Of a stretch of 64,000 nt of DNA, positions 1 to 64,000 are shown in pieces. Numbering within the stretch: position 1 is the stretch's first letter; the number at the start of each line of letters is the position of its first letter. The notes under the pieces were generated by a model. The model searched no databases, was not told the origin of the DNA, and saw only the letters and a list, made by a program, of their open reading frames with translations. This DNA comes from a virus (taxonomy: Duplodnaviria > Caudoviricetes). The position numbers and the translations under genes were made by a program. Location of the stretch: the IMG/VR virus record IMGVR_UViG_3300014208_000023, positions 32,001 to 96,000 of that record. One strand, written 5' to 3'.

Positions 1-10347: not shown

Positions 10348-10618
10348 TATCGATATGGCCCTTCAATACCTTGAGGGTGCGATTGTTATCGTCTTCCCAT
10401 GCCTTGATTGTTTTCTTATTGCTTTTTTCCCAAGCAATATAGATTCGCTCATTACTTTCTCTCCACGCATCAATGACTCTATTGGCGGCATTGTATCCAC
10501 CAATAGCAAAGCCAACGGTAAAGGAAAGTGCAGCAACACACGCGATTGCAATTATGATTAGCATTTGTCCCCGCTCCACCGTCTCTTTTTTAATTAGAAG
10601 ACGGAAACTAATCGTCAC
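10331..10618 (-). CDS. Single-TM hypothetical protein
   Basis: Hydrophobic N-terminal helix then WE repeats. Confidence 0.6.
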   Translation of the reverse strand: MTISFRLLIKKETVERGQMLIIIAIACVAALSFTVGFAIGGYNAANRVIDAWRESNERIYIAWEKSNKKTIKAWEDDNNRTLKVLKGHIDNEKSS

Positions 10619-11370
10619 TAGCTCTTTAGACTAGGACTGACGGAAATTGTTTGTCCCTTTGCATATCCGCGACTCATTGCGATATGGTCTCTCTGCGCCT
10701 TACTGGCCGCAGCCTTACCAATCTTCGCTTCAGGATTCTTATTGAGATAAGCCTCCTCCGCATTCTTTGCCTTATTGCTAACGAGAACCATTGCCCCGGA
10801 AGAACCAGCACGAAGAACGGCATTACGTTCGGCATTCATCTTGTCAACGAATCCACGGACACAACCAAGTGCCCAAGATTCCTTTTCAGGATTGACGCCG
10901 CGTTTGTTACGAAGTCTTCCTTCATCATCCACAAAGATGTTACCTGCCGGATGAGCGGCATCAACAAGCTCTTGAATGAGACCGACAAGATACTCGAACA
11001 TATAAAGAGCAACTTCAATGTCACTCTTACATCCGAAGACGCGGTAACGACTACCGCGTCCAGTAGAAGACTTGTGATACTTCAGACAGTAAAGTCCGTT
11101 AAGCTCGGCAATCTTCCATGCCAGCTCTGCCTTCCAAGGAGTAGAGCGTCCGGTGTCATAGATGATATGCTCACCTTCAACATCGATATCTTCGGCAGTA
11201 GCTTCTCCGCGAGAAACTAATTCTGCTTCCGAGATTTGAAACTCAGCCATGTACTTGGATGCAGCTTTCGCGGCAGCTTCGGCTTCATGGATAGAATGAG
11301 TCCCATTCGCAAGACGGCGCAGATTGAGAATGCGTGCCTTGATCTTTTCGAGATTGGTAGTCTCACTCAT
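10618..11370 (-). CDS. DUF2786-domain protein (start revised to MSETT)
   Basis: KIKARILNLRRLA...HEAEAAAKAASKYMAEFQISEAEL; FGCKSDIEVALYMFEYL; AAAGGA RBS. Confidence 0.85.
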   Translation of the reverse strand: MSETTNLEKIKARILNLRRLANGTHSIHEAEAAAKAASKYMAEFQISEAELVSRGEATAEDIDVEGEHIIYDTGRSTPWKAELAWKIAELNGLYCLKYHKSSTGRGSRYRVFGCKSDIEVALYMFEYLVGLIQELVDAAHPAGNIFVDDEGRLRNKRGVNPEKESWALGCVRGFVDKMNAERNAVLRAGSSGAMVLVSNKAKNAEEAYLNKNPEAKIGKAAASKAQRDHIAMSRGYAKGQTISVSPSLKS

Positions 11371-11479
11371 AGTGATATTCCTTTGCGTAGGAGGACGTTG
11401 GTTTTTACAATCTCCTCTGAACCAACAAAACAGGCTCGTCGTTCTCATGCCGAGGAATGAGAATCAACAATCTCCTTAT

Positions 11480-11635
11480 AGTTCTGAGGTTGAGAATCAG
11501 ACAGCAGTATGGATTGACGTGGGATGATATCGAGGAATGTGCGCGTGGTTAATTACTCCAATTGCAATCAGACCTACTATCTCCTCGTCGCCTTATGTAG
11601 CCATGGTCCGCTATCTGATTCTCAATCCCAGAACT
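11480..11635 (-). promoter_or_regulatory. Long intergenic RNA stem (RNase III-site-like)
   Basis: 26-bp imperfect inverted repeat 11480-11505 / 11610-11635 in an ORF-free gap upstream of the DUF2786 gene. Confidence 0.55.
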
Positions 11636-11873
11636 GGTTATTTCACTGACTCATATCAGGACATGTGCAGTCTTCTTGCTCACAATCCACACAATGGAAA
11701 GCTTCCTTGGGAACGCCTCGAAGACAGGCCTCAATCATTTTGGTTTGCAGGTATGAAGTATTGAATACTCTATACAAAGTAACCCAAAACAATACTACTA
11801 TCTTGCACCAAAAAGACTTGGCAGGAATCACTTTTACAGTGACAACTGGTTTTGCGTTATTTCTATACATAAC

Positions 11874-12173
11874 CTATTGTCCGAACGGTGGAGGGTCAGG
11901 AAGGTCTTTCCAAGGAGGAGTCCATCCGGGGTAACACTTACCATCCAGCTTCACCGTACCATCGTCACACTCATAAACATCGATGCGGCAATTACCACCG
12001 CTAACCGACCTAGTAATGTAACAGACCGACCCAGGAGTCTTTGAATGATCTTCAACTGGAGCCGGTCTTTGCGGCGGTTCGTTTGCAACCGGAACCGGAT
12101 AAGGATCCGGGTCTCCATCTGCCGCACAACCACACATAGAGATTGAAACAAGAATCACAATTGAACGTAACAT
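11874..12173 (-). CDS. Putative lipoprotein / secreted Pro- and Cys-rich protein
   Basis: Signal peptide with lipobox-like MCGC followed by AADGDPDPYP. Confidence 0.6.
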   Translation of the reverse strand: MLRSIVILVSISMCGCAADGDPDPYPVPVANEPPQRPAPVEDHSKTPGSVCYITRSVSGGNCRIDVYECDDGTVKLDGKCYPGWTPPWKDLPDPPPFGQ

Positions 12174-12632
12174 TATGACTCCTAGTTCCAGTTTTTGTCT
12201 ATCTCATTCAGAAGATCAGACTCGCTCCATCCAATAGACTTTAGGACAGAATCAAAACCATCGACGTACTCAGAGAGTAGATCAATATCTACTGTAAAGA
12301 TACATGTGATTACGTTTCCATTTTTGATGGAAAAAATATTGCTATCTGAGGAATTCCTAGATACTTTTCTAGTAAGAGGGCGCATCCTTTTTGCGATAGA
12401 AGTAAGTGTAATCATTGTGTGCATTTCCAAGTAGTCATAGCCATGCAGGTATTATGCCAGCGACGATTTAAGTATGCATTCCAATTCGACTTGCACCAGT
12501 TAGTCGTATAAGCCCAGCTTTTGTAACGACGAATATCGTTCTCGCATCTACGAAAGAAAGAGACGCAACTACAGGAGTAGCAATTGGACATGCTATTGGG
12601 GCACTGATTACTTCTGGGTCCGACAATTGCGT

Positions 12633-12884
12633 TCATTCGCGTACTCCTAGTATTAGGAGCCTTGTCTCATCTTTCAACTTTCATCTTGCGAATTTACGCA
12701 CGGTTATTTTGAACGAAGACAGCGGCTCGGACATGCAGCACTCGCACCCGTAGATGCTCCTCTTTCCTCTGCGCCTCCCGTATAGGAAGGGGCATTTGCT
12801 TTTCTGGAATCTTCTAAACTCGTCTTTGCACAATCATTCACCCACCGCGCTCTCATAAGACTTCCGACGCTTCTTCTTAGCCAT
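12633..12884 (-). pseudogene. Basic Cys-containing ORF with two in-frame TGA codons (pseudogene or recoded)
   Basis: GAGG RBS + ATG at 12884; 84 codons ending in an ATGA overlap with the next gene; internal TGA at codons 17 and 68. Confidence 0.5.
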
Positions 12885-13570
12885 TGTTATTGCCTCTAAC
12901 TCGTCTTGGTATTCAGAGAACTTCATTCTCTTTTACCCATCGGGTTGTCTTTGGTTGATTGCAAGCCAGTTACCAAGCCATTCTCCGTCATAAAGCACGG
13001 AAGCTCGCATGCATCGCAATAACAGTCCTCGTCAGAGTAACAAGTTTTTGCGCGAAGGTTGCAAGCGCACTGACAGTAAGGGCACTTGTCTTGCCCAATA
13101 CAATCAGTACATGGAGGGTCAAGTTCATTTGAGGGTGACACATTTGATTGTGTGAGCCCATATCCATCAGGTGATGCATCACAATAGATGCAGCCGCCGC
13201 ATCCAGCATACGCGGGACATGACATGTAGTCTCCTACTTGGAAAGGTAGAGCAACGCAACCACAACCACAACCACGGTAATGAAAGCTACCATGTCACGT
13301 CACCGGGCCGTAGATGGTATCAAGATGACTCAACCTTTTGGCAACCATCCTGCGCGTCCAACGTCCGCTGAAACGCTCCAGCCGATCCTCGATCGGCTGG
13401 AAGACATTCTGATAGACAACCGTTGCCAGCCTGGACAGCACCGAGTTATTGAGAAACGGATTCAGATCCACGGGCGTATCGTTGTAGTTCATTGACTTTC
13501 CTTTTAGGGTTAGAAACTTCCCGCCACCCCCAAGCTTACACTTGGGAGTGGAACGGAAGGGCCTTACTCC

Positions 13571-14110
13571 TTACTTCGCGTTGGCGTTTGCAGCGGGCTT
13601 GGCAGCCTCGGCAGCCTTCGCCGCCTCGACAAGCTTCGCAGCAGCCGCAAGCTCGGCAGCCGCATCTGCCTCACGCTTCGCATCTGCCGTTGCCTTCTCC
13701 TTCGTGAGCTTCTCCACAAGCTCAGCAGAGAGGCGCTTCTTGTAGTGGTAGCCGGCGTTGCGACCGCGCTCGATGTGGATAAACTCGCCCGGCTTGGAAT
13801 CGAGGAACGCACGGACGCGAACCTCGTACTCCGAACAAAGCTTCTCCGTGGGAACTTCCCCAAGGATACCGATCGCCATCTTCGCGACGATGCCAGGAGA
13901 CATGTTGCTCATCTTGGCGTACTTCTCGTCCGTCATGATCTTGGTCGTGGTGGTGACGACGGCACTCGTGATGCCCTTGTCCTCCTCCGCGTACTTGGTA
14001 GCAACCTCGCGAGCGTTCTTGACGCACGCCTCGATATCCACACCCGTGCCATTGCGGGCAACGGGAACCTCGAACGACGGGACCTTGGATTCGGTAGCGA
14101 TCTTAGCCAT
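13571..14110 (-). CDS. Hypothetical protein with Ala/Lys-rich tail
   Basis: Biased codon usage, own promoter, downstream hairpin 13512-13551. Confidence 0.8.
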   Translation of the reverse strand: MAKIATESKVPSFEVPVARNGTGVDIEACVKNAREVATKYAEEDKGITSAVVTTTTKIMTDEKYAKMSNMSPGIVAKMAIGILGEVPTEKLCSEYEVRVRAFLDSKPGEFIHIERGRNAGYHYKKRLSAELVEKLTKEKATADAKREADAAAELAAAAKLVEAAKAAEAAKPAANANAK

Positions 14111-14200
14111 GATGATAGTCTCTTTTCTTTTGAATGTTGAGTGTTTGTTTAAGAGCAGGAGCGACCCTCAACCCGTCGCGGTGCTCTGTGCTTGAAGTGT

Positions 14201-14229
14201 AAGATAGTTACTGCGACCGGCCTTGTCAA
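14201..14229 (-). promoter_or_regulatory. Sigma70-type promoter
   Basis: TTGACA-17 nt-TATCTT on minus strand. Confidence 0.75.
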
Positions 14230-14253
14230 GTACCGGCTTGTCGTTTTACGTTC

Positions 14254-15149
14254 TCATCCACGTGAGAACTTGGCGACGAAGTTCTTGGCCGTGCATCGAT
14301 GACCCAACCCCGCGGAAGTCTTTGCGGTTTTCTTGGTTGCCGTCTTACCACCGGGCCCGTGCCCGAGGATGCGACGCATTGCATCAACGCGGTGGATACG
14401 GGTAGTGACCCCATCTGCCATAGCGTCGATATAGACCGAGCTCTCATTCTGAAAGAGCTTGCGGTCGGCAATCTTCATTACCTCCGTATAGAGGTCTGCG
14501 TCATACACGGCAGTGCAGACTTCGCTCTCTCCGTCCTTCTCGAAAAGGAACATCTGGTACCTCTTCGGAAGGCCACGCTTCTTCGGCTCCGTAACCTTCT
14601 CGATCACCTTCGTGATCTCGCCGGTCTCCCTATTGATCTTCTCCGTAACCTTCTGAGGTTTCTCGGTGAGAGGATCCTTTTCCAGAGCCATCAGCGTAAC
14701 GATCTGCTGGAGAGCGCCGGTAGGGAAGATTGTCTTCTCTTCCAACATAGCGAGAACCGGCATGACAGTCGGAAAGGTGCAGAGAAAGTTTCGATGCTCA
14801 GCGAGAAACGTTGCAGCATCCACATGTCCAACTGCACGCTTCATAAAAGTATCGATCTTCATTATTGATTCCTTTTCGGTATCATTGAGAACCCTACTTT
14901 ATCAGCAAGGCTCGTAGCCAGGTTTAGAACGCGCCCAGCCGGAAACTTATTGTTGGCGGGCAAAAGCACTTTCATGTAATAGTATCCGCCGTTACGACTA
15001 ACGGTACCAACTACTAACCAAGCATCCGTTGCGGTATGCGTCTTAATGATTGTAACACGCATATCGCGAAAGTCATCCGTAATAGAAACATCGTGAGAGT
15101 GGAACTTATTGTCAATCCCTTTCGTCACGAACTTAACTGACGGTCTCAT
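14254..15149 (-). other. Hypothetical CDS (14254-14862, 14862-15149)
   Basis: Long clean ORFs, 1-nt overlap. Confidence 0.75.
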
Positions 15150-15169
15150 TCAGAATCCTTTCTTTAATA

Positions 15170-15203
15170 CCGGCCACTAACTTACATATAAACTAGTGGC
15201 CGG
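15170..15203 (-). terminator. Hairpin (probable terminator)
   Basis: CCGGCCACTA-14 nt-TAGTGGCCGG downstream of the histone-like gene. Confidence 0.5.
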
Positions 15204-15225
15204 GGTTTAAAGAAGTGAGCCTTAC

Positions 15226-15375
15226 TTACTTCTTCGTGGCGGCCTTCTTCGTGGTGGTCTTCTTGGCATTCGCTCGACGAGTCGCCCATGCCTTGTTCGC
15301 AGCGACGGTACCGGGGCTGACCTTCGGCGTGGACTTGCGGGCGGTCTTCTTCGTGGACTTGGTATTGGTAGCCAT
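15226..15375 (-). CDS. Histone H1-like small basic protein (49 aa, not in ORF track)
   Basis: MATNTKSTKKTARKSTPKVSPGTVAANKAWATRRANAKKTTTKKAATKK*, purine-rich RBS, second TAA follows. Confidence 0.75.
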   Translation of the reverse strand: MATNTKSTKKTARKSTPKVSPGTVAANKAWATRRANAKKTTTKKAATKK

Positions 15376-15386
15376 ATTCTTCTTTC

Positions 15387-16070
15387 TTACGTTGTCGGTT
15401 TGTTAATGCAAACAATGTTTCCATTGCTCACACGCATTACTACAAGTCCCATCGGGCTACCGTCACATACGGCAGTATTGGATTGGTACCTGTAAAGGTT
15501 ACTCTTCCTAAAAGGAAGATGCTGGTTGGTTTCACACCTCGCTTTCTTATTCGTACGATACACGTTATCGTTCAGATAGTCAAGCCTTTTTGTATCGCAA
15601 GGTCCGTTCTTGCATTCACTACACAACACGCCGTTACATGCAAGATCATCCTTGTATCCAACTGCGAACGTAAGCATCACAATCCCATCCCAATGGGCCT
15701 TGTGTAGCAAGCGAAGACATTCATTCAGAACTTCTACGCTAGTAGGCAGAATGTTGCAGAGATCAATATTGACAGACGAGAGCGTTGCCGGAACACGATC
15801 CAGCAATGTATCTCTCACTCGTTGCTGAATACTACAGTAAACCGCATCGACTCCTCGCGCATATGCTAGGATCACGGCATTGTGATTAAGGTCACAAGCC
15901 AGAATCCTTTCGTTCCTAACTCCTCTGCCTTGAAGCTCGTCAATATCACCTCCATGTTCGGAAGCGATAATGATGTGGTTCTTACTGAAAAGATCCTTTT
16001 CGGGAATCTGATCGTATGCCCAGGACCTAGCAACCACCTTTGCGGGTGAGTCGCCGCGATACTTACTCAT
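15387..16070 (-). CDS. SAM-methyltransferase-fold-like protein
   Basis: ASEHGGD glycine loop, ILACDLN acidic strand, VNIDLC, VMLTF..G; paralog of 30399-31037. Confidence 0.5.
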   Translation of the reverse strand: MSKYRGDSPAKVVARSWAYDQIPEKDLFSKNHIIIASEHGGDIDELQGRGVRNERILACDLNHNAVILAYARGVDAVYCSIQQRVRDTLLDRVPATLSSVNIDLCNILPTSVEVLNECLRLLHKAHWDGIVMLTFAVGYKDDLACNGVLCSECKNGPCDTKRLDYLNDNVYRTNKKARCETNQHLPFRKSNLYRYQSNTAVCDGSPMGLVVMRVSNGNIVCINKPTT

Positions 16071-16075
16071 TGATA

Positions 16076-16913
16076 CTAGCTCTGAGTTTTGCTAGTGTCA
16101 AGCTTGAACTTCTCGATCTGCTTGGTCGAGAAATTCTGACTGAGACCGGACTCCTTACACCACTTCAGGTAATTGACTACCAACGTGGTGTTGTCCTTAC
16201 TGAATCCGCACTTAACCCAATTGCTACTGCCGCATCCACGCGGCCACCGAAAGTTCTCCTCTACCAGAGAAAGTTTGGTCTTGATACCAGGAGCCTTCGC
16301 GACCGTAGGAGCCGAGCGAGTAGGCAGAAGGTGAGGAAACTGCTCGGTAGCAATCTTTGCCGGCTTCTTCTCGAATGAGATCGTTGAAGCGAGATCCCTC
16401 AGAATCACCGGCTTGAACGCCGCCGGGACTTCAGCGAAGAGATCGTGAAGCTCATTGAGTGTGTCACGCAGAGTCTTGGACATACGAATACTCCTTTACG
16501 GTCGTAGTTGGAACGGATAGAGCGGGGATATTACCAATCCAGCTACCAGACCGATAACGATACAGATTGATAGAAACCACACCCACCATTCAATTTCTTT
16601 TTGCATCACCCTTACTCTTGGGCTTGCGTTCGTAGTAACCATTCTTGGCATGAATGAACTGGCCGATCCAGTCATCATACTCAGACTTAGCTTCTAGCAG
16701 CATCTTGTTATAGGTGCCGTACTGAGTGAGAGCCGCATACTCAATCACGCTTGCCATCGTGCTAGGACCGGCAAACGCAATTCTCGCGGCAATCAATTCA
16801 GCTTCGCTTGCCGAATGAGCATCCACAATAACAACCTTGTAGGTGGTTACTACGATTTCCTTGCCGGCCTTGCTAGCTGATTCTAGCCTCACGAACCAAG
16901 TAGCTACGCTCAC
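16076..16913 (-). other. Hypothetical CDS (16076-16483, ~16496-16608, 16590-16913)
   Basis: Contiguous ORFs with GGAG RBS. Confidence 0.65.
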
Positions 16914-17635
16914 GAATGACTACTCCAGTCGTGCCCGCCATCACGAGAGTGATTGATAATCCCTCCGTGATAGAAAGCCTTTCCGTTCGGGTAGCAGGCT
17001 TGCCAGTCAAACTCATTCTCGTTTCTCATGTAGAGACGAAGAGTCGCGGTCTGATGGAAGCCGTTGGTTGCGTTGCGAACCATTGCCATGCGTCCCTCTG
17101 CGCAGTGACGGAAAGTATCTCCACCATTCTTGAGGAGATTATTCCAGTGCGCTTCCGCTTCCTCGGCCTTGTACTCTCCGAAGTCGAGACGAACATTGCC
17201 AAGCCCCTGACCGTAGAGACGGCATGAACGCTTGCGGTGTTCGGCAGAGACTTCAATAACAGTTTTGCCTTCATAGCTAAGACCATTATTGTGGCGAAGC
17301 CACCAAATCTTAGTGGCGAGCCTAAGAACGGCCTTCATAAAGGTTCCGGGCATCCAAGCCTTGTAGTACGGAATCTCCGCAATACCGGCCTTTGTGTTCG
17401 GCATACCATCCATGTTGTAGAACGTCCACTGGTCCCCATACACGGTAACTTTGTGGTAGCCATCTTCGGCAGAATGCGCTTTGCCGTGGATGAGATCCGC
17501 GAAGACTTTCTTGGTCATCATAAACCATACCCATCGAAGTCCAGGGGCATCCTTCTCTCGGTCGCCGTGAATGGCGATCAAGTCACTGGTACCATCGTTC
17601 CACACTTCGATACGCAGCTTGGTAAAGTTTTCCAT
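16910..17635 (-). CDS. Hypothetical protein, C-terminal YHGGIINH...WSSHS motif (DUF4120-like)
   Basis: Terminal GG-I-I-x-H...WS-x-H motif recalled from DUF4120-like proteins. Confidence 0.45.
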   Translation of the reverse strand: MENFTKLRIEVWNDGTSDLIAIHGDREKDAPGLRWVWFMMTKKVFADLIHGKAHSAEDGYHKVTVYGDQWTFYNMDGMPNTKAGIAEIPYYKAWMPGTFMKAVLRLATKIWWLRHNNGLSYEGKTVIEVSAEHRKRSCRLYGQGLGNVRLDFGEYKAEEAEAHWNNLLKNGGDTFRHCAEGRMAMVRNATNGFHQTATLRLYMRNENEFDWQACYPNGKAFYHGGIINHSRDGGHDWSSHS

Positions 17636-18020
17636 GAACCTTCTCCCTTGTAATTCGTTTAGTGGACGGCCATGCTTTGTAGCATGAGCCTACGACACCT
17701 TGCAAGCTTGTGCATAGTAGAATAACGAAGGGCGAGACCGAGATAGACTTGTTTGACTTGCGGGGTCTCAGCAAGAATCGCTAGTGATTCTGCGATACCC
17801 ATCTTCACGAGCAATTCTGTTTCCAGCATTCAATCCTCGTGAATGGTTACGGTCATAACCTGGAGAGTTTTATTATCCTGAAACTTACGCTCCAGAATGT
17901 CCTTCAGGATGCCAGCAATCGGAATTGATTCCAGAGCCTCATTGAGAGCCTCCATCTCACAATCCTCGACTACGGTACCGGGACAATGAATATTGACCGT
18001 GTATGTTTTGAATAGAGACA

Positions 18021-18170
18021 TTACTTGCCTTTGCGCTTGGACTTGTACTTGTCCGTCTTTGGCTTTTTATTTGCGTTCTCTCCGCCGTGTGGAGGACAGA
18101 AAGGACACTTCTTAGTGGCCTTAGTAATCTTCTTCCACCTACGTCGCTTGCTCTTTGGCGTAGCCCCCAT
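18021..18170 (-). CDS. Small basic CxxC protein (49 aa, not in ORF track)
   Basis: MGATPKSKRRRWKKITKATKKCPFCPPHGGENANKKPKTDKYKSKRKGK*, abuts neighbours. Confidence 0.65.
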   Translation of the reverse strand: MGATPKSKRRRWKKITKATKKCPFCPPHGGENANKKPKTDKYKSKRKGK

Positions 18171-20768
18171 TGTCACTCCACCTTTACGAATGCAATTGCT
18201 CGACGATGCTCATCGATGGTTTCATTGCACTCATTGAGAAACTGTAGAAAGTTTCTTGCGGCCCCAAGCTTTTCGTTTGCTCCTACATGATCGCCAAGTG
18301 CCATTCGATAGACAGCTTCCAATTGAGCCTGGGTAGCTCGTAACTTGTAAAGCTCAAACTGCCGCTCCGCGAATGCTAGCCGATGCGCATGTTCTTGCTT
18401 ATCCATAGGAATCCTTTATCGGTAGGGAGAAGAGAGTTGCCCTCTAACACGAGAGGCATGATGCTCCATTATCCAGTATCGAGCATTAGCTTGGCGCCTT
18501 TTACGAGCACGCCACTTATCTCTAATAACTAGATGTAGCAGATTGAGCCAAGTACCAGCCAGCATTACTGACCAAACAACATACTCGTTCATCATTTACC
18601 CGTCAGAATGAATGGGCGAGACCACGGGCAGTTTTCGCACGGCCTTTTGTGCGTATGCTTCGGATGCTTACAGGCTTCTTGCCAGCGAGCCCAGGCATCA
18701 GCAGCCTCTTCTTCTTTGGACCTTTTCATTTACGTCTCCGAAGATTTTCCCGTATTACAGATCCGCCATATACAGAATAGAAAGTGTCCAGTCCTTTCGG
18801 GTCAATGGCGTATGGCTGGTAAAGATGACAGATATAACACTGCGCCTTGTATCGTTTGATGTATTGCTTCATACACCCTCCCATAGACACAAGAGCAATC
18901 TTGTAGCTATGGGAAGAGGCCAGGCTTAGGGCCTGGCGTTCCTCGGTAACTATTGGTATTAGCGGTTCAAAGGATTAGTTCACTTCATATCAGTTGTGTT
19001 CTTTACGAAGACAGTCAATCCCAGTGACAGATCCAATGTGTGGCATACTAGCCGTTCGGGACAGGATGCGGACAATATAATCCGCTGGTATCCAGACTAG
19101 TTTAGCCATTACCTTAGCGCAAGGGCAGGTACCCGTTTTCATCTATTGGTTGTTATAATTAGATTCGGCTCAAGTATGGCCGTTACTGACCTAGACCTAT
19201 CGATCTAGGTACGTCTTTAGCCGGTCACGTCCGTACGACGTGACGGATATGTTCTACCGGACTCCTGACAGCGCCTAGTGATCGGTGCGTCGTCTTCAAG
19301 AAGATGAGACTGAATCTTATCCCTCAGAGCCGCAACACGCTGATACTTGGAAACGAATGTTGAGGAGCTTGACCGAAGATGCACGGCCTTGTCATGCAGA
19401 GCATCCTGAATCATAGCCAACTCTTCTCGCGAGAACTTCATTCGATTGCGCTCCTACCGGAGAGTTAGTCCGACTTGATACGTGTTACCGTGATGCCAGA
19501 CCTTTACAGTCAGACGATCACTTGAGTATGGAATTAGAGCTTCATACGCGCTCCATGCCTTGACAGCCTCCTTATCGGTGCCGGACTTGGCTAGAACCAG
19601 AAGCGTGTATGCAGAAATTCTCATCCATCCATTCCCATAGCAATCAGGATCTTGCTTTTGTTCCTACGCAGCTTTGCATTCCTGCGCTTCACTACTCGCC
19701 GGGAATTGAAGCCCGGCCCAGCAATTACCTTATCTGCGAGAATGTGATCCTTACGAAGCTTTCTCATTCAGAGACCTTTCGGTAGGTGTGACTTGCTACG
19801 ATAGAAACCGGAAGCCTTACCTCGCTTGATATAGGGCACCTTATTCGCGGCAATCTCCTCGTCAAGATGAGTCTTGACTAGAGCAATGTTACAGTCCAGC
19901 AGACTGAAGTTGCCGTACAGTGAATCCAATCGCGCGGCAATAAAGCCTGCCATTGCCTGCTTGGCAATTTGAATGCACGTAGGATACTTGTCCCAAACCC
20001 AATCATAGGCGGCCATGATCTGCTCGCGGGTAGGAGAGAGCATCTCCACCGACGTAACGTTTGAATCCCAAGTTTCAACGACCGCCTCTGAATCTCCACT
20101 AAGGAAACCATTCGCCGCGATGTGGTTGATTGCATGTTGGTGCAATCGATTGGTTGCATCCTGTTCATCTTCGGGAACGTTGTCGAGAACCACCCTAATC
20201 GTGATAGTCGAATACAGGCGCATCTAGTTCTTTCTCAGTTGGGCAACGATTGAGGTTACGGCAACCTTGATTGCTTCCGTAACCATCAGTTGATTCACGT
20301 CCTTCACAAAGGGAGGTTCGAGCTTAGCGAATGCCTCATTAGCAGCTCGCATGCCTTCCGCGCTGATCTTGCTAAGGTCCCAGATATTGATCTGAGCGCC
20401 TTGAATGCACGTCTTGACAATCGCCTCCACCTTAGCTTCGAGAGCCTTCTCTTCTTTCGTTCTTCGCGGCTTACCCATGTGGTTGTTCCTATGAAGTGAC
20501 GGAGACCTAAACCGCCGTGCATCAGTCCGATTAGGAGTATGACGGCGAATTGCACACTTATGAATATCCAGTTAGCCATTAGACTTTTCTTCCAACCAAG
20601 AGACAGACTGATTAGCGGCCCTTTGTTCGACACGGATAACTAGTAAGGAAATACTAGATTAGCCTTGGCGGCCGAGTATGTATGACGCCCTAAAGCTAGC
20701 CACACATACCCATTGACACCGTGCCTACTTTCTTTGCCTATTCGCGCATAATCAGTCTGACTCTTGGT

Positions 20769-20792
20769 TAGAAGGCGGAGCCGAAGCTCCGC
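20769..20792 (-). terminator. cUUCGg hairpin with CTTCTA tail
   Basis: Minus strand GCGGAG-CTTCGG-CTCCGC-CTTCTA directly after the stop of 20800-21096. Confidence 0.65.
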
Positions 20793-23700
20793 ATCCTAAT
20801 CATCCGATGTAGATGTTTCCCTCTTCGGAGATATCCACGCTGTATCTCCCTTCGTTGTCTTCGGTCTTACGCAGAAGCACAATCAGCGCTTGCTTATCTG
20901 CCTTGACCCAAGTTTTCCCTTCCTTGAAACCATCCTCACTTACCGTGAGAATGACTCCAACATACACATCTGCGCCGACTGATACCGTTGCCAGCGTCTC
21001 TTTGCGAGTCATCAGCATGACATGAGCCTTGCGAGCGGCTTCTTGGTTCCGCTCATCATCAGCCGCTTCTTGTATCCACAACCGATGTTGATACAATTGA
21101 AGTAGAAGACGGCCTTTGCGAGATCGGCCTTGATTGTGTATCGGGACTTGTAGGCACCCTTCACATGCCTACCGACTTCTACGGTAAAGACCGTCTCCGA
21201 CGAGAATGCGATCGGCTTACCGTTGAAGTTGGCGGTAATGATTCTCACCTGCTTATCGTCTTCCGGCATCTTTTTCACTCCTGTATATCCAGCAATGACT
21301 ACCATCAGAAAGGCTTTCCGGGCTCACCCTTCCAGGTGTAGGTGGACTTGATATCCTTGACGGGATTGGCTTCCGAGATTGCCGAATAGATGCTAGTCCA
21401 TCCGTTCTGGCTGAGAAGCTGAACCTCATCACGATTGAGAAGAGAGGCATTCTTCAGAAAGGCCGGATGGGCAGGAACCCAATGGCGCCATTCGAGGTTG
21501 TGCAAGTAAAGAGACTCCATCTTGGCATCCCAATACCCACGCAGATACTCCTTAGCATGCACCGGAAGGTCTGTCCAGCGTGGATCGCTGAAAAGATCCT
21601 TCTCTCTCTGCTGTAGAAGAACTTCGTGTTTCGGCCGAGAGTAGATTGCCAGCAGGAAGATGTTGCAAACTCTCTCCGCAAAAATCTTCTTGCGCTCGAT
21701 AACCTGATTGGTTCTCATTAGAGCTTCACTCCTAGATACGGATGAACATGACCGGCCGGGAAGTGGCCTACGTCATTGACCGCACCACAATAAGGGCACG
21801 GTGACATTGAAAGGTAAGGCGGCTCGGTCCTCAAGTCAACCACCCCACCGCGAGGAAGTTTCCATGCAACATCGATACCGTTCGGGTCGGTAAAGACCGT
21901 GATGCCGTCTTCTTCCGTACGGCAAGTTACCCGTACGAATGTTTCCGGCTTCGCCTTAGCCTTTCGTTTCTCACTCATCGGAGCTTGAAAACATAGTCGT
22001 CCCATGCCTCTTCTAGATCGTTCCAGGTTTCTGAGCCGAGATAGAAAGACCCGTCCGTTGCGTCGATACTTCTACGGCAGAAAGCAGCGAAGTAATCTTT
22101 GTGACTAGACGAGTGAATGGTTGCGGCGGCTTCTTTGATCAGCTTATCGTAAACACGCTCGCTGATTCCATGACCGATCACCTCGGGGCTTAGACCATCT
22201 TCGATGATCTCCTCTGACTGGACTGCACCAGGATAGAGACCCCACGACTTGAAGAATGCACGAACGCTAGTGAACGGGGCCAGCATGTTCTTACTTGCCA
22301 TTCATGCTCCGTGGTAGGTGACGAGGATCCATTCGACAAGATCCATGTTGAACTGAGCGATCCAGATAGGATGATTCAGATGCATCCACTCGGCCGTCTC
22401 TTGCCTGTAAGAATCGTTCAGACGAATCCCAGGCCTATCATCGGCAGCAGCGGCGGCCAAAGAGTAATACTTGCTTACGGCCGCCTTGAGAATTTCCGAG
22501 TTGAAGGCAGGCGCGAGATAGTTACCGCGAGCATACTCCGTCAGCGCGAAAGTATGGCCGGGAATGTTCTCCTTCGCCCACTCGTAAGCCTTAGCCTTAC
22601 TAGCGAAGCATCCTCGGGTAATGATGGAGAACGGGCCGGACTTCTCCGTAGGATGCCACTTCGTTGCTCCAACATGAACATAGGAGAGTAGAATGCTCCA
22701 ATACGTTCGCGGGTCTTCGACGTTGCAGTTACAGACCAGCTCCGTTTGATTGCAGTGAATGCAGAGACTCATTCCTCATCCTTAGTCCTCTCCGATAGAA
22801 GAGGTGGTAGTGAGACATTCTTCGGAAGCTACGCACCGGACTGTAGTAACAATCCCGGCAAAGCCTGTAGTCGGAAAGAGGGTGTAGGTCTTCTCCTTTA
22901 CACCCGAGAGTGCTGCACTTCAATTCTCGCCTGAGTAAGAGTGACGCTTGCACTCCTTAGCTTGAGCGACGGCCGCCACTTGCGAGTCATGCGAGAAGTA
23001 GTATTGCCCAACCGAAGGACAGGTGCAAGGCCGAGATAGCACAATTCTTTTGCAGTCTTCGTGAGTGCAATCGATCATGCCGCATCGGGCAGAAGCCTTG
23101 GAGCAATTACGCATCATCAATACTCCTTTGCGTACCATTCGATACAGGTGATACCAGGCTTCACTTCTCCGTCAGAAGTGAGAATCTTGACTACATCGGC
23201 TCGCAGATAGTAGCAAACCAATTGAGTCAACCTCGTGCGCCAATCGTACCCTTCGCGAGTTTCCATGTCAGCAGGGTACTGCGTAATGAAACTAGGACAC
23301 GTGATGTTGGAGACGATGATGTTTCCTTCCACGCTCTTATGGACAGTCCAATCATCCGTATGTGGCTCCCCACCGATACCTTTCGGGTTATGGACCGTCC
23401 ACGTTTCCAGCAGAGAAAGCTTCGCGGTAGGGGTCAGTTTCATTCGTCCTCGTCCTTATCCGCGTTATGAACCACGAATCCGCCCCTCTCACATAGGGGA
23501 ATGATTTCTGACTCAGGAGGGGATTCCAACTCTCCCTTGTTCGGATCCATCAGTTACTCTCTTGCAGCTTGTGGGCCGCTTCGAGCTTGGCGAACCCTTC
23601 TGCGTGAGAATTGAATACCTTACAGGCATCCGATCCTTCTTCGCCACGATAGGACCTTTCGCTCTCGTGGCTATTGGGTTTGCTCACGTCTACCTCATAG

Positions 23701-24336
23701 ACCACGACATCATCGCCCTGCTTGAGCAATGAGATCACGCGGCCACATGCGGTGTTGGATTCGATCAACACCGCACCATCAGGAAGGTCTGCGCGACTCT
23801 GGCTGATAATGGAATAGATCGCCTTGATCTCTCCACCAACCGCGACACCGGCATGATCCCGCTCGACCTTGACTTCACTCATTGGGAGTTTCCTTTTGCT
23901 TGGGCGGATACAGAAGCCAGGACGAAGTTACCGGTCCAGGCTCTCTACGAATTAGTCCTGCCCGAAGACAGCGACTAACAACATCATAACCAGCCGATTG
24001 TCCAGCGCCAGCCTCTTTTGCAGCTTCGCGAATAATCTTGCCGGGATTCTCAGTAACAAACTGAATGACCTTTTTCATCTTAGGTCCGATCATATTCCCT
24101 CGTGAGCTAACTCTTTATCCCCGGCTAGACTATCAATCTAGCCGGGGATGGTCCGCTCCGTAACAGGCAACCGAATTGGCAGCCTAAAGAGAATGGTTAC
24201 TGACATAGACAGGCTTCTATGGCTGGAGTCCAAAATAGCCTCCGCCTATTCCATATCTGCTAACAAGGATACTACCCGGCCCATATGCTACGGATGAGTC
24301 CGTTAGCGTTACCCGTGGTTCGCGTTACCTGTTAGC

Positions 24337-24364
24337 ATTGTAACCACACTCTTTAGAATGTCAA
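24337..24364 (-). promoter_or_regulatory. Sigma70-type promoter
   Basis: TTGACA-16 nt-TACAAT. Confidence 0.75.
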
Positions 24365-24484
24365 TAGACTATCCCTCCCGATTATCCCATAATCCGTTGC
24401 AACGGCTTGGGGTCGGGAGGGGATCTCCACTACACAATTACTAACTTAGGAATGAGAGTAGCTACTTCTCATAACCATTACAAC

Positions 24485-24632
24485 GAACGGCCCTCATCAG
24501 TAACCGCTTCACGGTTATACGTATTCACCATAGCGCCTGGCCTTTGATACTTGATCAGTTCCTAGTTAGGAAGCCAGTCTGTTGGAATGCCACCTACGTT
24601 CAGTCGTAGGCGTGAATACGTTACGGCCTCTC
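24485..24632 (-). ncRNA. Type II hammerhead-ribozyme-like element (core variant)
   Basis: Stem III 10 bp perfect, GUA triplet, stem I TAACCG/CGGTTA, CTGATGA core, stem II GGCC/GGCC; GTAA instead of GAAA and one extra G. Confidence 0.6.
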
Positions 24633-24728
24633 ACGTGTCTTTGAAGCTTCCCCCATACCCAGACGTTCCGGGGGAAGCATTAGCACCCATAGGGAAGCTT
24701 ACGCTTCCGGTAGTCTAGGGCTGTTCTC

Positions 24729-26487
24729 CTAGGCTTTCCAGCGACTCTCTTTCAGAGGAGAGCCATTGAAGGATCGCCACTCACGAAAGTATCGTCCCTT
24801 GGAATCCCTTTCGTTGTAGTTCGGGCGGACGATTACCGCCTTTCCCTTTGCACGCAGACTCTCTCCGAGAGAGATTGCGTGTTCCAGGTTGGTGAATGTC
24901 GCATCCACGAAACGATCCCCGTATGTGGTAAGATCGCCAACGCACTTACAGGTGATTACAGAGATAGTAGCCTTAGCCATTGAGCCTTGGTCTCCTGGTA
25001 GCTTCTTTTTTTGAACCATCCCCATAGAGACAGGGGCCTAAGCTCCTGTTTACGTCGCTTGGTTGCCTTGATCCGATTGTGATAGATCGCCATAGCCGTG
25101 TGACCACTAAAGAGCCACTTGATCGGAGAGATCATTCCTTGCGTTTGATACCTACCGTACTGCTTCATTCCTTGCCCGCATTGGCAATGATGTTATGGCA
25201 GATTGCTCGGTAGTGCGCAACCACTTTCGGATCGTTCGTGACCTTTCCGGTGCCGGGAATGAACTTCCACTGGATGAACTTCCATGCCAGCTTGTACCTA
25301 CGATCCTGTTCCGGTGTGAGAAACGAGAATAGCTTTCTCGCTTCAACTTCTCTGTCAGAGAGACTCATGTTACGAGAGCTTTCTTGGTGATAGAGTCGGC
25401 CACTTTCTTGAGAGCGAGCACTTCGGCTTCCGCCTTCTCAGCTCTAGCCGTGAGCCTACGAGTAGCAGAATCCGATCCATCGATGAATGCTTCGTTGATC
25501 ACGCGGAACGTTTCGTTGATCTCGTCCTGATCGCGAAGACTCAGATAGTCCTCGATGGTCATGCACTCGTTGACGCAAGCCACATGGTTGAGCTTGTTCA
25601 GGAAGTACCAGGATGCGTAGGAAGTCGTGTTCTGGCAAACCCAGGAACCGGCACCCTCATTCCACGATCCATCCTCTTCTTCGTAACAACCCTCTCCGAT
25701 GTAGCCGAGCGGAAGCGTGAACTTCCGCATGTAGTAACCATCGAAGTTGGCCTTATTACAGATAGCGACGTAGGTGCGAGAAGGTGAAGAGACGATCTTC
25801 TTTTCAGACATTACTGCCTCCTAATTCGGGCCTGTAACAACTTCTGTGTAGCACATGGGTTTAGATTTTACGAGCTATCAGAGGAGACTCGAACCCCTCC
25901 AGCCATGGACTTCACATTATATGCTACAAACCCGAATTAGAAGGGGGAAGGTAGTTAGTCTTCCCCGATCCTTTCTTACTGATAGAGCCAGGCATTGACT
26001 GCCCGGCGAACCTCCGTGCATGCAGCCCGAACATCGAAGGCATTGATCGTGTGCTCCATCACAAGAGGAGGAGGAATCTTGCCCTCCTTCTTGAGAGACA
26101 CCACAACCTCACCCACATACGGATTCTTCGGAATCATTCGACTCTCCTACTTGAACCAGCGTCTAGCTCTTGCTCGGAATGCACGAATCGCTCGTTTCAG
26201 GCAAAGAGAACAATGCCTGGCGTCTCCTTCCTTCATGCCTTGAACTTCTCCATGAGAGCCTTGGCATCCGGGTAGCCGAAAGGTTTCAGAGCCTCCTCGG
26301 CTTGTTCCAGAGCTTTCGGATCGTTCTCGCGTAGAAACGCATTGATCTTCGGGTCGAGAACCATCATCAGTAGCGTTCGAGCCGCTGACTTGCCCTTGCA
26401 CTCTTTCGGGGGAATAAGCTTCTCAATAGCAGCTTGCCTTTCGGGACCGGGAGGAGGCAACATGATGCCATGTCCAGTGCCAGCCAT
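24729..26487 (-). other. Hypothetical CDS (24729-25025, 24956-25168, 25165-25368, 25365-25811, 26233-26487)
   Basis: Contiguous ORFs with strong AGGAGG-type RBS. Confidence 0.7.
25817..25944 (-). promoter_or_regulatory. Long-stem leader element with internal T-loop hairpin; sequesters the RBS of 25365-25811
   Basis: Arms 25817-25830 / 25931-25944, inner stem 25846-55 / 25919-28, GAGGGG-TTCGAGT-CTCCTC. Confidence 0.65.
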
Positions 26488-26677
26488 CAGTGTTGCCCCA
26501 ACGTCTTACGTAATCCTCGATTACCAGACCCAGCGTAGCCTAGGCTGCGGTAGAAACCTCTTACGTAGGCTTCCCAATGTGAGAAGGTAGGAAACTCCTG
26601 CTTGAACCTCATACAATCTTTGGAGGATTGTTTCTGACGTTGGCCATCACTGCGACCCAATTCGCTCGACTGACGCA

Positions 26678-27010
26678 TTAGTGCTGCCCCCACGTCTTTC
26701 CGCCATCGTGAGAATGAACACCAGCAGCGATTGCCTTGGGATTGACCTTTCGTCCGCTCATTCCCTCGGCCTTGAGTATCGCCTGACGGAGAACCCACGA
26801 GTTAGTGGCCCGAAGAGAATTGAAGGCACACACGTCAGAGATACCGTCCCGATCCTTCCATCCTTGGAAGACGATCGCGCCGTTCGTTCCGATTCCGATT
26901 CTCACGGTACCGGTCTGAATGTACTGTTCCAGACGCTTGAGAGCTTGTTCCACTTGAGACATTCTCTGAGTGAGAGTCTGACCCTGAGATAGCGCTGTCA
27001 TGCACGCCAT
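26678..27010 (-). CDS. Conserved-type hypothetical protein (GVHSHDGG.TW..H C-terminus)
   Basis: GAGGT RBS; third gene of the AAA module. Confidence 0.75.
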   Translation of the reverse strand: MACMTALSQGQTLTQRMSQVEQALKRLEQYIQTGTVRIGIGTNGAIVFQGWKDRDGISDVCAFNSLRATNSWVLRQAILKAEGMSGRKVNPKAIAAGVHSHDGGKTWGQH

Positions 27011-27033
27011 TGTGATTACCTCGTTTGAGTTAT

Positions 27034-27140
27034 CCTTCTAACTCTATTCAATAGACATGCGCCAGATAAGCTCCGGCCTAGTTCCTATCTGAATCTATTG
27101 AATAGAGCTAGAAGGGGGAGACTTGGTTAGAGTCTCCCCT
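27034..27140 (-). repeat. Intergenic long-stem element plus GGGGAG hairpin
   Basis: Arms 27034-27055 / 27094-27115; homologous to 27999-28118. Confidence 0.8.
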
Positions 27141-27146
27141 CATCTA

Positions 27147-27977
27147 TCAGTTAGAAAGATCTAGAGAGTCGTCCGCGGCCATGGGATTCAGGGCCATCGT
27201 TCCGGCGACGGTTCCGACTTCTTCGGAGAAGTCGAGATCCTGCGCCGCCACTTGCGGAGCCTCCTCTTCTTTCGTGAGCGTAGGCGGTTCCTCATAGTCG
27301 AGGAACACTTTCTGAGCCTTCTCCAGTGCGAGAAGACTGACGCGGTAGTCCTGAACCACGTCGATAGCGACCGATCCCTTCTTCTTGATCGTCTTCGCCA
27401 TCTCACGTGCGGCGGTTCGTGCAAGCTCGATTGCAGTCCTCGCCTCGCCCTGTTCCTTCTCTTGCATCATCTCGGCCAGTTGATTGGCCTTAGCGATTGC
27501 TTCCCGAATGGCCTCGGGATCCATCTTGTTGATCGCCCCGCTCATCTCAGCGAGAAGACTGCGCATCTCTCCGGCGATTGCCATTGCAGTCTGCTCGTCG
27601 TTGGCGAGAAGCTTTGCCTTGAGGATGTAGAAGCGCACCTTCGTGTAGACAGACTTCGCATTGAAGTCGTCCATGAGTTGCCGGGCGATCTTGATTCCCT
27701 GGTCCAGCTCCGCCTCCTTATCTTCCGGGCAGAGAAGACAGAACGGAGTTTTGACGCAGAGACGACGGATCTGGTACAGGACATTGCCCCGCACCTTGAC
27801 CGCTTCCTCGTGCTCCTCCACGTCGAAGATTGTCTTCTTCGTGGTCTTCTCTTCGGTGAGCACGCCTTCGGTGCTCTGATCGCTCTCCTCGTGGAGAGTC
27901 TCGTATTCGATACCTCCCTTCATGCGGGAAGTCAGTGCGATCATGAATCCGGGTCGAAGCAGTTGCATCTTTGCCAT
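27147..27977 (-). CDS. Helical/coiled-coil hypothetical protein associated with the AAA ATPase (start revised to MAKMQ)
   Basis: GAGG RBS 5 nt before ATG at 27977; long helical ORF with acidic tail. Confidence 0.8.
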   Translation of the reverse strand: MAKMQLLRPGFMIALTSRMKGGIEYETLHEESDQSTEGVLTEEKTTKKTIFDVEEHEEAVKVRGNVLYQIRRLCVKTPFCLLCPEDKEAELDQGIKIARQLMDDFNAKSVYTKVRFYILKAKLLANDEQTAMAIAGEMRSLLAEMSGAINKMDPEAIREAIAKANQLAEMMQEKEQGEARTAIELARTAAREMAKTIKKKGSVAIDVVQDYRVSLLALEKAQKVFLDYEEPPTLTKEEEAPQVAAQDLDFSEEVGTVAGTMALNPMAADDSLDLSN

Positions 27978-27998
27978 TGTGTCCTCGTTTGGAGTTAT

Positions 27999-28118
27999 CC
28001 CTCTAACTCGGTTCAATTAGACTCGGGCGCTCAACCAAGGGACAACGCCCGGTATATTGCTAAGCCACCACCTAATTGAACCGAGTTAGAAGGGGGAGTC
28101 TGTGTTAGAAACTCCCCT
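27999..28118 (-). repeat. Intergenic long-stem element plus GGGGAG hairpin
   Basis: Perfect 18-bp inverted repeat CTAACTCGGTTCAATTAG / CTAATTGAACCGAGTTAG. Confidence 0.85.
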
Positions 28119-28129
28119 CCTAATTGCCG

Positions 28130-29749
28130 TCAGTCCAGATCCAGCAGATCGTTGGAGCCAGACTTAGCGGCCACCTTCTCAGGCTTGCTTGCGCTCAGGG
28201 CCTTGTCTGCCATGAACGTACGAATCTCTCCGAGCTTGACCGCCATCGTCAGAGACAATGGTACCACATTCTCGGCCGCCGTCAAGAGATCCTTTGTCGT
28301 GATCTGACGTTCTCCGTCGTTGAAGGCCGCGAACATGGCTTCCGGGATGATGGAAGCAATCTCCGCGCCGACCCATCCTTCCGTTTTCTTAGTGAGAGCC
28401 GGAACGTCGATCCCTTCTACCCTACCAGACTGCTTGAGGCAGGTAGAGAGAATCTGTTCCCGATCCGTTGCGGTCGGAAGGTCCACCCAAAACACTTGGT
28501 CGAACCTACCTTTACGCATCAGCTCAGGCGGAAGTGCCCGAACGTCGTTTGCCGTAGCAATGACGAACACCGGGGCCTTGCACTCTTGCATCCAGGTAAG
28601 AATCGTTCCAAGCTGATCCTTGGAAACTCCGCCATCCTCACCACCGGCAGCCCCGAGAGACTTGTCGATCTCATCGAGCCAGAGAACGCAAGGGGCAAGG
28701 GCTTCTGCCATTGCGAGAGCCTTACGAATGCTGGCTTCAGAGTCTCCGACATACTTGGACTTGCGTGCTCCAAGGTCGCACTTGAGTAGCGGCATCTGCC
28801 ATGCGGAAGACACGCACTTCGCCGTGAGACTCTTTCCACCACCGGGAACACCGGCAAGTAGAATGCCCTTCGGAGACTTGAGCCCGTAAGCCCTTGCCGC
28901 CGCTGAAAACCCGTTCTTACGGATACTCAGCCAGTCTTTCAGGACTTCCAGACCGCCGACCGCTTCCATGCCGAGCGGATCGGGGTCGATCCATTCCAGC
29001 ACTTTCTCACGTGCAATGACTTGCTTCTTTTCGGAAGAGATCACTGCCGGGTCGATGCGCTTGAGAGTAACGAGACTCCGATTGAAGCAGCTCTGAATCT
29101 CGGCCGCCGACAACCCAAGAGCCGCATCGATTGCAGACTCACGGGTAGTTGCGTTCGGAATCTCCACCTTGGCCGGATCTAGGCGGAGAGAATCGAAGAT
29201 CCTTTCCACGTCAGAACGGTCAGGCATCGGGTAGTCGATCAGATTGGCCTGACCGATGAGATCCTGGGGAATCTCCGAAGACGGCGTGAGAATGACGATC
29301 GCTCTCTGTTCAGCAGAGGGGGACGTTCCCGCTTCCGTCGCCGTGTTCCGAATTGCCCGGAGAGTGATTGGATCCTTGAAGGCATTGATATCCTTCAAGA
29401 CATACAGACACCGATCTGGGACTTCGCGAATTGCCTGTAGGACCACGAGAGGATCCGTACAGGGCTGACCACCGCTAGAAAGCGGCGTGATGCTTGCAGC
29501 CTTCTTCTCTCCGTAAGAAGACTGCGCCTGAGTGAATCCGAGAGTGACGAGCTTTGTTTCGCCCTTCTCGGTTCCGTATTCCGTCAGACCACTCACGCAA
29601 TCCCAGAAGCGGATTCGCATGTTGGCCGGAAGGGCATTGATAAGCGCCCCTTCCACACGCTTCTCCTCACGAGAGGAGATCCAGAGAAGAGAGACTCTGG
29701 CACGAAGAAGTGCCGTAATCTCCGCATTGACCTTTGCAGATCGAGACAT
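28130..29749 (-). CDS. AAA+ ATPase, Ycf46-like
   Basis: Walker A GVPGGGKS, Walker B VLWLDEID, SRH ATANDVRALPPELMRKGRFD; degenerate N-terminal AAA-like domain. Confidence 0.93.
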   Translation of the reverse strand: MSRSAKVNAEITALLRARVSLLWISSREEKRVEGALINALPANMRIRFWDCVSGLTEYGTEKGETKLVTLGFTQAQSSYGEKKAASITPLSSGGQPCTDPLVVLQAIREVPDRCLYVLKDINAFKDPITLRAIRNTATEAGTSPSAEQRAIVILTPSSEIPQDLIGQANLIDYPMPDRSDVERIFDSLRLDPAKVEIPNATTRESAIDAALGLSAAEIQSCFNRSLVTLKRIDPAVISSEKKQVIAREKVLEWIDPDPLGMEAVGGLEVLKDWLSIRKNGFSAAARAYGLKSPKGILLAGVPGGGKSLTAKCVSSAWQMPLLKCDLGARKSKYVGDSEASIRKALAMAEALAPCVLWLDEIDKSLGAAGGEDGGVSKDQLGTILTWMQECKAPVFVIATANDVRALPPELMRKGRFDQVFWVDLPTATDREQILSTCLKQSGRVEGIDVPALTKKTEGWVGAEIASIIPEAMFAAFNDGERQITTKDLLTAAENVVPLSLTMAVKLGEIRTFMADKALSASKPEKVAAKSGSNDLLDLD

Positions 29750-29811
29750 TCGTTTTCTCCCTAAAAAGAGATTATCTACGATAGAGTCTGTAACGTTCCT
29801 CCTACCTTGAG

Positions 29812-29840
29812 ACTGTAACTCATACGAGCTAGAGTGTCAA
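29812..29840 (-). promoter_or_regulatory. Sigma70-type promoter embedded in an inverted repeat
   Basis: TTGACA-17 nt-TACAGT; flanked by arms 29798-29814 / 29833-29849. Confidence 0.7.
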
Positions 29841-29880
29841 GGTAGAAGGGGAGGATTGCGCCTCCCCAACTACCGATCGG

Positions 29881-30063
29881 CTACTTCGTGTAGACGTTGA
29901 TCCCGATCTTCATGCCCATGTCGGAAACGTCCGGGGGCGAAACCGGGCCTTCCGTGGTAGCGACGATGGTGGTCTTCCCGCTGGCAGAAGGACCGAACTT
30001 TTTGGTCAGGTCGATCTTGATCACGAGGATATCACCCTCGCGGCTCATCTGAATGTTTTTCAT
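29881..30063 (-). CDS. Small conserved-type protein (FGPSASGKTTIVATT...IGINVY)
   Basis: Motif recalled from a widespread ~60-aa hypothetical family; start revised to MKNIQ. Confidence 0.7.
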   Translation of the reverse strand: MKNIQMSREGDILVIKIDLTKKFGPSASGKTTIVATTEGPVSPPDVSDMGMKIGINVYTK

Positions 30064-30091
30064 TGACTTGGACTCCCGATTGTGAGTGAGA

Positions 30092-30349
30092 CTACGAAGA
30101 GAGATCCTGGAAAGGAATCTCCTTCTCCACACGCCTACGGTTCTCCCTGATCTGCCGTTGTAGATCCTTGATTGCGTTGTCTGCCGTGTTACCTGCGCCG
30201 GTAAAACCGATGCAAGCCTTGACCGCTTGCCAGAGAGGTTTCTTACCTCCTCTGACTTTCTGGCAAGTCACATGCCAGTAAAAGGGAACCGGCTTCACTT
30301 GGGATGGCTCGTGATGGTGAATGCCGCACTCCACGCCTTGATCCCCCAC
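30092..30349 (-). CDS. Hypothetical protein (HicB-like GNTADNAIKDL segment)
   Basis: G-x-T-x-x-x-A-I-x-x-L pattern only. Confidence 0.45.
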   Translation of the reverse strand: MGDQGVECGIHHHEPSQVKPVPFYWHVTCQKVRGGKKPLWQAVKACIGFTGAGNTADNAIKDLQRQIRENRRRVEKEIPFQDLSS

Positions 30350-30398
30350 CTACCACCATAAAGGTGGTTCATGCGGAATTGCGTGGAAGCGGCAACGA

Positions 30399-31037
30399 TC
30401 ATGCCTTCGATGATTGCTTCCATCTGATATCCACAATACACATTGCGGATCCTTTCTTGCGCTTGGCGTTGCTTTCGAGACCTTGAGACACGTAGGGACG
30501 AACAGAAACGATCTTGGCTCCTACGTCAGAACAGGACTGACGCAGATAGTCAATCCGACCATCCAGATCGGAGAAGCCATCATCCCGGCCGTTCCTAAAG
30601 GTAACAAGAGTCTTACCTTTGTACTTGGCTTCGGTCAAGGCCTGTAGGACCGGAAGTGCAATGTGGGTCGCTTCTACGACATTGCAAGCCAGATCGATAT
30701 CGACGGCCCCGAGATTCTTAGCCCCACGACGAATGAGGTAAGGGCGAATCATGTCCTGAATGGGCCGGTGAATAGGAGGAAGTATGTGTAGGCGCGACTT
30801 CAACTTGCGGAAGTCTGGAATCACATACTCGGTTGCCTTGATCACTCCAATGTCGGTATCGACCACTTGGATCGCACCCTTCCACCGAAGGACATTCAGC
30901 ACCCCCAAGAGACCGTGACTGATTGTTAGAATCTCCTTGGTAGGAAGAATCTTATACAACCACTCACACCTCTCATTGTCTTTGGCGTAGGAGATCGGAG
31001 TGTGCTGCATTGAGCACACATTGTTCCGCTTTCCCAC
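30399..31037 (-). CDS. SAM-methyltransferase-fold-like protein
   Basis: IQVVDTD, AVDIDLAC, TLVTFRNGRDD; aligns by eye with 15387-16070. Confidence 0.45.
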   Translation of the reverse strand: MGKRNNVCSMQHTPISYAKDNERCEWLYKILPTKEILTISHGLLGVLNVLRWKGAIQVVDTDIGVIKATEYVIPDFRKLKSRLHILPPIHRPIQDMIRPYLIRRGAKNLGAVDIDLACNVVEATHIALPVLQALTEAKYKGKTLVTFRNGRDDGFSDLDGRIDYLRQSCSDVGAKIVSVRPYVSQGLESNAKRKKGSAMCIVDIRWKQSSKA

Positions 31038-31431
31038 TTAGACCTGAGCCGAAGCCCAGACCACGAAGCATGCCAGACCGACGAAGATCAGATTGGCCCC
31101 GGTGATTGCGTAACCACCGACAACCATGGCGACGTGATGGATGCTCGGGAACCAAGTCCCGAGAAGACCGAGAAGCAAGATGCTTCCCAGAGTGAGGAGA
31201 ACGAAGACGATTGCGTTTGCCATTGTCCCTCTACTTGTGAGAGCCGGAATCGTATCCGGGCGTAGGTGACTCAGCCCAACGGAGAATCCTTTGATCTTCC
31301 GCCTGCTTACGCTCCTCCTCCCTCTGAATCCCGGTTTGCACGCCTTCGACCGTATGAACGACCTTGACGAAGCCTACCACGAACACGAGAGTGACGCCAA
31401 GAACAATCAGACAGAGAATGAGCTTGAGCAT
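31038..31431 (-). other. Two small membrane proteins (31038-31223, 31231-31431)
   Basis: Hydrophobic TM segments, RBS present. Confidence 0.7.
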
Positions 31432-31606
31432 TGATTCTCCCTTAGAAACAACTAGAGGCAGTCTAACGCGCTACACATTCCTAGACGTTCGGCCTTCAGT
31501 GACCCTTACTAGATCCAGCCGAGGCTAGATGCTTCAGGAGTATGCACGCCCTAGTTATCCGGTAGTGTTTTTCTCACATACGTTTTCATGTATGTGGCGC
31601 ATTAGA

Positions 31607-31731
31607 ATCCCTCTAATCAAGTCCCAAGAACACTTGCCATTGTGATCCTGCTGCTAGTTAGACTAGAGGAGGTTTCCAGACGAGCGGCATGGAACTTGAT
31701 TAGAGGGATGAGAGGGATCGGCCCCTCATCC
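31607..31731 (-). repeat. Intergenic long-stem element plus hairpin
   Basis: Arms 31607-31624 / 31691-31709, hairpin 31704-31731. Confidence 0.7.
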
Positions 31732-32466
31732 GTCTATGTCAGAAGTACGGCTTAGGCTTCTTACCTTTGCCGAGGTTGATGTTCTGGATGAGAAGCTCCT
31801 TAGCCGCCTCATCCAACTGAGAGGTGTCGAGAGGAAACTCCCCCTTGTACGGGGGAGAATGCTCCTCGGTCTCGTGCTCCTCATCGGGATCGAACCTACG
31901 CGACTTGCCCACTTCTACTTCGCCTTTCTACGTAAGAGTACGAACGTTCCCAGGAGTAGCAGACCAACACATCCAAACGGTTGCGGCGGCTTGCTTGACC
32001 TTGGAACAATCAGGGATTCGGTTATTGTGGAGAACCGATCGAGCCATTGCGGCGATCAGTAGGTCTCCAATCGTGGACGAGCACATCATGCTAGCATCCA
32101 CGATAGCAGTTTGTCAACCAAGAAGTCACTCTTGGACCTACAGCGCGGATCGTACTGAGGCTTGTAAACCACAACCAATCCGCACGGGTCTTCCAAGCAA
32201 CCCTCGGGAATCCACGCCCACGACCAGCAGCGGCGAATGTCAGGTGTGGTTGAACATTCGCCGGCTTCGACTAGGGAAGCCAATTCGTCCTCGGAAGGAA
32301 GACGACGTTGGGGGAATGGGGGAAACCCATACCCTCACGCTGGAAGGGGTCGGCGGCAACAAGAGCCGCTTTCAGATCCTTGACCTTGACCATACCAAGC
32401 TCTGCCTTGTGCTGAGCGTGGAACGGGCAAGTGTGCTGTCTGCAATCGTGATCCATATGTGTGGAT

Positions 32467-32612
32467 CCTCCTCCGTCTCAACTAGATACGACCGGGAGCC
32501 TTTCTAGAATGCTCCTAATACTGGGGGAAAGTCTGGCAGTTGGGTTAGTGTCCAGTAAGTCCCCTGTATGTAGTTGAGACGGAGAGGGATGAGGGATTGG
32601 TTAGATCCCTCC
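32467..32612 (-). repeat. Intergenic long-stem element covering the RBS, plus hairpin
   Basis: Arms 32467-32489 / 32566-32588. Confidence 0.7.
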
Positions 32613-32796
32613 TCACCTACTCACGGCTTCGGAATCTCCAATGACTTGATCCTCTCACCAGAGGTAGTCATGGAATGAGAAGTGTCAACCTTGCCGTTCT
32701 CGATTACCCTAGACACCCAAAGATCCGCATCCGGGTAATAAGGACAGTGAGAAACAACGACGTAGACCGTGGAGTGTTCCCGAAAGAACTTCCCGA

Positions 32797-32994
32797 TCAT
32801 TCGACGTGCGCGATCTGAAAGACCTCTTCGGTCTCTCCGTCAACAAGCAACTCCTTCACCTTGTACGTGTGAAAGAGATGCTCACACTGAATAGCCGGGA
32901 GAAAGTCTCTCTCGACTTCAGCAAGATCCTTGGCCCGTACGATCCTGACTTCCAGGGCGCACGGACCTTTGGCAGTGAGAACGAACAACGCCAT
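32797..32994 (-). CDS. Hypothetical protein
   Basis: GAGGAGGT RBS 6 nt before ATG. Confidence 0.75.
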   Translation of the reverse strand: MALFVLTAKGPCALEVRIVRAKDLAEVERDFLPAIQCEHLFHTYKVKELLVDGETEEVFQIAHVE

Positions 32995-33000
32995 GATGTT

Positions 33001-33123
33001 ACCTCCTCGCTATTACCTCTATCCGCAAGGGGTATTAGCTACCCCATCACCGCCCAGCTTTCTAGGACATAGTGGCATCTAGAAGTAATAGCGAGAAGGT
33101 AGAAAGGCTATGGCCCTTCCACC
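33001..33123 (-). repeat. Intergenic long-stem element covering the RBS, plus hairpin
   Basis: Arms 33001-33021 / 33080-33100, both mismatches G-U on the minus strand. Confidence 0.75.
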
Positions 33124-33227
33124 TATCTCCGAATGAGAGTAGGGCCGCGTTGGTTAGCGGGCGGTCTCATTCCCTGGTAGTGAGAGTGTAGGGAGCGGCG
33201 GCCCCCTACACTTTAGGCTGCGATGAT

Positions 33228-33797
33228 TCACGCCGACTTCCTCTTCTGAGAATTGCTCTCAGTGAGCCAAGCCGGACGGGGCTTCGACTTGTAGGCTTCC
33301 AACCTCGCAAGTCTGGCTTTGCGGGTCTCCTCGCTTTCCATCTTGGCGAAAGCTTCCGCTTCCAAGGTCGGAGAGACCGGGGGCGGGGTCATGGGCTTGT
33401 CGAGAGCAGGCGGCGGAATGAACCGCGCTTGCTCCCGAACAACCGGAACGAACGTGTGAGGAGCGCGAACAACCTCGCGCTCCTTCTTCGCGAGCTTGGT
33501 AGCCTCGCGCTTCGCCGTGGCCGATGCTTTCTTGGCATCGACCTTGGAACGCTCCTCCGGCGAGAGAGCGTTGTAAGCGGCGACCTTGGCTCGCTTCCGA
33601 GTCTTGATCGCTCGCTTCTCGGCGTACTCGGCCGCCAGCGCCTTCCGCTCCTCGTGAGAGAGGCGGATCTGCTGGCCGGTTGCGAAGTCCCGTCGGTAGT
33701 ACGGGATTCCCATCGGCAACTTCGGCTCGCTCGGTCCCTCGGGCACGACTGCAACCGCGAACGGTAGCTGAAACCTCGGATGCGTTCCGATATTCAC
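33228..33797 (-). CDS. Basic Ala/Lys/Arg/Pro-rich hypothetical protein, first gene of the left block
   Basis: AGGAGG RBS + GTG; biased codon usage. Confidence 0.8.
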   Translation of the reverse strand: MNIGTHPRFQLPFAVAVVPEGPSEPKLPMGIPYYRRDFATGQQIRLSHEERKALAAEYAEKRAIKTRKRAKVAAYNALSPEERSKVDAKKASATAKREATKLAKKEREVVRAPHTFVPVVREQARFIPPPALDKPMTPPPVSPTLEAEAFAKMESEETRKARLARLEAYKSKPRPAWLTESNSQKRKSA

Positions 33798-33827
33798 TTG
33801 AGCCTCCTAGCAATTAGGTTTGACCAC

Positions 33828-33937
33828 CTATCTCTACCGGTAATAGAGGAGAATTGACTTATTGCCGCTACAAGAGACGGCATCCTTTATTACCAGTAGA
33901 GATAGAAGGGAGAGTCACACTGCCAATGTGACCCTCA
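33828..33937 (-). repeat. Intergenic long-stem element plus hairpin
   Basis: Arms 33828-33850 / 33883-33905, hairpin 33905-33937. Confidence 0.7.
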
Positions 33938-33939
33938 CC

Positions 33940-34730
33940 TCCTACCCTTCGGGACCACTTATCTACGACGCCTTACGTCTCTCGCACCTCAGTCTCACCG
34001 AACCTAACGACTAGCCTGTAAAGCCAATCTGTCAGCTATCGCCTCACGTCTTCCCGGTACTAGATTAGCCATCCCAAGGGCGGCCCACCATTCCCAGGCA
34101 TGTAGACATTACTACGATTGCCTTTCTTAGATTCAGGAAACCTTGGATAGAAAGCACGTTGCCTCCGTCCTTAGCATCCCAGCGTAATCCGGCTCCAATC
34201 CTCCTATTGAAGCCTACGTATGGCGGTTTCTTAGACCTAGACCATCCCACTAGCTTGCTACTCATCCCTTGATTGTCCTATCGGATTGACTATTCAGCGC
34301 GGTACCTCTAAGGCCAGCGAGCTTGTCAGGCTCACACTCCAAAGACGCACGTTGCTTAGGCGATCCACCTTTCGGTGGCTGTCGAAAGTCTCCTCAGTCT
34401 AGCTACTCCTCTAGTCGCGCCGGCCGTTCCCTTGGAAACGGTTAGCACCTATTGGAGCCTTTGAAAGATTCAACTTTCCTGGCCTTAGTTCGCGATAGGA
34501 TCGAAAGGACCCCTTGCTTACTAGCGTTCGGTGCCGGGAACGGTTCCGGCGCAGTTTCATTGCTTGCTAGTAGGAAGCCCCTACTAGTCCGAGCGATATA
34601 TCCTCCGCTACCCGACTTTACGGGTAGTTACGGATTATGGCTGTATCGGGATAAACCCCACTACCCGTTAGGGTAGCCGCCACCGCTAGCAATGCTTTTC
34701 ACGGGAGTTTCGGCCCCGTGTTCCCGTCTC
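33940..34730 (-). ncRNA. Large (~800 nt) structured non-coding RNA candidate
   Basis: Directly downstream of a consensus promoter, no credible ORF, many hairpins and perfect long-range helices. Confidence 0.7.
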
Positions 34731-34734
34731 AACT

Positions 34735-34763
34735 AACCTAGCACCTACGCGCTAGGCTGTCAA
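34735..34763 (-). promoter_or_regulatory. Sigma70-type promoter of the large ncRNA
   Basis: TTGACA-17 nt-TAGGTT with TG just upstream of -10. Confidence 0.75.
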
Positions 34764-34798
34764 GGTATGTTTAGACGTTTGAAAGTGTCGCCTTACGC

Positions 34799-34961
34799 GC
34801 TTTCCCTTTCTTCCGTCTCGCCGTTCACTCTAGCAGTGTTTGCTTTAGTGTCCAGCGGGTTTCGGAAGATTGTTTCGGCGCTACCTGCTTTCCTTTCTTC
34901 CGTCTCGCCGTTCACTCTAGCAGTGTTTGCTTTAGCGTCCAGCGGTTTCGGAAGATTGTTT
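34799..34961. repeat. Two ~75-bp near-identical direct repeats
   Basis: 34799-34875 and 34887-34961 (core CTTTCTTCCGTCTCGCCGTTCACTCTAGCAGTGTTTGCTTTAG). Confidence 0.95.
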
Positions 34962-35113
34962 AGCAGGTTTCGGCTTTGGTTCCTTTCTGGTAGCGACTCG
35001 ATAGCAGGTAATGCACGACCCTTGCCAACCTTGACCGGCCCTATCAATCTGCTAACTATGCGACATTGCTAGGCTATTCGGTTTCCGCTGCTACTGGAAT
35101 TGGGGTGGTGGGG

Positions 35114-35374
35114 ATTACTGCCACGGAAGTTTTTTTTATTATCTGTAACCTATTAGAATCATTACGGAAAAGTATCTTGTGTCAGAATTGTATCATTGGG
35201 ATCAATTGCTACAGTCGATTACAGTGCCAGCGGATAATTACAGTGCCAACGGAATTCGCCGTTCCCGTAGGGTGTGAGGGCTGCCGCCCCCAGGCGGCCT
35301 CCCCTACTCACAGAAACGAACAAGAATGATACGGTTAGGATACGGTTAGGATACGGTTGGACGGTTGGATGGTT
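35114..35374. repeat. Iteron-like and short tandem repeats
   Basis: ATTACAGTGCCA(G/A)CGGA at 35218 and 35237, variants at 35114 and 35161; GATACGGTTAG tandem decay series 35328-35374. Confidence 0.85.
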
Positions 35375-35393
35375 CGTATGCGGCTGGGATAGA

Positions 35394-35672
35394 CTATCTC
35401 AACCTATAAGACCCAAACTGCTTAATCGTCTTTCTTCTATGACAATTAGCACATCTCATCTGACATTGAGCTATTTCTGCCACTAACCTATCTAACGAAC
35501 AGTTATTGGTTATAAGCCTATTGATACCATAGGACTTCCTGCCTACGTGGTCAAACTCTAATACTACCGGATCATTCTCTCCGCAATCTACACATGGATT
35601 ACTTAATAGATATCGATATACGTATTCTCTTTTTATATCAGTTCTTCTTTTATCACCAATCTTGTCAGCCAT
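35394..35672 (-). CDS. Small HNH endonuclease
   Basis: PCVDCG..LEFDH...CQMRCANCHRRKT. Confidence 0.9.
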   Translation of the reverse strand: MADKIGDKRRTDIKREYVYRYLLSNPCVDCGENDPVVLEFDHVGRKSYGINRLITNNCSLDRLVAEIAQCQMRCANCHRRKTIKQFGSYRLR

Positions 35673-35693
35673 ACGTTAGATATATCCTATCCT

Positions 35694-36323
35694 ATGCAAC
35701 ACCAACTACTAGACATATTCCAGTTCGATAATGTAGATCCAGGACTGACTCCAAAGTATTACTCCGCCGATAATAAGAAACACGACATTCTAGTTATGAA
35801 CGGAGATGGTTCATTTCAAAAAGGAAAGCTTGGAGTAACACCTGACACTGGTATTCAGATTCCTCTCTTTCCTATGAGCGAACCCTGGAAACTATCTCAC
35901 AAGACTCCTCAGGGAATGCAATCACTACTTGAAACCTTCATTAGTTCTTTTCTTGGTCAGATAGAGCCTATAATGATAGACTCAATATTAGAGATTAAGA
36001 GCTACATTAACAATAACGGCCATATAGTAGCTGGAACTGCCATTAGGAATGCTGAGGGTATGGAACAGATATGTCGTGGCTACACCAATATCTATGAGCT
36101 CGTTAATAAGGCAGAGGCTAGCAATACCATTAATGACAGAAGATGTGTCTTTCTTAAGTCTATGGACCCCTATACAATAATGATTTGCCCGGAACCAGAA
36201 GAAACCGGGATATTCAGCTATATGGGCCATGTTCAACCAGGAACCAATAATGTTACTAATAGAGAAATTGGCTTCTTTTTATTACCGAAAGATATTAAAG
36301 TATTTAAACTCCAGGTAGCGTGA
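35694..36323 (+). CDS. Divergent major-capsid-protein-like paralog
   Basis: D-PG..P.Y..D, IPLF and ICPEPEETG segments recall a large-phage HK97-fold MCP family; paralog of 39389-39991. Confidence 0.45.
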   Translation: MQHQLLDIFQFDNVDPGLTPKYYSADNKKHDILVMNGDGSFQKGKLGVTPDTGIQIPLFPMSEPWKLSHKTPQGMQSLLETFISSFLGQIEPIMIDSILEIKSYINNNGHIVAGTAIRNAEGMEQICRGYTNIYELVNKAEASNTINDRRCVFLKSMDPYTIMICPEPEETGIFSYMGHVQPGTNNVTNREIGFFLLPKDIKVFKLQVA

Positions 36324-37026
36324 GTTGTCTTGGATCTGGAATAGGCATTAGGTTAAGTTTCTGCTTAATCTTCTGAACTTGATCTTGCCAAAAAACGATA
36401 CCCTTCTCTATTTCATTTTGAGTAAGCTCTCTGGTGTTATCCTCATTAAAAATTGGCTTCTTAAGAGACAAAGCCTGGCGATGTTCTAAAAGCTTCTGTT
36501 CTGCTTCCTTAAGAGAGAATTTGAGATAAAGAGTTCTATTATGCTCCTTCTTATCGCTTGGAGATAGAAGATTAACCCTATTATATTCGAAATGGTCAGA
36601 AGGCTCATAGGTATATCCCAAAGACTCACCATACTTAATAGCCTCGGCCTTAAGAAGAGATCCAAAATTAAAACGCCGATAATTAGGATCGACGAATAAA
36701 TCTACCATAAACAAAGGATCGGGCTTATCTGTTTCCTTTCCTAATAGAGCCCATCCAACGATCTTGGGCTTATTGCTCTTACCTTCTATAGTTAAAACTA
36801 CGGCAGAAAAGGAATAATCGAACTTATGGCCATCATTGGAAGAATCTCTCAGCCTTGAGATGGCTATATCCATATCCGATCCAGACCCCTTACCATTAGA
36901 AAGGGCGTGAAGTCTAGGCAGTATGACCTTAGGAATCTCTATATAGTAATGAAGCTTATGCTTAGGGGCGAATAGGTTAGTTTGCTGGGATAGCCTGAGA
37001 AAAGTATCTGCTAGTTTATTAAGCAT
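36304..37026 (-). CDS. GNAT-like acetyltransferase domain protein with N-terminal LNKLADTF motif
   Basis: IVGWALL..LFVDPNYRRFNFGSLL (GNAT motif A). Confidence 0.65.
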   Translation of the reverse strand: MLNKLADTFLRLSQQTNLFAPKHKLHYYIEIPKVILPRLHALSNGKGSGSDMDIAISRLRDSSNDGHKFDYSFSAVVLTIEGKSNKPKIVGWALLGKETDKPDPLFMVDLFVDPNYRRFNFGSLLKAEAIKYGESLGYTYEPSDHFEYNRVNLLSPSDKKEHNRTLYLKFSLKEAEQKLLEHRQALSLKKPIFNEDNTRELTQNEIEKGIVFWQDQVQKIKQKLNLMPIPDPRQLTLPGV

Positions 37027-37041
37027 TTTTATTAAGCATTT

Positions 37042-37674
37042 TTATTTGGTTATAACTTTTCTGCTCTTACCCGGCCCAACTATAACTAGTATATCACCCA
37101 TCATTGTTTGCTTAAGATTAACGAACAGATCCTTTATTCTCCAATGAGTTTCGTGCTTGGTATCATTATGCATTACCGGGAAAGACTTAGTATAATTAGA
37201 TAGTATCTTCTTGATTTCATTATAATCCGCGGAAAGAACATCAGTGATTGAAATATCGTAATCTCCATTGGTTTCCGTAAGATCGTTAATCTCTGAAGGA
37301 GCATAATCTATTAACAATGACCTAATATCTTCTATTACCTTCCTGCTTCTTATGAAAGGATCCTGGGGGTCTCTTTTAGGCGGCGGAACCAGAGAAAGAT
37401 GCCTCGGCTTATCATCGGCATCCATATCATCAACATCATTTTCAATAGCCTCAAGCTTATCATAATACTTCGGATCCTCGGTAAGATGATCCATAGCTAT
37501 TTCAAGCTGCATATGAGGATTATTGGTGTGCTCGGATTCTATCTTCTGACCCTTAAGTAGTGAGTGGCTATCGAACTCGGATGGGTCTCTCTTATCTGCT
37601 AAGCCACCAGGAATCTTATCTTTCCAAGATAGAGTCTCCAATTCAAAAAGAGTTGCTAGTGTAAATAGTCTCAT
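37042..37674 (-). CDS. DUF5661-like domain protein
   Basis: GQKIESEHT...EIAMDHLTEDPKYYDKL; N-terminal LFTLATLF. Confidence 0.75.
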   Translation of the reverse strand: MRLFTLATLFELETLSWKDKIPGGLADKRDPSEFDSHSLLKGQKIESEHTNNPHMQLEIAMDHLTEDPKYYDKLEAIENDVDDMDADDKPRHLSLVPPPKRDPQDPFIRSRKVIEDIRSLLIDYAPSEINDLTETNGDYDISITDVLSADYNEIKKILSNYTKSFPVMHNDTKHETHWRIKDLFVNLKQTMMGDILVIVGPGKSRKVITK

Positions 37675-38141
37675 AGCGAAGTTGTTTCCTTATGTTTCTT
37701 GGATTCGGAATGAGAAGTAGTTATATGAACCTTAATCTCTTTATTGGCCATAACCAGAGAAATGGCGTGATCTGGGTAATAGAATACCATCTTCTCTCCG
37801 GTATCTATCTTATGTTTTGTATTGAAGGTAGATTGGATAAACTGGGCTAATTTGCGATAAAGATGAAAGGAATTGGCGGAAGCGGTAATGATTGAAAACT
37901 GGTAATCAAACCGGCCTTGCTTGTGTAGCTTGGAAACATCATCTCCAAAGTTACGATCTATTATTTGATAAGCAAAAGTATAGATTGAGTTTATTATAGC
38001 CTTTGTCTCCGGGAACTTCGGTAATATGGCCGTAGGAGATTTTTCAGTCTCTGGGAACCTTTCCGTAGTTGCGGGTTGATCCTTGTTCTCCGCTTCCTTA
38101 GCGAAGGATTCTGCCAGAGCAATAAGATCCATAATCTTCAT
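37671..38141 (-). CDS. Hypothetical protein with N-terminal LIALAESF motif
   Basis: Clean ORF, 4-nt overlap with the next gene. Confidence 0.75.
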   Translation of the reverse strand: MKIMDLIALAESFAKEAENKDQPATTERFPETEKSPTAILPKFPETKAIINSIYTFAYQIIDRNFGDDVSKLHKQGRFDYQFSIITASANSFHLYRKLAQFIQSTFNTKHKIDTGEKMVFYYPDHAISLVMANKEIKVHITTSHSESKKHKETTSL

Positions 38142-38250
38142 ATAGATATGCTAAATTATAATCAATCCTGACAATCATTTAACAACCTATTGATTCCTGT
38201 TATAATAGCAGCCAGAAAGAACAATCCAATGGAGATAAAGATTAATATAT

Positions 38251-38472
38251 TCATAGTGTAGTTATATCGGGAAATCTAGTCCAAAGCCAATCTTTATCCC
38301 AAGTTTCTATTGAGCTATGGTCAGTGAATGAAGTATCGATAGACCAATCATTCTTTGTTTCAACATGTCCAGTGCCGGCTTCGTATTGAAAGCGACCAAG
38401 TATAGACGGCCTGAGGATTATTATATTGGCCCTCTTATATATTAAATGTCGGGGATCGGTTTTAATCCACAT
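38251..38472 (-). CDS. Trp-rich hypothetical protein
   Basis: GAGG/AAAG RBS, clean ORF. Confidence 0.6.
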   Translation of the reverse strand: MWIKTDPRHLIYKRANIIILRPSILGRFQYEAGTGHVETKNDWSIDTSFTDHSSIETWDKDWLWTRFPDITTL

Positions 38473-38745
38473 TATCTTCTTTCCTCTCTTGAGATATATC
38501 TAATCAGCAAACCAATGGCTATCATAATACATAGTCCGGCAACCTCTCCAATACTCATAAATCAGTCTATATCATAGGTCTTTCTAGTTTGAATTCAGAA
38601 GAGATTATGATTAGATTGAGGGGAATGGCAAAGAGGTTATAGTCTAATTGTAGGCTTTATACTGTCAGGGTCTGGAGGGCATATAAAATGGGGTCCGATC
38701 GGAAATCTACAACGGTAATGTCCGTATTCAGCGGTATCTATCAGA

Positions 38746-39309
38746 TCACTTATAATCTTCAAGCTTAATGTTCTTAAGCTTTCCTACAACATCCTCAAGC
38801 TGGCCAACCCTATCCTTATCCTTGAAGCTGGCCGGCCCTTCATCCGAAGCCTTGCGCGTAAAATCTAAAGTTTTATTAACACGAACATCATATTCATAAT
38901 CATCATTTGGTGGTGCCGTCTTAAGCTTACTATAGCTGGACACATCTTCCTGATGAAGCGTATCGTATTTAAAACTTTCCAAAGTTTCGGCGCCTGATTG
39001 AGTAATGACAAAACGCTCCGGAAACTTGCGTTTAGATGGTACATGTGTTCTCTCGCGTAGTCTGGTCGGATCTCCGAGCCTATTTCTTTCGACATCTTGC
39101 GTAACTCCATGATTCTCTGGAACCAAGTCCAATTCTCCCCAACGCTGTAGTCTTGAGGCAATATTCCATTCTTCATCAGTTAAATCGCTAGTGGCCACAT
39201 ATCCCATTGGACTGTTATTGATTTTATTAAGCAACTTAAGCTCTGCCTTGGGGTCTCTGGTAGATTGGGAAACCACATAAAATTGGTGAGCAAGCTTGTA
39301 TAGGTTCAT
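38746..39309 (-). CDS. Hypothetical protein with N-terminal LYKLAHQF motif
   Basis: Clean 187-aa ORF. Confidence 0.75.
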   Translation of the reverse strand: MNLYKLAHQFYVVSQSTRDPKAELKLLNKINNSPMGYVATSDLTDEEWNIASRLQRWGELDLVPENHGVTQDVERNRLGDPTRLRERTHVPSKRKFPERFVITQSGAETLESFKYDTLHQEDVSSYSKLKTAPPNDDYEYDVRVNKTLDFTRKASDEGPASFKDKDRVGQLEDVVGKLKNIKLEDYK

Positions 39310-39388
39310 AGTATAATGCCATTAGAGGAATTGATTATTTGATATTTTTTATGGCCATCATAGTGAGCTTCTTGATATATAAAGAGTT

Positions 39389-39991
39389 ATGCCTGCCGAA
39401 ATTATAGAAATTCTCCATAAGGATATTTTGCCTATAAACCTACCTCCCATTTATGAGATGAGGGATGGTAATGGTAACGCGGCGGGCTTCGAAGGTCTTT
39501 TCTATCGCAGAGGGCTTACTCCAAGAGAGTATAAGTCATTGCCGGGCGAACAACTTGAAGTGCCACTAGTCAATTTAACCAGACCGGCCCATGGCTATGA
39601 GTCATATCTTCCAGAAGTTAAAGATGAAATTGAAACGTTTGTTAATGAATGTGTTTCAATTCTTCCCTATGCTCAATTGAGTATTAAGGAGGCCCTAACT
39701 AGCGCAGACGTTTTCTTTCAGGATAGGGGAACGTTCATAAAACATATCCTATATTCATCCGACCTTACGGAAGAGCTTTCTCCAGTTTTTAGTTATGTCC
39801 TTAAGTCCCAGTGCATAAAGCTTAAAGACAAGAAGCGAACATTGGTTATATTGCCGGAGCCCGTTTGTGCTGGCACCATAGCCATTAAGGAGGCCCTGGC
39901 TAGTTATGGTCCAACTTCTGAACCACTAGACAAAACTAGATTTGGAATGATGATATCCAGTGTGTATTGGTGCGTCAATGAAGTCCCCTAA
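39389..39991 (+). CDS. Divergent major-capsid-protein-like paralog
   Basis: ILPINLPPIY and LVILPEPVCAG segments; aligns by eye with 35694-36323. Confidence 0.4.
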   Translation: MPAEIIEILHKDILPINLPPIYEMRDGNGNAAGFEGLFYRRGLTPREYKSLPGEQLEVPLVNLTRPAHGYESYLPEVKDEIETFVNECVSILPYAQLSIKEALTSADVFFQDRGTFIKHILYSSDLTEELSPVFSYVLKSQCIKLKDKKRTLVILPEPVCAGTIAIKEALASYGPTSEPLDKTRFGMMISSVYWCVNEVP

Positions 39992-40037
39992 TTTTGCAGT
40001 TAAAGAGTTCGTTAAAGAAGTAGGCGCAATAAGGTAG

Positions 40038-40604
40038 TTATTTTTTAACTTTCTCAATATAAGAATGGACCTTACGAATCCAAACCTTAAACTCTCGTAA
40101 CGACATTTTACCCTTGGCCCAATTACAAGTTCGGCAGCAAGGAACAACATTTTTTTCGTTATGGGGCAGCGAATTGTCTTTTCTGTCTAGCCCATTATAT
40201 TTGAATGTTCCGTGTAGGATAGCAAAATCAGATACACCTTCTTTTTTGCACTTAAAAATATTAATTGAATTTGATGACTCTATTCCGCAGTAATGACATT
40301 CTTTTTGAGAAAGCTTAAGGAACTTATCAAATGATAAGTCGCCATCGCTATAGCCGCTTCTATAAATGAATTTGGCAGAGGCAAGCTTGGCGGTAGCTGG
40401 ATCGGAATGTGATTGAGAACAACCGCAAGATCTGCTTGGTCTATCATTTTTTGTGAGACGGTCCTTGGTAAAAATTCTCTTACTGCCACATTCACACTTA
40501 CATAGGTAGGCCAATCTTGCGCGCCCAGAAACTATAACACACTCTTCTTTTTTAAGAACAGTGAGCTTTCCAAATACTTTTCCAATAAAATCATCAACAG
40601 TCAT
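40038..40604 (-). CDS. HNH homing endonuclease
   Basis: GKVFGKLTV, CKCECG, CHYCG, YNGLDRKDN, NVVPCCRTCNWAK. Confidence 0.9.
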   Translation of the reverse strand: MTVDDFIGKVFGKLTVLKKEECVIVSGRARLAYLCKCECGSKRIFTKDRLTKNDRPSRSCGCSQSHSDPATAKLASAKFIYRSGYSDGDLSFDKFLKLSQKECHYCGIESSNSINIFKCKKEGVSDFAILHGTFKYNGLDRKDNSLPHNEKNVVPCCRTCNWAKGKMSLREFKVWIRKVHSYIEKVKK

Positions 40605-40611
40605 TGATTCC

Positions 40612-40953
40612 TTAAATTAAAATCAGATACTTTTCGATTTGACCAGGCCTCTTGAAAAGTTTAATCATAGTGGATTCGTCGCATTCAAACTCCATTAGGT
40701 TATCGGCTGATGATTCTTGAAATATCACCATAGTTTGGTTCGAACATATAAATTGGCAGCAAATGTTTTTATCGCTTATTTGTTTATAGAGCCTTATATC
40801 CCTAACTTCCGTTTGGTCATCATACCTAATGGTGCATACTAGATCATAGCACTCAATGCAACCAATAGCATTGTTCAAAGGATACTCAATGCCAATTTTT
40901 GATTTGCAGCCTGGGCACTTCTTGAATGTTTTAAGAAACTTATCTACCGTCAT
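40612..40953 (-). CDS. Zn-ribbon hypothetical protein
   Basis: CPGC / CIEC pairs. Confidence 0.7.
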   Translation of the reverse strand: MTVDKFLKTFKKCPGCKSKIGIEYPLNNAIGCIECYDLVCTIRYDDQTEVRDIRLYKQISDKNICCQFICSNQTMVIFQESSADNLMEFECDESTMIKLFKRPGQIEKYLILI

Positions 40954-40990
40954 TGGTGTGGCTTGTTCCCGTGCAATCGCATATACCGGG

Positions 40991-41596
40991 CTACAGCTTT
41001 AAATACTTGGCATCGATTTTTTTATTTGGAGTGACGATAATAAGGTGTGGAACGTCAGAAGCATAGTGAGTTGTATGCGTAACGTCATATCCCTTCCAAA
41101 GCTCAGCTGGCTCCTTAAGCGTATAAGGCATAACCTCGCCTAATGACAGCTCTTTTTGTCTTTTATCAAACTCCTCGTCTGACATATTATCCTTGTAGAT
41201 AGCCAACTCTACTCCAATAAGTTTAGTCTTCGGCTCACCACTCATTAGCTTGGATAGGTTTATAGTTATCGGAATAAGATCTAGCTTATGGATATTGTGT
41301 TTTTTAGTTATCTTGGTCCAATCTGGCAAAGTAAAGAAGGCACTAATTCCTCCAACCAACCCTTTCATTTCTGGATCTTCTAATTTTTCTTCAACTTTTT
41401 TCTTGAAACTTTTGCCGTCATCTGGTCTTGCTAGATTTAAAGCCTTCTTGTCTTTGACCAATTCTTCTGCTGACAAAAGGCCCTTAGTCTTAATGGAATC
41501 TATTGCATTTTTAGGAACAAAAGTAAATAAGGTAATTTCGCTAGCTAGTATATGAAAAGATTGAGATAGTTTTATAAGGCGACTTATATTACTCAT
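40991..41596 (-). CDS. Possible ADP-ribosyltransferase-fold protein with N-terminal LIKLSQSF motif
   Basis: LFTF..IDSIKTKGLLS, ISAFF, PHLII..KIDAKYL; start revised to MSNIS. Confidence 0.4.
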   Translation of the reverse strand: MSNISRLIKLSQSFHILASEITLFTFVPKNAIDSIKTKGLLSAEELVKDKKALNLARPDDGKSFKKKVEEKLEDPEMKGLVGGISAFFTLPDWTKITKKHNIHKLDLIPITINLSKLMSGEPKTKLIGVELAIYKDNMSDEEFDKRQKELSLGEVMPYTLKEPAELWKGYDVTHTTHYASDVPHLIIVTPNKKIDAKYLKL

Positions 41597-41616
41597 ATGT
41601 AAATGCGACAAAATCC

Positions 41617-43188
41617 TTGCGCCTATTATTTTTGCATAAATATGTGGTAATATCGCGATCGGACATGGAGTTTCTGTATTCTGTGGCGGCTAGTCTTTTT
41701 GAAGGAAAAGATATTCCCGAATGGATTTCGCAGCATCCAGCAATCAAAAACCGTAAAATTAAAAAAGTATTCCCTAGTATTGGTCTTCCCAATTTTAAAG
41801 AAAAAGTAGAATTGCAAGAAGAATCATTTGCACCAGATTACTATACCCCATTTGTTAATGGAGCAATTTCCGGAATAAAACATGAGTTATTAAGAACTAA
41901 CGATATCATATCGGATGCATTTGAAGCTTTTCGTTCGGCCTATCTTTCTGGTGTTACAGACGAAAATGATAGAAATGATATTATAGAAGAAATGAGTGGT
42001 CTCCAAAAAGAAGGCAATATTTTAATAAATATAAACAAATCGTTTAATGACAGTATAGGTGCAGAATGCATTGTTCCTATGCCTGATGGTAGGGTTAAAT
42101 TAATTTTATCCAAAACTTTAAGTGCTAATGGCAAAGATATTGTTAAAGAAGGAACTTCTATATTTAGGGCCTTTAATACTATTAAAGTTCTTGTTGATAA
42201 TTTTTTTAAAAAATGTGGAACTAATAATAAAATGATTGATTTAGATCAAAAAGAATCAATGAAAACGTTTCATAAATTAAATGTTCCGATCGGCAAGCAA
42301 GAAAATTATATATCTTTTTCTTCTAGCGGAGAAGAGGGCGCGTGGGATATTGCCACTATGAGTATGAGGGGGATATCATCTTGCCAATCTTGGGATTCTA
42401 GTGTTGGAAATGGAGAGCATCGTCCATGTATAATAGGAAGTATTGCTAGCAATTATGTAGGAATTATATATCTAACTTCCGGCAAAGATTTTGAAGGCAA
42501 GGGAAGCAAAATGATTCGCCGTTGTATAGTGAGGTTTGGAATAGATATGTCGAAACCTAAAAAAGAACGGCATCCAGTCATTATAGTAGATAAGATGTAT
42601 GATAGCTATCATCCAGTAATAGCTAAATTATTTTTAGAAGCAATTAAAAAAAGATCTGAAGTTCCAGTTTTAGATTTTACTAATAGTGAGGCTAGCACGG
42701 AAAATATTAAATTGCCTGAGCAATATTTGCCAAATATTATAAATCAAAATGAAAAAAATCAACAATTAGCTGGTAAGCCAGGATTTCCAAGCTATCAAGA
42801 CTCGGATTTTGAATATATAAAAAAGCAAAAAAATAATGACAATAAAGATCTTATAAAACAAAATAGAAAATCAGTGCAGGAGATAACTGATAAATTAGTT
42901 ACTTATTTTCACAGCTCGTTTAATTTGTTTGATAAAAGCACCGATACTAGAGAGATATCAGAAGTATTTAATCGCGCCCTCAGTGACTTAATTTTTAAAA
43001 TAACAACCAAAAATGATATTATGTCAAGGCCTTCTTCATTTGTAAAGAAGTATTTTCTTATAAAAGCAAAAAAACTACGATTGAATGGGGTAAGATATGA
43101 TTTTGATAACCATACCTTAAAAGTAATTGATAAGATCATGGGAGATTTTAGAAAATATGTGGGCACTCTATTTACAATAGATGACTGA
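41617..43188 (+). CDS. Large hypothetical protein (likely start 41665)
   Basis: 523-aa ORF; WDIATMSMRGISSCQSW motif; no function assigned. Confidence 0.75.
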   Translation: MRLLFLHKYVVISRSDMEFLYSVAASLFEGKDIPEWISQHPAIKNRKIKKVFPSIGLPNFKEKVELQEESFAPDYYTPFVNGAISGIKHELLRTNDIISDAFEAFRSAYLSGVTDENDRNDIIEEMSGLQKEGNILININKSFNDSIGAECIVPMPDGRVKLILSKTLSANGKDIVKEGTSIFRAFNTIKVLVDNFFKKCGTNNKMIDLDQKESMKTFHKLNVPIGKQENYISFSSSGEEGAWDIATMSMRGISSCQSWDSSVGNGEHRPCIIGSIASNYVGIIYLTSGKDFEGKGSKMIRRCIVRFGIDMSKPKKERHPVIIVDKMYDSYHPVIAKLFLEAIKKRSEVPVLDFTNSEASTENIKLPEQYLPNIINQNEKNQQLAGKPGFPSYQDSDFEYIKKQKNNDNKDLIKQNRKSVQEITDKLVTYFHSSFNLFDKSTDTREISEVFNRALSDLIFKITTKNDIMSRPSSFVKKYFLIKAKKLRLNGVRYDFDNHTLKVIDKIMGDFRKYVGTLFTIDD

Positions 43189-43189
43189 T

Positions 43190-43771
43190 TTATGATACTA
43201 AAAGCTGTTTTTTGATTTTAAGAATGAGTCCTTTTATGTTCTTAAGCCCTAACTCTTTTAGTGGGCCCACGAACGGTAGTTGAAAGTGATTCTTACCATC
43301 AGGGGTATGAGCGAAAAGCTCTTCTTTTTTAAAACTATTCGATAAAATTAAGTGATCAGAACTATGCTTTAGTTCTGCCCGCTCTGATCGCACCTCTATT
43401 GGGCCCATAGTTTCAGAATCACGATCCATCGTTATGTGGGTCGAGTAATACTTAAAGTTTCCGCAATTTATACATGACGACTCTAACTGTATCGTGTCAT
43501 ATGTGTCTGGTGGAGTGGAGGATAGGTGCCGACGAAGAACATGATAAGGAGTAGATAAGATAAACGGCCGATTACTATTTATTATATTTGAGTAATTCAG
43601 CAGTAATTCTAGAGGCTCTTTTTCATCCTCATATACTGTAATGAGGAGGCCATCTTTTGTTTTATCGACGGTTGATGGTATTGATAAGTCAGTATCTATA
43701 ACTAGATTGCCATCGCATATCGGGCAGCAACTATAATGATTAACGAAATTGATAAGTGTTTTTTGTTTCAT
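43190..43771 (-). CDS. Zn-finger hypothetical protein
   Basis: CPIC and CINC pairs; own promoter. Confidence 0.7.
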   Translation of the reverse strand: MKQKTLINFVNHYSCCPICDGNLVIDTDLSIPSTVDKTKDGLLITVYEDEKEPLELLLNYSNIINSNRPFILSTPYHVLRRHLSSTPPDTYDTIQLESSCINCGNFKYYSTHITMDRDSETMGPIEVRSERAELKHSSDHLILSNSFKKEELFAHTPDGKNHFQLPFVGPLKELGLKNIKGLILKIKKQLLVS

Positions 43772-43780
43772 GGTAACGAT

Positions 43781-43808
43781 AAGTTAGCCACTACTTATCG
43801 TTTGTCAA
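43781..43808 (-). promoter_or_regulatory. Sigma70-type promoter overlapped by a palindrome
   Basis: TTGACA-16 nt-TAACTT; AACGATAAGT / ACTTATCGTT inverted repeat. Confidence 0.6.
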
Positions 43809-43865
43809 GCCCAAAGATAGTTGTCGAGAAAGATGGTATAGAGAGTATATATTGATGGCTACTGA

Positions 43866-44330
43866 TTAGCGGCCTACAGTAAAGTTATCACTTTTTGGAT
43901 TCACGAATGTCGAAGTATCTCTTAATCCCTTGACATCTGCAATAGGTCTGGTTACTTTTTGTGCCGGCTGATTAACTGGCTGTTCTGAAGGTTTCTTTCC
44001 TTCGTATTTGGAGGCTTCATCTAAAATTCTTGAATAGAGAGCATCTGGGCTGGAATTTGGTCCTGGAAATTTAGTTTTAAATGCTTGTATCGCATCCTTC
44101 GTTTCCTTACCAAGAAGGCCATCAGCACCGTGTTTTGGAAGAGGAAATCCTAAACTCATAAGGGCAAATTGAACTGATTTTGGTATAGCTGCCGACACTG
44201 GAGCGGCAGGAGCTTTGGCAGGTATCGCCCCACCAAAAGGCCCTTTATCAGAAATGCCTCTAATCTGCTCTATAGACGGAACTTGGGAAGCCTTTTCAAA
44301 CGCAACAGCAAATTTATATAGACCCTTCAT
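43866..44330 (-). CDS. Peptidoglycan-binding-domain protein with N-terminal LYKFAVAF motif
   Basis: VQFALMSLGF...ADGLLGKETKDAIQAFK (PG_binding_1); start revised to MKGLY. Confidence 0.8.
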   Translation of the reverse strand: MKGLYKFAVAFEKASQVPSIEQIRGISDKGPFGGAIPAKAPAAPVSAAIPKSVQFALMSLGFPLPKHGADGLLGKETKDAIQAFKTKFPGPNSSPDALYSRILDEASKYEGKKPSEQPVNQPAQKVTRPIADVKGLRDTSTFVNPKSDNFTVGR

Positions 44331-44385
44331 AAAATTATCCTTTTCAGATAAATATCTCATTATTACTACATAGAAAACTAATAAA

Positions 44386-45459
44386 ATGCACCAAAACAAT
44401 AAACATTCATTTGAGAGCTTCATAATACAATGCTGCAAAGCTAAAGAGTGGGACCTTCGACGCTTTTTAAAGAAAAGGCTTGTCAGCGAAGGATTTACAA
44501 TTCAGGAAGATAATTATCGTTCTGACCGCTGCGATTATCTTGGAAAATACAATAAGGTTCATAACTTATTGGCTATCCGTGGAAATCCTCGTGTATGTCT
44601 GGTCGCTCATACCGATGTTTGTAGAGATCACGGCTGGGCTGGTGCGCCACAACCACCAGACGTTTTCCCGGTACTCAAAAATTGGGGAACTCCAAAAGAG
44701 CCAAGAATGGTTATACAGGATAAGGAATGTAAGTTTCAGACAGGTGGAGATGACCGCCTAGGTGTGGCTATAAATATGTGGCTGGCTCTTAATACCGGAT
44801 ATGATGTCGCACTTCTATTTACCACTGATGAAGAGATTGGCCTTTGTTCTGCGAGTGAGGTTAGGTTTCCAGAGCTTAATGAGTTTGATCTTCTATGTCA
44901 GGTTGATAGGGGCAATAAAAGCAATCAGCTAGTAACCCGCATAGGTGGAACGCAGTTATGTTCGGCTACAACTGCAAAGAGACTATTGAAAATAGCAGAA
45001 GACATGGGAAGGCCACGAGATGAAGTGAGCGGCCTATGCACTGATGTTCAGGTAATAGTAAGAAATGGCATAGCTAAAGAGGCCGTTAATATGACTTGTG
45101 GATATCATAATTCCTTCGGAGATAGTGCCAAGGAATATATAGATGTTGAAGAGGCCAGAAGCACAATGAAGTTTGTTTCTAACATAATTCAATACTATGA
45201 CTTGCAACGAGACATGCAAGAGGAGCATGAGTATGAAGGAGAGGAAGAGACCGACGATGATGTTGAAATCATAGATGGCGAATTTGATATTGAAAATTAT
45301 ATCAAAGTTATTTCTCAAGCCCGGTCTGAAACAAGACCATCTTTTAAAGGCCTTCCAAAAGAGAAAAACTATAAAAGATTAAATCGCAATAAAAAAAGAA
45401 AATATATAGAGGCCATCTTTGATGAAGATCTTTATAATAAAGAGAGTAGAACAATATGA
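44386..45459 (+). CDS. Zn-dependent peptidase, M20/M28/M42 clan
   Basis: AHTD, GGDDRLG, DEEIG, QVDR, GYHN metal-ligand motifs. Confidence 0.85.
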   Translation: MHQNNKHSFESFIIQCCKAKEWDLRRFLKKRLVSEGFTIQEDNYRSDRCDYLGKYNKVHNLLAIRGNPRVCLVAHTDVCRDHGWAGAPQPPDVFPVLKNWGTPKEPRMVIQDKECKFQTGGDDRLGVAINMWLALNTGYDVALLFTTDEEIGLCSASEVRFPELNEFDLLCQVDRGNKSNQLVTRIGGTQLCSATTAKRLLKIAEDMGRPRDEVSGLCTDVQVIVRNGIAKEAVNMTCGYHNSFGDSAKEYIDVEEARSTMKFVSNIIQYYDLQRDMQEEHEYEGEEETDDDVEIIDGEFDIENYIKVISQARSETRPSFKGLPKEKNYKRLNRNKKRKYIEAIFDEDLYNKESRTI

Positions 45460-45982
45460 AATCAATAATATGTTCTAGCTGTAGAGGAGCTTTTACTGCC
45501 CATGAAAGCGATAAATGCAATATGTGTCGCCCAATTGATGCTTGTAGTGGGGGAGGATGTTGGGAAGGCTGTCCCCATTCTATTAGTGGAAAAGCGTGGA
45601 ATGAAGGATTCCGTGCCGCAATTAAAAAAGCGGCTTACATATGTGATGCTATGGTTATAGGCGGAAGAGCATGGACTGAGGGGCAGGCGATTGCTGCTGA
45701 TGCGCTATTTGCTGCTTCCAAAAATATTAGAACATTGGGCGAGGTTCAGAATCCTTTAGAAGAGCTTAAAAAAGAAAATAACTCAAGATGAAAAAAGTAA
45801 ATATAATTTATGCTATTATTGGGTTTATGATCGCAGTCGTTCTTATGCCGCCAGTAGTATTTTCTATTCTCTATATTAATAGGGCTGGTTGTAGATGGAT
45901 TGAGACACCATTAGAATTGCCTGGGTGGTCAGTAATTGATCCAGATAAAGATAATCCTATTTGGTGTCCAGAAAATAGATAA
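45456..45982 (+). other. Hypothetical CDS (45456-45791 Cys-rich, 45788-45982 TM)
   Basis: ATGA overlaps. Confidence 0.65.
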
Positions 45983-45983
45983 G

Positions 45984-46382
45984 CTAAATCATTAGTGATC
46001 GTAAATAAACGCGCTGTAATTGAAGACATTTACCTGGCGGACCATATTTGCTTTCTTCAACATACACTAGGCCATTACGATAACACAAAACAATATCAGC
46101 CTCACTTCTATTGGTAAAATCTAATAAGTTACGCAAAACAAGAATACGGCGATCGAGACCATGCTCTCTTTCAACGTAATATCCGTCCGAAATATATCCA
46201 TCACCCAAGTAGTCGTAACCATCCATATAACCATCTTGGTAGCCATCAATATGCTTGTCGAACACTTCGGCAGTCTGGACCTCGGTTATGTATAGCTGCT
46301 GCACCAACTGTGCCAGAACCCCAGAAGAGATATTGGAGTTGATAAAAATAACTGACGGTGGGTTAAGTAGATTGCTCACCAT
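45984..46382 (-). CDS. Hypothetical protein with five DGY repeats
   Basis: DGYQDGYMDGYDYLGDGYISDGY; start revised to MVSNL. Confidence 0.7.
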   Translation of the reverse strand: MVSNLLNPPSVIFINSNISSGVLAQLVQQLYITEVQTAEVFDKHIDGYQDGYMDGYDYLGDGYISDGYYVEREHGLDRRILVLRNLLDFTNRSEADIVLCYRNGLVYVEESKYGPPGKCLQLQRVYLRSLMI

Positions 46383-46435
46383 GATATATGAAAATAGGAA
46401 GATACTAAAGAAAAACATAGGAAAGAAAGAACACA

Positions 46436-46960
46436 ATGAGAGAAGCTCCAGGATTTATTTTTGCACTACGAGAAGACCTTAAAGAAGATAAGCGGTTTTT
46501 GCCAGAGAGAGCAGAGCCGCTAGCAACCGGATATGATTGTAGAGCCGCCCAGCAAGATCGTAAAGATATAGTAGTTAGTCCGGGGGAGATGGTGAAAATA
46601 CCACTAGGATTTAGGGCATTTTGTCCTCCAGGTTGGTGGTATCTTCTTCACCCAAGATCAAGCTTCTTCGTTAAAAAGAACATGCATACTCTTACTGGAA
46701 TAATAGATGAGGCATTTCCACTAGAAACCTGTTTGGTCGCCCAGTATCTTCCTGACACTAAAGGCGTTACCCAAAACCTAGTGATTAAATTTGGAGATGC
46801 TATCGGGCAAATAATTCCAGTTAGACGTGAAGACATGTATCGCATAGAAGTATCCAATGAAGACATGGACAAACTATACGCCAATAGAGGAGCAATTAGA
46901 ACTGGTGGGATCGGTAGCACTGATAAGATGGGTTTCTATAAAACCGGCGGCAATAGATGA
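46436..46960 (+). CDS. dut: Trimeric dUTPase
   Basis: ATGYDC, PRSS, GIIDEAF, IGQII, RTGGIGST motifs. Confidence 0.92.
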   Translation: MREAPGFIFALREDLKEDKRFLPERAEPLATGYDCRAAQQDRKDIVVSPGEMVKIPLGFRAFCPPGWWYLLHPRSSFFVKKNMHTLTGIIDEAFPLETCLVAQYLPDTKGVTQNLVIKFGDAIGQIIPVRREDMYRIEVSNEDMDKLYANRGAIRTGGIGSTDKMGFYKTGGNR

Positions 46961-47154
46961 TTGATTTATCTATATTAGCCATAATCATGTTAATTATGAT
47001 TCCGTCATTTCCAATTTTATTTATATTGGTAGCATGTTTGCTCCCAAAGAGGGAAAGCTTAAATGAGTGATCTTGCAATTATTTTGATTTCGATACTTTC
47101 TACTATATGCGTTTTAGCGGTATTAGAAATTCTTTTTGTTTATAGGAAGCACAG

Positions 47155-47699
47155 ATGAAAGAAGAAGCCAAGAAAAATGTTACGCCCGTATTTGAAATGT
47201 ATGAGATTAAAGTAGAGGCTATGGTTCCCTGCTCTTTTGTATATAGAATACGCGCAGAAACTCCTGAAGATGCAATCAAGAAGCTTGATAAGCACCACCC
47301 AACTCAATTCGTTCCACACAACACAAGGAAGAAGATGACAAAGGCTACGGTATATAATTCTGGAACATTAACAATAAGAGCGACGAAGAATTTCAGGTAA
47401 TTTTAATGAATAAAGAATCAATAAATACAATTTTACCGTACCCAAAAAGTTGCGGAAGTTTTGGGTGTGAAGAATGCTATGGAACATCATCGGCCGAGTG
47501 CAAATCATTGCAGCGTAAACTTGCAAAATGGGCAAAGACTCAGTTAAGTATAGTCGGTACCTCTTCGGCTTCTTACGAAGAAACTTATGATATAAACGAG
47601 AATTGTCCGTATTGTCTTGATGCAACTGCCAAGACCCTATTTATTGATCTGCAGCAGGCGCGAAATCAGATAGTTGCATTGCTTAAAGAGATAAAATGA
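47155..47699 (+). other. Hypothetical CDS (47155-47400, 47406-47699)
   Basis: Clean ORFs. Confidence 0.65.
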
Positions 47700-48283
47700 G
47701 CGAAATACAGTTCTATGTGGTGGATACTGAAACAAATGGGTTATCACTGTCATTTCACGAAGTATATCAAATATCGATCATCAGATGTTCTGATAAAATG
47801 CAATTTACTAGAAACATAAGGGTTGACAGGCCAGAAAACAGTTCTTATGATGCATTGAAGATAACGGGCAAGACAATGAATGACCTACGTAGCGGCGTAG
47901 AAAAACAGGAGCTTATGCGAGAGGTAGAATACTTCTTATCAGAAGACGGCGCTCCTTCTACTCATCGATGCATGATTGCTCATAATGCCGCTTTTGACAG
48001 AAAGTTTCTATGCGCCTTATGGGAAAAGTTTAATAAAAAATTGCCTTTCGATTTATATTTAGACACGATACATATGTTCAAGGCATATTGTAAGAAACAA
48101 GGGATTGTTAAAGCAAAATCAAATCTAACGGCCGCATGTGATTTAATAGGAATCCGTAAGATGGGCAGCGCTCACGATGCCAAGATAGATACTCAACATA
48201 CATTTCTTTTGTGGCAAGAACTAGCGCAAACAGAAGACTTTTTAGACCACGTTAAATGTTTGCCCCATAATCTTGAATTATAA
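47696..48283 (+). CDS. DEDDh 3'-5' exonuclease (DnaQ-like)
   Basis: VVDTETNG, AHNAAFDRKF, HDAKIDT. Confidence 0.92.
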   Translation: MSEIQFYVVDTETNGLSLSFHEVYQISIIRCSDKMQFTRNIRVDRPENSSYDALKITGKTMNDLRSGVEKQELMREVEYFLSEDGAPSTHRCMIAHNAAFDRKFLCALWEKFNKKLPFDLYLDTIHMFKAYCKKQGIVKAKSNLTAACDLIGIRKMGSAHDAKIDTQHTFLLWQELAQTEDFLDHVKCLPHNLEL

Positions 48284-49102
48284 GATGAGACTATTTGAAA
48301 TCGAAGAGGCACACGATATAATCAAACATATCAACGGTATGCTGCTCATGTTTAGCGCAACACCTAAAACCAGCAAACTTCTTATAGAATACCTGCAATC
48401 CTTAATTCTTGAGCTTCAGGACCAAGACCTAATTGATGAGGCGCAAGACCAATCTGGAGAAGAAATCAATCTAGATGGCCAGGTTAATTTTCTAAAATCC
48501 TTATTAAAAACTTTAGAGGAGAGAGAACTTCCTAAAGTTATTGTGGATAAAAATAGTAACTGAAACGAATTATGTAAGTGAAAAATATCGATTTAGAAAC
48601 TTTCTATAGTAGAGCTAGAACCTCTCTTGAGATCGCTAGCTCATATGTTGGTAACAAGGCCTTTAAAAAGCTAGTAGTTTCTTGCCGACTAAAACCCATT
48701 ACCATATTTGATGATTCTTTTAGAGCGGGCAGATTAGAGTATTGGTGGGTAGATGAGTTTGGTAATTCGTTATTGCTTGCCGATAATAAAATAAAAATAG
48801 TTAAGAACGATCAGAATATAAAAATAAACACTAAAATAAGTACTGATTTATTTTATGGAAAATCTATTCTTGCAACTTCAAGAATAAGCAAATCAATTGC
48901 CCTATCCGGCGATCATTTAGTTTTCTATGGTAATGACGAATACTTTAGATGTTTTGATGTTACAAACGGTGAGAAAATTTCTCCATTAGAAATAGATATT
49001 AATGAGTTAATTGATGTGCAGAGAGGTCTTGGCGGCTCCTATAGATTGCCAAGTAATGAAATTGAAATGATGTTAATAAAGGAATATTCTAGATATGAGT
49101 GA
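48273..49102 (+). other. Hypothetical CDS (48273-48563, 48578-49102)
   Basis: Clean contiguous ORFs. Confidence 0.7.
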
Positions 49103-49325
49103 TGAAAATTATATGGAGATGGAAGGCGTTGTCGATTCCATTTGCAGAGACAAATTTACGGTAGTGGTTAATGACACTAATGATATGGTCGTTATATGCA
49201 CCGTAAGTGGCAAGATAAGAACATCCGGTATAAAGATATTGGCCGGCGACTCGGTTAAGCTTCTAGTGTCTGCACACGATGTTACGAAGGGCAGAATCGT
49301 TTATAGAATGAAGGCAAGTCAGTAG
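49095..49325 (+). CDS. infA: Translation initiation factor IF-1 homolog
   Basis: MEGVV..FTV..VICTVSGKIR...IKILAGDSVKL.VS.HDVTKGRIVYR. Confidence 0.93.
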   Translation: MSDENYMEMEGVVDSICRDKFTVVVNDTNDMVVICTVSGKIRTSGIKILAGDSVKLLVSAHDVTKGRIVYRMKASQ

Positions 49326-49333
49326 GTTTATCA

Positions 49334-51259
49334 ATGAGTAAGAAATCAGTTGAAGTCAAAAATCTTGAAAAACAAATCAAGAAGGCTAGTAACGCATATT
49401 ATAATAAAAAAGATGGTAGCAACGAAGAGGTTGCTATGTCTGATGCGGCCTATGATCTTCTTATAGATAGGCTTGCCGAATTGGATCCAAAAAATCTAAT
49501 GGTAACTTCTATTGGTGCGCCAGTTGAAGAAGATGGCTGGAAAAAAGCCAAACACCAAGTAATGATGGGCTCTTTGAATAAAGCCGCCGAGGCAGAAGAA
49601 ATTAATGTCTGGCTAGATAAATACATCAAAGAAACTGACGAAGTATTTATAATTGACAAGGTTGATGGTCTTTCTATTGAATGTCTTTATGAGGACGGAA
49701 AATTAATTAGCGCCATCTCAAGAGGAGATGGTAAAATTGGCGATGAGATTTTTGATAACGTATCAAAGATGGGCGGAGTTAAATTAGTTTTACCGCTACT
49801 ATTTACTGGAAGTCTTCGTGGCGAGATCATTCTTACCAAAGAAAACCACAAAAAACACTTCGCCGATAAGGCTAACGTTCGCAATACTGCCGCTGGAGTA
49901 GCCAGAAGACTTGATGGTGAGGGCTGTGAGCATCTAGATGTTATATTCTATCAGGCCGTAGGCAATGTGGAGTTAGCTACCGAAGTAGAGCAAATGGAGT
50001 TTCTAACTAAAAATCTTGGATTAAACACTCCAAAGTGGAGTTGCTCATTTGGAACATTAGATAAGAAATCATATGTAGATAGCGCTTATAACTCTTATAA
50101 GGATGAGATTCGTGCTGGCCTAAACTATGAAATTGACGGTCTAGTTGTTAAGGTAAATAATCTGCAAGAGCAGCAAGACCACGGAGAAAGAGACGGCCGA
50201 CCAAAAGGAGCCATTGCGTATAAGTTTCCTGTTGAAAGAGCCAATACGGTAATAACCAACATAGTTATTCAAACTGGCAACTCTGGGAGACTAACTCCCG
50301 TAGCTGAATTTGACCAGGTGCTGTTAGCCGGAGCTATGATTGGTAGGGCCACGCTGCACAACTTTAAACGAGTTCAAGAGCTAGGAATTGATGTTGGCGC
50401 TGAAGTGGTAATCACAAGACGTGGAGATGTTATTCCAGCAGTTGAAGCTGTGCTAAAATCAACTGGCAGTATATTTCAAACACCAACAGAATGTCCTGTC
50501 TGTGGTGGTGATGTTGAGATGCAAGGAGAGAATCTTATGTGCCTCTCTACTGACACCTGCCCAGCACAAGTAAAGGGAAGAATTTCTAATTGGATTAATG
50601 CTATTGGAGTTCTTGAGTGGGGAGATAAGATTGTAGACAAGCTAGTTGAAAGCGGATTGGTTAAAACCATTGCTGATATTTATAAGCTGTCTATAAAAGA
50701 CCTTATGAGCATAGAGCGAATGGGCGAGATTTCTGCTAAAAAATGTCACGCCATTCTGTGGTCACACAAAGTTATTCCTCTAGATATCTTTATTGGCGGA
50801 TTAAGCATTCCAACGGCAGCATCATCAACTATTAGAATGCTAATGGAGGCCGGATATGATTCTATGGATAAGATTCTAGATCTTCGCAATACAGATGGTT
50901 CTGAAGTTATGAAGGTCAAAGGAATTGGGGCTGCCAAAGCCAAACTGCTTATTGATGGACTTAAAAGAAACAATAAAATCATAAATGAAATCCTAAAATC
51001 AGGAATCACTATACGTCCCAACGTAGAAGGCAATCTTACTGGCAAAAAAATTGCCATTACTGGAGCAACAAACTTAAAGCGATCGGTATTGCAGGGCCTT
51101 ATTTCAGACAACGGCGGATCATATAAATCAAGCATCAGTAAAGACTGCACGTTTCTTGTTATATCAGATCCGAACAGCGCCTCCATCAAGGCAGTAAGCG
51201 CTCGTGGAATGGGAATTAAGCTAATAAGCGAAGATGAGTTATTGGAGATGATAAAGTGA
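49334..51259 (+). CDS. ligA: NAD-dependent DNA ligase
   Basis: DKVDG adenylation motif, RGDG, EIDGLVVK, AIAYKF, Zn finger, HhH, BRCT. Confidence 0.97.
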   Translation: MSKKSVEVKNLEKQIKKASNAYYNKKDGSNEEVAMSDAAYDLLIDRLAELDPKNLMVTSIGAPVEEDGWKKAKHQVMMGSLNKAAEAEEINVWLDKYIKETDEVFIIDKVDGLSIECLYEDGKLISAISRGDGKIGDEIFDNVSKMGGVKLVLPLLFTGSLRGEIILTKENHKKHFADKANVRNTAAGVARRLDGEGCEHLDVIFYQAVGNVELATEVEQMEFLTKNLGLNTPKWSCSFGTLDKKSYVDSAYNSYKDEIRAGLNYEIDGLVVKVNNLQEQQDHGERDGRPKGAIAYKFPVERANTVITNIVIQTGNSGRLTPVAEFDQVLLAGAMIGRATLHNFKRVQELGIDVGAEVVITRRGDVIPAVEAVLKSTGSIFQTPTECPVCGGDVEMQGENLMCLSTDTCPAQVKGRISNWINAIGVLEWGDKIVDKLVESGLVKTIADIYKLSIKDLMSIERMGEISAKKCHAILWSHKVIPLDIFIGGLSIPTAASSTIRMLMEAGYDSMDKILDLRNTDGSEVMKVKGIGAAKAKLLIDGLKRNNKIINEILKSGITIRPNVEGNLTGKKIAITGATNLKRSVLQGLISDNGGSYKSSISKDCTFLVISDPNSASIKAVSARGMGIKLISEDELLEMIK

Positions 51260-52060
51260 AAAAAGATCATAAATTCGTTAAGTCAGACATAGTTATCCAT
51301 CCTGATGGGTGGCAAGGAGAAATAACTAACATTAGCGCCAGTGGCAGGCTTGGGTTTGTTGGTCGTTGGGTTAGTCTGGATGACTTGGAATTTTGCTATA
51401 ATGCAGACGAGGCCGATGAAGAAGCTGGTCGCAAAAGCACCGGCTCATTACCATCTACTCCTCATGAAAATTCCACGATAGATCATGAGTCTATTACTGC
51501 CTTATTAAGTTGGCGAGATAGTAGTACCGATCATTATGGGGATGATTTAATAGCTCTTCTAATGGCAGAGTTTAGCTCTGATCCATATACATTACATCAT
51601 AACAGAAAGGATATTCCTGGTGAATACCTAAAAGGATTAGAAGAAATTAAAAAATTATCTTATGATGATCAACATAAAATAATTGAGGCTTTTGTAGAAA
51701 AACAATGAAAAAAGTAGAATCAGACGGCAAATGCCCTATGACTGGTCATCAGTGCACGTGCATTCCACGCACAACAGGCCATTGGTGTTGTTGGAGCATT
51801 CCTAGAACAGAGATGGAAGCGTATCGTGCAACTCTAGAAATAGAGCAGTCTGATGATTCGGATGATAAGAAATGAGTCGTTCGCGTAGAAAAAAGAAACG
51901 CGACAAGGTGTTTCCAATATTTGAGACAGGTTGTCCGCTATGTGATCCCGAAGCTAGACGTCAGATTGGACGCGAAGCAGAAGATCGTGATGAGACCAAG
52001 TTTATTCATAAAACTATTGCTGAAGACCTGGCTGACTATAAAGATAAGGAAGATAAATGA
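51256..52060 (+). other. Hypothetical CDS (51256-51708, small Cys-rich ORF ~51705-51869, 51872-52060 basic CxxC)
   Basis: Contiguous plus-strand ORFs. Confidence 0.6.
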
Positions 52061-52479
52061 AAAGAGTTGTAATTGAATCGCCATATGCAGGTGAAGTAGA
52101 AGAGAATGTTGCATATGCTAAACGTTGTGTAGGAGATTGTTTAAAGCGTGGGGAATCGCCTTATGCATCTCATTTGTTTTTTACGCAACCCGGAATGCTA
52201 GATGATTTGAAACCAGAAGAAAGAGAGCTTGGAATATTGGCCGGTTTTGCTTGGGGAAAAGCTGCCGATACAATAGTTTTCTATATTGATCGCGGAATAT
52301 CTGGAGGAATGCTTCGTGGAGTTACATCGGCACTTGAAAATAATAAAAACATAGAAGTCCGCTCTCTTGAGCGCAAAGTAACACAAGAAGACATTGGCAA
52401 ATTAGGACTTATTACTTATTTCAATAGAATTGAGGATGTGGCGCGAGAACAAACAGAGTTGGACTTACTTATTAGCTAG
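52057..52479 (+). CDS. Nucleoside-deoxyribosyltransferase-like / DUF4406-like phage protein
   Basis: VVIESPYAG..NVAYA..GESPYASHL..LDD..ERELGI.AG.AW..FYIDRGIS.GM. Confidence 0.7.
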   Translation: MKRVVIESPYAGEVEENVAYAKRCVGDCLKRGESPYASHLFFTQPGMLDDLKPEERELGILAGFAWGKAADTIVFYIDRGISGGMLRGVTSALENNKNIEVRSLERKVTQEDIGKLGLITYFNRIEDVAREQTELDLLIS

Positions 52480-52979
52480 TAGCCCGGCTCGTCTCTTTTA
52501 ATTTCCGGCTCATCTAACTCTATAGTTTCTTTTGGTGCTCCTGGTGGCCCAATATAATAATGACGATACGCTGCAAAATTAACTGCATCACGAAGAATTT
52601 CTAAATTAGTTTCAAGTATATCTATGGATGTTGAGGAGATGTTTTGCACTCCCTTCTTCTTTAGAACTTCTGCTGGATCTAGCCCTAATCCTTTTAATTT
52701 TTCTTTGCTTAACGTAAGAGCGGCCAATAGTGATTCTATTGTTTTAAGAGCAGACGCATCTCCATAGGCAGGCGCTTTTTTATAGGCAGCAATACCATCG
52801 AATATCTTTTTGGCTACGGCCGGCGAATAAAGATAGGTTCCGGTCCCTCTAAACGCAGAAAGAAGCGTATTTGACCACAAATCAATTTCTTTTTTCTGTG
52901 CCGGATTCATTTTTGTATTTAGCTGCTGAGCTAATTTAGCAAATATTTCACAGGCTAAAGATAGTTTTGGCGTATTCAT
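52476..52979 (-). CDS. Hypothetical protein with N-terminal LSLACEIF motif
   Basis: Isolated counter-oriented ORF. Confidence 0.7.
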   Translation of the reverse strand: MNTPKLSLACEIFAKLAQQLNTKMNPAQKKEIDLWSNTLLSAFRGTGTYLYSPAVAKKIFDGIAAYKKAPAYGDASALKTIESLLAALTLSKEKLKGLGLDPAEVLKKKGVQNISSTSIDILETNLEILRDAVNFAAYRHYYIGPPGAPKETIELDEPEIKRDEPGY

Positions 52980-53035
52980 TATGTATAATTATACTTTTTT
53001 AGTAGTCTAGGATATATGAAGAATAGGAGTTTATA

Positions 53036-53812
53036 ATGAAAGAGGATAATAAAAAAATTGAGCAACTTGAAAAAATTAATGCTCAATTAACGCAAAGAGT
53101 CAAAGAGCTTGAAGAAATAGTCCTATCGCCACAAGAAAACGAAGCGCTATATAATTATCAAAATTTTGGTATTGGTGCCGGAACCGATGAGATGGATAGA
53201 ATAGTTAAAAAAATTATGAAATTTTCAGTAGCGAGTAAGCCTAATGTTTAAAAAAGAATGTGAATGTAGAACGTTATTTAGAACCATAGAAGATTATAGA
53301 GATCATTTGCCATGTGATGCTTATAGTGAGAAAGATGCGTTAAAGATGGAGGTAGCCGCACTTAAAAAGTCAGCACAAGCAATGTCTGGAGCATTAAATC
53401 TTATCGATTACTATCTAGGCAATACTGAAGGCATGGGCTTTAACTATGAAATGAATTGCGATCCTCATGAAATTGCTGCCAGAGTAAAAATAGCCCTTAA
53501 ACCATTTGAATGTCATTGTGGATGTATGACAATTGGCAGATCTAATTATGGAATTTGCGTTCATAGAAATCAAATTAAATGAATTTAGAAATTGCGGGTT
53601 ACTGTGTGTATCTAGAAAATGACAAAATTGATCCGTCTCTTTTTGGAGATCGTAGAGCTAGACATGTTGGCAATACTCACGTGGTCTATTGTGAAAACAT
53701 AGAAGATGCTCAAGAGTTACAAAATAAAGTAAAAGGATCTAGTTACGGACCCTATTATCATCTCCGCAATAATAGTGGTATTCCTGATGAAAATGGAACT
53801 GTTTTATATTAG
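53036..53812 (+). other. Hypothetical CDS (53036-53251, 53244-53582, 53579-53812)
   Basis: Overlapping ORFs with GGAG RBS. Confidence 0.7.
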
Positions 53813-54040
53813 TTTTGCGCGGGCTGTATTTTACAATTGGTTTTATCGCTAGCTAGATTTAATATGGTTTTCTCAAGAATTTTTATTAGAGTTTCGGCAT
53901 CCTCATAAAAATATACATTTTTCACGTTAGTTTTAATGTTAGGGAAATCTTTTTTAGCAGTATATGCTATTAGGGCAAATAAGGCAAGCTCATCGCCATC
54001 ATTAAGGCCAAAATCTTTTTTAAGACCATATATCCACCCA

Positions 54041-54199
54041 TTAAATAATGTTATGGTATTTATTTTTAGCTATTTCAAGATGTTTTTTCCAGCGATCAGG
54101 TGCTGCATTACTAGACTTGCCAAAATAAAGCTTGCCATTTACTGTATTTGTTATTTTATATACTAAAAATTCTTTAACTATAGATACTTCTCGCGTCAT
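54041..54199 (-). pseudogene. Truncated GIY-YIG endonuclease remnant (52 aa)
   Basis: LVYKITNTVNGKLYFGKSS...RWKKH then premature stop. Confidence 0.6.
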
Positions 54200-54980
54200 A
54201 GCCCCCCTGCTCACTTACCAAATAACATAAACTATCATCTAACAATATATCGAATAAATCTACGGGCTTATCATTTAATGTGGCATTTCTTAAGCAAATC
54301 CGTATTGAGGATGAATAATCCTGATAGTCTATTGAGTGGCTCGTACAGTTTGGTTGAGGCCCTTGGATTGCGACCCCAGTGTTTGGATTAAACCACCCAT
54401 ATATACCTACGTTATTTTTATGAGTAAGTAACGCCTTATCTATCACAGTATCTTTTTTTGTTCCAGTCAATAATGTGAATGGTCTTCCCGCAATCTGCTT
54501 ATTAATTTCCGCATTATGATTGACCAATATTTGCGTGCCCATCATATTTAAGCTGGCCCCCATTGGTCTTGGGTTTAATTTAAGATCGGCCAATCTCCAA
54601 ATATCGTCACACATCTTTTTTGTCGGCATAGTGCAGTTGATTTGATCTAACAGTCTCTTGGCCGATCTGCCGTTTAAAGAAATCCGTAAATAATCATCAT
54701 TACTTCCAACGCTCAACACGTCTGGAGACACATAGTATTTCAGTAAATTACCCTGGGCCAAAACGGTGACTGGAGTAAAGTTCCTTACTGAATCAGGAAT
54801 ATTGCCCGAAAGTATTTCTTTAATAAAGTAATCATCTCTAGGCTGGCCGGAAAGACCTAATAGTGTCTGGCCTATTTGCGACCCTGTTTTGGCGCCGCCT
54901 TCTCTTTCTGGTAGATTTATCATTGATTTGCCTAATGTTGGAGATACTAACTCATTAACTTCAGGAATATAATTATTCAT
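54174..54980 (-). CDS. Conserved-type hypothetical enzyme (KKD..IYGW..G..IQ..H...Y.DYS family)
   Basis: GTKKDTV, VGIYGW, HSIDYQDYSSSIR; possible cell-envelope hydrolase. Confidence 0.6.
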   Translation of the reverse strand: MNNYIPEVNELVSPTLGKSMINLPEREGGAKTGSQIGQTLLGLSGQPRDDYFIKEILSGNIPDSVRNFTPVTVLAQGNLLKYYVSPDVLSVGSNDDYLRISLNGRSAKRLLDQINCTMPTKKMCDDIWRLADLKLNPRPMGASLNMMGTQILVNHNAEINKQIAGRPFTLLTGTKKDTVIDKALLTHKNNVGIYGWFNPNTGVAIQGPQPNCTSHSIDYQDYSSSIRICLRNATLNDKPVDLFDILLDDSLCYLVSEQGGYDARSIYS

Positions 54981-55786
54981 ACTAACAATACGTTCATTGC
55001 TTCAGCAACGAAAAAGTCTGCGCTATTTGAATCTAAAAGATAATCGCTAGATACCCAGGCGAACCCAGGCTTACCATTAATTGTCTTGCCCCAATCTCCC
55101 CAAGAGTTTAAGAGGCAAAATTCTTTCTTGCCACCATTATCACGAACGCCAACTAAAACCGTTGCGTGAAGACCGATGGTTTCAGATTTGGAAGGTGGAG
55201 TAAAAACAATATTGTCACCCATGTAGCTTTGGAACTTTGAGCTAACTGCGGTTCCCCATACTACTGGTAGCCCAGCCCTAATATTCATTTCAACATCCTC
55301 AAGTCTTTTTTGTCCAGAGCTGGATATTTGATGAAAGCTGCTTACCGTATTATCATTGGCCTGTTTGTATGCTAGGATAGATGGGGTATCAGCAAATCTT
55401 TTTGGATCCGTTTTCCACATACTTAACGAGCATGTGCCAAGAGACTCTAAGGAGTAGAAGTTGTTGTGTATGTAGCTGCCGTCATCCATTCCAATGTTAT
55501 TGTCGGCAACTCTCGCGTTGTAGTAAGTAAACATAGGGCTAAGAGGTTCAAAATTGGCCAGATCGCTGCTATTGGCTTTTACAATTTCTAGTGCAGTTGT
55601 GGTAGCGAATGCCGCACAAGCACTTAATGATCCTTGATTTTTAGTGGGAACTTTATCGCTTGGAATTACGTAGTGGTCTGCCGTATTAGCAGCCGCAGCC
55701 CGTTGTAGAGCGGCTGTTTGATTGAAGTCTTTAACATTTACGCTTCCGAAATTATTATTCGAAGGTTTATATCCAAATTTATTCAT
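54977..55786 (-). CDS. Papain-like (C1) cysteine peptidase
   Basis: NQGSLSACAAFA (Q..C), LSPMFTYY, GLHATVLVG, LLNSWG. Confidence 0.9.
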   Translation of the reverse strand: MNKFGYKPSNNNFGSVNVKDFNQTAALQRAAAANTADHYVIPSDKVPTKNQGSLSACAAFATTTALEIVKANSSDLANFEPLSPMFTYYNARVADNNIGMDDGSYIHNNFYSLESLGTCSLSMWKTDPKRFADTPSILAYKQANDNTVSSFHQISSSGQKRLEDVEMNIRAGLPVVWGTAVSSKFQSYMGDNIVFTPPSKSETIGLHATVLVGVRDNGGKKEFCLLNSWGDWGKTINGKPGFAWVSSDYLLDSNSADFFVAEAMNVLLV

Positions 55787-56115
55787 CGTGTTGTTCCTAC
55801 GCATTTATCAATTTCAGAGCAGCTTATGATTTTTGATAAGCATTCTGGGCCTAAAGAAATGCCGGCTGATTGCGTCTCTTCACAAAACTGGGTAAAGGTT
55901 TTGCCCTTTTTAGTTAGAGCTACTGTCTGGCAACAATACATATTTTCATTAGGGCTTATCCTGCATAAATCGGTCATGTGGCGCTCGGCCGATCCACAGT
56001 ATTGTGAGCCTACCGGTTTTGGAGTTTCTCTATAATCAATTGGCTTTGGTTTGCTTCCAGGTTGGCAGCCAATTATCAGGGCTATTACTGCCATTATAAC
56101 TGATATTTTTTTCAT
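55783..56115 (-). CDS. Cys-rich lipoprotein
   Basis: MKKISVIMAVIALIIG-C lipobox; GGAG RBS; start revised. Confidence 0.75.
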   Translation of the reverse strand: MKKISVIMAVIALIIGCQPGSKPKPIDYRETPKPVGSQYCGSAERHMTDLCRISPNENMYCCQTVALTKKGKTFTQFCEETQSAGISLGPECLSKIISCSEIDKCVGTTR

Positions 56116-56211
56116 ACTACATCTCCGTTTATAATTGTCGAGAGATGCAATTATGTCGATATATCTCTCGTGGGAATGCCAAAAAATAGCCACGGCCACG
56201 CGGAGAAATTA

Positions 56212-57249
56212 ATGTTTTTTAAAGAGAAAATATCCTTTGATGATGTTTTATTAGAACCAAAGTATTCAGAAATCAGATCCAGATCTGAAGTAGATTTATC
56301 TATTAATTTATGTAAGGGCTTCAGTTTTAGAATACCATTTATTCCCGCTAATATGCAAAGCATTATTAGTAAGCAAATGATTGATAGGATAGTGGAAAGA
56401 TCCGGGCTTATCTTTATGCATCGTTTTGGCAGTACTGAAGAGCAATTAAAATTAATTACTAAACTAACCGACTCATGGGGAGATAAGTTATTTAATTTCC
56501 TGGGCGTTTCAATTGGTGTCAAAAAACAAGACTATGATAATCTAAAATTCTTTAGCGAATTGGGAATAAAAATATTCTGCGTAGATATAGCGCACCTAGA
56601 TTCCGCACATGGCCTAGAAATGGTCAAGTATATTTCCACGAATTATCCTAAAGCCCTTTTGGTGGCCGGTAACGTTGCTACTGGAGAAGCGGCGGCAAGA
56701 GCATGGCGGGCCGGTGCCGATGTCGTAAAGGTAGGCATAGGATCAGGGTCTATTTGTAGCACTCGTATTGAGGCGGCAGCAGGAGTCCCCCAGCTGTCTG
56801 CCATTATTGATGTGGCCGAAGCTAAAAGGAAACTAGAGCCGGAGCTAGGAAGAAAAATTTACTCTATTTCAGATGGCTCAGCTAGAGAGGCTGGAGATTG
56901 TGTAAAGAGCTTATGTTTTAGTGATATGGTAATGCTGGGCTCATACTTTGCCGGAGCAGTTGAAACTCCTGGCGATGAGATTGAGATTAACGGCCAAAGA
57001 CTTAAGCCATATCACGGAAGCTCTACTCACAAGGACTCTAGGGTAGAGGGAGTTAAGGCGGCGGTTCATAGTAAGGGGCATGTAGGAGATTTAATAACCA
57101 AATTGTATGAGGGAGTTCAGAGCGGCTGTAGCTATCAAGGAGCCAGAAATCTAGAGCAACTTAAAAATGAGCCGGCCTTCATAAAAATAACTGGAGCAGG
57201 ACTTACCGAAAGTCGCATACACGACGTAATCATTCCTTTGCACTACTAG
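56212..57249 (+). CDS. IMP dehydrogenase / GMP reductase family (no CBS domains)
   Basis: FDDVLLEP, VDIAH, AGNVAT, GIGSGSICSTR, YHGSS, ESRIHD. Confidence 0.92.
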   Translation: MFFKEKISFDDVLLEPKYSEIRSRSEVDLSINLCKGFSFRIPFIPANMQSIISKQMIDRIVERSGLIFMHRFGSTEEQLKLITKLTDSWGDKLFNFLGVSIGVKKQDYDNLKFFSELGIKIFCVDIAHLDSAHGLEMVKYISTNYPKALLVAGNVATGEAAARAWRAGADVVKVGIGSGSICSTRIEAAAGVPQLSAIIDVAEAKRKLEPELGRKIYSISDGSAREAGDCVKSLCFSDMVMLGSYFAGAVETPGDEIEINGQRLKPYHGSSTHKDSRVEGVKAAVHSKGHVGDLITKLYEGVQSGCSYQGARNLEQLKNEPAFIKITGAGLTESRIHDVIIPLHY

Positions 57250-57257
57250 GATTTATA

Positions 57258-57806
57258 ATGAGCAATAACAACATTAATTTAGAATTCCTTTTGAAAGTTT
57301 TGTCACTAACTGCTAACATATCATATATGGATATTTGGTGGAGAACCGATGGCGATTATGCTCCAGTAAGTATTTTTATAAACTGCCATAATGTTTTTAG
57401 TGAAGGGTTTGCGGATTTTGAATCAATAACTCCTGATAACATCCACATCCTTGAAAAGGCATCGGAAGATATAAAGGCAATTGGAGCGTCAGACGAATTC
57501 ATTCCTATGTTATTCTGCGCAAGAATACGAAAACAAAGGCCTAGAGACGAAATGATTCCTGATAACAATAAGGTCATGAAGCTTTTTCATGAGTGCGGCC
57601 CATATATTTTATATCCAGATTTATTTGTTCCAAAATGTGCAGAGACAAATGAAGATATTGCTGATGACCCTGATACTAGCGGTAGTTGGTGGCAGAGGCT
57701 ATTAGAGTTCATTTCAAATATCTTAAAAAGAATTAGCCAAACTATTGGTAATGCAACTGAAACCGTTACTGGTTTTGTTAAGGAGAAAATTGAAGGTTTG
57801 GTATAA
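57258..57806 (+). CDS. Conserved-type phage hypothetical protein
   Basis: FINC..F..G.ADFE.IT..LFCARIRKQRP pattern. Confidence 0.7.
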   Translation: MSNNNINLEFLLKVLSLTANISYMDIWWRTDGDYAPVSIFINCHNVFSEGFADFESITPDNIHILEKASEDIKAIGASDEFIPMLFCARIRKQRPRDEMIPDNNKVMKLFHECGPYILYPDLFVPKCAETNEDIADDPDTSGSWWQRLLEFISNILKRISQTIGNATETVTGFVKEKIEGLV

Positions 57807-60491
57807 AGCCGTTTGTGATAAACACAAAGAGATGATTGATATTTTCGTTAGTAACGTAGCGACAACGTATCATTATTTTCATGGACCACAAGGCGAGCGA
57901 TCACACGAAGATATGTTGATAAATGATTGGCTCGCCAAACATTATGATTGTAGTTTGCGGCTTATACATAACGATATTGATATGGACAAGTGTTTCAATG
58001 ATGGCTATATAGTTATCAAGTGTAAAAAACTTAAAATATAATAGGAACGAATGGCTTTTATAGAAGTAAAAACTTATAAGTTTATATGCGATTCATGTGG
58101 CATAGAAGAAATTTTCCAGGCACCCATGTTCAGACGCCCAGATAATTGGGTCGCTGGTAAAACAAATAATCCATATGCAAAATTTGAATATGAAAAAGAT
58201 ATTTGTCCGGACTGCAAAGACATTCAAAGAGGTAAGTGATGCATAAATATACTGTAGGACAAGAAGTAAGTTTGCAAGTAGATGACTATGGCAGTTGGGG
58301 AAACGGAAGCTGGGCAATAGGAAACGTAGTTGCCTGCATATTTGTTAATGGAAAGCCAGCATATGATATACAGGATCGTCAGGGATATATAATTCGAAAT
58401 GTTATGGAAGAATTCAAATGATGATTAATATATCAGATCTAAATATTGAAAATTTTGAAAATAAATTAATAGATTTATCTAAAAATTATAGTAAAGCAAT
58501 AGTTAATTTAAATGGATATTTAAAATTACTTAAAAGTGCAAAATATTTAGGAAATGATTCTGTTATTGATATCGTAGTTTTGCGAGAATCATTAAGTGCC
58601 GGACATTACGCCAATATTGGTGAAATGCAAATTTACTGTAGTCCGTTCATAGCTGATGACGAAATGGAAATAGAAAAATAAATATGCATAAATATACGAT
58701 TTGGGGTGCCGATATTAGTTCCGACCAAGAACTAGATTTAGATAATGAAGATGTTAAGCGTCAGCTTATAGAGGCTAAAGTTGAAATAGATAAAGAGGGA
58801 GTAGTTACTACCAGATTTATTATAATAGACGGAATGCTATACGCTCATTGCGATGATGATGGATCCGTATTTGCTACAATTTTTAAAGGATAAAATGATT
58901 GAGTCAGATGAGGAAATTAAGAATCCTATTTGTCATAAATGTCAGAAAAAAGAGGGAGCTCTTTTTACATACAACCCATACATATGGGCTATAATGAATA
59001 AAAAAACAGAAGAAAAATGGTGGTGCATAGGATGCCACATGGACGCATCGGAGTCAATATGAATGAGGCTTTGCATAATTTCATCCAGCGCACATTAATT
59101 CAGCCAGAATATCGCAACCGTAATTCAGCTAGAGATTATGAATTTCGTCTTCATTCTGGTGAAGAAGAGTTTAAACCAATGGAAATGAGTTATGTAGTTA
59201 ATCAAGCTATTCCAATGTATAGAATAAAGGAAATTATAAAATGAAAGAAAAGAAAAGTCCAAGTCTGCCATATCAAGGATTTTCTAGTCCAAATAGAATA
59301 ATGGGCCTATTGGTTCCAGCTTGGACTCTTGGTTTTGAAAAAGGCGGGTGGCGATGCAGGGATTGCTTTATGAGAGTTGAGCCTAATTCTTATTTGCCTG
59401 GTCCAAAAGAAAGAATGGTAGCGCCTTTTGATGAAGAGGTCCTATGTCCAGTTTGCAGTTCTTTTGTTAAGGAGCCTACCAAGAAAATGACTAAAGAAGA
59501 AATAGGGAATAAAAAAGAAGAAATAAGAAATAGGATTGGTAAATGATTTTATTAGACATTAAAGATATGAATGTTGATGGGCCAGACAATGAAGGAAAAT
59601 ATACAGTATCTTACGGGCCGATATCTATGTTTTTCTATCCGTCACAGTTTAAAAACAAAACTACTATGGAAGCCACAGGATTTATAGCCGACGCTCTAAC
59701 TAGAATGATTGAAAAAAATAAAATAGAGGTGGCCTCAGAATTGCTTACAAGTAAAATGTCTGGATTACTGCAGGAGCCAAATAAAACTGCCGCGAATATA
59801 ACGCCAAGACAGGCAATAGAAAATATGTCGGTAGGACACTCTATGTCGGTAAATGATTTTGTTGCGCTATTTTTCAAAAACCCATACGGGCCAAGCGAAT
59901 CTCGACGAGCAATTCTTGAGATGAAAGAAGAAGGGTTTTTAGATTTAGATAATATTGGCATGATGACCAGATGCGATAGGTTTAAAAAATGATAGGCAAT
60001 GAGATTAAAGATGATGAATATTATGATCTAGTTCCAGATGCAAAATCTGGCATTGAAGGTTATTGGGAAGGCAAAATAAAACAAGCCGGTATATTTGCGG
60101 ATTGCGTTGAAGCCAAAGATGTTTGGTATGAATGGAATATGGCGATAGGATGTGAGCACGCTGACGATGAGGCGGACGAATGTATTAACGAAAATACTGA
60201 TTTAAGTGGTTGGACCATATGAGCATAATGATTGAGCAGAAAATAAAAAGATTTAGCGTTTATGTTACGTCATTATCATGTGGCTTTCATATGAATTGCT
60301 GTAGCCTATTAACTCTTGAGGATGCTAAGAAAATTCTTTGTCATTATGGTAAAATGATCGGTGTTCAGTGGGTAATGGATTCAAAAATTAAAAAAGATAA
60401 TAAATGTTGCATAGCATATTTAGGATCGGCCACTTCCAAATGTTGGCCTGACTACGGATATACAGCATCCATATATGAGAATATATTATGA
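57790..60491 (+). other. Run of small hypothetical CDS (57790-58041, 58051-58239, 58236-58421, 58418-58681, 58684-58893, ~58895-59062, 59059-59244, 59241-59546, 59543-59992, 59989-60222, ~60219-60491)
   Basis: Tightly packed ORFs with ATGA overlaps; several CxxC zinc ribbons. Confidence 0.7.
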
Positions 60492-60550
60492 ATGAGTAAG
60501 GGCAATAGAAGTTAAGATAGAACTATAGGCCAATATTTTTGTATATAGTT

Positions 60551-61699
60551 ATGAGACTAAAAGACATTAGTAACCAAAAGTTTGGAAAATTGACAGCAAT
60601 TGAACGCGTTGTGAAAAATAACACAACATATTGGAAATGTTTATGTGATTGTGGAGCTTGGACTACGGTTAGGATGTCTGATTTAACTAGAACCAAAAGA
60701 GCCGGAACAAAATCTTGTGGATGTTTTTCTTCACCAGATTTAGTTGGAAAAAAATTTGGCAGATTAACTGTATTAAATCAAACAGAAAAACCCAACAAAA
60801 AACTAACTGGAAGTAGTTTTTGGTGGTCTTGCAAATGTGATTGTGGAAAAATTATTGCTACAAATACTAACTCTTTAAATCGAGGACATACGCTATCTTG
60901 TGGGTGTTATAATCGAGAAAAAGTATCTCAAGCAAACTCACATACAAATCGTGATAATAGCATAAAAGCTTCGGCGGCTGATTGTTATCAGTCATATAAA
61001 ACAAACAACAAAAATGACAGCATATCATTTGCAAATTTTATAAAAATAAGCCAACGGCCTTGTTTTTATTGTGGAGTTACTGGATACAATAGATTCAATA
61101 AATTTCTAAATAGAGAAAAATACGGTTTTTGGGCCAGTAAGTTTTCCAAAGAAAACGGATATTTTATCTATAATGGATTAGATAGGGTAGATAATAGTAA
61201 GGACCATACAATCGATAATATTGTTTCTTGTTGCAAAATATGTAATATATTTAAATTGGACAGAAAACTGGAAGAAGTAAATTTACATTTCGACAAATTA
61301 ATACTGCGACCAAAATTCGCTACCGTCAGCATTTCAACTGAAATTCCAAATAGCGAAATGGGTGCGAAAATAAAAAATAAAATTAATAATTACAAACAAA
61401 AATCCAAAGAAAGAAAAATACAGCTATCACTGACTGATAGTCAAATTATCGTTCTAATTAAAAGTAATTGCAACTATTGTGATCGGCCGGCCGATCTCGA
61501 TCAAGGAAAATTCAATGGAATTGATAGGGTAAATAATGAAATACATTATACTCTAGATAATTGCGTTTCTTGTTGTAAATATTGTAACGCTGCTAAAAAC
61601 AATCTACCTATTAATGAATTCATTAGTTGGATTGAAAAAATTCATAACTTTAAACAAACAAGATTAAAAAATATAGAAGATTTTTTGAAAGCAAAATAA
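60551..61699 (+). CDS. Homing endonuclease with two HNH domains
   Basis: Two KFG.LT / C.CDCG repeats and two C.YC..NG.DRV.N..NCVSCC..CN..K domains; abuts thyA. Confidence 0.9.
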   Translation: MRLKDISNQKFGKLTAIERVVKNNTTYWKCLCDCGAWTTVRMSDLTRTKRAGTKSCGCFSSPDLVGKKFGRLTVLNQTEKPNKKLTGSSFWWSCKCDCGKIIATNTNSLNRGHTLSCGCYNREKVSQANSHTNRDNSIKASAADCYQSYKTNNKNDSISFANFIKISQRPCFYCGVTGYNRFNKFLNREKYGFWASKFSKENGYFIYNGLDRVDNSKDHTIDNIVSCCKICNIFKLDRKLEEVNLHFDKLILRPKFATVSISTEIPNSEMGAKIKNKINNYKQKSKERKIQLSLTDSQIIVLIKSNCNYCDRPADLDQGKFNGIDRVNNEIHYTLDNCVSCCKYCNAAKNNLPINEFISWIEKIHNFKQTRLKNIEDFLKAK

Positions 61700-62569
61700 A
61701 TGTATATTCTTCAAGATTACGATAAAACATTAGAAAAAATAATTACTGAAGGAGTTAGACTGCCTAACCGCACGGGAACAGACTGCCTGGCTATTCACGG
61801 TATGACTTGCCGCTATCGTATCGACGAGCGTTTTCCTATTCCAACAAAAAGAAAAGCGTTTTACAAATCTATCTTTGCAGAACTTCTTTGGATGCTTTCA
61901 GGCTCTACCAATGCGAATGAGCTAAATGCGCTTGGATCCAAGATTTGGGATTTCTGGAAAGATCCAGAATTTGAGAAGAAAAATGGATATCGTGATGGCG
62001 ATCTTGGCCCTATATATGGTCACTCTTTTCGACATTATGGGGCCCCCTATTGGTTGAAGGCTAACTATGGCGACCCAGGAATTGATATGGGATTTGATCA
62101 AATTAGTTATTTGATTAATGAGTTGAAAATAAATAAGTTTTCTAGAAGAGCACTTATTAATTTATGGGACCCTCGCGTAATGACGACTAATGAAGTAAAG
62201 TTACCGACTTGTCATTATGCCTTCCAAATACTGGTCGATAATGAAAATAGAATGACAGGCATATTGACGCAAAGAAGTGGTGACTGGCTTCCTGGCGTTA
62301 GTGCTAATATATTTTTCTATTCAGCTTTTATGTATATGATTGGTCAGCAAACAGGATATATTCCGTATGAATTGGTTCATAATGTTGGATCGGCTCATGT
62401 TTATGTTAATCAAATTGATGCTGCAAAGGAGTATCTCGCCCGCCCGGAAATTGATTCGCCAAAACTAAATTTGAAAATGGCTAATAATATTTTTGAATAT
62501 GGGCTTGATAATTTCGTGGTGGAAAACTATAATCATGGGGATCCAATCAAGGTCCCCATAGCAATTTAG
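61700..62569 (+). CDS. thyA: Thymidylate synthase
   Basis: RTGT, ELLWMLSG, DLGPIYG, SRRALI, LPTCH, QRSGD, HVYVNQ. Confidence 0.96.
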   Translation: MYILQDYDKTLEKIITEGVRLPNRTGTDCLAIHGMTCRYRIDERFPIPTKRKAFYKSIFAELLWMLSGSTNANELNALGSKIWDFWKDPEFEKKNGYRDGDLGPIYGHSFRHYGAPYWLKANYGDPGIDMGFDQISYLINELKINKFSRRALINLWDPRVMTTNEVKLPTCHYAFQILVDNENRMTGILTQRSGDWLPGVSANIFFYSAFMYMIGQQTGYIPYELVHNVGSAHVYVNQIDAAKEYLARPEIDSPKLNLKMANNIFEYGLDNFVVENYNHGDPIKVPIAI

Positions 62570-62579
62570 GAGATATAAT

Positions 62580-63815
62580 ATGAATGAAAATATTTGGTTA
62601 CAAAATGTAAATTGTAAAATTTGTGGAAAAGAATATAAAATACCTACTTCCAAAATAAAACCACACTGGATAACTACACTTCAAGGCTATGAGAAAAGAC
62701 AACAAAAGGCATTAAAAAATTTTTATATTGAATGCGAAACAGAAGGGTGCGAGGCGCATAATGAAATTATGTTAGAAGATGTGCCTAAAGAATTATGGGA
62801 TGCTATAAAAAATAAACAAGGCAAAGGATGATTATGTATGTAATAATGGAAAAGAAAAATAACGGTAAATGCTTATCATTCACAAAAGAAGATTTAAAAC
62901 AAGAAAACGCAATATGGGTTATGGGTGATATGTTACAAAATATAGATATTATTCGCAATGAATCTCCACAAATATTACAGCCTTTTATTGAAAAATTTGG
63001 CGGAGTATTACATAAAGTTCCTGATATAATGGTAAAAATGTAATGATTTACAGTGATCCTTTTGAACTGCCAGAGGCATCATATCGTTTCGCGTCCCATA
63101 AAGAATGTTTTGATATACATGGCCAAGCAGCTGTTCATGTAGAAAGATTAGTCGATAATGTTTGGGTTGGCATTGGTTATAGCGAATCAATAAGGGTTTA
63201 TAATACTCATTTGGATATAGTCAAGAAAAACTCTTGACAGCGTGCCTCCGAGTGTTATATTGCACTCGAAGGTCCAAATGAGTAAGTCTGAACTTCTAAA
63301 ATCGATAGCGGATAACGTTCGCAGAAAACATCCTTGGAAAATTTCTCAGGAAAAATACGTTAAATCCTTTGGAGAATTGCCAAAGGAATATCTGCAAGAA
63401 CGTCAAGCATATGATAGTCTTTTAGAAAAATCTAAAGGATACGTATTGCTTAATCTTGTTCTATCCGAAGTTAAGCTAGAGATAAGGCTAAACCTTGACC
63501 AACTTATAGCGTGGGAAATAGCGCGTAATGAAGAAGCTGGGCCACATAACATTTTACCAAACGATATAAAGAAATTATTAAATGATTGAAAAACCAATAG
63601 TTAAAATATCTAGTAAAAATTTCAAGTGCCATTACTATGTTGATGGCAGTGGAGAATTTGAAATAAAACACAAATCCAAATACTTCTATTATAGAGAGGA
63701 TGCTTTGCTTAAACATCATATAGAAGATTTGAAAGAAGAAATTGCTTTAAGAAAAGAGCAACTTTCACTAATGAAGAGTGGTCTTTCTACACTAAAGAAA
63801 ATCAAATTAAAATGA
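62580..63815 (+). other. Small hypothetical CDS (62580-62831, 62828-63043, 63043-63237, 63278-63589, 63582-63815); a further ORF runs off the window end
   Basis: Contiguous plus-strand ORFs. Confidence 0.7.
63234..63261 (+). promoter_or_regulatory. Sigma70-type promoter with extended -10
   Basis: TTGACA-16 nt-TATATT preceded by TGn; -10 centred in palindrome CGAGTG..CACTCG. Confidence 0.7.
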
Positions 63816-64000
63816 ATAATAATATCAAAATTTATCATCAAGACGCAGATGATTTATCCAAAAACAATATTAAAGTAATTAATAATATTCGCTCAAATAC
63901 GGATATTGATTTAGCCAACCAATTGCTAGCTCAATCATATTTATTTCTTAATGCTTATAGGCGCAACTGCCTGAACTTTGATGAAGGAGTTTCATTCTCG

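What the first reader, a model, noticed from the sequence alone, without database searches (positions are those of the whole stretch)
24485..24632. Type II hammerhead ribozyme candidate with a variant core
Seen (minus strand 5'-3'): GAGAGGCC-G T A-ACGTATTCAC [~83-nt structured loop] GTGAATACG-T-A-TAACCG-TGAAG-CGGTTA-CTGATGA-G-GGCCGTTC. Stem III is a perfect 10 bp ending in A15.1-U16.1, the triplet is GUA, stem I is a perfect 6 bp abutting CUGAUGA, and stem II is GGCC/GGCC. This is the type II topology, with A13 changed to U and one extra G after A9. Known: type II hammerheads and some core variants occur in bacteria and phages. Predicted cleavage is between 24518 and 24517, in the 3' UTR upstream of the next promoter.
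Basis: partly seen in the sequence, partly recalled or inferred. Interest (0 to 1): 0.8.

Follow-up and report, generated by a model that had tools for sequence, protein, structure and literature searches.

The report
Hammerhead-like RNA with odd core
A conserved, folded RNA at the end of an early operon of a 428-kb groundwater phage has the layout and nearly the whole catalytic core of a self-cutting hammerhead ribozyme. One supposedly invariant letter is changed (A13 to U), and it can also fold in a way that hides the core, so it may be a new, possibly switchable, variant; cutting is not shown.

Summary
The sequence is exactly as described. A diverged copy in a related phage contig (L020) differs at 16 of 148 positions. 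None of the 40 model pairs is broken. Five pairs changed on both sides: two in stem I, one in stem III and two in an inner hairpin. The only change among the 12 junction (core) letters is at N7, the one free hammerhead core position. G12-U13-A14, the extra G after A9, A15.1-U16.1 and A17 are kept. So the RNA is real, is read on the minus strand and is under selection, and chance is unlikely.

Membership is not established. GAA is GUA. No Rfam hammerhead model matches at E<=10. Stem II shows no covariation. There is no cleavage evidence.

The element is the 3' part of a 244-nt conserved block; the 96 nt upstream are 100% identical in L020, against 83% for the neighbouring gene. As naked RNA the block is predicted to prefer a fold in which the first nucleotides after the stop codon pair with A9/stem II and UAUGG pairs with CCGUA. 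Masking 10-16 nt after the stop flips the prediction to the hammerhead fold.

My odds: self-cleaving variant 0.45, non-catalytic structured RNA about 0.45. This scan noted other variant-core phage hammerheads before, but none with U13.

The parts
24633..24728 (-). Upstream part of the conserved block. It starts right after the UAG stop (24731-24729) of the 83-aa gene and holds two hairpins (24708-24693 and 24678-24646).
   Evidence: 100% identical between window and L020 over 96 nt, while the adjacent gene is 83% identical. Hairpins.
24717..24726 (-). 5' strand of the alternative long-range helix (fold B). It pairs with 24494-24485, that is A9, the extra G, the 3' strand of stem II and the tail.
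   Evidence: RNAalifold and MFE of the 244-nt block: 9 pairs, ensemble probability about 0.97. There is no covariation to test it. C24485U in L020 gives G.U.
24687..24691 (-). UAUGG, which in fold B pairs with CCGUA (24626-24622) and so masks G12-U13-A14. U13 pairs with an A here.
   Evidence: ensemble probability only 0.28. Prediction only.
24625..24632 (-). GAGA plus GGCC: the 5' strand of hammerhead stem II (GGCC, 24628-24625) with a 3-bp extension (24632-24630).
   Evidence: Invariant in L020, so pairing is untested.
24622..24624 (-). G12-U13-A14: the hammerhead GAA strand with A13 replaced by U.
   Evidence: Unchanged in L020 and in the X15 contig.
24612..24621 (-). Stem III 5' strand, starting with A15.1.
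   Evidence: 10 pairs. G24619A is compensated by C24521U in L020, X6 and X15.
24529..24611 (-). 83-nt structured insert in the stem III loop. It holds hairpin A (24610-24593) and a branched hairpin B (24577-24537) whose CUAACUA stretch gives a UAACUA loop.
   Evidence: Two double compensations and one C-to-U (U.G) change in hairpin A, and one U.G change in hairpin B. Of its unpaired letters only two changed (24586, 24536).
24519..24528 (-). Stem III 3' strand, ending in U16.1.
24518..24518 (-). A17. The predicted scissile bond lies between 24518 and 24517 (GUA then U).
   Evidence: Position follows from the hammerhead model. No cleavage data. Conserved in L020.
24501..24517 (-). Stem I hairpin (6 bp plus U.G, GAA loop).
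   Evidence: Two adjacent double compensations in L020: A24515U with U24503A, and C24514G with G24504C.
24494..24500 (-). CUGAUGA (C3-A9).
   Evidence: The only change in relatives is U24496C, which is N7.
24493..24493 (-). Extra G between A9 and stem II. In fold B it pairs with a C.
24485..24492 (-). Stem II 3' strand GGCC (24492-24489) and tail GUUC. The tail could form a 3-4 bp pseudoknot with loop I (UGAA).
   Evidence: Homology with L020 collapses immediately 3' of 24485. The pseudoknot comes from inspection only; I estimate such a match by chance at roughly 0.18.
24337..24364 (-). Next sigma-70-type promoter (TTGACA-16-TACAAT) downstream of the element.
   Evidence: 94% conserved in L020 while the flanks diverge.

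Best explanation
The 148 nt are the 3' domain of a 244-nt conserved non-coding RNA transcribed on the minus strand at the end of an early operon. The domain is built as a type II hammerhead. Stem II is open, stem III carries an 83-nt conserved insert, and stem I is a short hairpin. It has CUGAUGA, A15.1-U16.1 and a GUA cleavage triplet.

I think it most likely still self-cleaves after A24518. That would leave the upstream mRNA with a 2',3'-cyclic phosphate and a heavily structured 3' end, and would cut it off from read-through into the next promoter region.

Its core is non-canonical (U13, plus one extra G after A9), so cleavage is probably slow or conditional. The naked RNA is predicted to sit mostly in an alternative fold that pairs A9, stem II and G12-A14 with upstream sequence. 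Occluding the first 10-16 nt after the stop codon, as a terminating ribosome would, is predicted to release the hammerhead fold.

Shown: the sequence, the conservation, covariation of stems I and III and of the inner hairpins, and the strand.
Inferred: catalysis, the cleavage site, and the switch.
For: - Exact layout and core, with 12 of 13 consensus core positions, and the fold.
- Best hit in the genome; the score was reached in about 2% of shuffled genomes and of decoy motifs, and no decoy hit fell in this region.
- L020 copy: 16 substitutions, 0 of 40 pairs broken, 5 pairs changed on both sides including 2 in stem I and 1 in stem III; slid controls gave 0.
- On the partial X6 data, which showed 3 of these compensations, random placement of 8 transitions never gave 3 or more compensated pairs in 20,000 trials.
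- The only change in the 12 junction letters is at N7.
- All four single C-to-U changes give U.G only in the minus sense.
- U13 and the extra G are kept in both lineages, although the flanking gene is only 83% identical. So the U13 form is the one under selection.
- The fold flips from P 0.03 to 0.99 for stem II when the nucleotides after the stop codon are masked.
- Type II hammerheads with a loop I/3'-tail pseudoknot, slow core variants and single-nucleotide core insertions are known in phage intergenic regions (PMC3088659).
Against: - A13 belongs to the consensus that Perreault et al. required of every accepted hammerhead, and most core mutations cause drastic loss of activity (PMC3088659).
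- No Rfam hammerhead model matches at E<=10 in the window, the genome or L020.
- Stem II is invariant, so it is untested, and the competing fold is predicted at about 97%.
- Unpaired letters outside the core are equally conserved (2 of 56 changed), so core conservation is not specific.
- There are only two lineages.
- The genome has no other hammerhead, whereas phage hammerheads are often clustered.
- One contig of a possible RNA run crosses the predicted cut site.
Confidence: 0.45

Rival explanations
1. A non-catalytic structured RNA that descends from a hammerhead. A13U inactivated cleavage, and the three-way junction was kept for another role. Possible roles are a 3'-end stabiliser or insulator for the early operon, or a protein-binding platform through the conserved insert with its UAACUA loop.
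For: - The U13 change is expected to be strongly deleterious (PMC3088659).
- Unpaired letters all over the RNA are conserved, not only the core.
- The 83-nt insert and the 96 nt upstream are at least as constrained as the core.
- U13 pairs with an A in the alternative fold.
- GC hairpins with CUAAC-type loops recur between early genes of this phage.
Against: - It needs a new function to explain the continued compensatory evolution of stems I and III.
- The single junction change falls exactly on N7, as expected for a core still under hammerhead constraints.
Confidence: 0.22
2. An unrelated multi-branched RNA domain closed by a long-range helix (fold B), like the other long-stem elements between the early genes. 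The hammerhead resemblance is a coincidence.
For: - Fold B is the predicted minimum for the 244-nt block in both lineages (-89.9 against -88.1 kcal/mol) and spans the conserved block almost end to end.
- Neighbouring intergenic regions all carry long closing stems with structured cargo.
- There is no Rfam hit and no other hammerhead in the genome.
Against: - Given three real helices, junction strands reading CUGANGA (+1), G.A, a single non-G letter and an A-U closing pair are very improbable. My rough estimate from base frequencies is about 1e-5 or less per junction.
- Decoy motifs gave no comparable hit in this region.
- The helices specific to fold B have no covariation support, and the UAUGG/CCGUA helix has only 0.28 ensemble probability.
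Confidence: 0.23
3. The conservation reflects something other than a minus-strand RNA: the 43-aa ORF on the plus strand (24587-24718), or a DNA-level site.
For: - The ORF is intact in L020 with two amino-acid changes.
- A contig from a possible RNA run carries a SMART-type adapter plus GGG at 24510 in the orientation expected for the 5' end of a plus-sense RNA.
Against: - There is no usable ribosome-binding site: GGA abuts the ATG (sequence).
- The substitutions are compensatory pairs, not synonymous changes.
- The four one-sided changes give G.U only in the minus sense.
- The ORF covers only part of the conserved block.
- The adapter junction can also be read as a random primer.
Confidence: 0.05

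Closest known systems
Type II hammerhead ribozymes of bacteria and phages (Perreault et al. 2011, PMC3088659; Rfam RF02276 Hammerhead_II)
   Same: - Open stem II, with hairpin-closed stems I and III.
- CUGANGA between stems I and II.
- A15.1-U16.1, and a non-G nucleotide before the cut.
- Possible pseudoknot between loop I and the 3' tail.
- Intergenic position in a phage operon, on the sense strand.
   Different: - GUA instead of GAA (U13).
- One extra G between A9 and stem II.
- An 83-nt conserved branched insert in stem III.
- Single copy rather than an array.
- Scores below E<=10 with RF02276.
- Embedded in a larger conserved RNA with a competing fold.
Natural hammerhead core variants that still cleave (A6C in phage Bcep176, the U13a insertion, U15.1-A16.1, insertions near C3 in haloviruses HF1/HF2; PMC3088659). 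The extra nucleotide after A9 in the chrysanthemum chlorotic mottle viroid hammerhead is recalled from memory (De la Pena and Flores 2001) and was not checked here.
   Same: Single deviations from the consensus, found in phage intergenic regions. Some are slow in vitro, and conditional activity has been proposed for them. Single-nucleotide core insertions are tolerated when they can point outwards.
   Different: A substitution at position 13 is not among the variants listed in the parts of that paper I read. Here two deviations occur together.
Long-stem intergenic elements of this same phage's early region (for example 25812-25975, 27026-27146, 27990-28125)
   Same: They lie directly after a stop codon. 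A closing helix brings the two ends of a structured cargo together. The sequence right after the stop codon is involved in pairing.
   Different: Those elements pair CCUUCUA with UAGGAGG (the next gene's ribosome-binding site) over 20 bp or more. None of them has a hammerhead-like junction, and this block has no following gene.

Membership tests
Hammerhead ribozyme, type II (RF02276) | Three helices around one junction, with stem II open and stems III and I closed by loops | tested here: met
   MFE fold. Covariation: 2 pairs in stem I and 1 in stem III, with 0 broken pairs. Stem II itself is invariant, so its pairing is not tested.
Hammerhead ribozyme, type II (RF02276) | C3 U4 G5 A6 N7 G8 A9 between stem I and stem II | tested here: met
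   CUGAUGA at 24500-24494. L020 and X6 have CUGACGA, so only N7 varies.
Hammerhead ribozyme, type II (RF02276) | G12 A13 A14 between stem II and stem III | tested here: not met
   GUA at 24624-24622 in the window, L020 and X15.
Hammerhead ribozyme, type II (RF02276) | A15.1-U16.1 pair and H17 (not G) at the cleavage site | tested here: met
   A24621-U24519 and A24518, conserved in L020.
Hammerhead ribozyme, type II (RF02276) | The first pair of stem II (10.1-11.1) directly adjoins A9 and G12 | tested here: not met
   One unpaired G (24493) lies between A9 and GGCC.
Hammerhead ribozyme, type II (RF02276) | Score at or above the curated Rfam threshold | tested here: not met
   No hit for any hammerhead family at gathering score or at E<=10. 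The long insert in stem III may account for part of the failure.
Hammerhead ribozyme, type II (RF02276) | Tertiary contact between loop I and the 3' tail (pseudoknot of 4 or more bp in most type II members) | tested here: inconclusive
   UGAA (24511-24508) can pair with UUCG (24487-24484): 3 Watson-Crick pairs plus 1 G.U. In L020 one pair becomes G.U. This is expected by chance at roughly 0.18, and it competes with the stem II extension.
Hammerhead ribozyme, type II (RF02276) | Site-specific self-cleavage giving 2',3'-cyclic phosphate and 5'-OH ends | not testable with these tools
   No RNA run on record. The one possible RNA contig crosses the site.

The most novel reading that the evidence does not exclude
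A natural switchable hammerhead. The U13 core lets G12-U13-A14 be masked by upstream UAUGG, while the first nucleotides after the stop codon mask A9 and stem II. The ribozyme would then fold and cut only when a terminating ribosome, or another factor, occupies the stop-proximal strand. That would couple 3'-end formation of a phage early mRNA to translation of its last gene.
Probability: 0.15. Interest if true: 0.8.

Novelty: new variant of a known kind. Interest (0 to 1): 0.55.

Why it matters
If it cleaves, position 13 would join the short list of hammerhead core positions that nature can change. That would show that standard models, and the "no core mutation" filters used in surveys, miss functional phage ribozymes. 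The predicted two-state design, masked by the sequence right after a stop codon, would give a directly testable example of a ribozyme gated by translation. If it does not cleave, it is a clear case of a hammerhead-shaped RNA kept by selection for another purpose, which is also informative for annotation.

Tried and rejected
- **Rfam:** gathering scan of the window and E<=10 scans of the region and of L020 gave no ribozyme family. RF02276, RF00008 and RF00163 over the whole 428-kb genome gave nothing at the locus, only three weak chance hits elsewhere. Relatives' loci gave nothing.
- **tRNA scan:** none.
- **Phage GenBank blastn:** no match.
- **Relatives through the AAA ATPase (L002-L006):** synteny ends before this region and there is no element.
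- **Distant homologues of the 83-aa gene (L007-L010, L012-L016):** short gaps, no element.
- **Exact-pattern scans** of viral and genome collections: 0 hits.
- **Protein-alignment scan of viral contigs:** 0 hits.
- **Homologues of the downstream 72-aa gene:** only the gene itself.
- **Read-through translation of 24531-24364** to fish an ORF called on a relative's contig: no hit.
- **Contigs of two further close relatives** (ENA and JGI): no DNA available.
- **Other copies in the genome:** none by blastn or by covariance model.
- **Other descriptor hits** (genome 423217-423394, 271136-271248, 269685-269846): they do not fold as hammerheads and I rejected them as chance.
- **Sequencing runs:** no RNA holder listed.
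- **The X15 contig ending at 24510 with a SMART adapter, and an X3 read-length contig ending at 24518:** I give these no weight for or against cleavage.
- **Alternative register** (U as an insertion, C-G as 15.1-16.1, U as position 17): rejected, because it needs more deviations.
- **Literature:** no data specific to an A13U hammerhead and nothing on hammerheads in jumbo phages.

Full report
**What is there.** The window is bases 32001-96000 of a 428,320-bp virus record with direct terminal repeats. Public runs that hold the stretch are groundwater metagenomes. In 5'-to-3' order the parts are:
- GAGA-GGCC
- GUA
- a 10-nt strand beginning with A
- an 83-nt insert
- the complementary 10-nt strand ending in U
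- a single A (24518)
- a hairpin of 6 bp plus U.G around GAA
- CUGAUGA (24500-24494)
- one extra G
- GGCC
- GUUC

On its own the 148-nt stretch folds into this three-way junction (-50.0 kcal/mol, z -2.75). It lies in a 635-nt gene-free island. Upstream is an 83-aa ORF (stop codon UAG at 24731-24729). Downstream is a near-consensus promoter, TTGACA-16-TACAAT, at 24364-24337. All flanking genes are on the minus strand.

**Is it more than chance?** I wrote a type II hammerhead descriptor. It requires CUGANGA, stems I, II and III, and a non-G position 17. It allows one mismatch in GAA and 0-1 extra nucleotide after A9.
- The candidate is the best hit in the genome, with summed stem lengths of 21.
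- Seven of 300 block-shuffled genomes reached that score.
- Seven of 400 decoy motifs of equal information content reached it on the real genome.
- In a run of 1500 decoy sets, none of the 162 hits scoring 19 or more fell in the structured early region.
- The other hits with the real motif do not fold as hammerheads, and I regard them as chance matches.

**Comparative evidence.** Distant relatives lack the element. These were found through the AAA ATPase 3.5 kb upstream, or through remote homologues (51% identity or less) of the 83-aa gene.

Laying four public runs showed near relatives with substitutions that looked compensatory. The cluster of the 87%-identical homologue then gave an 11-kb Logan contig with DNA, L020.

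Identity between window and L020, by segment:

| Segment | Identity |
|---|---|
| 83-aa gene | 83% |
| 96 nt between the stop codon and the element | 100% |
| the element | 89% |
| next ~85 nt | 45%, with indels |
| promoter | 94% |

Within the element there are 16 substitutions:
- Ten form five double compensations. These are G-C to A-U in stem III, A-U to U-A and C-G to G-C in stem I, and two in hairpin A of the insert.
- Three are C-to-U changes that leave G.U pairs.
- Three are unpaired.
- No pair of the 40 is broken. Sliding the 3' partners by 1-3 columns gives no compensation at all.

On the partial X6 data, which showed only three of these compensations, random placement of 8 transitions never produced three compensated pairs in 20,000 trials. 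All four one-sided changes, including one in the upstream hairpin seen in run X6, give wobble pairs only in the minus sense. The functional RNA is therefore the minus strand.

Of the 12 junction letters, only U24496 changed (to C). That is N7, the single free position of the hammerhead core. G12-U13-A14, the extra G, A15.1-U16.1 and A17 are identical in both lineages.

**What this does and does not show.** The RNA is real and under selection. Stems I and III and the insert hairpins are established.

Given three real helices, junction strands reading CUGANGA (+1), G.A, one non-G letter and an A-U closing pair are very unlikely by chance. My rough estimate from base frequencies is 1e-5 or less per junction. 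I therefore think hammerhead ancestry or hammerhead function is likely.

Several points keep the claim open:
1. The GAA triplet is GUA. Perreault et al. treated any core mutation, A13 included, as disqualifying. They note that most core mutations cause drastic loss of activity, although they also found slow natural variants in phage intergenic regions (A6C, an inserted U13a, U15.1-A16.1) (PMC3088659).
2. No Rfam hammerhead model matches at E<=10 in the region, the whole genome or L020. Part of that failure may be due to the 83-nt insert.
3. Stem II (GGCC/GGCC) is invariant, so its pairing is untested.
4. Unpaired letters outside the core are just as conserved (2 of 56 changed), so core conservation is not specific evidence.
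5. Only two lineages are available.
6. There is no cleavage evidence. No listed holder is on record as RNA. The one contig from a possible RNA run crosses the predicted site and ends at 24510 next to a SMART-type adapter, which I cannot interpret safely.

**A larger unit and a competing fold.** The conserved block is 24728-24485 (244 nt). For this block, RNAalifold and single-sequence folding prefer a different closure in both lineages:
- The ten nucleotides at 24726-24717, just after the stop codon, pair with 24494-24485. That segment holds A9, the extra G, the 3' strand of stem II and the tail.
- UAUGG (24691-24687) pairs with CCGUA (24626-24622), which includes G12-U13-A14. U13 pairs with an A there.

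This fold scores -89.9 kcal/mol against -88.1 for the hammerhead fold, and stem II has an ensemble probability of 0.03. If the first 10-16 nt after the stop codon are made unavailable, the ensemble flips to 0.99 hammerhead stem II in both lineages.

This is a prediction from an energy model. The upstream sequence is invariant, so covariation cannot test it. It does give a concrete, testable idea: a masked ribozyme released when the stop-proximal strand is occupied, for example by a terminating ribosome. It also offers a reason for U13. The same fold equally supports the rival view that this is a closed multi-branched domain like the other long-stem elements between the early genes.

**How I think it works.**
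- Most likely (0.45): a type II hammerhead variant that cuts after A24518. The early-operon mRNA would end in the stem III domain with a cyclic phosphate, and read-through RNA would be detached before the next promoter. Activity would be slow or gated by the alternative fold.
- Rival (0.22): a hammerhead-derived but non-catalytic structural or protein-binding RNA.
- Rival (0.23): an unrelated branched RNA with a coincidental core.
- Rival (0.05): a plus-strand small ORF or a DNA-level site.

**Comparison with what is known.** The element works like, and is laid out like, the type II hammerheads of phages and prophages. I do not file it as a member, because two defining features tested here are not met (GAA, and stem II adjoining A9) and the curated model does not recognise it.

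A single extra nucleotide after A9 is a known tolerated variant. I recall this from the chrysanthemum chlorotic mottle viroid work and did not check it here. Earlier notes of this scan report the same in phage hammerheads, and I did not check those either. A U at position 13 is not among the natural variants listed in the parts of PMC3088659 that I read.

The covariance model built from the two copies finds no further copy in this genome, in the relatives' records or in any fetched locus.

**Verdict.** The RNA is a genuine conserved structured RNA with a hammerhead-type junction and a novel core variant. Catalysis remains to be tested.

Noticed in passing
window 24633-24728: The 96 nt between the stop codon and the element (two hairpins) are 100% identical in L020, while the adjacent gene is 83% identical and the 85 nt after the element only 45%. 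This is far more conserved than structure alone would require.
   Followed up: partly
window 25812-25975, 27026-27146, 27990-28125, 29790-29860, 31600-31715, 32460-32615 (minus strand): Intergenic elements with one shared design. Several begin with a GC hairpin, often with a CUAAC-type loop. All have a perfect stem of about 13-25 bp whose 5' arm (CCUUCUA or similar) pairs with UAGGAGG or UAGAAGG, the ribosome-binding site of the next gene, around a variable structured insert. They look like processing or translation-gating sites, for example for RNase III.
   Followed up: partly
window 25812-25975 (minus strand): The cargo of one long-stem element contains a GGUUCGAGUC stretch that looks like a tRNA T-arm.
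   Followed up: no
window 24587-24718 (+): An antisense 43-aa ORF overlaps the conserved block and is intact in L020, with 2 amino-acid changes. It has no proper ribosome-binding site and is probably a shadow of the conserved RNA.
   Followed up: partly
window 24510-24718; run X15: A 226-nt contig from a run guessed to be RNA (coded organism A) matches an L020-like variant. It ends at 24510 joined to GGG plus a SMART/ISPCR adapter. Read as a template switch, this implies the 5' end of a plus-sense RNA; read as a random primer, it says nothing about ends. Runs of organism A from three studies hold parts of the stretch.
   Followed up: partly
window 24094-24365; L020 3600-3931: The promoter TTGACA-16-TACAAT and the first ~55 nt of its leader are conserved in L020, but the rest of the ~240-nt leader has large insertions and deletions.
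   Followed up: no
window 13000-35000: The early region has 50-58% GC against 39.7% for the whole genome. All of its genes are on the minus strand, and most are small ORFs with no family match.
   Followed up: no
L002 (record G001): The closest IMG/VR relatives of the AAA ATPase module are much smaller phages. One is a 72.5-kb record with terminal repeats. The three-gene ATPase module is therefore shared between a jumbo phage and ordinary-sized phages.
   Followed up: no

Follow-up and report, generated by a model that had tools for sequence, protein, structure and literature searches.

In a 428-kb groundwater phage, a three-part RNA module sits at the junctions between early genes, and it recurs in the phage's relatives. 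We read the module as an RNase III-type processing site that would also cap the 3' end of the upstream RNA and expose a Shine-Dalgarno sequence (SD), or an SD-like 5' stabiliser, on the downstream RNA; to this reading we assign a probability of roughly 0.5. That the elements act at the RNA level, on the sense strand and post-transcriptionally, recurring along the early operon, is supported, and the agent most likely to act on them is RNase III. The known RNase III sites of T7 and SP82 phages are similar, although here the architecture is new and the cutting itself is putative.

An initial annotation of the window (the 64-kb stretch of the phage record that was analysed) had described eight intergenic elements sharing one architecture on the minus strand. 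All eight were found where it had placed them, and 8/8 fold as a G-rich hairpin followed by a CCUUCUA-type arm and a long stem (Table 1). The long stems given as 14-23 bp with inserts of 18-100 nt are real, although the uninterrupted lengths measured 13-24 bp and the inserts 26-86 nt. The set is larger than eight, with a further member at 20589-20792 of the window (20589-20802 in Table 1) and another at genome 26650-26720, outside the window. The description "system-wide" was too strong, as the family is limited to a GC-rich early block (genome ~52.5-66 kb) plus one outlier.

From its 5' end, the module consists of a short purine pseudo-arm of UUAGRRG type lying 0-25 nt past the upstream stop codon; a G-rich hairpin of very high stability, whose loop is often UUCG, GNRA or the 7-nt CUAAYCA; a pyrimidine arm of CCUUCUAA type, the first strand of a perfect helix of ~20-24 bp whose sequence is unique; a variable, non-conserved filler; and the returning arm, with UUAGAAGG or UAGGAGG at its end. 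In one sub-class the base is CGGUCUA/UAGACUG; the layout is the same, with arms that are not SD-like. Most hairpins begin 0-25 nt past the stop codon of the upstream gene; the distance from the 3' arm to the next start codon is either 1-9 nt or 21-32 nt.

Table 1. Elements of the window (window coordinates; stem lengths are uninterrupted base pairs with G-U counted, unless noted).
Element	Coordinates	Strand	Pseudo-arm	Hairpin	Stem	Cargo (nt)	3' arm and context
E1	25817-25978	-	AGAAAGG, overlaps upstream stop	25966-25944	23 bp; 5' arm 25944-25922, 3' arm 25839-25817	82	3' arm UUAGGAGG = SD of gene starting at 25811; cargo contains a T-loop-like hairpin
E2	27034-27146	-	UAGAUGA, immediately after stop codon	27139-27115, loop CUAACCA	23 bp	36	gene's SD (ACGAGG) outside stem; ATG 27010
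E3	27999-28125	-	UUAGGAGG	28117-28093	24 bp	47	between AAA+ ATPase gene and 278-aa gene; SD free, ATG 27983
E4	29798-29874	-	GGUAG	29867-29848, loop CGCAAU	13 bp; ~22 bp via small internal loops		insert carries sigma-70-like promoter TTGACA-17-TACAGT (29840-29812)
E5	31607-31737	-	UAGAC	31731-31706, 4-nt overlap with arm	20 bp	63	
E6	32467-32620	-		32611-32591, loop CUAACCA	32585-32571 with 32484-32470, 15 bp; 20 bp with one A-C	86	3' arm GGAGGAGG = SD of gene at 32456
E7	33000-33129	-	GGAG	33124-33097, 5-nt overlap with arm	22 bp	58	3' arm GAGGAGG = SD of gene at 32994
E8	33827-33947	-	GUAGGAGG	33936-33910, 12 bp	19 bp; 22 bp with one U-U	42	between large ncRNA and first early gene (GTG 33797); SD outside stem
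Ninth member	20589-20802	-	UUAGGAU	20792-20775, UUCG-capped	CUUCUAAC arm, 14 bp	158	outside the range of E1-E8

On the minus strand, the eight elements fold with minimum free energies between -46 and -75 kcal/mol; compared with dinucleotide shuffles, their z-scores lie between -3.8 and -7.1. In a scan of the whole 428-kb record, stems of at least 19 bp with a 10-140 nt loop were almost confined to the cluster of E elements. A composite signature, defined as a stem of at least 13 bp with a GC hairpin immediately on its 5' side, was found 12 times in sense and 3 times in antisense orientation in 57 kb (~1 in shuffles), and ~54 times in sense, 12 in antisense and ~4 in shuffled sequence across the phage early block and nine related loci; the hairpin always lies on the 5' side in gene sense. 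Full-length matches to the covariance model R1 were restricted to the sense strand and recovered members outside its training set, among them E1 (E=4.6e-7); E8 (E=1.1e-3), E5 (E=0.048) and the ninth member (E=0.17) also matched. Helix length has a median of 20 bp (interquartile range 17-23), a length typical of RNase III substrates.

Most mismatches had been said to be G-U on the mRNA strand only, and with strand-symmetric detection seven window elements indeed hold 11 G-U against 2 A-C. Across 36 intergenic stems of the phage and its relatives in sense orientation the ratio is 51 to 15 (p=1e-5), so selection acts on the sense-strand RNA. The post-transcriptional part of the initial annotation's reading is supported. 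The same architecture, built from different stem sequences, occurs in relatives whose AAA ATPase is 73-91% identical. Covariation, for which the initial annotation had proposed a search across relatives, is present at the orthologous junction between the AAA gene and the next gene (alignment A1, the junction of E3), where a 20-bp stem has 99% of cells paired and compensatory changes at 13/20 pairs, scoring 0.724 against 0.228 in shuffles (0/500), while slid controls were 32-49% paired. Against strain L036 (90% nucleotide identity in the AAA ATPase gene), 6/6 arm changes in E3-E7 keep pairing and 3 are double compensatory: E5 has three pairing-preserving changes, E6 an A-U to G-C compensatory change and E7 identical arms. 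The inner stem of E2 differs from that of L036 mostly by compensatory changes, with its cargo replaced. Stem pairing is under selection, and its structure, direction and conservation are matters of observation.

Inserts at orthologous junctions are completely different, the close strains L012 and L015 each lack the element at a junction, and L036 has one (8149-8262) where the phage has none; such gain and loss among close strains means that the element is not essential at any one site. Inner stems can be replaced wholesale between strains; turnover at the DNA level would explain this as well, which counts against the processing reading; the inner part of E7 has 264 other letters in its place in a contig from another run. 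One relative, L017, carries an extra gene bracketed by elements.

The pseudo-arm, which the initial annotation had missed, is also complementary to the CCUUCUA arm. This complementarity is enriched (mean z -1.13, p=6e-7; 37% of elements at p≤0.05), although it is weak for E1-E3 of the window in a simple duplex test. The pseudo-arm is 86% paired at the orthologous junction, where the signal within the one alignment is conservation, not covariation, and by eye it tracks the alternative CGGUCUA/UAGACUG base. When a cut in mid-stem was simulated, the upstream fragment refolded onto the pseudo-arm in 7/8 elements, leaving 3' tails of 0-5 nt.

We infer the steps beyond helix formation, cleavage itself being a prediction. 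Between its cistrons, one long early transcript would carry the elements as sites of processing and stabilisation; it would start at promoters upstream of the ~800-nt ncRNA and run leftward on the minus strand. Host RNase III would cut both strands of the roughly two-turn perfect duplex, separating the ncRNA and groups of genes from one another. The pseudo-arm could then pair intramolecularly with the leftover CCUUCUAA and lengthen the capped hairpin, so that the upstream RNA would keep only 0-5 free 3' nucleotides, protecting it from 3' exonucleases, while the downstream fragment is released. A free, SD-like tract of purines would form the new start of the downstream RNA. This tract is the real SD in about one third of the elements (E1, E6 and E7 in the window), where cleavage would unlock translation; in the remainder it may act as a STAB-SD-like 5' stabiliser upstream of a separate SD. 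E4 forms a sub-type with a conserved sigma-70-like promoter as its insert, and transcripts begun there would lack the 5' arm. A point against this reading is that RNase III requires no conserved sequence, so that a secondary SD or stabiliser role or common descent must account for the conserved CCUUCUA/UAGAAGG base. The 13-15 uninterrupted base pairs of some members also count against RNase III processing. No phage-encoded RNase III, dsRBD or RegB gene was found. RNase III is near-universal in bacteria and has targets in phage SP82 (PMC4838370), it unmasks occluded ribosome-binding sites in adhE and lambda cIII (PMC5371410), and SD-like 5' stabilisers without a start codon are described, SP82 RNA among them (PMC3997798, PMC7509114).

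The initial annotation had placed the SD of the next gene in the 3' arm of three elements, and this is correct for E1, E6 and E7, whose start codons lie 5-9 nt past the arm. The anti-SD/SD gating that it proposed has a real basis in these 3/8 elements, but in the other 5/8 the gene's own SD is free, 21-50 nt or more downstream, and in relatives roughly a third of the elements hold a real SD inside the stem; translation gating therefore cannot be the general function. The long stem lies ~30 nt from the stop codon, too far for a terminating ribosome to open it, so another agent must open the three SD-containing helices (element dG -50 to -59 kcal/mol). E8 parts the ncRNA from the mRNA and masks no SD, which fits processing over gating. 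An uncleaved gate, in which intact stems would keep ribosome sites shut until a helicase, the large ncRNA or a trans-acting phage protein opened them, so timing early protein synthesis, is unlikely: it would suit the elements that keep their only SD within a 20-23 bp helix, the SD/anti-SD-like arms of most members and their position just downstream of the large conserved ncRNA, but it leaves out the non-SD-like CGGUCUA/UAGACUG class along with the free SDs. The ncRNA, which had been put forward as the unlocker, has no CCUUCU or UAGAAGG-type motifs. The rival hairpins proposed for refolding are present in E2, E3 and E8 but are not conserved across relatives, where they are 63% paired, show no covariation and do no better than shuffles. 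In nearly every bacterium a perfect helix of at least 20 bp would be a target of RNase III, and for it to stay uncut would need special pleading.

We regard as quite unlikely a ribosome-actuated device, in which either a ribosome ending translation of the upstream gene sits over the pseudo-arm and so sets whether CCUUCUAA pairs upstream or downstream, or the stem juxtaposes the stop and the next start for post-termination subunits to cross in a shunt-like coupling. Three mutually exclusive pairings do exist, the pseudo-arm lies 0-15 nt past the stop codon in most elements and the stem base brings stop and next start together; yet E8 follows the ncRNA rather than an ORF, E7 is ~80-105 nt downstream of its stop codon, a distance of 50-175 nt separates E4 and E5 from the next start (E5 is followed by ~170 nt without a credible ORF and then by a gene at 31431), the layout is unchanged in the non-SD-like class, and pairing with the pseudo-arm is far less stable than the full stem. 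It is very unlikely that the elements are primarily DNA palindromes, whether recombination or shuffling sites of the PeSL or attC-cassette kind or palindromic mobile inserts, with incidental RNA folding. Such an origin would account for the outer parts of E2 being a diverged duplicate of those of E3, for the E4-type module in another gene context in L011, for the gain and loss of elements and differing neighbour genes between 90%-identical strains, for the inner palindromes swapped wholesale and for the element-flanked gene of L017. The 51:15 asymmetry reflects selection on sense-strand RNA, however, and the fixed 5' polarity of the hairpin relative to gene sense is unexpected for cruciform or recombination sites; the genome has no tyrosine recombinase, attC core triplets (AAC/GTT) occur in only 3/8 elements without extrahelical bases, and L036 shows single compensatory substitutions inside otherwise unchanged arms. 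Highly improbable as a general rule is gating of the T4 gene e/soc type, with a promoter in each insert giving translatable transcripts without the 5' arm and leaving read-through silent. In T4, hairpins sequester the SD of genes e, soc, 49 and I-TevI (PMC3014915). An intramolecular helix likewise hides the SD on read-through transcripts here, and the promoter of E4 lies between the arms as in gene e, and it is conserved in L036 (TTGACA-17-TATAGT) and, within another gene context, at 9066-9116 of L011; but a sigma-70-type scan found a promoter in 0/7 of the other window inserts and no enrichment over shuffles, inserts at orthologous junctions share no motif, and the phage stems are much longer and perfect. 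We give very little credence to terminators or attenuators, with the capped hairpin terminating and the long stem anti-terminating or the reverse: a very stable GC hairpin does immediately follow stop codons and that of E8 was flagged by a terminator scan, but the tail past the hairpin is CUUCUAA rather than a U-tract, terminator-like sites were not enriched (7 found against 9.1 expected) and nothing terminator-like lies downstream of either conformer.

Among known systems, the sites R0.3 to R1.3 of the T7 early region are RNase III hairpins of ~50 nt that contain an internal loop and resemble one another in sequence. Bs-RNase III sites in the early mRNA of Bacillus phage SP82 are credited to Panganiban & Whiteley 1983 (cited in PMC4838370), and stabilisation of the downstream SP82 RNA by a purine, RBS-like tract past the cut to Hue et al. 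1995 (cited in PMC7509114, PMC3997798). As in T7 and SP82, stable helices of about two turns lie between the cistrons of a promoter-proximal, co-directional early operon, and the predicted products are mono- or oligocistronic mRNAs with a 3'-end hairpin. The elements show no sequence or Rfam similarity to these sites. Unlike those of T7, they combine a tetraloop-capped hairpin that stands apart, a pseudo-arm and a long-range stem, perfect over 20-24 bp and unique in sequence, which encloses 26-158 nt of non-conserved filler and whose cleavage is predicted. A long-range perfect duplex around a structured insert that would be excised recalls the rRNA operon stalks flanking 16S and 23S that RNase III cuts (PMC4838370), although the phage insert is no conserved functional RNA and differs completely between orthologous junctions. 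E1, E6 and E7 resemble adhE and lambda cIII (PMC5371410) in that a dsRNA nuclease could free their SD from the helix in which it lies, but they are a minority within a repeated operon-wide module and not a single leader. The SD-like tract that would lie at the new 5' end of E2, E3, E4, E8 and most orthologues without an adjacent start is reminiscent of the STAB-SD and polypurine stabilisers of cryIIIA and SP82 (PMC3997798, PMC7509114), whereas the UAGACUG-base sub-class has no such tract. PeSLs, the stem-loop/early-promoter cassettes of T4-like phages (PMC2839356, PMC4122927), are likewise repeated intergenic modules of early variable regions, and the phage elements also duplicate and border gene indels; a PeSL, however, joins a short terminator-like stem-loop to a sigma-70 promoter with conserved sequence, whereas the phage module is conserved in architecture and most of its members have no promoter.

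All eight intergenic elements (E1-E8) were read and folded on the minus strand, the gene sense, and, as the initial annotation had proposed, they share one architecture. A G-rich/C-rich hairpin directly adjoins a pyrimidine arm of the CCUUCUA or CCCUCU type (8/8), and 13-24 uninterrupted bp join this arm to a purine partner (UAGAAGG, UAGGAGG or UAGAGGG type) across an insert of 26-86 nt; minimum free energies are 3.8-7.1 SD below those of dinucleotide shuffles. The uninterrupted stem measures 19-24 bp in six of the eight, the E6 stem is 20 bp including one A-C, the E4 stem extends to ~22 bp via small internal loops, and the family median is 20 bp; the elements have the dsRNA helix of about two turns (~20 bp or more) expected of an RNase III site. 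In a genome-wide scan, stems of at least 19 bp enclosing a loop of 10-140 nt were found almost nowhere outside the cluster. The composite signature is strongly directional, with 54 sense and 12 antisense occurrences and ~4 in shuffles (early block plus nine related loci), and a whole-genome scan found it enriched only in the early block. Scanned against IMG/VR as an exact motif, the 5' module matched 18 unrelated hairpins that all lacked long stems, so the 5' motif alone is not diagnostic.

Further members, and a second module class seen in related loci and not in the window itself, are listed in the table. The base of the second class, CGGUCUA...UAGACUG followed by AAAGA, is not SD-like, and the capped hairpin with a matching pseudo-arm is retained.

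Coordinates of features discussed in the text (window, whole genome record or related phage locus; strand where recorded)
Feature	Sequence	Coordinates	Strand
AAA+ ATPase gene	window	28130-29749	
Further member	window	20589-20792	
Further member	genome	26650-26720	
CGGUCUA/UAGACUG class	L011	8194-8291	
CGGUCUA/UAGACUG class	L013	8360-8418	
CGGUCUA/UAGACUG class	L014	8496-8563	
CGGUCUA/UAGACUG class	L014	8993-9061	
Extra element	L036	8149-8262	
Region corresponding to the extra element	window	~26409-26678	
212-aa gene	window	30424-31037	
Stretch downstream of E5	window	31432-31606	minus
Perfect 10-bp hairpin (UGUAGGGGGC..GCUCCCUACA region)	window	33190-33213	minus
T-loop-signature hairpin in E1 filler	window	25870-25895	minus
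Three consecutive T-loop-signature hairpins	window	8516-8660	minus
Long stem among these three hairpins	window	8516-8617	
T-arm-like hairpins upstream of stems	L017	3300-3700	

The pseudo-arm is a feature absent from the first, sequence-only reading: a purine tract (UUAGGAGG, UUAGAUU, GGUAG and similar) that immediately precedes the capped hairpin on its 5' side, in most cases 0-15 nt past the upstream stop codon, and is also able to pair with the pyrimidine arm. Across the 54 sense-strand composite elements its complementarity to that arm exceeds composition-matched shuffles (mean z -1.13, p=6e-7), with p<=0.05 reached individually in 37%. At the orthologous junction the pseudo-arm is 86% paired, conserved and not covarying; in the four elements of the CGGUCUA/UAGACUG class it tracks the alternative base, as judged by eye. 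When a cut was simulated 11 nt from the stem base, removing the 3' arm, the upstream fragment refolded onto the pseudo-arm in 7/8, leaving 0-5 unpaired 3' nt.

Homologues of the AAA+ ATPase with 65-91% identity were found on groundwater, wastewater and soil contigs and in a second genome of ~431 kb. Gene order and module are maintained across the ten homologous loci that we compared, and stem sequences differ; the module architecture was not found in the distant AAA-ATPase relatives from IMG/VR (L003-L007, 41-47% identity), and the product of the neighbouring 278-aa gene has no relatives in IMG/VR. Where the ATPase gene meets its downstream neighbour, 8/10 orthologous junctions carry an element, and in the two element-free junctions the spacer is only 21-23 nt. 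We aligned the eight orthologous-junction sequences with the window paralogue E2 and a second element of the related locus L017 (A1), excluding from the covariation counts the 5' hairpin, whose arms MAFFT left out of register. Pairing reaches 99% over the 20 basal pairs, 13 of which changed on both sides, with a covariation score of 0.724 vs 0.228 in shuffles (0/500); slid registers, used as a control, are just 32-49% paired. A covariance model built from this alignment recovers members outside its training set (E1, E=5e-7; E8, E=1e-3; many in relatives), with full-length matches on the sense strand only.

The cleanest test of pairing conservation is strain L036, whose ATPase gene is 90% identical in nucleotides and against which E3-E7 show six altered pair positions with pairing kept in 6/6: three are double compensatory changes (A-U to G-C in E6, C-G to U-A in E5, G-C to A-U in E3) and three are G-U/Watson-Crick interconversions. 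Most of the inner stem and filler of E1 and E2 has been replaced in L036, complementarity still being retained. L036 also carries one more element of this architecture, and 485 different letters, at a position where the present phage has 268 nt. Elements and neighbouring small genes turn over together. Within the early block, a 212-aa gene without flanking elements is cleanly missing (613-614 nt skip) from contigs of three other runs.

The initial annotation had also held that most mismatches are of the G-U type on the mRNA strand only, which agrees with our counts. Using a strand-symmetric stem detector that accepted both kinds of transition mismatch, we counted 51 G-U vs 15 A-C in the gene sense (p=1e-5) among 36 intergenic stems, and 11 vs 2 in the window's own elements. 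From this excess and the fixed polarity of the hairpin it follows that selection acts on the sense RNA.

The canonical substrate of RNase III is an mRNA helix that is perfect over about two turns. The enzyme is present in virtually all bacteria (PMC4838370), and neither a phage RNase III (PF14622, PF00636) nor a dsRBD (PF00035) was detected in the 428-kb genome; a RegB search (PF10715) likewise gave nothing and is uninformative, since its controls matched nowhere. Host RNase III is the candidate cutter because the helix is its substrate, the enzyme is near-universal and the phage encodes none. The elements span stop to start on one strand, with one internal promoter only and terminators not enriched. 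Host RNase III would cut at every element, dividing off the large ncRNA and sets of closely packed genes, one to five per set. On the upstream RNA, the UUCG-, GNRA- or 7-nt-capped hairpin and the pseudo-arm would close off the leftover arm as a 3'-end cap, and the new 5' end of the downstream RNA would bear the SD-like purine arm as a real SD or a 5' stabiliser. An exposed real SD would resemble the ribosome-binding sites of adhE and lambda cIII, unmasked by RNase III (PMC5371410); a purine arm not serving as SD would resemble the SD-like 5' stabilisers of cryIIIA and phage SP82 RNA, as described in two reports (PMC3997798, PMC7509114). Putative RNase III processing fits every member, E8 included, and we give it about even odds (roughly 0.5), the steps beyond folding being our reading of the predicted structures. 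More tentatively, and clearly less probably, the element could act as a 'self-sealing punctuation cassette', a three-strand RNA device in which the pyrimidine arm is passed from the downstream purine arm to the pseudo-arm upon the cut, or handed over by ribosome position at the upstream stop. In one step the upstream mRNA would be capped, the filler freed and the downstream SD or stabiliser exposed, in a device specific to the ~430-kb phage clade and evolving by compensatory change and inner-palindrome swaps.

The initial annotation had placed the elements as anti-SD/SD gates of translation, and the buried SDs of E1, E6 and E7 would suit a gate that stays uncleaved until a trans factor opens it. 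In these three elements the SD is indeed inside the helix; as a general role gating does not hold, the functional SD lying outside the stem in E2, E3, E4, E5 and E8. The large ncRNA had been named as a possible unlocker and contains no CCUUCU-type or UAGAAGG-type motifs, which speaks against it as sponge or unlocker. The proposed refolding of an arm into a rival hairpin found no comparative support either: GAGUUA-loop-UAACUC is 63% paired in relatives, with no covariation and no better than shuffles. We consider such a gate unlikely; if the elements are uncut, a perfect SD-hiding helix of 20-24 bp would require an unknown opener, the more surprising outcome. A three-strand switch actuated by the ribosome, with the pseudo-arm just past the stop codon, or a bridge for reinitiation, is quite improbable. 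The upstream stop codon is ~30 nt away from the long stem, so that a terminating ribosome cannot open it.

Elements acting primarily in DNA-level shuffling would account for the turnover beside them. The attC core triplets GTT/AAC are present in 3/8 only and are not conserved, the stems are perfect with no bulged (extrahelical) bases, no tyrosine recombinase (PF00589) was found in the 428-kb genome, and the G-U asymmetry points to the mRNA strand; we reject the integron attC reading on these grounds and regard a primarily DNA-level role as very unlikely. Terminators or attenuators could be read from the capped hairpin, which is followed by CUUCUAA with no U-tract, and a terminator scan gave no enrichment of terminator-like sites; intrinsic termination finds no support here and this class of explanation has hardly any probability left. 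General gating through a promoter inside the hairpin is just as hard to credit: the E4 insert holds a sigma-70-like promoter (TTGACA-17-TACAGT), kept in L011 and L036, and a sigma-70 scan of the inserts found it in E4 only, so that a T4 e/soc-type promoter between the arms is no general rule and E4 is best treated as a sub-type like T4 gene e or PeSL (PMC3014915, PMC4122927). In a comparison with PeSL cassettes, the promoter occurs in the E4 type only, and indels and gains are seen beside elements. The inserts otherwise share no motif and differ wholly between orthologous junctions, and we therefore take them as filler and not as conserved small RNAs.

Rfam gave no match at the gathering score and nothing relevant, including no ribozyme family, at E<=1 (window 19000-35500), megablast found no similar DNA among GenBank phages, and neither source yielded sequence or model homology to described RNase III sites. 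No description of the module was found in the literature searched. In kind the elements correspond to phage intercistronic RNase III sites (T7/SP82 type), cleavage here being putative. New features are a tripartite design with hand-over of one arm, a base conserved on stems that are otherwise unique, and an inner palindrome that is rapidly replaced between strains of 90% identity, in a family confined to the early block of one huge-phage clade. With its strong covariation, the family is a clean one to enter into RNA-structure databases. If cut as proposed, the elements would form the first defined mRNA-punctuation system for an early operon of huge (>400 kb) environmental phages, a route from one long host-transcribed RNA, headed by the large ncRNA, to separate stable messages, and would give designers of synthetic operons a compact, modular piece of RNA that unites 3'-end cap, cleavable insulator and 5' ribosome site.

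The window covers bases 32001-96000 of the IMG/VR virus record, which is 428,320 bp long, derives from groundwater metagenomes and carries direct terminal repeats. Genes are on the minus strand throughout window 1-36000, and GC is 50-55% in window ~12-35 kb, the early minus-strand block, vs 33-40% elsewhere in the genome; homologous blocks of relatives are likewise GC-rich (48-52%). Downstream of E5, ~170 nt hold no credible ORF and include a strongly folded stretch kept in L036; a possible 15-codon ORF lies right after the E5 3' arm (AGAGGGA, 5 nt, AUG). A perfect 10-bp hairpin, also kept in L036, lies between E7 and the first early gene's stop codon. The tRNA T-loop signature GGUUCGA(N)UCC marks one hairpin in the E1 filler and three successive ones around another long stem; T-arm-like hairpins of similar kind precede stems in L017, and ARAGORN called no tRNA in any part of the window. 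One AAA ATPase, P0014 (67% identical), is listed under a transcriptome assembly of a eukaryote (EukProt 'Spiro4'), and because of this origin public transcriptome data may contain early RNA of a relative.

What the first reader, a model, noticed from the sequence alone, without database searches (positions are those of the whole stretch)
33940..34730. ~800-nt promoter-driven, multi-domain structured RNA at the head of the early region
Seen (minus strand): a near-consensus promoter (34735-34763) is followed by ~790 nt with no credible ORF, ending at a terminator-like hairpin (33905-33937). Local hairpins include CACGGG/CCCGTG, CTACCC-TAAC-GGGTAG, CTACCCG/CGGGTAG, CTAGTAGG/CCTACTAG, GCCGG/CCGGC, GAAAG/CTTTC and CCACC-GAAA-GGTGG (GNRA). 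Perfect nested long-range helices are CTAAGGCCAG/CTGGCCTTAG (34479-88/34308-17) and CCTATCG/CGATAGG (34493-99/34277-83). A 9-bp crossing helix GGCTCCAAT/ATTGGAGCC (34451-59/34191-99) implies a pseudoknot. Known: this size and complexity match large ornate RNAs (GOLLD, ROOL, OLE) and ribozymes. I cannot match it to any family; it is the best candidate here for an undescribed element.
Basis: partly seen in the sequence, partly recalled or inferred. Interest (0 to 1): 0.9.

Follow-up and report, generated by a model that had tools for sequence, protein, structure and literature searches.

The report
New giant structured RNA in huge phages
A 428-kb phage and its relatives carry a conserved, roughly 830-940-base non-coding RNA with a complex fold that matches no known RNA family. 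It sits behind tandem promoters at the head of a long run of small genes.

Summary
The finding holds up. Window 34734-33901 (minus strand) is a real, conserved, structured non-coding RNA in a 428,320-bp virus genome.

- **No known family:** Rfam 15 gives no match at gathering score, and only noise at E up to 10.
- **Relatives:** I recovered homologues from four other phage lineages, three full length (79% and about 69% identity) and one 3' part, plus fragments of close relatives. Homology runs from about 50 nt downstream of the promoter (34681) to the terminal stem (33901).
- **Not coding:** there is no shared ORF, and most indels are not multiples of three.
- **Conserved fold:** the four-sequence consensus fold scores z = -11.8 against column shuffles. 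The reverse complement scores -6.7.
- **Covariation:** 53 of 203 consensus pairs change on both sides, against 7-15 in slid controls.
- **Promoters:** TTGAC-N16/17-TAGnnT elements are conserved and tandem in every lineage.
- **Transcription:** short contigs of the conserved core occur in five RNA-seq runs of five studies (soil and a viral fraction).

CCTATCG/CGATAGG and most of the hairpins are supported.

Function is unknown. I favour a stable, trans-acting architectural or RNP RNA released from the head of the presumed early transcript. A cis-acting leader or switch is the main rival. The scan had noted this same stretch once before, from an overlapping window, but not on other DNA.

The parts
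34914..34941 (-). Upstream promoter-like copy 1 (TGGACG, 16-nt spacer, TG-n-TAGAGT), inside the first ~77-nt direct repeat
   Evidence: Regex scan; self-BLAST shows the 77-nt tandem repeat
34827..34854 (-). Upstream promoter-like copy 2 (TGGACA, 16-nt spacer, TAGAGT with TG)
   Evidence: 9 of 12 matches, TG present
34735..34763 (-). Proximal promoter TTGACA-17-TAGGTT with TG. An inverted repeat lies in the spacer and differs in sequence in each lineage.
   Evidence: Equivalent tandem copies occur in L006 (135, 235) and L008 (2912, 3000), and one copy in L011 (2965).
33901..34734 (-). Body of the structured RNA, about 830 nt here and 863-943 nt in relatives
   Evidence: Homology spans 34681-33901. 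Consensus fold z = -11.8; 53 covarying pairs; no Rfam hit.
34560..34734 (-). Variable 5' region with covarying hairpins at 34677-60, 34635-00 (absent in L011) and 34587-67. It carries indels even in a 97%-identical relative.
34533..34550 (-). Invariant hairpin GCCGG-loop-CCGGC
   Evidence: no variation, so untested by covariation
34486..34526 (-). 5' strand of the long composite helix that closes the central domain. GAUCCUAUCG can also pair with the upstream GGGGUC (alternative hairpin).
   Evidence: Pairs with 34292-34248; compensatory changes in L008 and L011.
34293..34485 (-). Central domain: a long arm capped by hairpin 34447-34418 (invariant tip UUCCAAGGG), the CCACC/GGUGG hairpin, and a variable third hairpin
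34248..34292 (-). 3' strand of the long composite helix, within the most conserved block of the RNA
34191..34245 (-). Two covarying hairpins: 34245-20 (loop CUAAGAA) and 34214-191 (loop AGGAGG in four lineages, a different loop in L016)
33965..34168 (-). 3' domain: a 19-bp helix (34148-27/34007-33986) enclosing a stacked arm that ends in a loop with invariant CCCUUGGG, plus hairpin 34029-09
33901..33946 (-). Terminal ~20-bp stem (GGUAGGAGG...CCUUCUAUC) with a covarying top. A candidate processing or termination site.
33830..33909 (-). Downstream long stem that competes for CCUUCUAUC (alternative pairing). It lies just before the Shine-Dalgarno site of the next gene.
   Evidence: window, L008, L011
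33228..33797 (-). Conserved, Lys/Arg/Ala/Glu-rich 189-aa gene immediately downstream. No promoter-like site was found between it and the RNA.
   Evidence: No Pfam or PHROG match.

Best explanation
This is a previously undescribed family of large structured non-coding RNA, carried by a clade of roughly 430-kb phages from groundwater, freshwater and soil.

It is read from the minus strand, from two or three tandem sigma-70-like promoters (TTGAC-N16/17-TAGnnT). These lie at the point where the genome's long leftward run of genes begins. The RNA folds into:
- a variable 5' region;
- a central domain closed by a long composite helix;
- a 3' domain;
- a terminal ~20-bp stem.

Inferred, not shown: the terminal stem releases the RNA from the polycistronic transcript by cleavage or termination, and the RNA then acts in trans as a stable architectural or RNP RNA during host takeover. 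The invariant complementary tips CCAAGGG and CCCUUGG may form an intra- or intermolecular loop-loop contact, as seen in self-assembling ornate RNAs.
For: Shown:
- No Rfam family matches.
- The RNA is single copy in its own genome.
- Homologues at 79%, 69% and about 69% identity, plus a distant partial one at E = 1e-20. Blocks of up to 56 invariant bases sit between variable, indel-rich helices.
- There is no shared ORF, and 12 of 13, 18 of 20 and 19 of 27 indels are not multiples of three.
- Consensus fold -163.9 kcal/mol against -87.8 +/- 6.5 for column shuffles, z = -11.8.
- Of 203 consensus pairs, 89.9% of cells are standard pairs and 53 pairs covary on both sides. Slid controls give 33-45% and 7-15.
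- The strand is set by 118 G-U cells against 20 A-C, and by a weaker reverse complement at z = -6.7.
- The promoter element is conserved and tandem in all lineages.
- Five RNA-seq runs of five studies hold contigs of the core and of nothing else in the 6.5-20 kb laid.

Bearing on a trans role:
- Long invariant unpaired or junction stretches.
- CCAAGGG and CCCUUGG are invariant in all five lineages while their stems covary.
- The RNA is followed by the same hairpin-plus-long-stem punctuation that follows the protein genes downstream (earlier notes e1-5374035 and e1-5374048).
Against: - Only four full-length lineages are available, so covariation is counted in cells and not in independent events. 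No R-scape test was possible.
- The consensus was derived from the same sequences, which inflates the percentage paired.
- The RNA-seq evidence consists of short, low-depth contigs found by a k-mer index. The flanks of diverged relatives would not pass the 80-85% identity filter, DNA carry-over is possible, and contigs give no strand or ends.
- Nothing shows that the RNA is cut free, stable or oligomeric.
- No promoter was found between the RNA and the next gene, so it is at least physically a leader.
- Two three-way alternative pairings look like switches.
- The AGGAGG loop is not universal: it is absent in L016.
Confidence: 0.5

Rival explanations
1. The RNA is a cis-acting leader or riboregulator of the early operon. 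It stays attached to the mRNA and switches between alternative pairings to control read-through, processing or translation of the genes behind it. This would be a very large analogue of attenuators or of the HK022 put RNA.
For: - No promoter-like site lies between the RNA end and the 189-aa gene.
- CCUUCUAUC can pair either upstream with an SD-like GGUAGGAGG or downstream with GAUAGGUGG just before the real SD. Both options are kept in every lineage, including a matched 1-nt insertion in L011.
- GAUCCUAUCG likewise has two covarying partners.
Against: - 830-940 nt, with domains conserved far from the 3' switch, is much more than known leaders need.
- Terminator-like sites are not enriched downstream: 11 found against 15.6 expected.
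- The downstream region has its own TTGACA promoters at 32117, 29840, 24364 and 16101.
Confidence: 0.25
2. The RNA is a decoy or sponge that titrates a host factor or a defence system early in infection, for example the ribosome or anti-SD, RNA polymerase, an RNase or an RNA-sensing defence.
For: - It is made first and from tandem promoters.
- It is purine-rich and has several GGAGG motifs, one in an exposed loop conserved in four lineages.
Against: - The AGGAGG loop is replaced in L016.
- The host is unknown, so no mimicry could be tested.
- No Rfam similarity to 6S, rRNA, tmRNA or leader families.
Confidence: 0.12
3. The transcript is origin-associated and primes or activates replication through an R-loop, like ColE1 RNA II or the T4 and T7 origin transcripts.
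For:
- The transcript is G- and A-rich.
Against: - The genome-wide cumulative GC skew has no origin-type turn here, and the skew follows gene direction.
- Deep conservation of peripheral hairpins and loops is not expected of a primer.
Confidence: 0.06
4. The region is non-functional or mis-read: decayed coding DNA, a chance GC-rich spacer, or a DNA-level element.
For: None was found beyond the small number of lineages.
Against: z = -11.8 for the consensus fold, 53 covarying pairs, strand-specific G-U pairs, and invariant blocks in sequences only 69-79% identical overall.
Confidence: 0.03

Closest known systems
GOLLD, ROOL and OLE 'ornate large' RNAs (Rfam RF01998, RF03087, RF01071; cryo-EM in bioRxiv 10.1101/2024.12.08.627333)
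   Same: - Size class of 600-900 nt, with many covarying helices and long conserved non-helical stretches.
- Phage association, as for GOLLD and ROOL.
- Function unknown.
- Conserved complementary loops that could make kissing contacts.
   Different: - No covariance-model match, even at E = 10.
- No adjacent tRNA genes.
- Fixed position behind tandem promoters at the head of a transcription unit in ~430-kb phages.
- Oligomerisation is untested.
Left end of the phage T7 early region (tandem A1-A3 host promoters, untranslated leader, RNase III site R0.3) - from general knowledge
   Same: - Tandem sigma-70-type promoters followed by a non-coding stretch.
- A long duplex before the first protein gene.
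- Further long stems between the downstream genes.
   Different: - To my knowledge the T7 leader is not a conserved multi-domain fold.
- Here the body covaries across lineages.
- RNase III cleavage was not tested.
phi29 pRNA - from general knowledge
   Same: A phage non-coding RNA encoded at the genome end behind an early promoter. It works in trans and oligomerises through loop-loop pairing.
   Different: - pRNA is about 170 nt and binds the portal.
- No homology, and no evidence here of a packaging role.
HK022 put RNA; P4 CI and P1 C4 leader-derived RNAs - from general knowledge
   Same: RNAs formed from the first part of an early transcript that regulate that same transcript.
   Different: - Those are 70-200 nt with defined targets.
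- Downstream terminators are not enriched here.

Membership tests
GOLLD (RF01998) | Match to the family covariance model at gathering score | tested here: not met
   cmscan of the whole window found 0 hits. The sensitive scan of 33700-35100 at E up to 10 found only mir-214, sucA and similar noise.
ROOL (RF03087) and OLE (RF01071) | Match to the family covariance model | tested here: not met
Group I and II introns, RNase P, tmRNA, 6S, small ribozymes | Match to an Rfam model, or ARAGORN for tmRNA | tested here: not met
   No flanking exons or ORF either.
Large ornate structured ncRNA (descriptive kind) | Longer than 500 nt, non-coding, conserved across lineages | tested here: met
   840-943 nt in four lineages plus one partial. 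No shared ORF, and indels break the frames.
Large ornate structured ncRNA (descriptive kind) | Many helices supported by compensatory change, beyond controls | tested here: met
   53 of 203 pairs covary against 7-15 in slid controls. Alignment z = -11.8. Caveat: few lineages and no R-scape.
Large ornate structured ncRNA (descriptive kind) | Homo-oligomeric assembly | not testable with these tools
   Only a lead: CCAAGGG and CCCUUGG are invariant in five lineages.
Sigma-70 promoter | -35 and -10 hexamers at 16-18 nt spacing | tested here: inconclusive
   -35 matches 6 of 6, spacer 17, -10 matches 3 of 6 with an upstream TG. The generic scan missed it, but it is conserved and tandem in all lineages.
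Intrinsic terminator | GC-rich hairpin followed by a free U tract | tested here: inconclusive
   A 12-bp stem with tail CCUUCUAUCU passes a lenient rule. The tail is paired in the 20-bp stem or in the downstream stem.
RNase III processing site (T7-type) | Roughly 20 bp of near-continuous duplex; cleavage by RNase III | not testable with these tools
   A duplex of 20 pairs is conserved. Cleavage is unknown.
Processive antitermination RNA (put-like) | Acts on an array of downstream terminators | tested here: not met
   Terminator-like sites in 14500-34400: 11 found against 15.6 +/- 4.2 expected.

The most novel reading that the evidence does not exclude
This is a new class of giant phage RNA, the first thing made when a ~430-kb phage starts expressing its genome. 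It folds into an autonomous multi-domain particle, possibly self-assembling through the invariant CCAAGGG/CCCUUGG tips or working with the basic protein encoded next to it, and carries out a host-takeover or catalytic job that no known RNA family performs.
Probability: 0.35. Interest if true: 0.85.

Novelty: new variant of a known kind. Interest (0 to 1): 0.72.

Why it matters
Very few large, intricately folded bacterial or phage RNAs are known, and the best-studied ones (GOLLD, ROOL, OLE) recently turned out to build RNA-only cages and dimers of unknown purpose.

This candidate is of the same size class and has three advantages:
- a defined promoter;
- a defined position at the head of a huge phage's gene series;
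- homologues divergent enough to give a first structure model.

It is a concrete target for cryo-EM, SHAPE and function tests. It may also show what huge phages do in the first moments of infection.

Tried and rejected
- **Phage records:** BLASTN of the region against 50,697 phage records found no match.
- **AAA-ATPase relatives:** IMG/VR relatives of the nearby AAA ATPase (L001-L005, 41-47% identity) have no similar RNA by BLASTN, nhmmer or the 3'-domain covariance model R1, and no synteny.
- **Downstream gene in IMG/VR:** the search found none.
- **Exact-pattern scans:** three conserved blocks searched in viral contigs, two in metagenome contigs and one in genome contigs, all with zero hits. 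The family is absent or excluded there.
- **Routes that worked:** a spurious 66-aa ORF called inside the RNA, and the downstream 189-aa gene.
- **Representative-library search with the 189-aa protein:** it added only two weak relatives. L016 carries a diverged RNA.
- **L015:** it has a 1.9-kb gene-free GC-rich gap in the same position, but only its terminal stem aligns. nhmmer --max and model R1 with filters off gave nothing significant, so homology is not shown.
- **Structure-aware aligners:** mafft-qinsi and mafft-xinsi could not run. I used MAFFT plus averaged pair probabilities instead.
- **Host clue:** AAA-ATPase hits in cultured phages are all below 60% identity and spread over many hosts.
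- **Literature:** searches found no description of this RNA.

Full report
**Setting.** The window is bases 32001-96000 of a single 428,320-bp contig that the tools treat as a virus record. It carries phage genes such as an NAD-dependent ligase, HNH endonucleases and a phage-type AAA ATPase. Nearly all long ORFs lie on the minus strand, except in a block at about 67-100 kb of the genome. The region under study sits exactly where the leftward series begins. G+C rises to 0.54-0.58 just left of that point and drops to about 0.38 right of it. The first 60 kb of the leftward series holds mostly small ORFs. That fits an early region, but it is an inference.

**The observation.**
- The promoter is TTGACA, a 17-nt spacer, then TAGGTT preceded by TG. 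The -10 matches the consensus at only 3 of 6 positions, and the generic scan misses it.
- On the minus strand the longest ORF is 66 aa.
- The 836-nt stretch folds at -333.8 kcal/mol against -287.6 +/- 8.5 for shuffles, z = -5.5.
- Rfam 15 has no match in the whole window at gathering score. Between 33700 and 35100 it gives only noise at E up to 10.
- ARAGORN finds no tRNA or tmRNA.
- The stretch has no paralogue in its own genome, apart from a 77-nt tandem repeat upstream.

**Finding relatives.** Public phage records, IMG/VR, the JGI metagenome set and the GTDB genomes gave nothing. Two indirect routes worked.
- A 66-aa ORF that gene callers had predicted inside the RNA led to a 1,130-bp NCBI metagenome contig, L006.
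- The conserved 189-aa gene just downstream led to five further contigs.

| Locus | Relation to window | Source |
|---|---|---|
| L006 | 78.9% identical over 793 columns, window 34681-33901 | |
| L008 (= L007 = L009), from a 430,963-bp contig | 69.2% over the same span | |
| L011 (= L012) | about 69% in pieces | |
| L013 | 97% copy of the 3' 550 nt | |
| L014 | shorter 3' fragment, close to the window | |
| L010 | shorter 3' fragment, 95% identical to L006 | |
| L016 | distant 3' part, nhmmer E = 1.3e-20 | |

Similarity ends at the terminal stem. It begins about 50 nt downstream of the promoter. Upstream of that point only the promoter motif itself recurs.

**It does not code.** No stop-free frame is shared among the four full-length sequences. 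Indels relative to the window are mostly not multiples of three: 12 of 13, 18 of 20 and 19 of 27. A 2-nt indel breaks the 66-aa ORF in L006. Conservation is blocky. Runs of up to 56 invariant bases between the window and L006 alternate with stretches that change freely.

**The fold is conserved.**
- RNAalifold on the four full-length sequences gives -163.9 kcal/mol, against -87.8 +/- 6.5 for 60 column shuffles that keep gap and conservation patterns. That is z = -11.8.
- The reverse complement gives only -107.4, z = -6.7. The consensus pairs hold 118 G-U cells against 20 A-C, so the folding strand is the minus strand, as the promoter orientation implies.
- A consensus built from averaged pair probabilities has 203 pairs. 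Of its cells, 89.9% are standard pairs and 53 pairs change on both sides. With the 3' partner slid by 1-3 columns the figures are 33-45% and 7-15.
- Independent minimum-energy folds of the four sequences show the same architecture where the sequences differ.

Caveats: there are only four full-length lineages, cells are not independent events, and the consensus was derived from these same sequences.

**Anatomy, 5' to 3' in window coordinates**.
- *Variable 5' region (34734-34560).* It holds covarying hairpins at 34677-60, 34635-00 (deleted in L011) and 34587-67.
- *Invariant hairpin (34550-33).*
- *Central domain.* It is closed by that helix and has a long arm capped by hairpin 34447-18, whose tip UUCCAAGGG is invariant while its stem changes at four pairs. 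It also holds the CCACC/GGUGG hairpin and a variable third hairpin.
- *Two covarying hairpins (34245-20 and 34214-191).*
- *3' domain.* A 19-bp helix (34148-27/34007-33986) encloses a stacked arm whose end loop carries invariant CCCUUGGG, plus hairpin 34029-09.
- *Terminal ~20-bp stem (33946-33901).*

- The 3' arm of the 10-bp helix CTAAGGCCAG/CTGGCCTTAG is not conserved in any homologue.
- The 9-bp "pseudoknot" is replaced by two local pairings that do covary: GGCUUCAAU/AUUGGAGCC with 4 compensatory pairs, and GCUCC/GGAGU.

**Alternative pairings.** Two segments each have two covarying partners.
- GAUCCUAUCG pairs either with the upstream GGGGUC or with the distant CGAUAGGA.
- CCUUCUAUC at the 3' end pairs either with the SD-like GGUAGGAGG upstream or with GAUAGGUGG downstream, just before the ribosome-binding site of the next gene. 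Minimum-energy folds choose differently in different lineages, and L011 carries a matched 1-nt insertion in all three strands.

**Loop-loop lead.** The tips CCAAGGG and CCCUUGG are complementary over 7 nt and invariant in all five lineages. This is a candidate loop-loop contact. Because it is invariant, covariation cannot test it.

**Promoters.** Each lineage carries the same element, TTGAC, a 16-17 nt spacer, then TAG(G/A)(G/T)T.
- The window has one proximal copy and two weaker copies in the 77-nt repeats.
- L006 and L008 have two copies each.
- L011 has at least one copy.
- Copies are spaced 88-100 nt apart.
- The spacers contain inverted repeats that differ in sequence between lineages. 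I cannot explain this.

**Transcription.** The core's 31-mers occur in 20 public runs of 18 studies, covering groundwater, lakes, rivers, wetland, soil and wastewater. These include seven RNA-labelled runs of six studies.

| Run | Contig on the core | Mismatches |
|---|---|---|
| X13 | 34220-34384 | 1 |
| X17 | 34062-34254 | 4 |
| X19 | 34478-34553 | 2 |
| X26 | 34479-34553 | 3 |
| X25 | 34151-34238 | 2 |

No other credible piece of the 6.5 to 19.9 kb laid was found in these runs. This agrees with an abundant transcript but is weak evidence, for four reasons:
- the runs were chosen by these k-mers;
- the flanks of diverged relatives would not pass the identity filter;
- contigs give neither strand nor ends;
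- DNA carry-over is possible.

**What it most likely is and does.** The firm conclusion, at about 0.9 confidence, is a new family of large structured non-coding RNA. So far it is confined to a clade of roughly 430-kb phages, and it is read from tandem promoters at the head of the leftward gene series.

The mechanism is inferred.
- *Favoured reading.* I favour a stable trans-acting architectural or RNP RNA, set free at the terminal long stem. About 0.5 is my confidence in the whole favoured statement, mechanism included. Three observations support it. The body is far larger and more deeply conserved than known leaders. It has long invariant non-helical stretches. It is followed by the same hairpin-plus-long-stem punctuation that separates the protein genes downstream (earlier notes).
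- *Main rival.* The main rival, at 0.25, is a cis-acting leader or switch. The two alternative pairings support it, as does the lack of a promoter before the next gene. Against a put-like antiterminator, terminator-like sites are not enriched downstream, and internal TTGACA promoters exist.
- *Less likely.* A decoy role and an origin-primer role are possible. The AGGAGG loop is not universal, and the genome-wide skew shows no origin-type turn here.

**Comparison with known systems.** In size, ornateness and phage association it resembles GOLLD and ROOL, which assemble into RNA-only cages (bioRxiv 10.1101/2024.12.08.627333). It fails their covariance models, so it is not a member. In layout it resembles the T7 left end, with tandem host promoters, an untranslated stretch and a long duplex before the first gene. 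Unlike that leader, its body is a conserved fold. I rate it a new variant of a known kind: a new family among large ornate phage RNAs.

Noticed in passing
window 34799-34960, and L006:135-262, L008:2912-3027: The ~77-nt tandem repeats upstream of the RNA each contain a promoter-like element (TGGAC-16-TAGAGT with TG). Relatives also have two promoter copies 88-100 nt apart. The repeats therefore look like promoter duplications, not a separate RNA module. The spacers hold inverted repeats that differ in sequence between lineages, which is unexplained.
   Followed up: partly
whole genome G000 (window = 32001-96000): Nearly all long ORFs are on the minus strand except at about 67-100 kb. G+C is highest (0.54) just downstream of the RNA and decays gradually along the leftward series to about 0.36-0.40. 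Long ORFs are scarce in the first ~60 kb. This is a composition gradient along the direction of transcription.
   Followed up: partly
L015:541-2481: A more distant relative has its homologue of the downstream gene at 41% identity over 75 aa. It has AT-rich iteron-like repeats, tandem TTGACC elements and then a 1.9-kb gene-free GC-rich stretch in the same position. Only its terminal stem (about 2281-2340) aligns with the family. It may be a very diverged or an analogous RNA.
   Followed up: partly
window 33228-33797 (-): The first protein gene after the RNA encodes a conserved 189-aa Lys/Arg/Ala/Glu-rich protein with a PPPALDKP...PPPVSP segment. It has no Pfam or PHROG match and co-occurs with the RNA in every lineage found, although that is how the lineages were found. 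It is a candidate partner, untested.
   Followed up: partly
window 32088-32117, 29812-29840, 24337-24364, 16073-16101 (-): Further promoter-like sites with a perfect TTGACA -35 lie inside the leftward region, so the downstream genes need not depend only on read-through from the RNA's promoters.
   Followed up: no
window 35394-35672 (-): A small HNH-type ORF (92 aa, weak Pfam match) sits in the AT-rich side just upstream of the repeats. It is not conserved at this position in relatives.
   Followed up: no

Follow-up and report, generated by a model that had tools for sequence, protein, structure and literature searches.

A large conserved RNA fold between tandem promoters and the first gene of a small-gene block in uncultivated ~430-kb phages

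To our knowledge, very few bacterial or phage RNAs of more than 500 nucleotides (nt) have a conserved tertiary architecture. RNase P, group I and group II introns, OLE, GOLLD, ROOL, and HEARO each opened new biochemistry; GOLLD and ROOL are found in phage and prophage DNA, often near tRNA genes. In rRNA operons, tandem promoters are accompanied by a structured leader and RNase III stems, and antitermination elements of the put, nut, and EAR types are 20 to 130 nt long, with one or two hairpins (EAR is included in Rfam). We know of no large conserved folded leader domain in T7. GOLLD, ROOL, and OLE are reported to form RNA-only homo-oligomers via RNA-RNA contacts (PMC12286853). Our search of the literature on structured RNAs in huge phages found nothing relevant.

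The element described here was analyzed in a 64-kb stretch of phage DNA (the window); it is ~0.9 kb long there and 0.8 to 1.1 kb long in relatives. Like GOLLD, ROOL, and OLE, it comprises several hundred nt and multiple domains, with many covarying helices, invariant loops, and an unknown biochemical function. However, it matches none of the covariance models of GOLLD, ROOL, OLE, HEARO, or raiA; it lacks the tRNA neighborhood of GOLLD and ROOL (according to ARAGORN, the 64-kb window is free of tRNA and tmRNA genes); and, unlike GOLLD, ROOL, and OLE, it lies between promoters and a ribosome-binding site, has no terminator, and is always followed by one basic-protein gene family. A cmscan search with all 4,227 Rfam 15 families returned no match at the gathering score in the whole window or in eight homolog loci, no match at an E value of ≤10 in window positions 29000 to 36000, and none of relevance at an E value of ≤1 in nine homolog loci. 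The reading made earlier from the letters of the window alone (the sequence-only reading) had been unable to match the element to any family, and this check against Rfam 15, with no strong match in the window or in the homologs, bore it out.

The Rfam results also bear on whether a ribozyme, self-cleaving or otherwise catalytic, stands at the head of the operon. A large conserved tertiary architecture and invariant unpaired nucleotides would be in keeping with catalysis, as in RNase P and the group I and II introns. A ribozyme nevertheless appears highly unlikely: no Rfam 15 ribozyme or intron model matched in the window region even at an E value of ≤10, there are no flanking exons and no tRNA context, and no intron-encoded protein is retained from lineage to lineage (an HNH fragment is present in one lineage only). 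Unlike group I and II introns and RNase P RNA, the element matches no such covariance model, splits no ORF, and lies between promoters and an intact gene start.

The window corresponds to positions 32001 to 96000 of the 428,320-bp record of a 428-kb phage, no close relative of which was found among cultured phages. The "direct terminal repeat" of the record is only 22 bp long and represents an assembly overlap, so the ends of the record are arbitrary. The genome is mostly 35 to 40% GC and reads well in the standard code, and window positions 13000 to 35000 form a block of 50 to 58% GC with small minus-strand genes. These small genes extend from genome position 67 kb to position 1, a block of at least 67 kb, and the RNA element is located at its upstream end. 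The placement of a structured RNA at the "head of the early region" by the sequence-only reading fits, in that the block starts at the element; the downstream genes are presumably early, a timing that is inferred. No phage-encoded RNase III gene was found. The element also sits at the border between two genome blocks that differ in composition, and the minimum of the cumulative GC skew falls at approximately window positions 38000 to 41000, a few kb away.

The RNA strand carries no credible ORF, as had been claimed. The longest ORF encodes 66 amino acids (34265-34065), none is larger under code 11, code 4, or TAG=Q, and no reading frame is conserved, the largest ORFs differing in position and size in all eight homologs. 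Use of another genetic code (table 4 or TAG=Q) was considered as an explanation for the absent ORFs and was rejected, as neither yielded convincing long frames. The claimed extent of ~790 to 800 nt is indeed ORF-free and structured, but the conserved non-coding block is larger, at ~1.6 kb including the promoter region (35394-33798). The minimum free energy of the minus strand of 34730-33905 was −325.8 kcal/mol, compared with −286.2 ± 6.3 kcal/mol for dinucleotide shuffles (z = −6.25), and the plus strand of the same segment gave a z score of −2.63. Negative folding z scores extended throughout the GC-rich block, from ~26900 to 35040, coding parts included, so local stability alone cannot single out the RNA region; other spacers in the block are highly structured too. 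That the entire block folds better than its shuffles favors the explanation that nothing specific is present, i.e., that the region is a decayed gene or generic GC-rich spacer that owes its structure to composition alone. The comparative evidence given below leaves almost no credence for that explanation.

Three tandem promoters precede the RNA on the minus strand. P1 (34914 to 34941; TGGACG, 16 nt, TG-n-TAGAGT), identified in a motif scan of the genome, is part of a tandem repeat of ~88 nt; P2 (34827 to 34854; TGGACA, 16 nt, TG-n-TAGAGT) has homologous copies in most lineages; and P3 (34735 to 34763; TTGACA, 17 nt, TG-n-TAGGTT) is the third and last of the copies, which start at 34941, 34854, and 34763. 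P3 had been described as near-consensus. Its −35 element (TTGACA) is perfect, and it has a 17-nt spacer and a TGn extension, but its −10 element (TAGGTT) is weak, with three of six matches. The promoter motif has only six matches in the 428-kb genome, three of them stacked here (shuffled sequences gave zero to three), and sigma70-like tandem promoters are retained in two or three copies in most homologs. "Promoter-driven," as the RNA had been called, thus fits the promoters, although transcription itself has not been shown. The 5′ end of the RNA lies within ~10 nt of P3. A transcription start near 34728 is inferred and was not measured; transcription by the host sigma70 polymerase and read-through into the genes are likewise inferences, in the absence of expression data.

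Homologs were reached via the contigs of two neighboring proteins, the 189-amino-acid product of the first gene and an AAA ATPase (29749-28130) that has many homologs. A homologous ORF-free region of 1.3 to 2.2 kb was found in eight diverged lineages, relatives of this phage from metagenomes: the window (with the near-identical L014), L007 (=L008, L009), L012 (=L013), L019 (=L020), L024, L021, L022 (=L023), and L025 (=L026), in addition to partial copies in L010 and L011. One copy, in the L007/L008/L009 lineage, lies within a contig of 430,963 bp. The nhmmer E values ranged from 1e-119 to 1e-11, and nucleotide identity of the leader to the window was 64 to 75% over aligned columns, similar to that of the neighboring AAA ATPase gene (70 to 74%). 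Placement was the same in all eight lineages: two or three tandem promoters lie on one side, and on the other a long run of small genes on the same strand begins.

Searches farther afield were negative. Direct DNA comparison with 50,697 phage records gave no match; nhmmer with the single sequence or a 3′-domain profile found only one copy in the phage's own genome, without paralogs; and the K1, K2, and element 1 to 3 motifs described below were not enriched elsewhere in that genome. More distant AAA ATPase loci in IMG/VR (L002 to L006, 41 to 47% identity) had neither an RNA homolog nor an ORF-free gap of at least 400 nt, and the 189-amino-acid protein and DNA ligase, used as IMG/VR probes, returned no close relatives. 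Exact-pattern scans with four conserved motifs in IMG/VR, JGI metagenomes, and GTDB genomes produced either no match or only chance ones, and the loci collected by pattern scanning (L015 to L018 and L027 to L039) were discarded, as neither nhmmer nor blastn revealed homology. Within the collections that could be searched, and as judged from sequence similarity, the element is confined to one clade of ~430-kb phages.

Comparison of the homologs showed a predicted fold of three domains, each closed by long-range helices. For domain 3 (the 3′ domain), an anchored alignment of eight lineages was evaluated against conservation-preserving column shuffles, in which phylogeny was not modeled; spacings between anchors were near-constant in most lineages (62, ~47, ~40, and ~152 to 176 nt). 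The RNAalifold score was −85.9, compared with −39.0 ± 5.1 for the shuffles (z = −9.1), and 33 of 69 pairs had changed on both sides, compared with a null mean of 12.6 and a null maximum of 22. With a separate covariation tool, 22 of 40 predicted pairs in this domain had changed on both sides, and pairs spanning ~240 columns showed up to four Watson-Crick types per pair; the gap-free alignment of the CUAAGAAAC hairpin was out of structural register, and this hairpin was therefore not counted with that tool. For the full RNA in the four closer lineages, the z score was −10.2, with 75 covarying pairs (null, 35). The comparison was limited to eight lineages, and the automatic alignment of the central domain was poor for the four distant ones; being unreliable, it was left out of the statistics.

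Individual helices were also evaluated. The K1 stem was paired in 89% of cells, compared with 51.5% in shuffles (none of 500 reached the observed level) and at most 50% when the partner was slid, and six of its seven pairs had changed on both sides. Hairpins carrying invariant loops lost predicted stability when their native flanks were exchanged for those of other lineages (native versus exchanged means of −7.4 versus −3.4, −5.7 versus −1.8, and −8.1 versus −5.3 kcal/mol). In the terminal 3′ hairpin, 7 of 20 pairs had changed on both sides, and many of its pairs are G-U. An absence of covariation among homologs would have refuted the sequence-only reading; covariation was instead present across the eight lineages, and the existence of a structured RNA, with a conserved, strand-specific, multidomain fold, is well supported by this comparative evidence. 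Conservation at the level of the neighboring ATPase gene, compensatory changes far above the column-shuffle nulls, segment lengths between anchors that are kept across lineages, and the lack of any conserved reading frame all stand against a decayed gene or a mere GC-rich spacer.

The comparison of strands is relevant to a further explanation, that the element functions as DNA (a replication origin, a packaging site, or an injection-stop region) with inverted repeats that mimic an RNA fold. T5-type phages have large repeat-rich non-coding regions near their early genes, and the location of the element at the border of compositionally different blocks, a few kb from the cumulative GC-skew minimum, would suit such a function. 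The pairing is strand-specific, however, with the RNA strand scoring above its complement, both in the 3′ domain (z = −9.1 compared with −5.6 for the reverse complement) and in the full RNA of the four closer lineages (complement z = −6.8). Many conserved pairs are G-U, equivalent to A-C mismatches on the other strand; nested helices ~250 nt apart covary, which duplex DNA would not require; and self-comparison revealed no family of direct (iteron-like) repeats. A DNA-level element is thus very improbable.

All features of the predicted fold are on the minus strand, and the hairpins and complementarities listed in the sequence-only reading were all present where it had placed them. A 5′ hairpin (CACGGG/CCCGUG; 34700 to 34720) has homologous hairpins with other stems (CGUGGG/CUCCACG, GCGAG/CUCGC, and UAUAGG/CCUAUA), as seen by inspection of the alignment. 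Domain 1 (34558 to 34694) is closed by helices CAUUGCU/AGCAAUG and AGCGG/UCGCU and encloses hairpins CUACCC/GGGUAG, CUACCCG/CGGGUAG, and CUAGUAGG/CCUACUAG; both sides had changed in 5/7, 4/5, 3/6, and 4/7 pairs among the four closer lineages. It is followed by the hairpin GCCGG-AACCGUUC-CCGGC (34531 to 34552), which was found in all eight lineages with a near-invariant stem and loop and which shows no covariation because it shows no variation. The GAAAG/CTTTC hairpin proved to be lineage-specific.

Domain 2, the central domain (34251 to 34523), consists of nested long-range helices that hold the K1 hairpin and the hairpin CCACC-GAAA-GGUGG (34378-34365). Its closing helices are 34509-34501/34272-34265, 34500-34490/34285-34276, and ACUA/UAGU (34489-34486/34292-34289). 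The second contains the CCTATCG/CGATAGG helix already recognized from the sequence of the window; this helix is conserved and covaries to ACCAUCG/CGAUGGU. The third lies next to a conserved CAAUC and covaries to UCUA/UAGA, ACCA/UGGU, UCCAAG/CUUGGA, and UCUAGAAG/CUUCUAGA, as read off the alignments. A nested 10-bp helix, CTAAGGCCAG/CTGGCCTTAG, fared less well: the two arms are perfect complements here, but the 3′ arm CTGGCCTTAG (34317-34308) lies in a lineage-specific insert (34295 to 34345) that is absent from L007, L019, L024, L021, L022, and L025 and is replaced in L012 by an unrelated insert. The conserved equivalent of this helix is the short ACUA/UAGU helix.

Domain 3 (33942 to 34247) opens with two hairpins, one on the loop CUAAGAAAC (34247-34218) and the other GGCUUCAAU-AGGAGG-AUUGGAGCC (34214-34191), and continues as a rod of four stacked long-range helices (34187-34133 with 34001-33942), which encloses the K2 hairpin and a hairpin at 34029-34009. 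A pseudoknot had been proposed from a 9-bp crossing helix, GGCTCCAAT/ATTGGAGCC. The complementarity is perfect in the window but is not conserved. The 5′ arm (34459-34451) belongs to a segment present only in the window and L014, a near-duplicate of 34214-34206, and the 3′ arm (34199-34191) forms part of the local GGCUUCAAU-AGGAGG-AUUGGAGCC hairpin, which covaries in four lineages (GGUUUCAAU/AUUGGAACC and GGUAUCGAU/AUCGGUACC).

A different long-range contact is suggested by two invariant loops. The loop of the K1 hairpin (34422 to 34443, domain 2), UCCAAGGG (34436-34429), is invariant in 8/8 lineages on a covarying stem and is the most conserved word of the whole RNA (UUCCAAGGG, 34436-34429). 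Its complement, CCCUUGGG (34080-34073), lies in the loop of the K2 hairpin (34053 to 34097, domain 3), in whose stem 7 of 10 pairs covary. Eleven 7-mers are common to at least seven of the eight lineages, and the sole reverse-complementary pair among them is CCAAGGG/CCCUUGG, from these two loops. The central and 3′ domains are therefore probably in contact through a kissing interaction of 7 to 8 bp, UCCAAGGG/CCCUUGGG, although docking is inferred. The contact itself shows no covariation because both loops are invariant; a single change, in L019, is G-U compatible.

Toward the 3′ end is a 3′ module (33901 to 33946) composed of element 1, GGUAGGAGG (33946-33938), a hairpin (33936-33910), and element 2, CCUUCUAUC (33909-33901), which is invariant in 11/11 sequences. 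A terminator-like hairpin at 33905-33937 had been taken as the end of the RNA. The hairpin 33936-33910 is real and conserved, but no U tract follows it; CCUUCUAUC comes next, and no U-tract terminator was found between the RNA and the first gene. Element 2 is predicted to pair backwards with element 1 (GGUAGRAGG), so that the terminal hairpin 33936-33910 grows to 20 bp, or forwards with element 3 (GAUAGRAGG), forming a hairpin of ~22 bp (33910-33824) before the first ribosome-binding site. In the forward state, the long hairpin (33824 to 33900) joins element 2 and its extension to element 3, GAGAUAGGUGG (33834-33824), and the extension covaries (UCUCUAC/GUAGAGA versus AAGU/ACUU, read off alignments). 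The two pairings differ by 1.3 to 4.8 kcal/mol. Such invariance of element 2 beside covarying helix positions is what would be expected if it has to match two partners.

The 3′ module abuts the ribosome-binding site of the first gene (33228 to 33807), which has a Shine-Dalgarno sequence (AGGAGG, 33807-33802), a GTG start (33797), and an ORF of 189 amino acids (33797-33228). The relation between element 3 and the Shine-Dalgarno sequence varies. Two lineages, L019 and L024, have element 3 itself as the Shine-Dalgarno sequence of the first gene. The two are separate in the window, L007, L012, and L025 (in the window, the Shine-Dalgarno sequence comes 17 nt after element 3), and L010, L021, and L022 carry an insert of ~300 nt that parts the 3′ module from the gene. 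A mechanism that directly masks the ribosome-binding site thus cannot be universal.

The first gene after the RNA encodes the same basic-protein family in all eight lineages, with homologs at 53 to 99% identity. The 189-amino-acid product has a net charge of +17, and its AlphaFold2 model contains two long helices (residues 48 to 76 and 80 to 107; block-mean pLDDT of ~87 to 96). The family had no Pfam or PHROG match and nothing in Atlas, and no fold in the PDB matched the model (best E value, 2.6). The next spacer (33228-32995) is also strongly folded (z = −6.18).

We favor the interpretation that the element is a structured 5′ leader of the early operon that acts in cis, although our confidence in it is evenly balanced; the mechanism is an inference, and transcription has not been demonstrated. 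The element is more likely to be the leading part of the operon mRNA than an independent RNA that stops at 33905. Its constant place between stacked promoters and the same gene, the lack of a terminator, and a 3′ module that abuts the ribosome-binding site support a leader, as does the following spacer, which likewise hides its Shine-Dalgarno sequence in a 22-bp helix. Against a leader, the tuning of one ribosome-binding site hardly requires 900 nt and three conserved domains.

In the proposed mechanism, host sigma70 RNA polymerase would start at the three tandem promoters, and the RNA would form the 5′ leader of a polycistronic mRNA for the long block of small genes. The central and 3′ domains would dock through the K1/K2 kissing loops, element 2 would switch between pairing backwards with element 1 and forwards with element 3, and the folded state of the leader would set the fate of the downstream early message. 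Candidate routes are access to the first ribosome-binding site, a cut by host RNase III at the long hairpin, protection of the 5′ end, and a termination-resistant polymerase. The conserved basic protein encoded directly downstream would be a likely partner or target.

Described leader systems share parts of this arrangement. As with HK022 put, lambda nut, Bacillus EAR, and rRNA leaders, a promoter-proximal structured RNA heads a very long co-directional unit; however, put and EAR adopt a 70- to 130-nt, two-hairpin fold, whereas this element has ~900 nt, three domains, and no Rfam match, and no boxA-like sequence was recognized in it by eye. The three stacked host-type promoters are reminiscent of the T7 early region with its tandem host promoters A1 to A3, and the long perfect hairpins between small genes resemble those of T7-type early mRNA processed by RNase III, processing being hypothetical here. 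The invariant segment with two mutually exclusive conserved partners near a ribosome-binding site is similar to riboswitch and attenuator platforms, and the gene for a basic protein follows directly, an arrangement shared with the autoregulated leaders of ribosomal-protein operons. Unlike riboswitches, the element matched no known aptamer in Rfam, and any sensing part would be far larger than known aptamers; unlike in riboswitch and attenuator platforms, direct participation of the Shine-Dalgarno sequence is limited to two of the eight lineages. The element fails the defining tests, where testable, of each family with which it was compared. Given a conserved, intricate fold and no match to a described family, we regard it as a genuine candidate for a previously undescribed large functional RNA and class it as a new family among the large structured RNAs of phages and bacteria, with its embedding in a leader, its two-state 3′ module, and its partner gene as its own features.

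The size of the element also raises the possibility that it acts in trans as a large RNA or ribonucleoprotein, with the leader cleaved from the mRNA (host RNase III being one possible enzyme) to serve as a host-takeover scaffold, sponge, or decoy. Such an RNA may associate with the basic protein of the neighboring gene, or may form multimers by intermolecular K1/K2 pairing in the manner of ROOL and GOLLD homo-oligomers. We regard action in trans as doubtful but worth weighing. The size, three domains, and invariant loops exceed the needs of known leaders; the complementary invariant loops are equally able to pair between molecules or within one, so that assembly like that of GOLLD, ROOL, and OLE is allowed in principle; a perfect hairpin of at least 20 bp, resembling an RNase III substrate, follows the 3′ module; the RNA is always paired with the gene for the same basic, helical protein; and a 300-nt insert, present in three lineages, breaks the link between the RNA and the ribosome-binding site. 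The RNA-only homo-oligomers reported for GOLLD, ROOL, and OLE (PMC12286853) provide a precedent. On the other hand, no terminator or mapped processing site delimits a separate RNA, the phage lacks an RNase III of its own, neither sequence nor model comparison revealed a similarity to GOLLD, ROOL, or OLE, and no data exist for binding of the protein to the RNA. It seems unlikely, in particular, that the element represents a new class of large ornate phage RNA, in which a released three-domain particle, alone or with the basic helical protein, would assemble via UCCAAGGG/CCCUUGGG into a host-takeover ribonucleoprotein or multimer.

Whether it acts as the leader that we favor or as a released RNA, the element adds a large structured RNA from uncultivated 430-kb phages, in a well-defined position. 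The kissing-loop pair and the two-state 3′ module are testable features that can be addressed in vitro from the sequence alone. If it turns out to control or protect the block of early genes, which spans at least 67 kb, the element would be an RNA device of unusual complexity for the start of infection; if instead it leaves the transcript as a separate particle, it would represent a new ornate RNA for which a protein partner can already be proposed.

The gene directly 3' of the RNA encodes a single protein family in all eight diverged lineages (window 33228-33797, minus strand, and the homolog loci L007, L012, L019, L021, L022, L024, and L025). The window copy of this protein is basic (net charge, +17) and contains PPP-rich linkers, and its structural model consists of two long helices that were predicted with high confidence in places. 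Searches of Pfam, PHROG, Atlas, and PDB folds returned no match to the protein.

Next to this conserved gene, the leaders themselves are rich in the trinucleotide UAG, which is present in 21 to 36 copies per leader, approximately twice the number expected from base composition (window 33800-34742 and all homolog leaders); these copies often lie within conserved motifs, as CUAG or GUAG. Other parts of the leader are specific to particular lineages. On the minus strand, window 34448-34459 (GGCUCCAAUAGG) and window 34203-34214 (GGCUUCAAUAGG) form a near-duplicate pair in which the duplicated part is the 5' arm and the start of the loop of the AGGAGG hairpin, and the copy is found only in the window lineage (the window and its near-identical locus L014). 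The apparent pseudoknot that the sequence-only reading had inferred from a crossing helix arises from this near duplicate. Three lineages share an additional conserved segment of ∼300 nt, inserted after the 3' hairpin module and before the first gene (L010, ∼240-540; L021, ∼6480-6790; and L022, ∼5020-5330). This segment had no match in Rfam and may represent a further structured module.

Conserved features were also observed upstream of the tandem promoters. A near-invariant 19-mer, ATTCTTGTTCGTTTCTGTG (within window ∼35270-35327, minus strand), lies upstream of the promoters in all eight lineages; it occurs once in the genome and is followed by a GC-rich hairpin. Between the 19-mer and the promoters is a terminator-like hairpin with a T8 run (window 35105-35124, plus strand). 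Together, the 19-mer and the plus-strand hairpin suggest a control region, divergent or antisense, that has been conserved. On the RNA strand, a TGGCA-7 nt-TGCAT motif (window 35011-35027, minus strand) exactly matches the spacing of a sigma54 −24/−12 promoter. This motif is positioned ∼70 to 90 nt 5' of the first tandem promoter, has just three matches genome-wide, and is retained in seven of the eight lineages, with TGGCC in its place in L025. At the margin of the conserved noncoding block, a 92-amino-acid fragment of an HNH endonuclease (window 35394-35672, minus strand; phrog_2255, E = 4e-22) has been inserted in the window's lineage only.

Elsewhere in the phage, outside the window (loci listed, on the whole phage record, G000:C1:114987-115091 and G000:C1:375032-375382), a 225-amino-acid ORF matched Sigma70_r2 weakly (22 bits, below the cutoff) and an 808-amino-acid AAA+ ORF matched Sigma54_activat (37 bits), although that family also matched all 14 of the control genomes. 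The phage yielded no RNase III gene. The "direct terminal repeat" at the ends of the record (G000:C1) is only 22 bp long, in keeping with the overlap of a circular assembly and not with physical ends of the genome.

Over its first ∼22 kb (window ∼13000-35000), the gene block downstream of the RNA has a GC content of 50 to 58%, versus 35 to 40% elsewhere in the phage. Within 24000-35040, the portion covered by the folding scan, the block is more stably folded than shuffled sequences over much of its length, including the interior of the AAA ATPase gene; in the low-GC DNA past window 35040, folding z scores were near 0. A protist transcriptome in EukProt (Spiro4) includes a homolog of the AAA ATPase with 67% identity (P0023), a hint that a related phage was transcribed in a protist-associated bacterial culture. 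The intergenic spacer after the first gene (window 32995-33228, minus strand) is also strongly structured (z = −6.18). The next gene, of 65 amino acids, has the Shine-Dalgarno sequence GAGGAGG, which pairs with an upstream CCUUCUC segment in a 22-bp helix. Concealed ribosome-binding sites seem to be a recurring theme of the gene block.

What the first reader, a model, noticed from the sequence alone, without database searches (positions are those of the whole stretch)
36304..52979. Shared N-terminal L-x-K-L-A-x-x-F motif on eight unrelated counter-oriented proteins (putative virion-loading signal)
Seen: LIKLADEF (5701-6090), LNKLADTF (36304-37026, GNAT-like), LFTLATLF (37042-37674, DUF5661-like), LIALAESF (37671-38141), LYKLAHQF (38746-39309), LIKLSQSF (40991-41596, ART-like), LYKFAVAF (43866-44330, PG-binding) and LSLACEIF (52476-52979). 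The motif is always within the first ~15 residues and often followed by (S/A)(Q/E) four residues later. The rest of each protein is unrelated, and all are minus-strand (seven lie against the local majority). Known: T4 internal proteins and Alt are packaged via short N-terminal capsid-targeting sequences. Inference: a modular address tag for encapsidation and injection of diverse effectors, potentially an undescribed targeting system and a tool for cargo loading.
Basis: partly seen in the sequence, partly recalled or inferred. Interest (0 to 1): 0.82.

Follow-up and report, generated by a model that had tools for sequence, protein, structure and literature searches.

The report
Shared N-terminal address tag, huge phage
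At least a dozen otherwise unrelated proteins of a 428-kb uncultured groundwater phage, and of its relatives, begin with the same short helical peptide, which behaves like a portable address label (possibly for loading enzymes into the virus head), but where it sends them is not yet shown.

Summary
In this 428,320-bp phage with terminal repeats, 12 proteins carry L-x-K-L-A-x-x-F-(L/Y/E)-x-(I/L)-(S/A)-(Q/S) within 8 residues of the start codon. About 0.7 such hits are expected by chance. The eighth (52476-52979) is off by one residue and doubtful.

The bodies are unrelated: GNAT, CheY-like receiver, DUF5661, PG-binding, a DarT/Tpt1-like ADP-ribosyltransferase fold, and unknowns. Codons differ between copies, so selection acts on the peptide.

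Orthologues keep the tag, in two families better than the body. Related contigs carry it on proteins with no homologue here. One 17-kb contig has six.

The tag is a predicted helix, modelled with lower confidence than the body and usually followed by a linker. A portable address tag read by one partner is well supported.

The capsid destination (T4 CTS-like) is only circumstantial, about 0.4. Two tagged gene families sit in or beside the head module, and the cargo looks like host-takeover enzymes. Most head-module proteins lack the tag, and no cleavage motif or receptor was found.

"Counter-oriented" is only local: 82% of genes are on the minus strand. This scan has noted comparable tags in other huge phages.

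The parts
5701..6090 (-). Tagged protein, 129 aa, no family match. N-terminus MAANSELIKLADEFLDEVSG; tag codons about 6034-6072.
36304..37026 (-). Tagged GNAT acetyltransferase, 240 aa. N-terminus MLNKLADTFLRLSQQ; tag codons about 36985-37023. Last gene of a three-gene run of tagged genes.
   Evidence: Pfam PF00583 E 3.7e-6
37042..37674 (-). Tagged DUF5661 protein, 210 aa. N-terminus MRLFTLATLFELETLS; weakest of the 12 (9.7-12.2 bits).
   Evidence: Pfam PF18905 E 1.9e-8. The 91%-identical orthologue P0002 keeps the tag; other DUF5661 proteins have other N-termini.
37671..38141 (-). Tagged protein, 156 aa, no family match. N-terminus MKIMDLIALAESFAKEAENKDQP; tag followed by a polar, Pro-containing linker.
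38746..39309 (-). Tagged protein, 187 aa, no family match. N-terminus MNLYKLAHQFYVVSQSTRDP; best-scoring tag.
40991..41596 (-). Tagged protein, 201 aa, with a DarT/Tpt1-like ADP-ribosyltransferase fold. N-terminus MSNISRLIKLSQSFHILASE; tag is helix 2-18 in the model.
   Evidence: AF2 model pLDDT 87, with the tag at pLDDT 60-66. Foldseek top hits are DarT (E 3e-3, TM 0.45) and Tpt1. Orthologues down to 67% identity keep the tag.
43866..44330 (-). Tagged protein, 154 aa, with a weak PG_binding_1 match. N-terminus MKGLYKFAVAFEKASQVP, then an Ala/Pro-rich linker.
   Evidence: Pfam E 0.0088, below the cut-off, and PHROG endolysin 4.4e-4. The orthologue in L051 is 35% identical overall but has a nearly identical tag, MKDLYKLALAFEKASQV.
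52476..52979 (-). Doubtful eighth member, 167 aa. MNTPKLSLACEIFAKLAQQ fits the tag only with a one-residue insertion.
   Evidence: 2.1 bits, within noise. A similar Cys-containing variant (LFNLCNIFYKLAT) occurs in relative L052.

Best explanation
The peptide is a portable N-terminal address tag. It is an amphipathic helix of about 13-16 residues, with consensus (L/I)-x-K-L-A-x-x-F-(L/Y/E)-x-(I/L)-(S/A)-(Q/S), usually followed by a polar or Pro-containing linker. Evolution in this clade of huge phages has placed it in front of unrelated enzymes and binding domains. The hydrophobic face (L1, L4, A5, F8, position 9, position 11) would dock on one common phage-encoded partner.

The most likely destination is the assembling prohead core. 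Tagged host-takeover proteins (ADP-ribosyltransferase-like, acetyltransferase, receiver domain, PG-binding and others) would then be packed with the DNA and delivered at infection, as T4 does with its capsid targeting sequence. The tag may be trimmed near positions 12-13.

Shown here: the tag exists, is confined to N-termini, is selected at the peptide level, is conserved across relatives and is modular.

Inferred: that one receptor reads it, that the receptor lies in the prohead, and that the tag is cleaved.
For: N-terminal restriction. 13 of 25 regex hits lie within 8 residues of a start codon against about 0.7 expected. An HMM separates the 12 members (9.7-21 bits) from the best internal hit (5.8 bits).

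Modularity. Bodies are GNAT, REC, DUF5661, PG_binding_1, an ART fold and unknowns, with no pairwise similarity beyond the tag. Codons differ between copies.

Conservation.
- Orthologues of the ART-like protein keep the tag down to 67% identity.
- Orthologues of the 207664-208371 protein at 37-38% body identity keep 7-10 of 13 tag residues.
- The PG-binding orthologue is 35% identical overall but has a nearly identical tag.

Spread. The tag sits on proteins with no homologue in this genome in L051 and L052. L055 has six tags in 17 kb, and the 353-kb relative G001 has two to four.

Appendage. Helix 2-18 is modelled at pLDDT 60-66 against about 90 for the body. The mean hydrophobic moment is 1.33 against 0.81 for other N-termini.

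Capsid link (circumstantial).
- Gene 207664-208371 lies next to an 'internal virion protein with endolysin domain' and the head module: protease-scaffold, portal and TerL.
- The head-module family 223311-223994 carries L-x-x-Y-A-x-x-F in G000 and G004, and VIKLASDY in G001.
- G003 has two tagged genes at the same head-adjacent position.
- T4 packages an ADP-ribosyltransferase (Alt) and unrelated internal proteins through short N-terminal propeptides (PMC9026906).
Against: - Most tagged genes (9 of 12) lie in or beside the nucleotide-metabolism/replication block, not among structural genes.
- Head-module fragments of relatives G002, G004 and G005 (34-112 kb) and loci L065 and L066 have no canonical tag. 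L065 encodes a glucosaminidase and a phosphatase between portal and protease that would be expected cargo.
- No T4-type protease (Peptidase_S77) is present.
- No T4-like (L/I)-x-E site follows the tags.
- The K-x-A motif proposed in other first-stage notes is not enriched at N-termini: 134 seen against 131 expected.
- No receptor was identified. The major capsid protein could not even be located.
- There are no expression or virion data. The phage is known only from groundwater metagenomes.
Confidence: 0.4

Rival explanations
1. The tag is an address or docking tag, but for a destination other than the capsid. Candidates are a phage-encoded hub in the replication/nucleotide-metabolism factory, an AAA+ or Hsp100 machine, or another intracellular assembly that gathers accessory enzymes.
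For: - Most tagged genes, here and in L051, L052 and L055, are interleaved with dUTPase, RNase T, DNA ligase, thymidylate synthase and DHFR genes.
- The genome encodes several AAA+ proteins, including a ClpB/ClpA-like 798-aa protein and a 539-aa AAA protein in the window at 28130-29749.
- Head modules are mostly tag-free.
Against: - A PG-binding cargo makes little sense for a cytoplasmic hub.
- Some tagged genes are linked to the head module.
- No candidate hub co-varies with the tag in the few genomes available.
Confidence: 0.28
2. The tag is a degradation or timing signal (N-terminal degron). A host or phage unfoldase-protease reads it, so that a set of takeover proteins is removed at a fixed stage.
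For: - Short N-terminal amphipathic signals are used by ClpX- and ClpA-type machines (my own knowledge, not tested here).
- The phage encodes an Hsp100-like protein.
- Tagged cargo is regulatory or enzymatic: REC, GNAT and an ART fold.
Against: - The phage has no ClpP.
- The tag is better conserved than expected for a generic degron, and in two families better than the body.
- Tagged proteins include long ones (490 aa, and a possible 768-aa member) and head-adjacent ones.
Confidence: 0.1
3. The tag has no common reader. It is a generic N-terminal amphipathic helix, for self-association or folding, that recurs through convergence or old domain shuffling.
For: - The core is a simple heptad-like pattern.
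- A tag-like helix recurs internally in the 207664-208371 family, as LRKNFAKFHKLAQ.
- A similar stretch occurs about 30 residues in from the N-terminus in some DUF5661 proteins.
Against: - Specific residues (K3, A5, F8, S/A12) are kept, not just the hydrophobic pattern.
- The position is strict: 1-7 residues after the start codon.
- K[LI]A..F occurs 7 times in N-terminal regions against once in four times as much internal sequence.
Confidence: 0.12
4. The tag mimics the N-terminal extension of ribosomal protein L27 and is removed by a host Prp cysteine protease, as in the capsid and scaffold proteins of Staphylococcus phage 80alpha.
For: The spacing is similar: K-L-x-x-x-F-(F/Y/L) in both. Several copies read (H/N/G)-Q-F-(Y/L), which recalls L-Q-F-F.
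Against: - The published motif MLxx(D/N)LQ(F/L)F'A(S/H)KK (PMC9405229) is not met. There is no conserved LQ and no A(S/H)KK after the Phe.
- The phage has no Prp and no L27 gene.
- Only a third of genes have a Shine-Dalgarno-like sequence, which is unlike typical Firmicute phages.
- The host is unknown.
Confidence: 0.04

Closest known systems
Capsid targeting sequence (CTS) of phage T4 internal proteins IPI-III, with N-terminal processing of Alt
   Same: Both are short N-terminal peptides (10-19 residues in T4) on otherwise unrelated proteins. In both, the peptide is portable and the cargo includes host-takeover enzymes. T4 Alt is an ADP-ribosyltransferase, and one tagged protein here has an ART fold (PMC9026906).
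   Different: - The sequence is different.
- No (L/I)-x-E cleavage site follows the tag.
- There is no gp21-type (S77) protease or recognisable T4 core. Here the protease is fused to a 1121-aa scaffold-like protein.
- There are 12 or more cargo proteins rather than 3-4.
- Packaging and ejection are not shown.
C-terminal capsid-targeting tail of the HK97 prohead protease, and encapsulin cargo-loading peptides
   Same: Both use a short terminal peptide to dock cargo on the inside of an HK97-type shell. This comparison rests on my own knowledge and was not tested here.
   Different: Those peptides are mostly C-terminal and differ in sequence. No encapsulin gene is present. The capsid protein of this phage was not identified.
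Encapsulation peptides of bacterial microcompartment enzymes (PduP, PduD, EutC)
   Same: Both are N-terminal amphipathic helices of about 15-18 residues, followed by a linker, on unrelated enzymes.
   Different: The phage has no BMC shell protein. The host context is unknown.
L27-type N-terminal leader cleaved by Prp (also on phage 80alpha capsid and scaffold proteins)
   Same: Both are N-terminal, carry Lys/Leu and then Phe with the same spacing, and occur on phage proteins.
   Different: The defining (D/N)LQ(F/L)F'A(S/H)KK motif is absent. There is no Prp and no L27 gene in the phage.
MuF/SPP1 gp7-type N-terminal domains that carry variable toxin or effector domains into capsids
   Same: Both combine a constant N-terminal address with a variable C-terminal cargo. 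This comparison rests on my own knowledge.
   Different: MuF is a folded domain of a few hundred residues that binds the portal. Here the constant part is a single short helix.

Membership tests
T4-type capsid targeting sequence (CTS) | Short peptide at the extreme N-terminus of otherwise unrelated proteins | tested here: met
   The tag starts 1-7 residues after the start codon on 12 proteins with different Pfam families or folds.
T4-type capsid targeting sequence (CTS) | Tag ends in the prohead-protease site (L/I)-x-E and is removed by gp21 | tested here: not met
   No conserved (L/I)-x-E follows the tag; positions 11-13 are (I/L)-(S/A)-(Q/S). Whether cleavage occurs cannot be tested.
T4-type capsid targeting sequence (CTS) | Phage has a gp21-family (Peptidase_S77) protease and a gp22-type core | tested here: not met
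   PF03420 is absent. The only protease found is the N-terminal domain of a 1121-aa scaffold-like protein, matching PHROG 'head maturation protease'.
T4-type capsid targeting sequence (CTS) | Tagged proteins are present in the head and ejected into the host | not testable with these tools
   The phage is uncultured and from groundwater metagenomes. No proteomic data are available.
L27/Prp cleavage leader | Motif MLxx(D/N)LQ(F/L)F'A(S/H)KK | tested here: not met
   Motif taken from PMC9405229. The tags have no conserved LQ and no A(S/H)KK.
L27/Prp cleavage leader | Prp protease available, from the phage or the host | tested here: inconclusive
   PF04327 is absent from the phage. The host is unknown.
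BMC encapsulation peptide or encapsulin cargo-loading peptide | Amphipathic terminal helix joined to the cargo by a linker | tested here: met
   Helix 2-18 is modelled with lower confidence than the body. The hydrophobic moment is above background. Polar or Pro-containing linkers follow most tags.
BMC encapsulation peptide or encapsulin cargo-loading peptide | A BMC shell or encapsulin shell gene in the same genome | tested here: not met
   PF00936 and PF04454 are absent.

The most novel reading that the evidence does not exclude
This large, uncultured clade of huge phages has evolved its own general protein-addressing code. Its protease-scaffold family has 243 clusters at 50% identity with E below 1e-30. 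One short N-terminal helix would route a changing repertoire of a dozen or more enzymes per genome to a single phage-built destination through a receptor unrelated to the T4 core. That destination could be the capsid interior or a so far undescribed intracellular assembly. The tag would then be a ready-made, transferable cargo-loading handle.
Probability: 0.3. Interest if true: 0.8.

Novelty: new variant of a known kind. Interest (0 to 1): 0.62.

Why it matters
If the tag loads proteins into the head, this phage clade injects a large and fast-changing set of enzymes with its DNA: an ADP-ribosyltransferase-like protein, an acetyltransferase, a receiver domain, a cell-wall binder and many unknowns. 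That is far more than the three or four T4 examples, and it uses different head machinery.

It would give a list of candidate first-minute takeover and counter-defence proteins in phages that cannot be cultured. It would also give a 15-residue handle for loading foreign proteins.

If the destination is something else, the tag points to an unknown hub in huge-phage biology.

Either way, the tag is a simple sequence marker for finding functionally linked genes across hundreds of related metagenomic genomes.

Tried and rejected
- **Alternative genetic codes** for the ORF-poor, GC-rich part of the window gave no improvement.
- **GNAT relatives** in viral contigs: none found.
- **Near-identical phage records:** none. 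The nearest cultured TerL is only 23-24% identical.
- **Shared promoter upstream of tagged genes:** none found by k-mer enumeration. Sigma-70-like sites are not above chance, 42 against 34 ± 6.
- **K-x-A as an N-terminal signal** (from other first-stage notes): not enriched, 134 against 131 expected.
- **Other leader families:** an ungapped N-terminal clustering found only small whole-protein paralogue families.
- **Locating the major capsid protein** failed. Pfam and PHROGs found nothing in the head module. The 1121-aa protein looks like protease plus scaffold. The conserved 233-aa protein folded poorly, pLDDT 48 and all-beta.
- **Docking test** of the tag (residues 1-45 of the 207664-208371 family) against residues 241-1121 of the protease-scaffold: no verdict, score 0.23 against a mark of 0.32. 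This is not evidence either way.
- **ESM Atlas search** for the 186146-186949 protein gave only weak HEAT-like leads.
- **RNA runs** holding the region: none found.
- **Rejected: chance.** See the statistics above.
- **Rejected: recent DNA duplication.** Codons differ between copies.
- **Rejected: secretion or lipoprotein signal.** The tags are charged and often acidic.
- **Rejected: membrane-targeting helix.** Several tags carry a net negative charge.
Full report
**What the window is**

The window is bases 32001-96000 of a 428,320-bp virus record with direct terminal repeats. The record is held by groundwater metagenome runs. Its large terminase is at most 24% identical to any cultured phage. 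Its 1121-aa protease-scaffold protein has 243 relatives, counted as 50%-identity clusters, at E below 1e-30. It therefore belongs to a large uncultured clade. A greedy gene call gives 676 genes, 555 of them on the minus strand. Only genome 70-103 kb (window 38-71 kb) is mainly plus-strand.

**Checking the observation**

A regex, L..[LFI][AS]..F, applied to all six frames and then to the called genes gives 25 hits in 134,045 residues. Thirteen hits start within 8 residues of a start ATG. Twelve of these are tags. One is a lipoprotein signal peptide.

From the internal rate of 12 per 103,625 positions, about 0.7 hits are expected in the first nine positions of 676 genes. By my arithmetic the Poisson p is about 1e-12.

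Five members lie outside the window, at genome 13805-14245, 101650-102117, 102141-102551, 186146-186949 and 207664-208371.

An HMM built from the 12 gives them 9.7-21 bits. The best other N-terminal hit scores 8.6 bits (MEYKLSTLFENLTQ, 316526-318832). The best internal hit scores 5.8 bits. Weak N-terminal hits of 3 bits or more are about six-fold over-represented against internal sequence, so a few more diverged members are likely. Candidates are 183150-183680 (MKKLAEDFEH), 223311-223994 and 340768-341415.

**Selection acts on the peptide**

All-against-all BLASTP finds nothing beyond the first 15-24 residues. The codons for the conserved residues differ between copies. The bodies belong to different families:
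- GNAT (E 3.7e-6)
- DUF5661 (E 1.9e-8)
- a weak PG_binding_1 match
- a CheY-like receiver domain (E 4.1e-11)
- no family match for the rest

The 201-aa protein at 40991-41596 was folded from an eight-sequence alignment, giving pLDDT 87. Its best structural matches are DarT DNA ADP-ribosyltransferases and Tpt1 (E 3e-3, TM about 0.45). In that model the tag is helix 2-18 at pLDDT 60-66, against about 90 for the body.

Tags have a higher helical hydrophobic moment than other N-termini, 1.33 against 0.81. Most are followed by polar or Pro-containing sequence.

**Relatives**

Orthologues of the ART-like protein at 96-67% identity keep the tag (L-[IL]-[KE]-L-[SA]-x-[SE]-F-[HY]-x-[LI]-A-S). A 50% orthologue has a degenerate version. 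One at 47% has a different 140-residue N-terminal domain. An apparently tagless one is an assembly gap.

Orthologues of the 207664-208371 protein with 37-38% body identity keep 7-10 of 13 tag residues and the whole MVNDL...SQDP frame.

The PG-binding orthologue in L051 is 35% identical overall but has a nearly identical tag.

Related contigs also carry the tag on proteins with no homologue in this genome:
- a 490-aa protein in L051
- two paralogues in L052
- six tagged proteins within 17 kb of L055, lying beside glucosaminidase and amidase genes

The 353-kb relative G001 (TerL 53% identical) has two clear and two weaker tags. The combined consensus is (L/I)-(I/L)-K-L-A-(D/E/S)-(E/S/Q)-F-(L/E/Y)-K-(L/K/I)-(S/A)-(Q/S/A).

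**What it does**

These properties fit a portable address or docking tag read by one partner. I put that at roughly 0.7-0.8.

The destination is open. Evidence for the capsid:
- The cargo types recall T4, which packages the ADP-ribosyltransferase Alt and unrelated internal proteins through N-terminal propeptides of 10-19 residues (PMC9026906).
- The gene at 207664-208371 follows an 'internal virion protein with endolysin domain' at the end of the head module. That module also holds the protease-scaffold at 218434-221799, the portal at 227626-229500 and TerL at 229524-231434.
- The head-module family at 223311-223994 carries L-x-x-Y-A-x-x-F in G000 and G004, and VIKLASDY in G001.
- G003 has two tagged genes at the same head-adjacent position.

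Evidence against the capsid:
- Nine of the 12 tagged genes lie in or beside the nucleotide-metabolism/replication block.
- Head modules of relatives are mostly tag-free, even where they encode a glucosaminidase and a phosphatase.
- There is no S77 protease.
- No T4-like cleavage motif follows the tag.
- The K-x-A signal proposed in other first-stage notes is not enriched at N-termini.
- A docking run against the protease-scaffold gave no verdict.

I put the capsid reading at about 0.4. Rivals:
- another phage hub: 0.28
- no common reader: 0.12
- a degron: 0.10. The phage has an Hsp100-like protein but no ClpP.
- an L27/Prp-type leader: 0.04. The motif is not met, and the phage has no Prp or L27 gene.

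BMC and encapsulin shells are absent.

**Strand claim**

All tagged genes are on the minus strand, but so are 82% of all genes (p about 0.09). Only within the plus-strand block are they counter-oriented. That arrangement is conserved in L051.

**Novelty**

Short N-terminal capsid-targeting peptides are known from T4. Terminal address peptides are also known from HK97 protease, encapsulins and microcompartments. This tag has a new sequence, sits in a clade with different head machinery, and is used on many more and more varied proteins.

This scan has noted comparable terminal tags in other huge phages. I did not re-check those notes.

I rate it a new variant of a known kind. It would be of clear interest if the destination can be found.

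Noticed in passing
window 35679-35693 and 39374-39388; genome-wide, e.g. upstream of the portal gene at genome 229516: TGATATAT(A/C) lies 8-15 nt upstream of the ATG of about 20 genes on both strands, including the portal. The 8-mer is about 7-fold enriched upstream of genes. It may be a phage promoter or short-leader signal. None of the tagged genes has it.
   Followed up: partly
window 6091-6100, 38142-38151, 39310-39319, 41597-41606; genome 14246-14255 and 208372-208381: (G/T)CAT-N6-ATG precedes 6 of the 12 tagged genes, and also the weak candidate at 340768-341415. Among all ATG-start genes it precedes 11 of 511. In relatives it is seen clearly at only 2-3 of 18 tagged genes. Its meaning is unknown.
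   Followed up: partly
window 12000-35000: About 23 kb has higher G+C (0.50-0.55, against 0.33-0.40 elsewhere), only short ORFs, and no gain from stop-codon reassignment. It contains a 539-aa AAA+ ATPase (28130-29749, PHROG 8638, E 2e-142).
   Followed up: partly
window 37042-37674 and its homologues P0003-P0120: The ~65-residue DUF5661 core (IPGGLADKK...EIAMDHLTEDPKYYDKLE) occurs at either end of proteins. It is fused to NUDIX, 2H-phosphoesterase, SLT, GNAT, phosphatase and other domains. Many of these proteins come from contigs of 100-600 kb. DUF5661 itself looks like a modular adaptor domain of large phages.
   Followed up: no
genome 207664-208371 (L005:4664-5371) and alignment A2: This tagged protein family has a second, internal tag-like helix (LRKNFAKFHKLAQ) just before a conserved C-x-x-G-D-P-L-C loop. 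One homologue (P0133) starts there. This suggests a two-module protein in which each module is headed by the same kind of helix.
   Followed up: no
genome 218434-221799 (L005:15434-18799): The 1121-aa protein has an N-terminal protease domain with invariant D135-H136 and S187 plus three invariant Cys residues. The rest comprises two KKGY(Y/W)LGGGGVNEPTPGKVKY repeats, acidic low-complexity stretches and a conserved helical C-terminus. The family is very large: 1370 hits at E up to 0.001.
   Followed up: partly
genome 222655-223311; L065:5288-6280 and 7086-7898: The head module encodes a tyrosine-phosphatase-like protein (YRSSAP motif), conserved in all relatives. In one relative the module also encodes a glucosaminidase between portal and protease. 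Both are probable packaged enzymes, and neither carries the tag.
   Followed up: no
genome 400000-425000: Two families of small paralogous proteins (80-150 aa) have conserved N-termini: C-x-x-N-(I/C)-K-V-G-D (about 15 genes) and MFCKTIK-x-KY-x-P (about 6 genes).
   Followed up: no
genome 374576-376972: A phage-encoded 798-aa Hsp100 (ClpB/ClpA-like) protein has two AAA domains and a Clp N-domain-like start. The genome has no ClpP.
   Followed up: no
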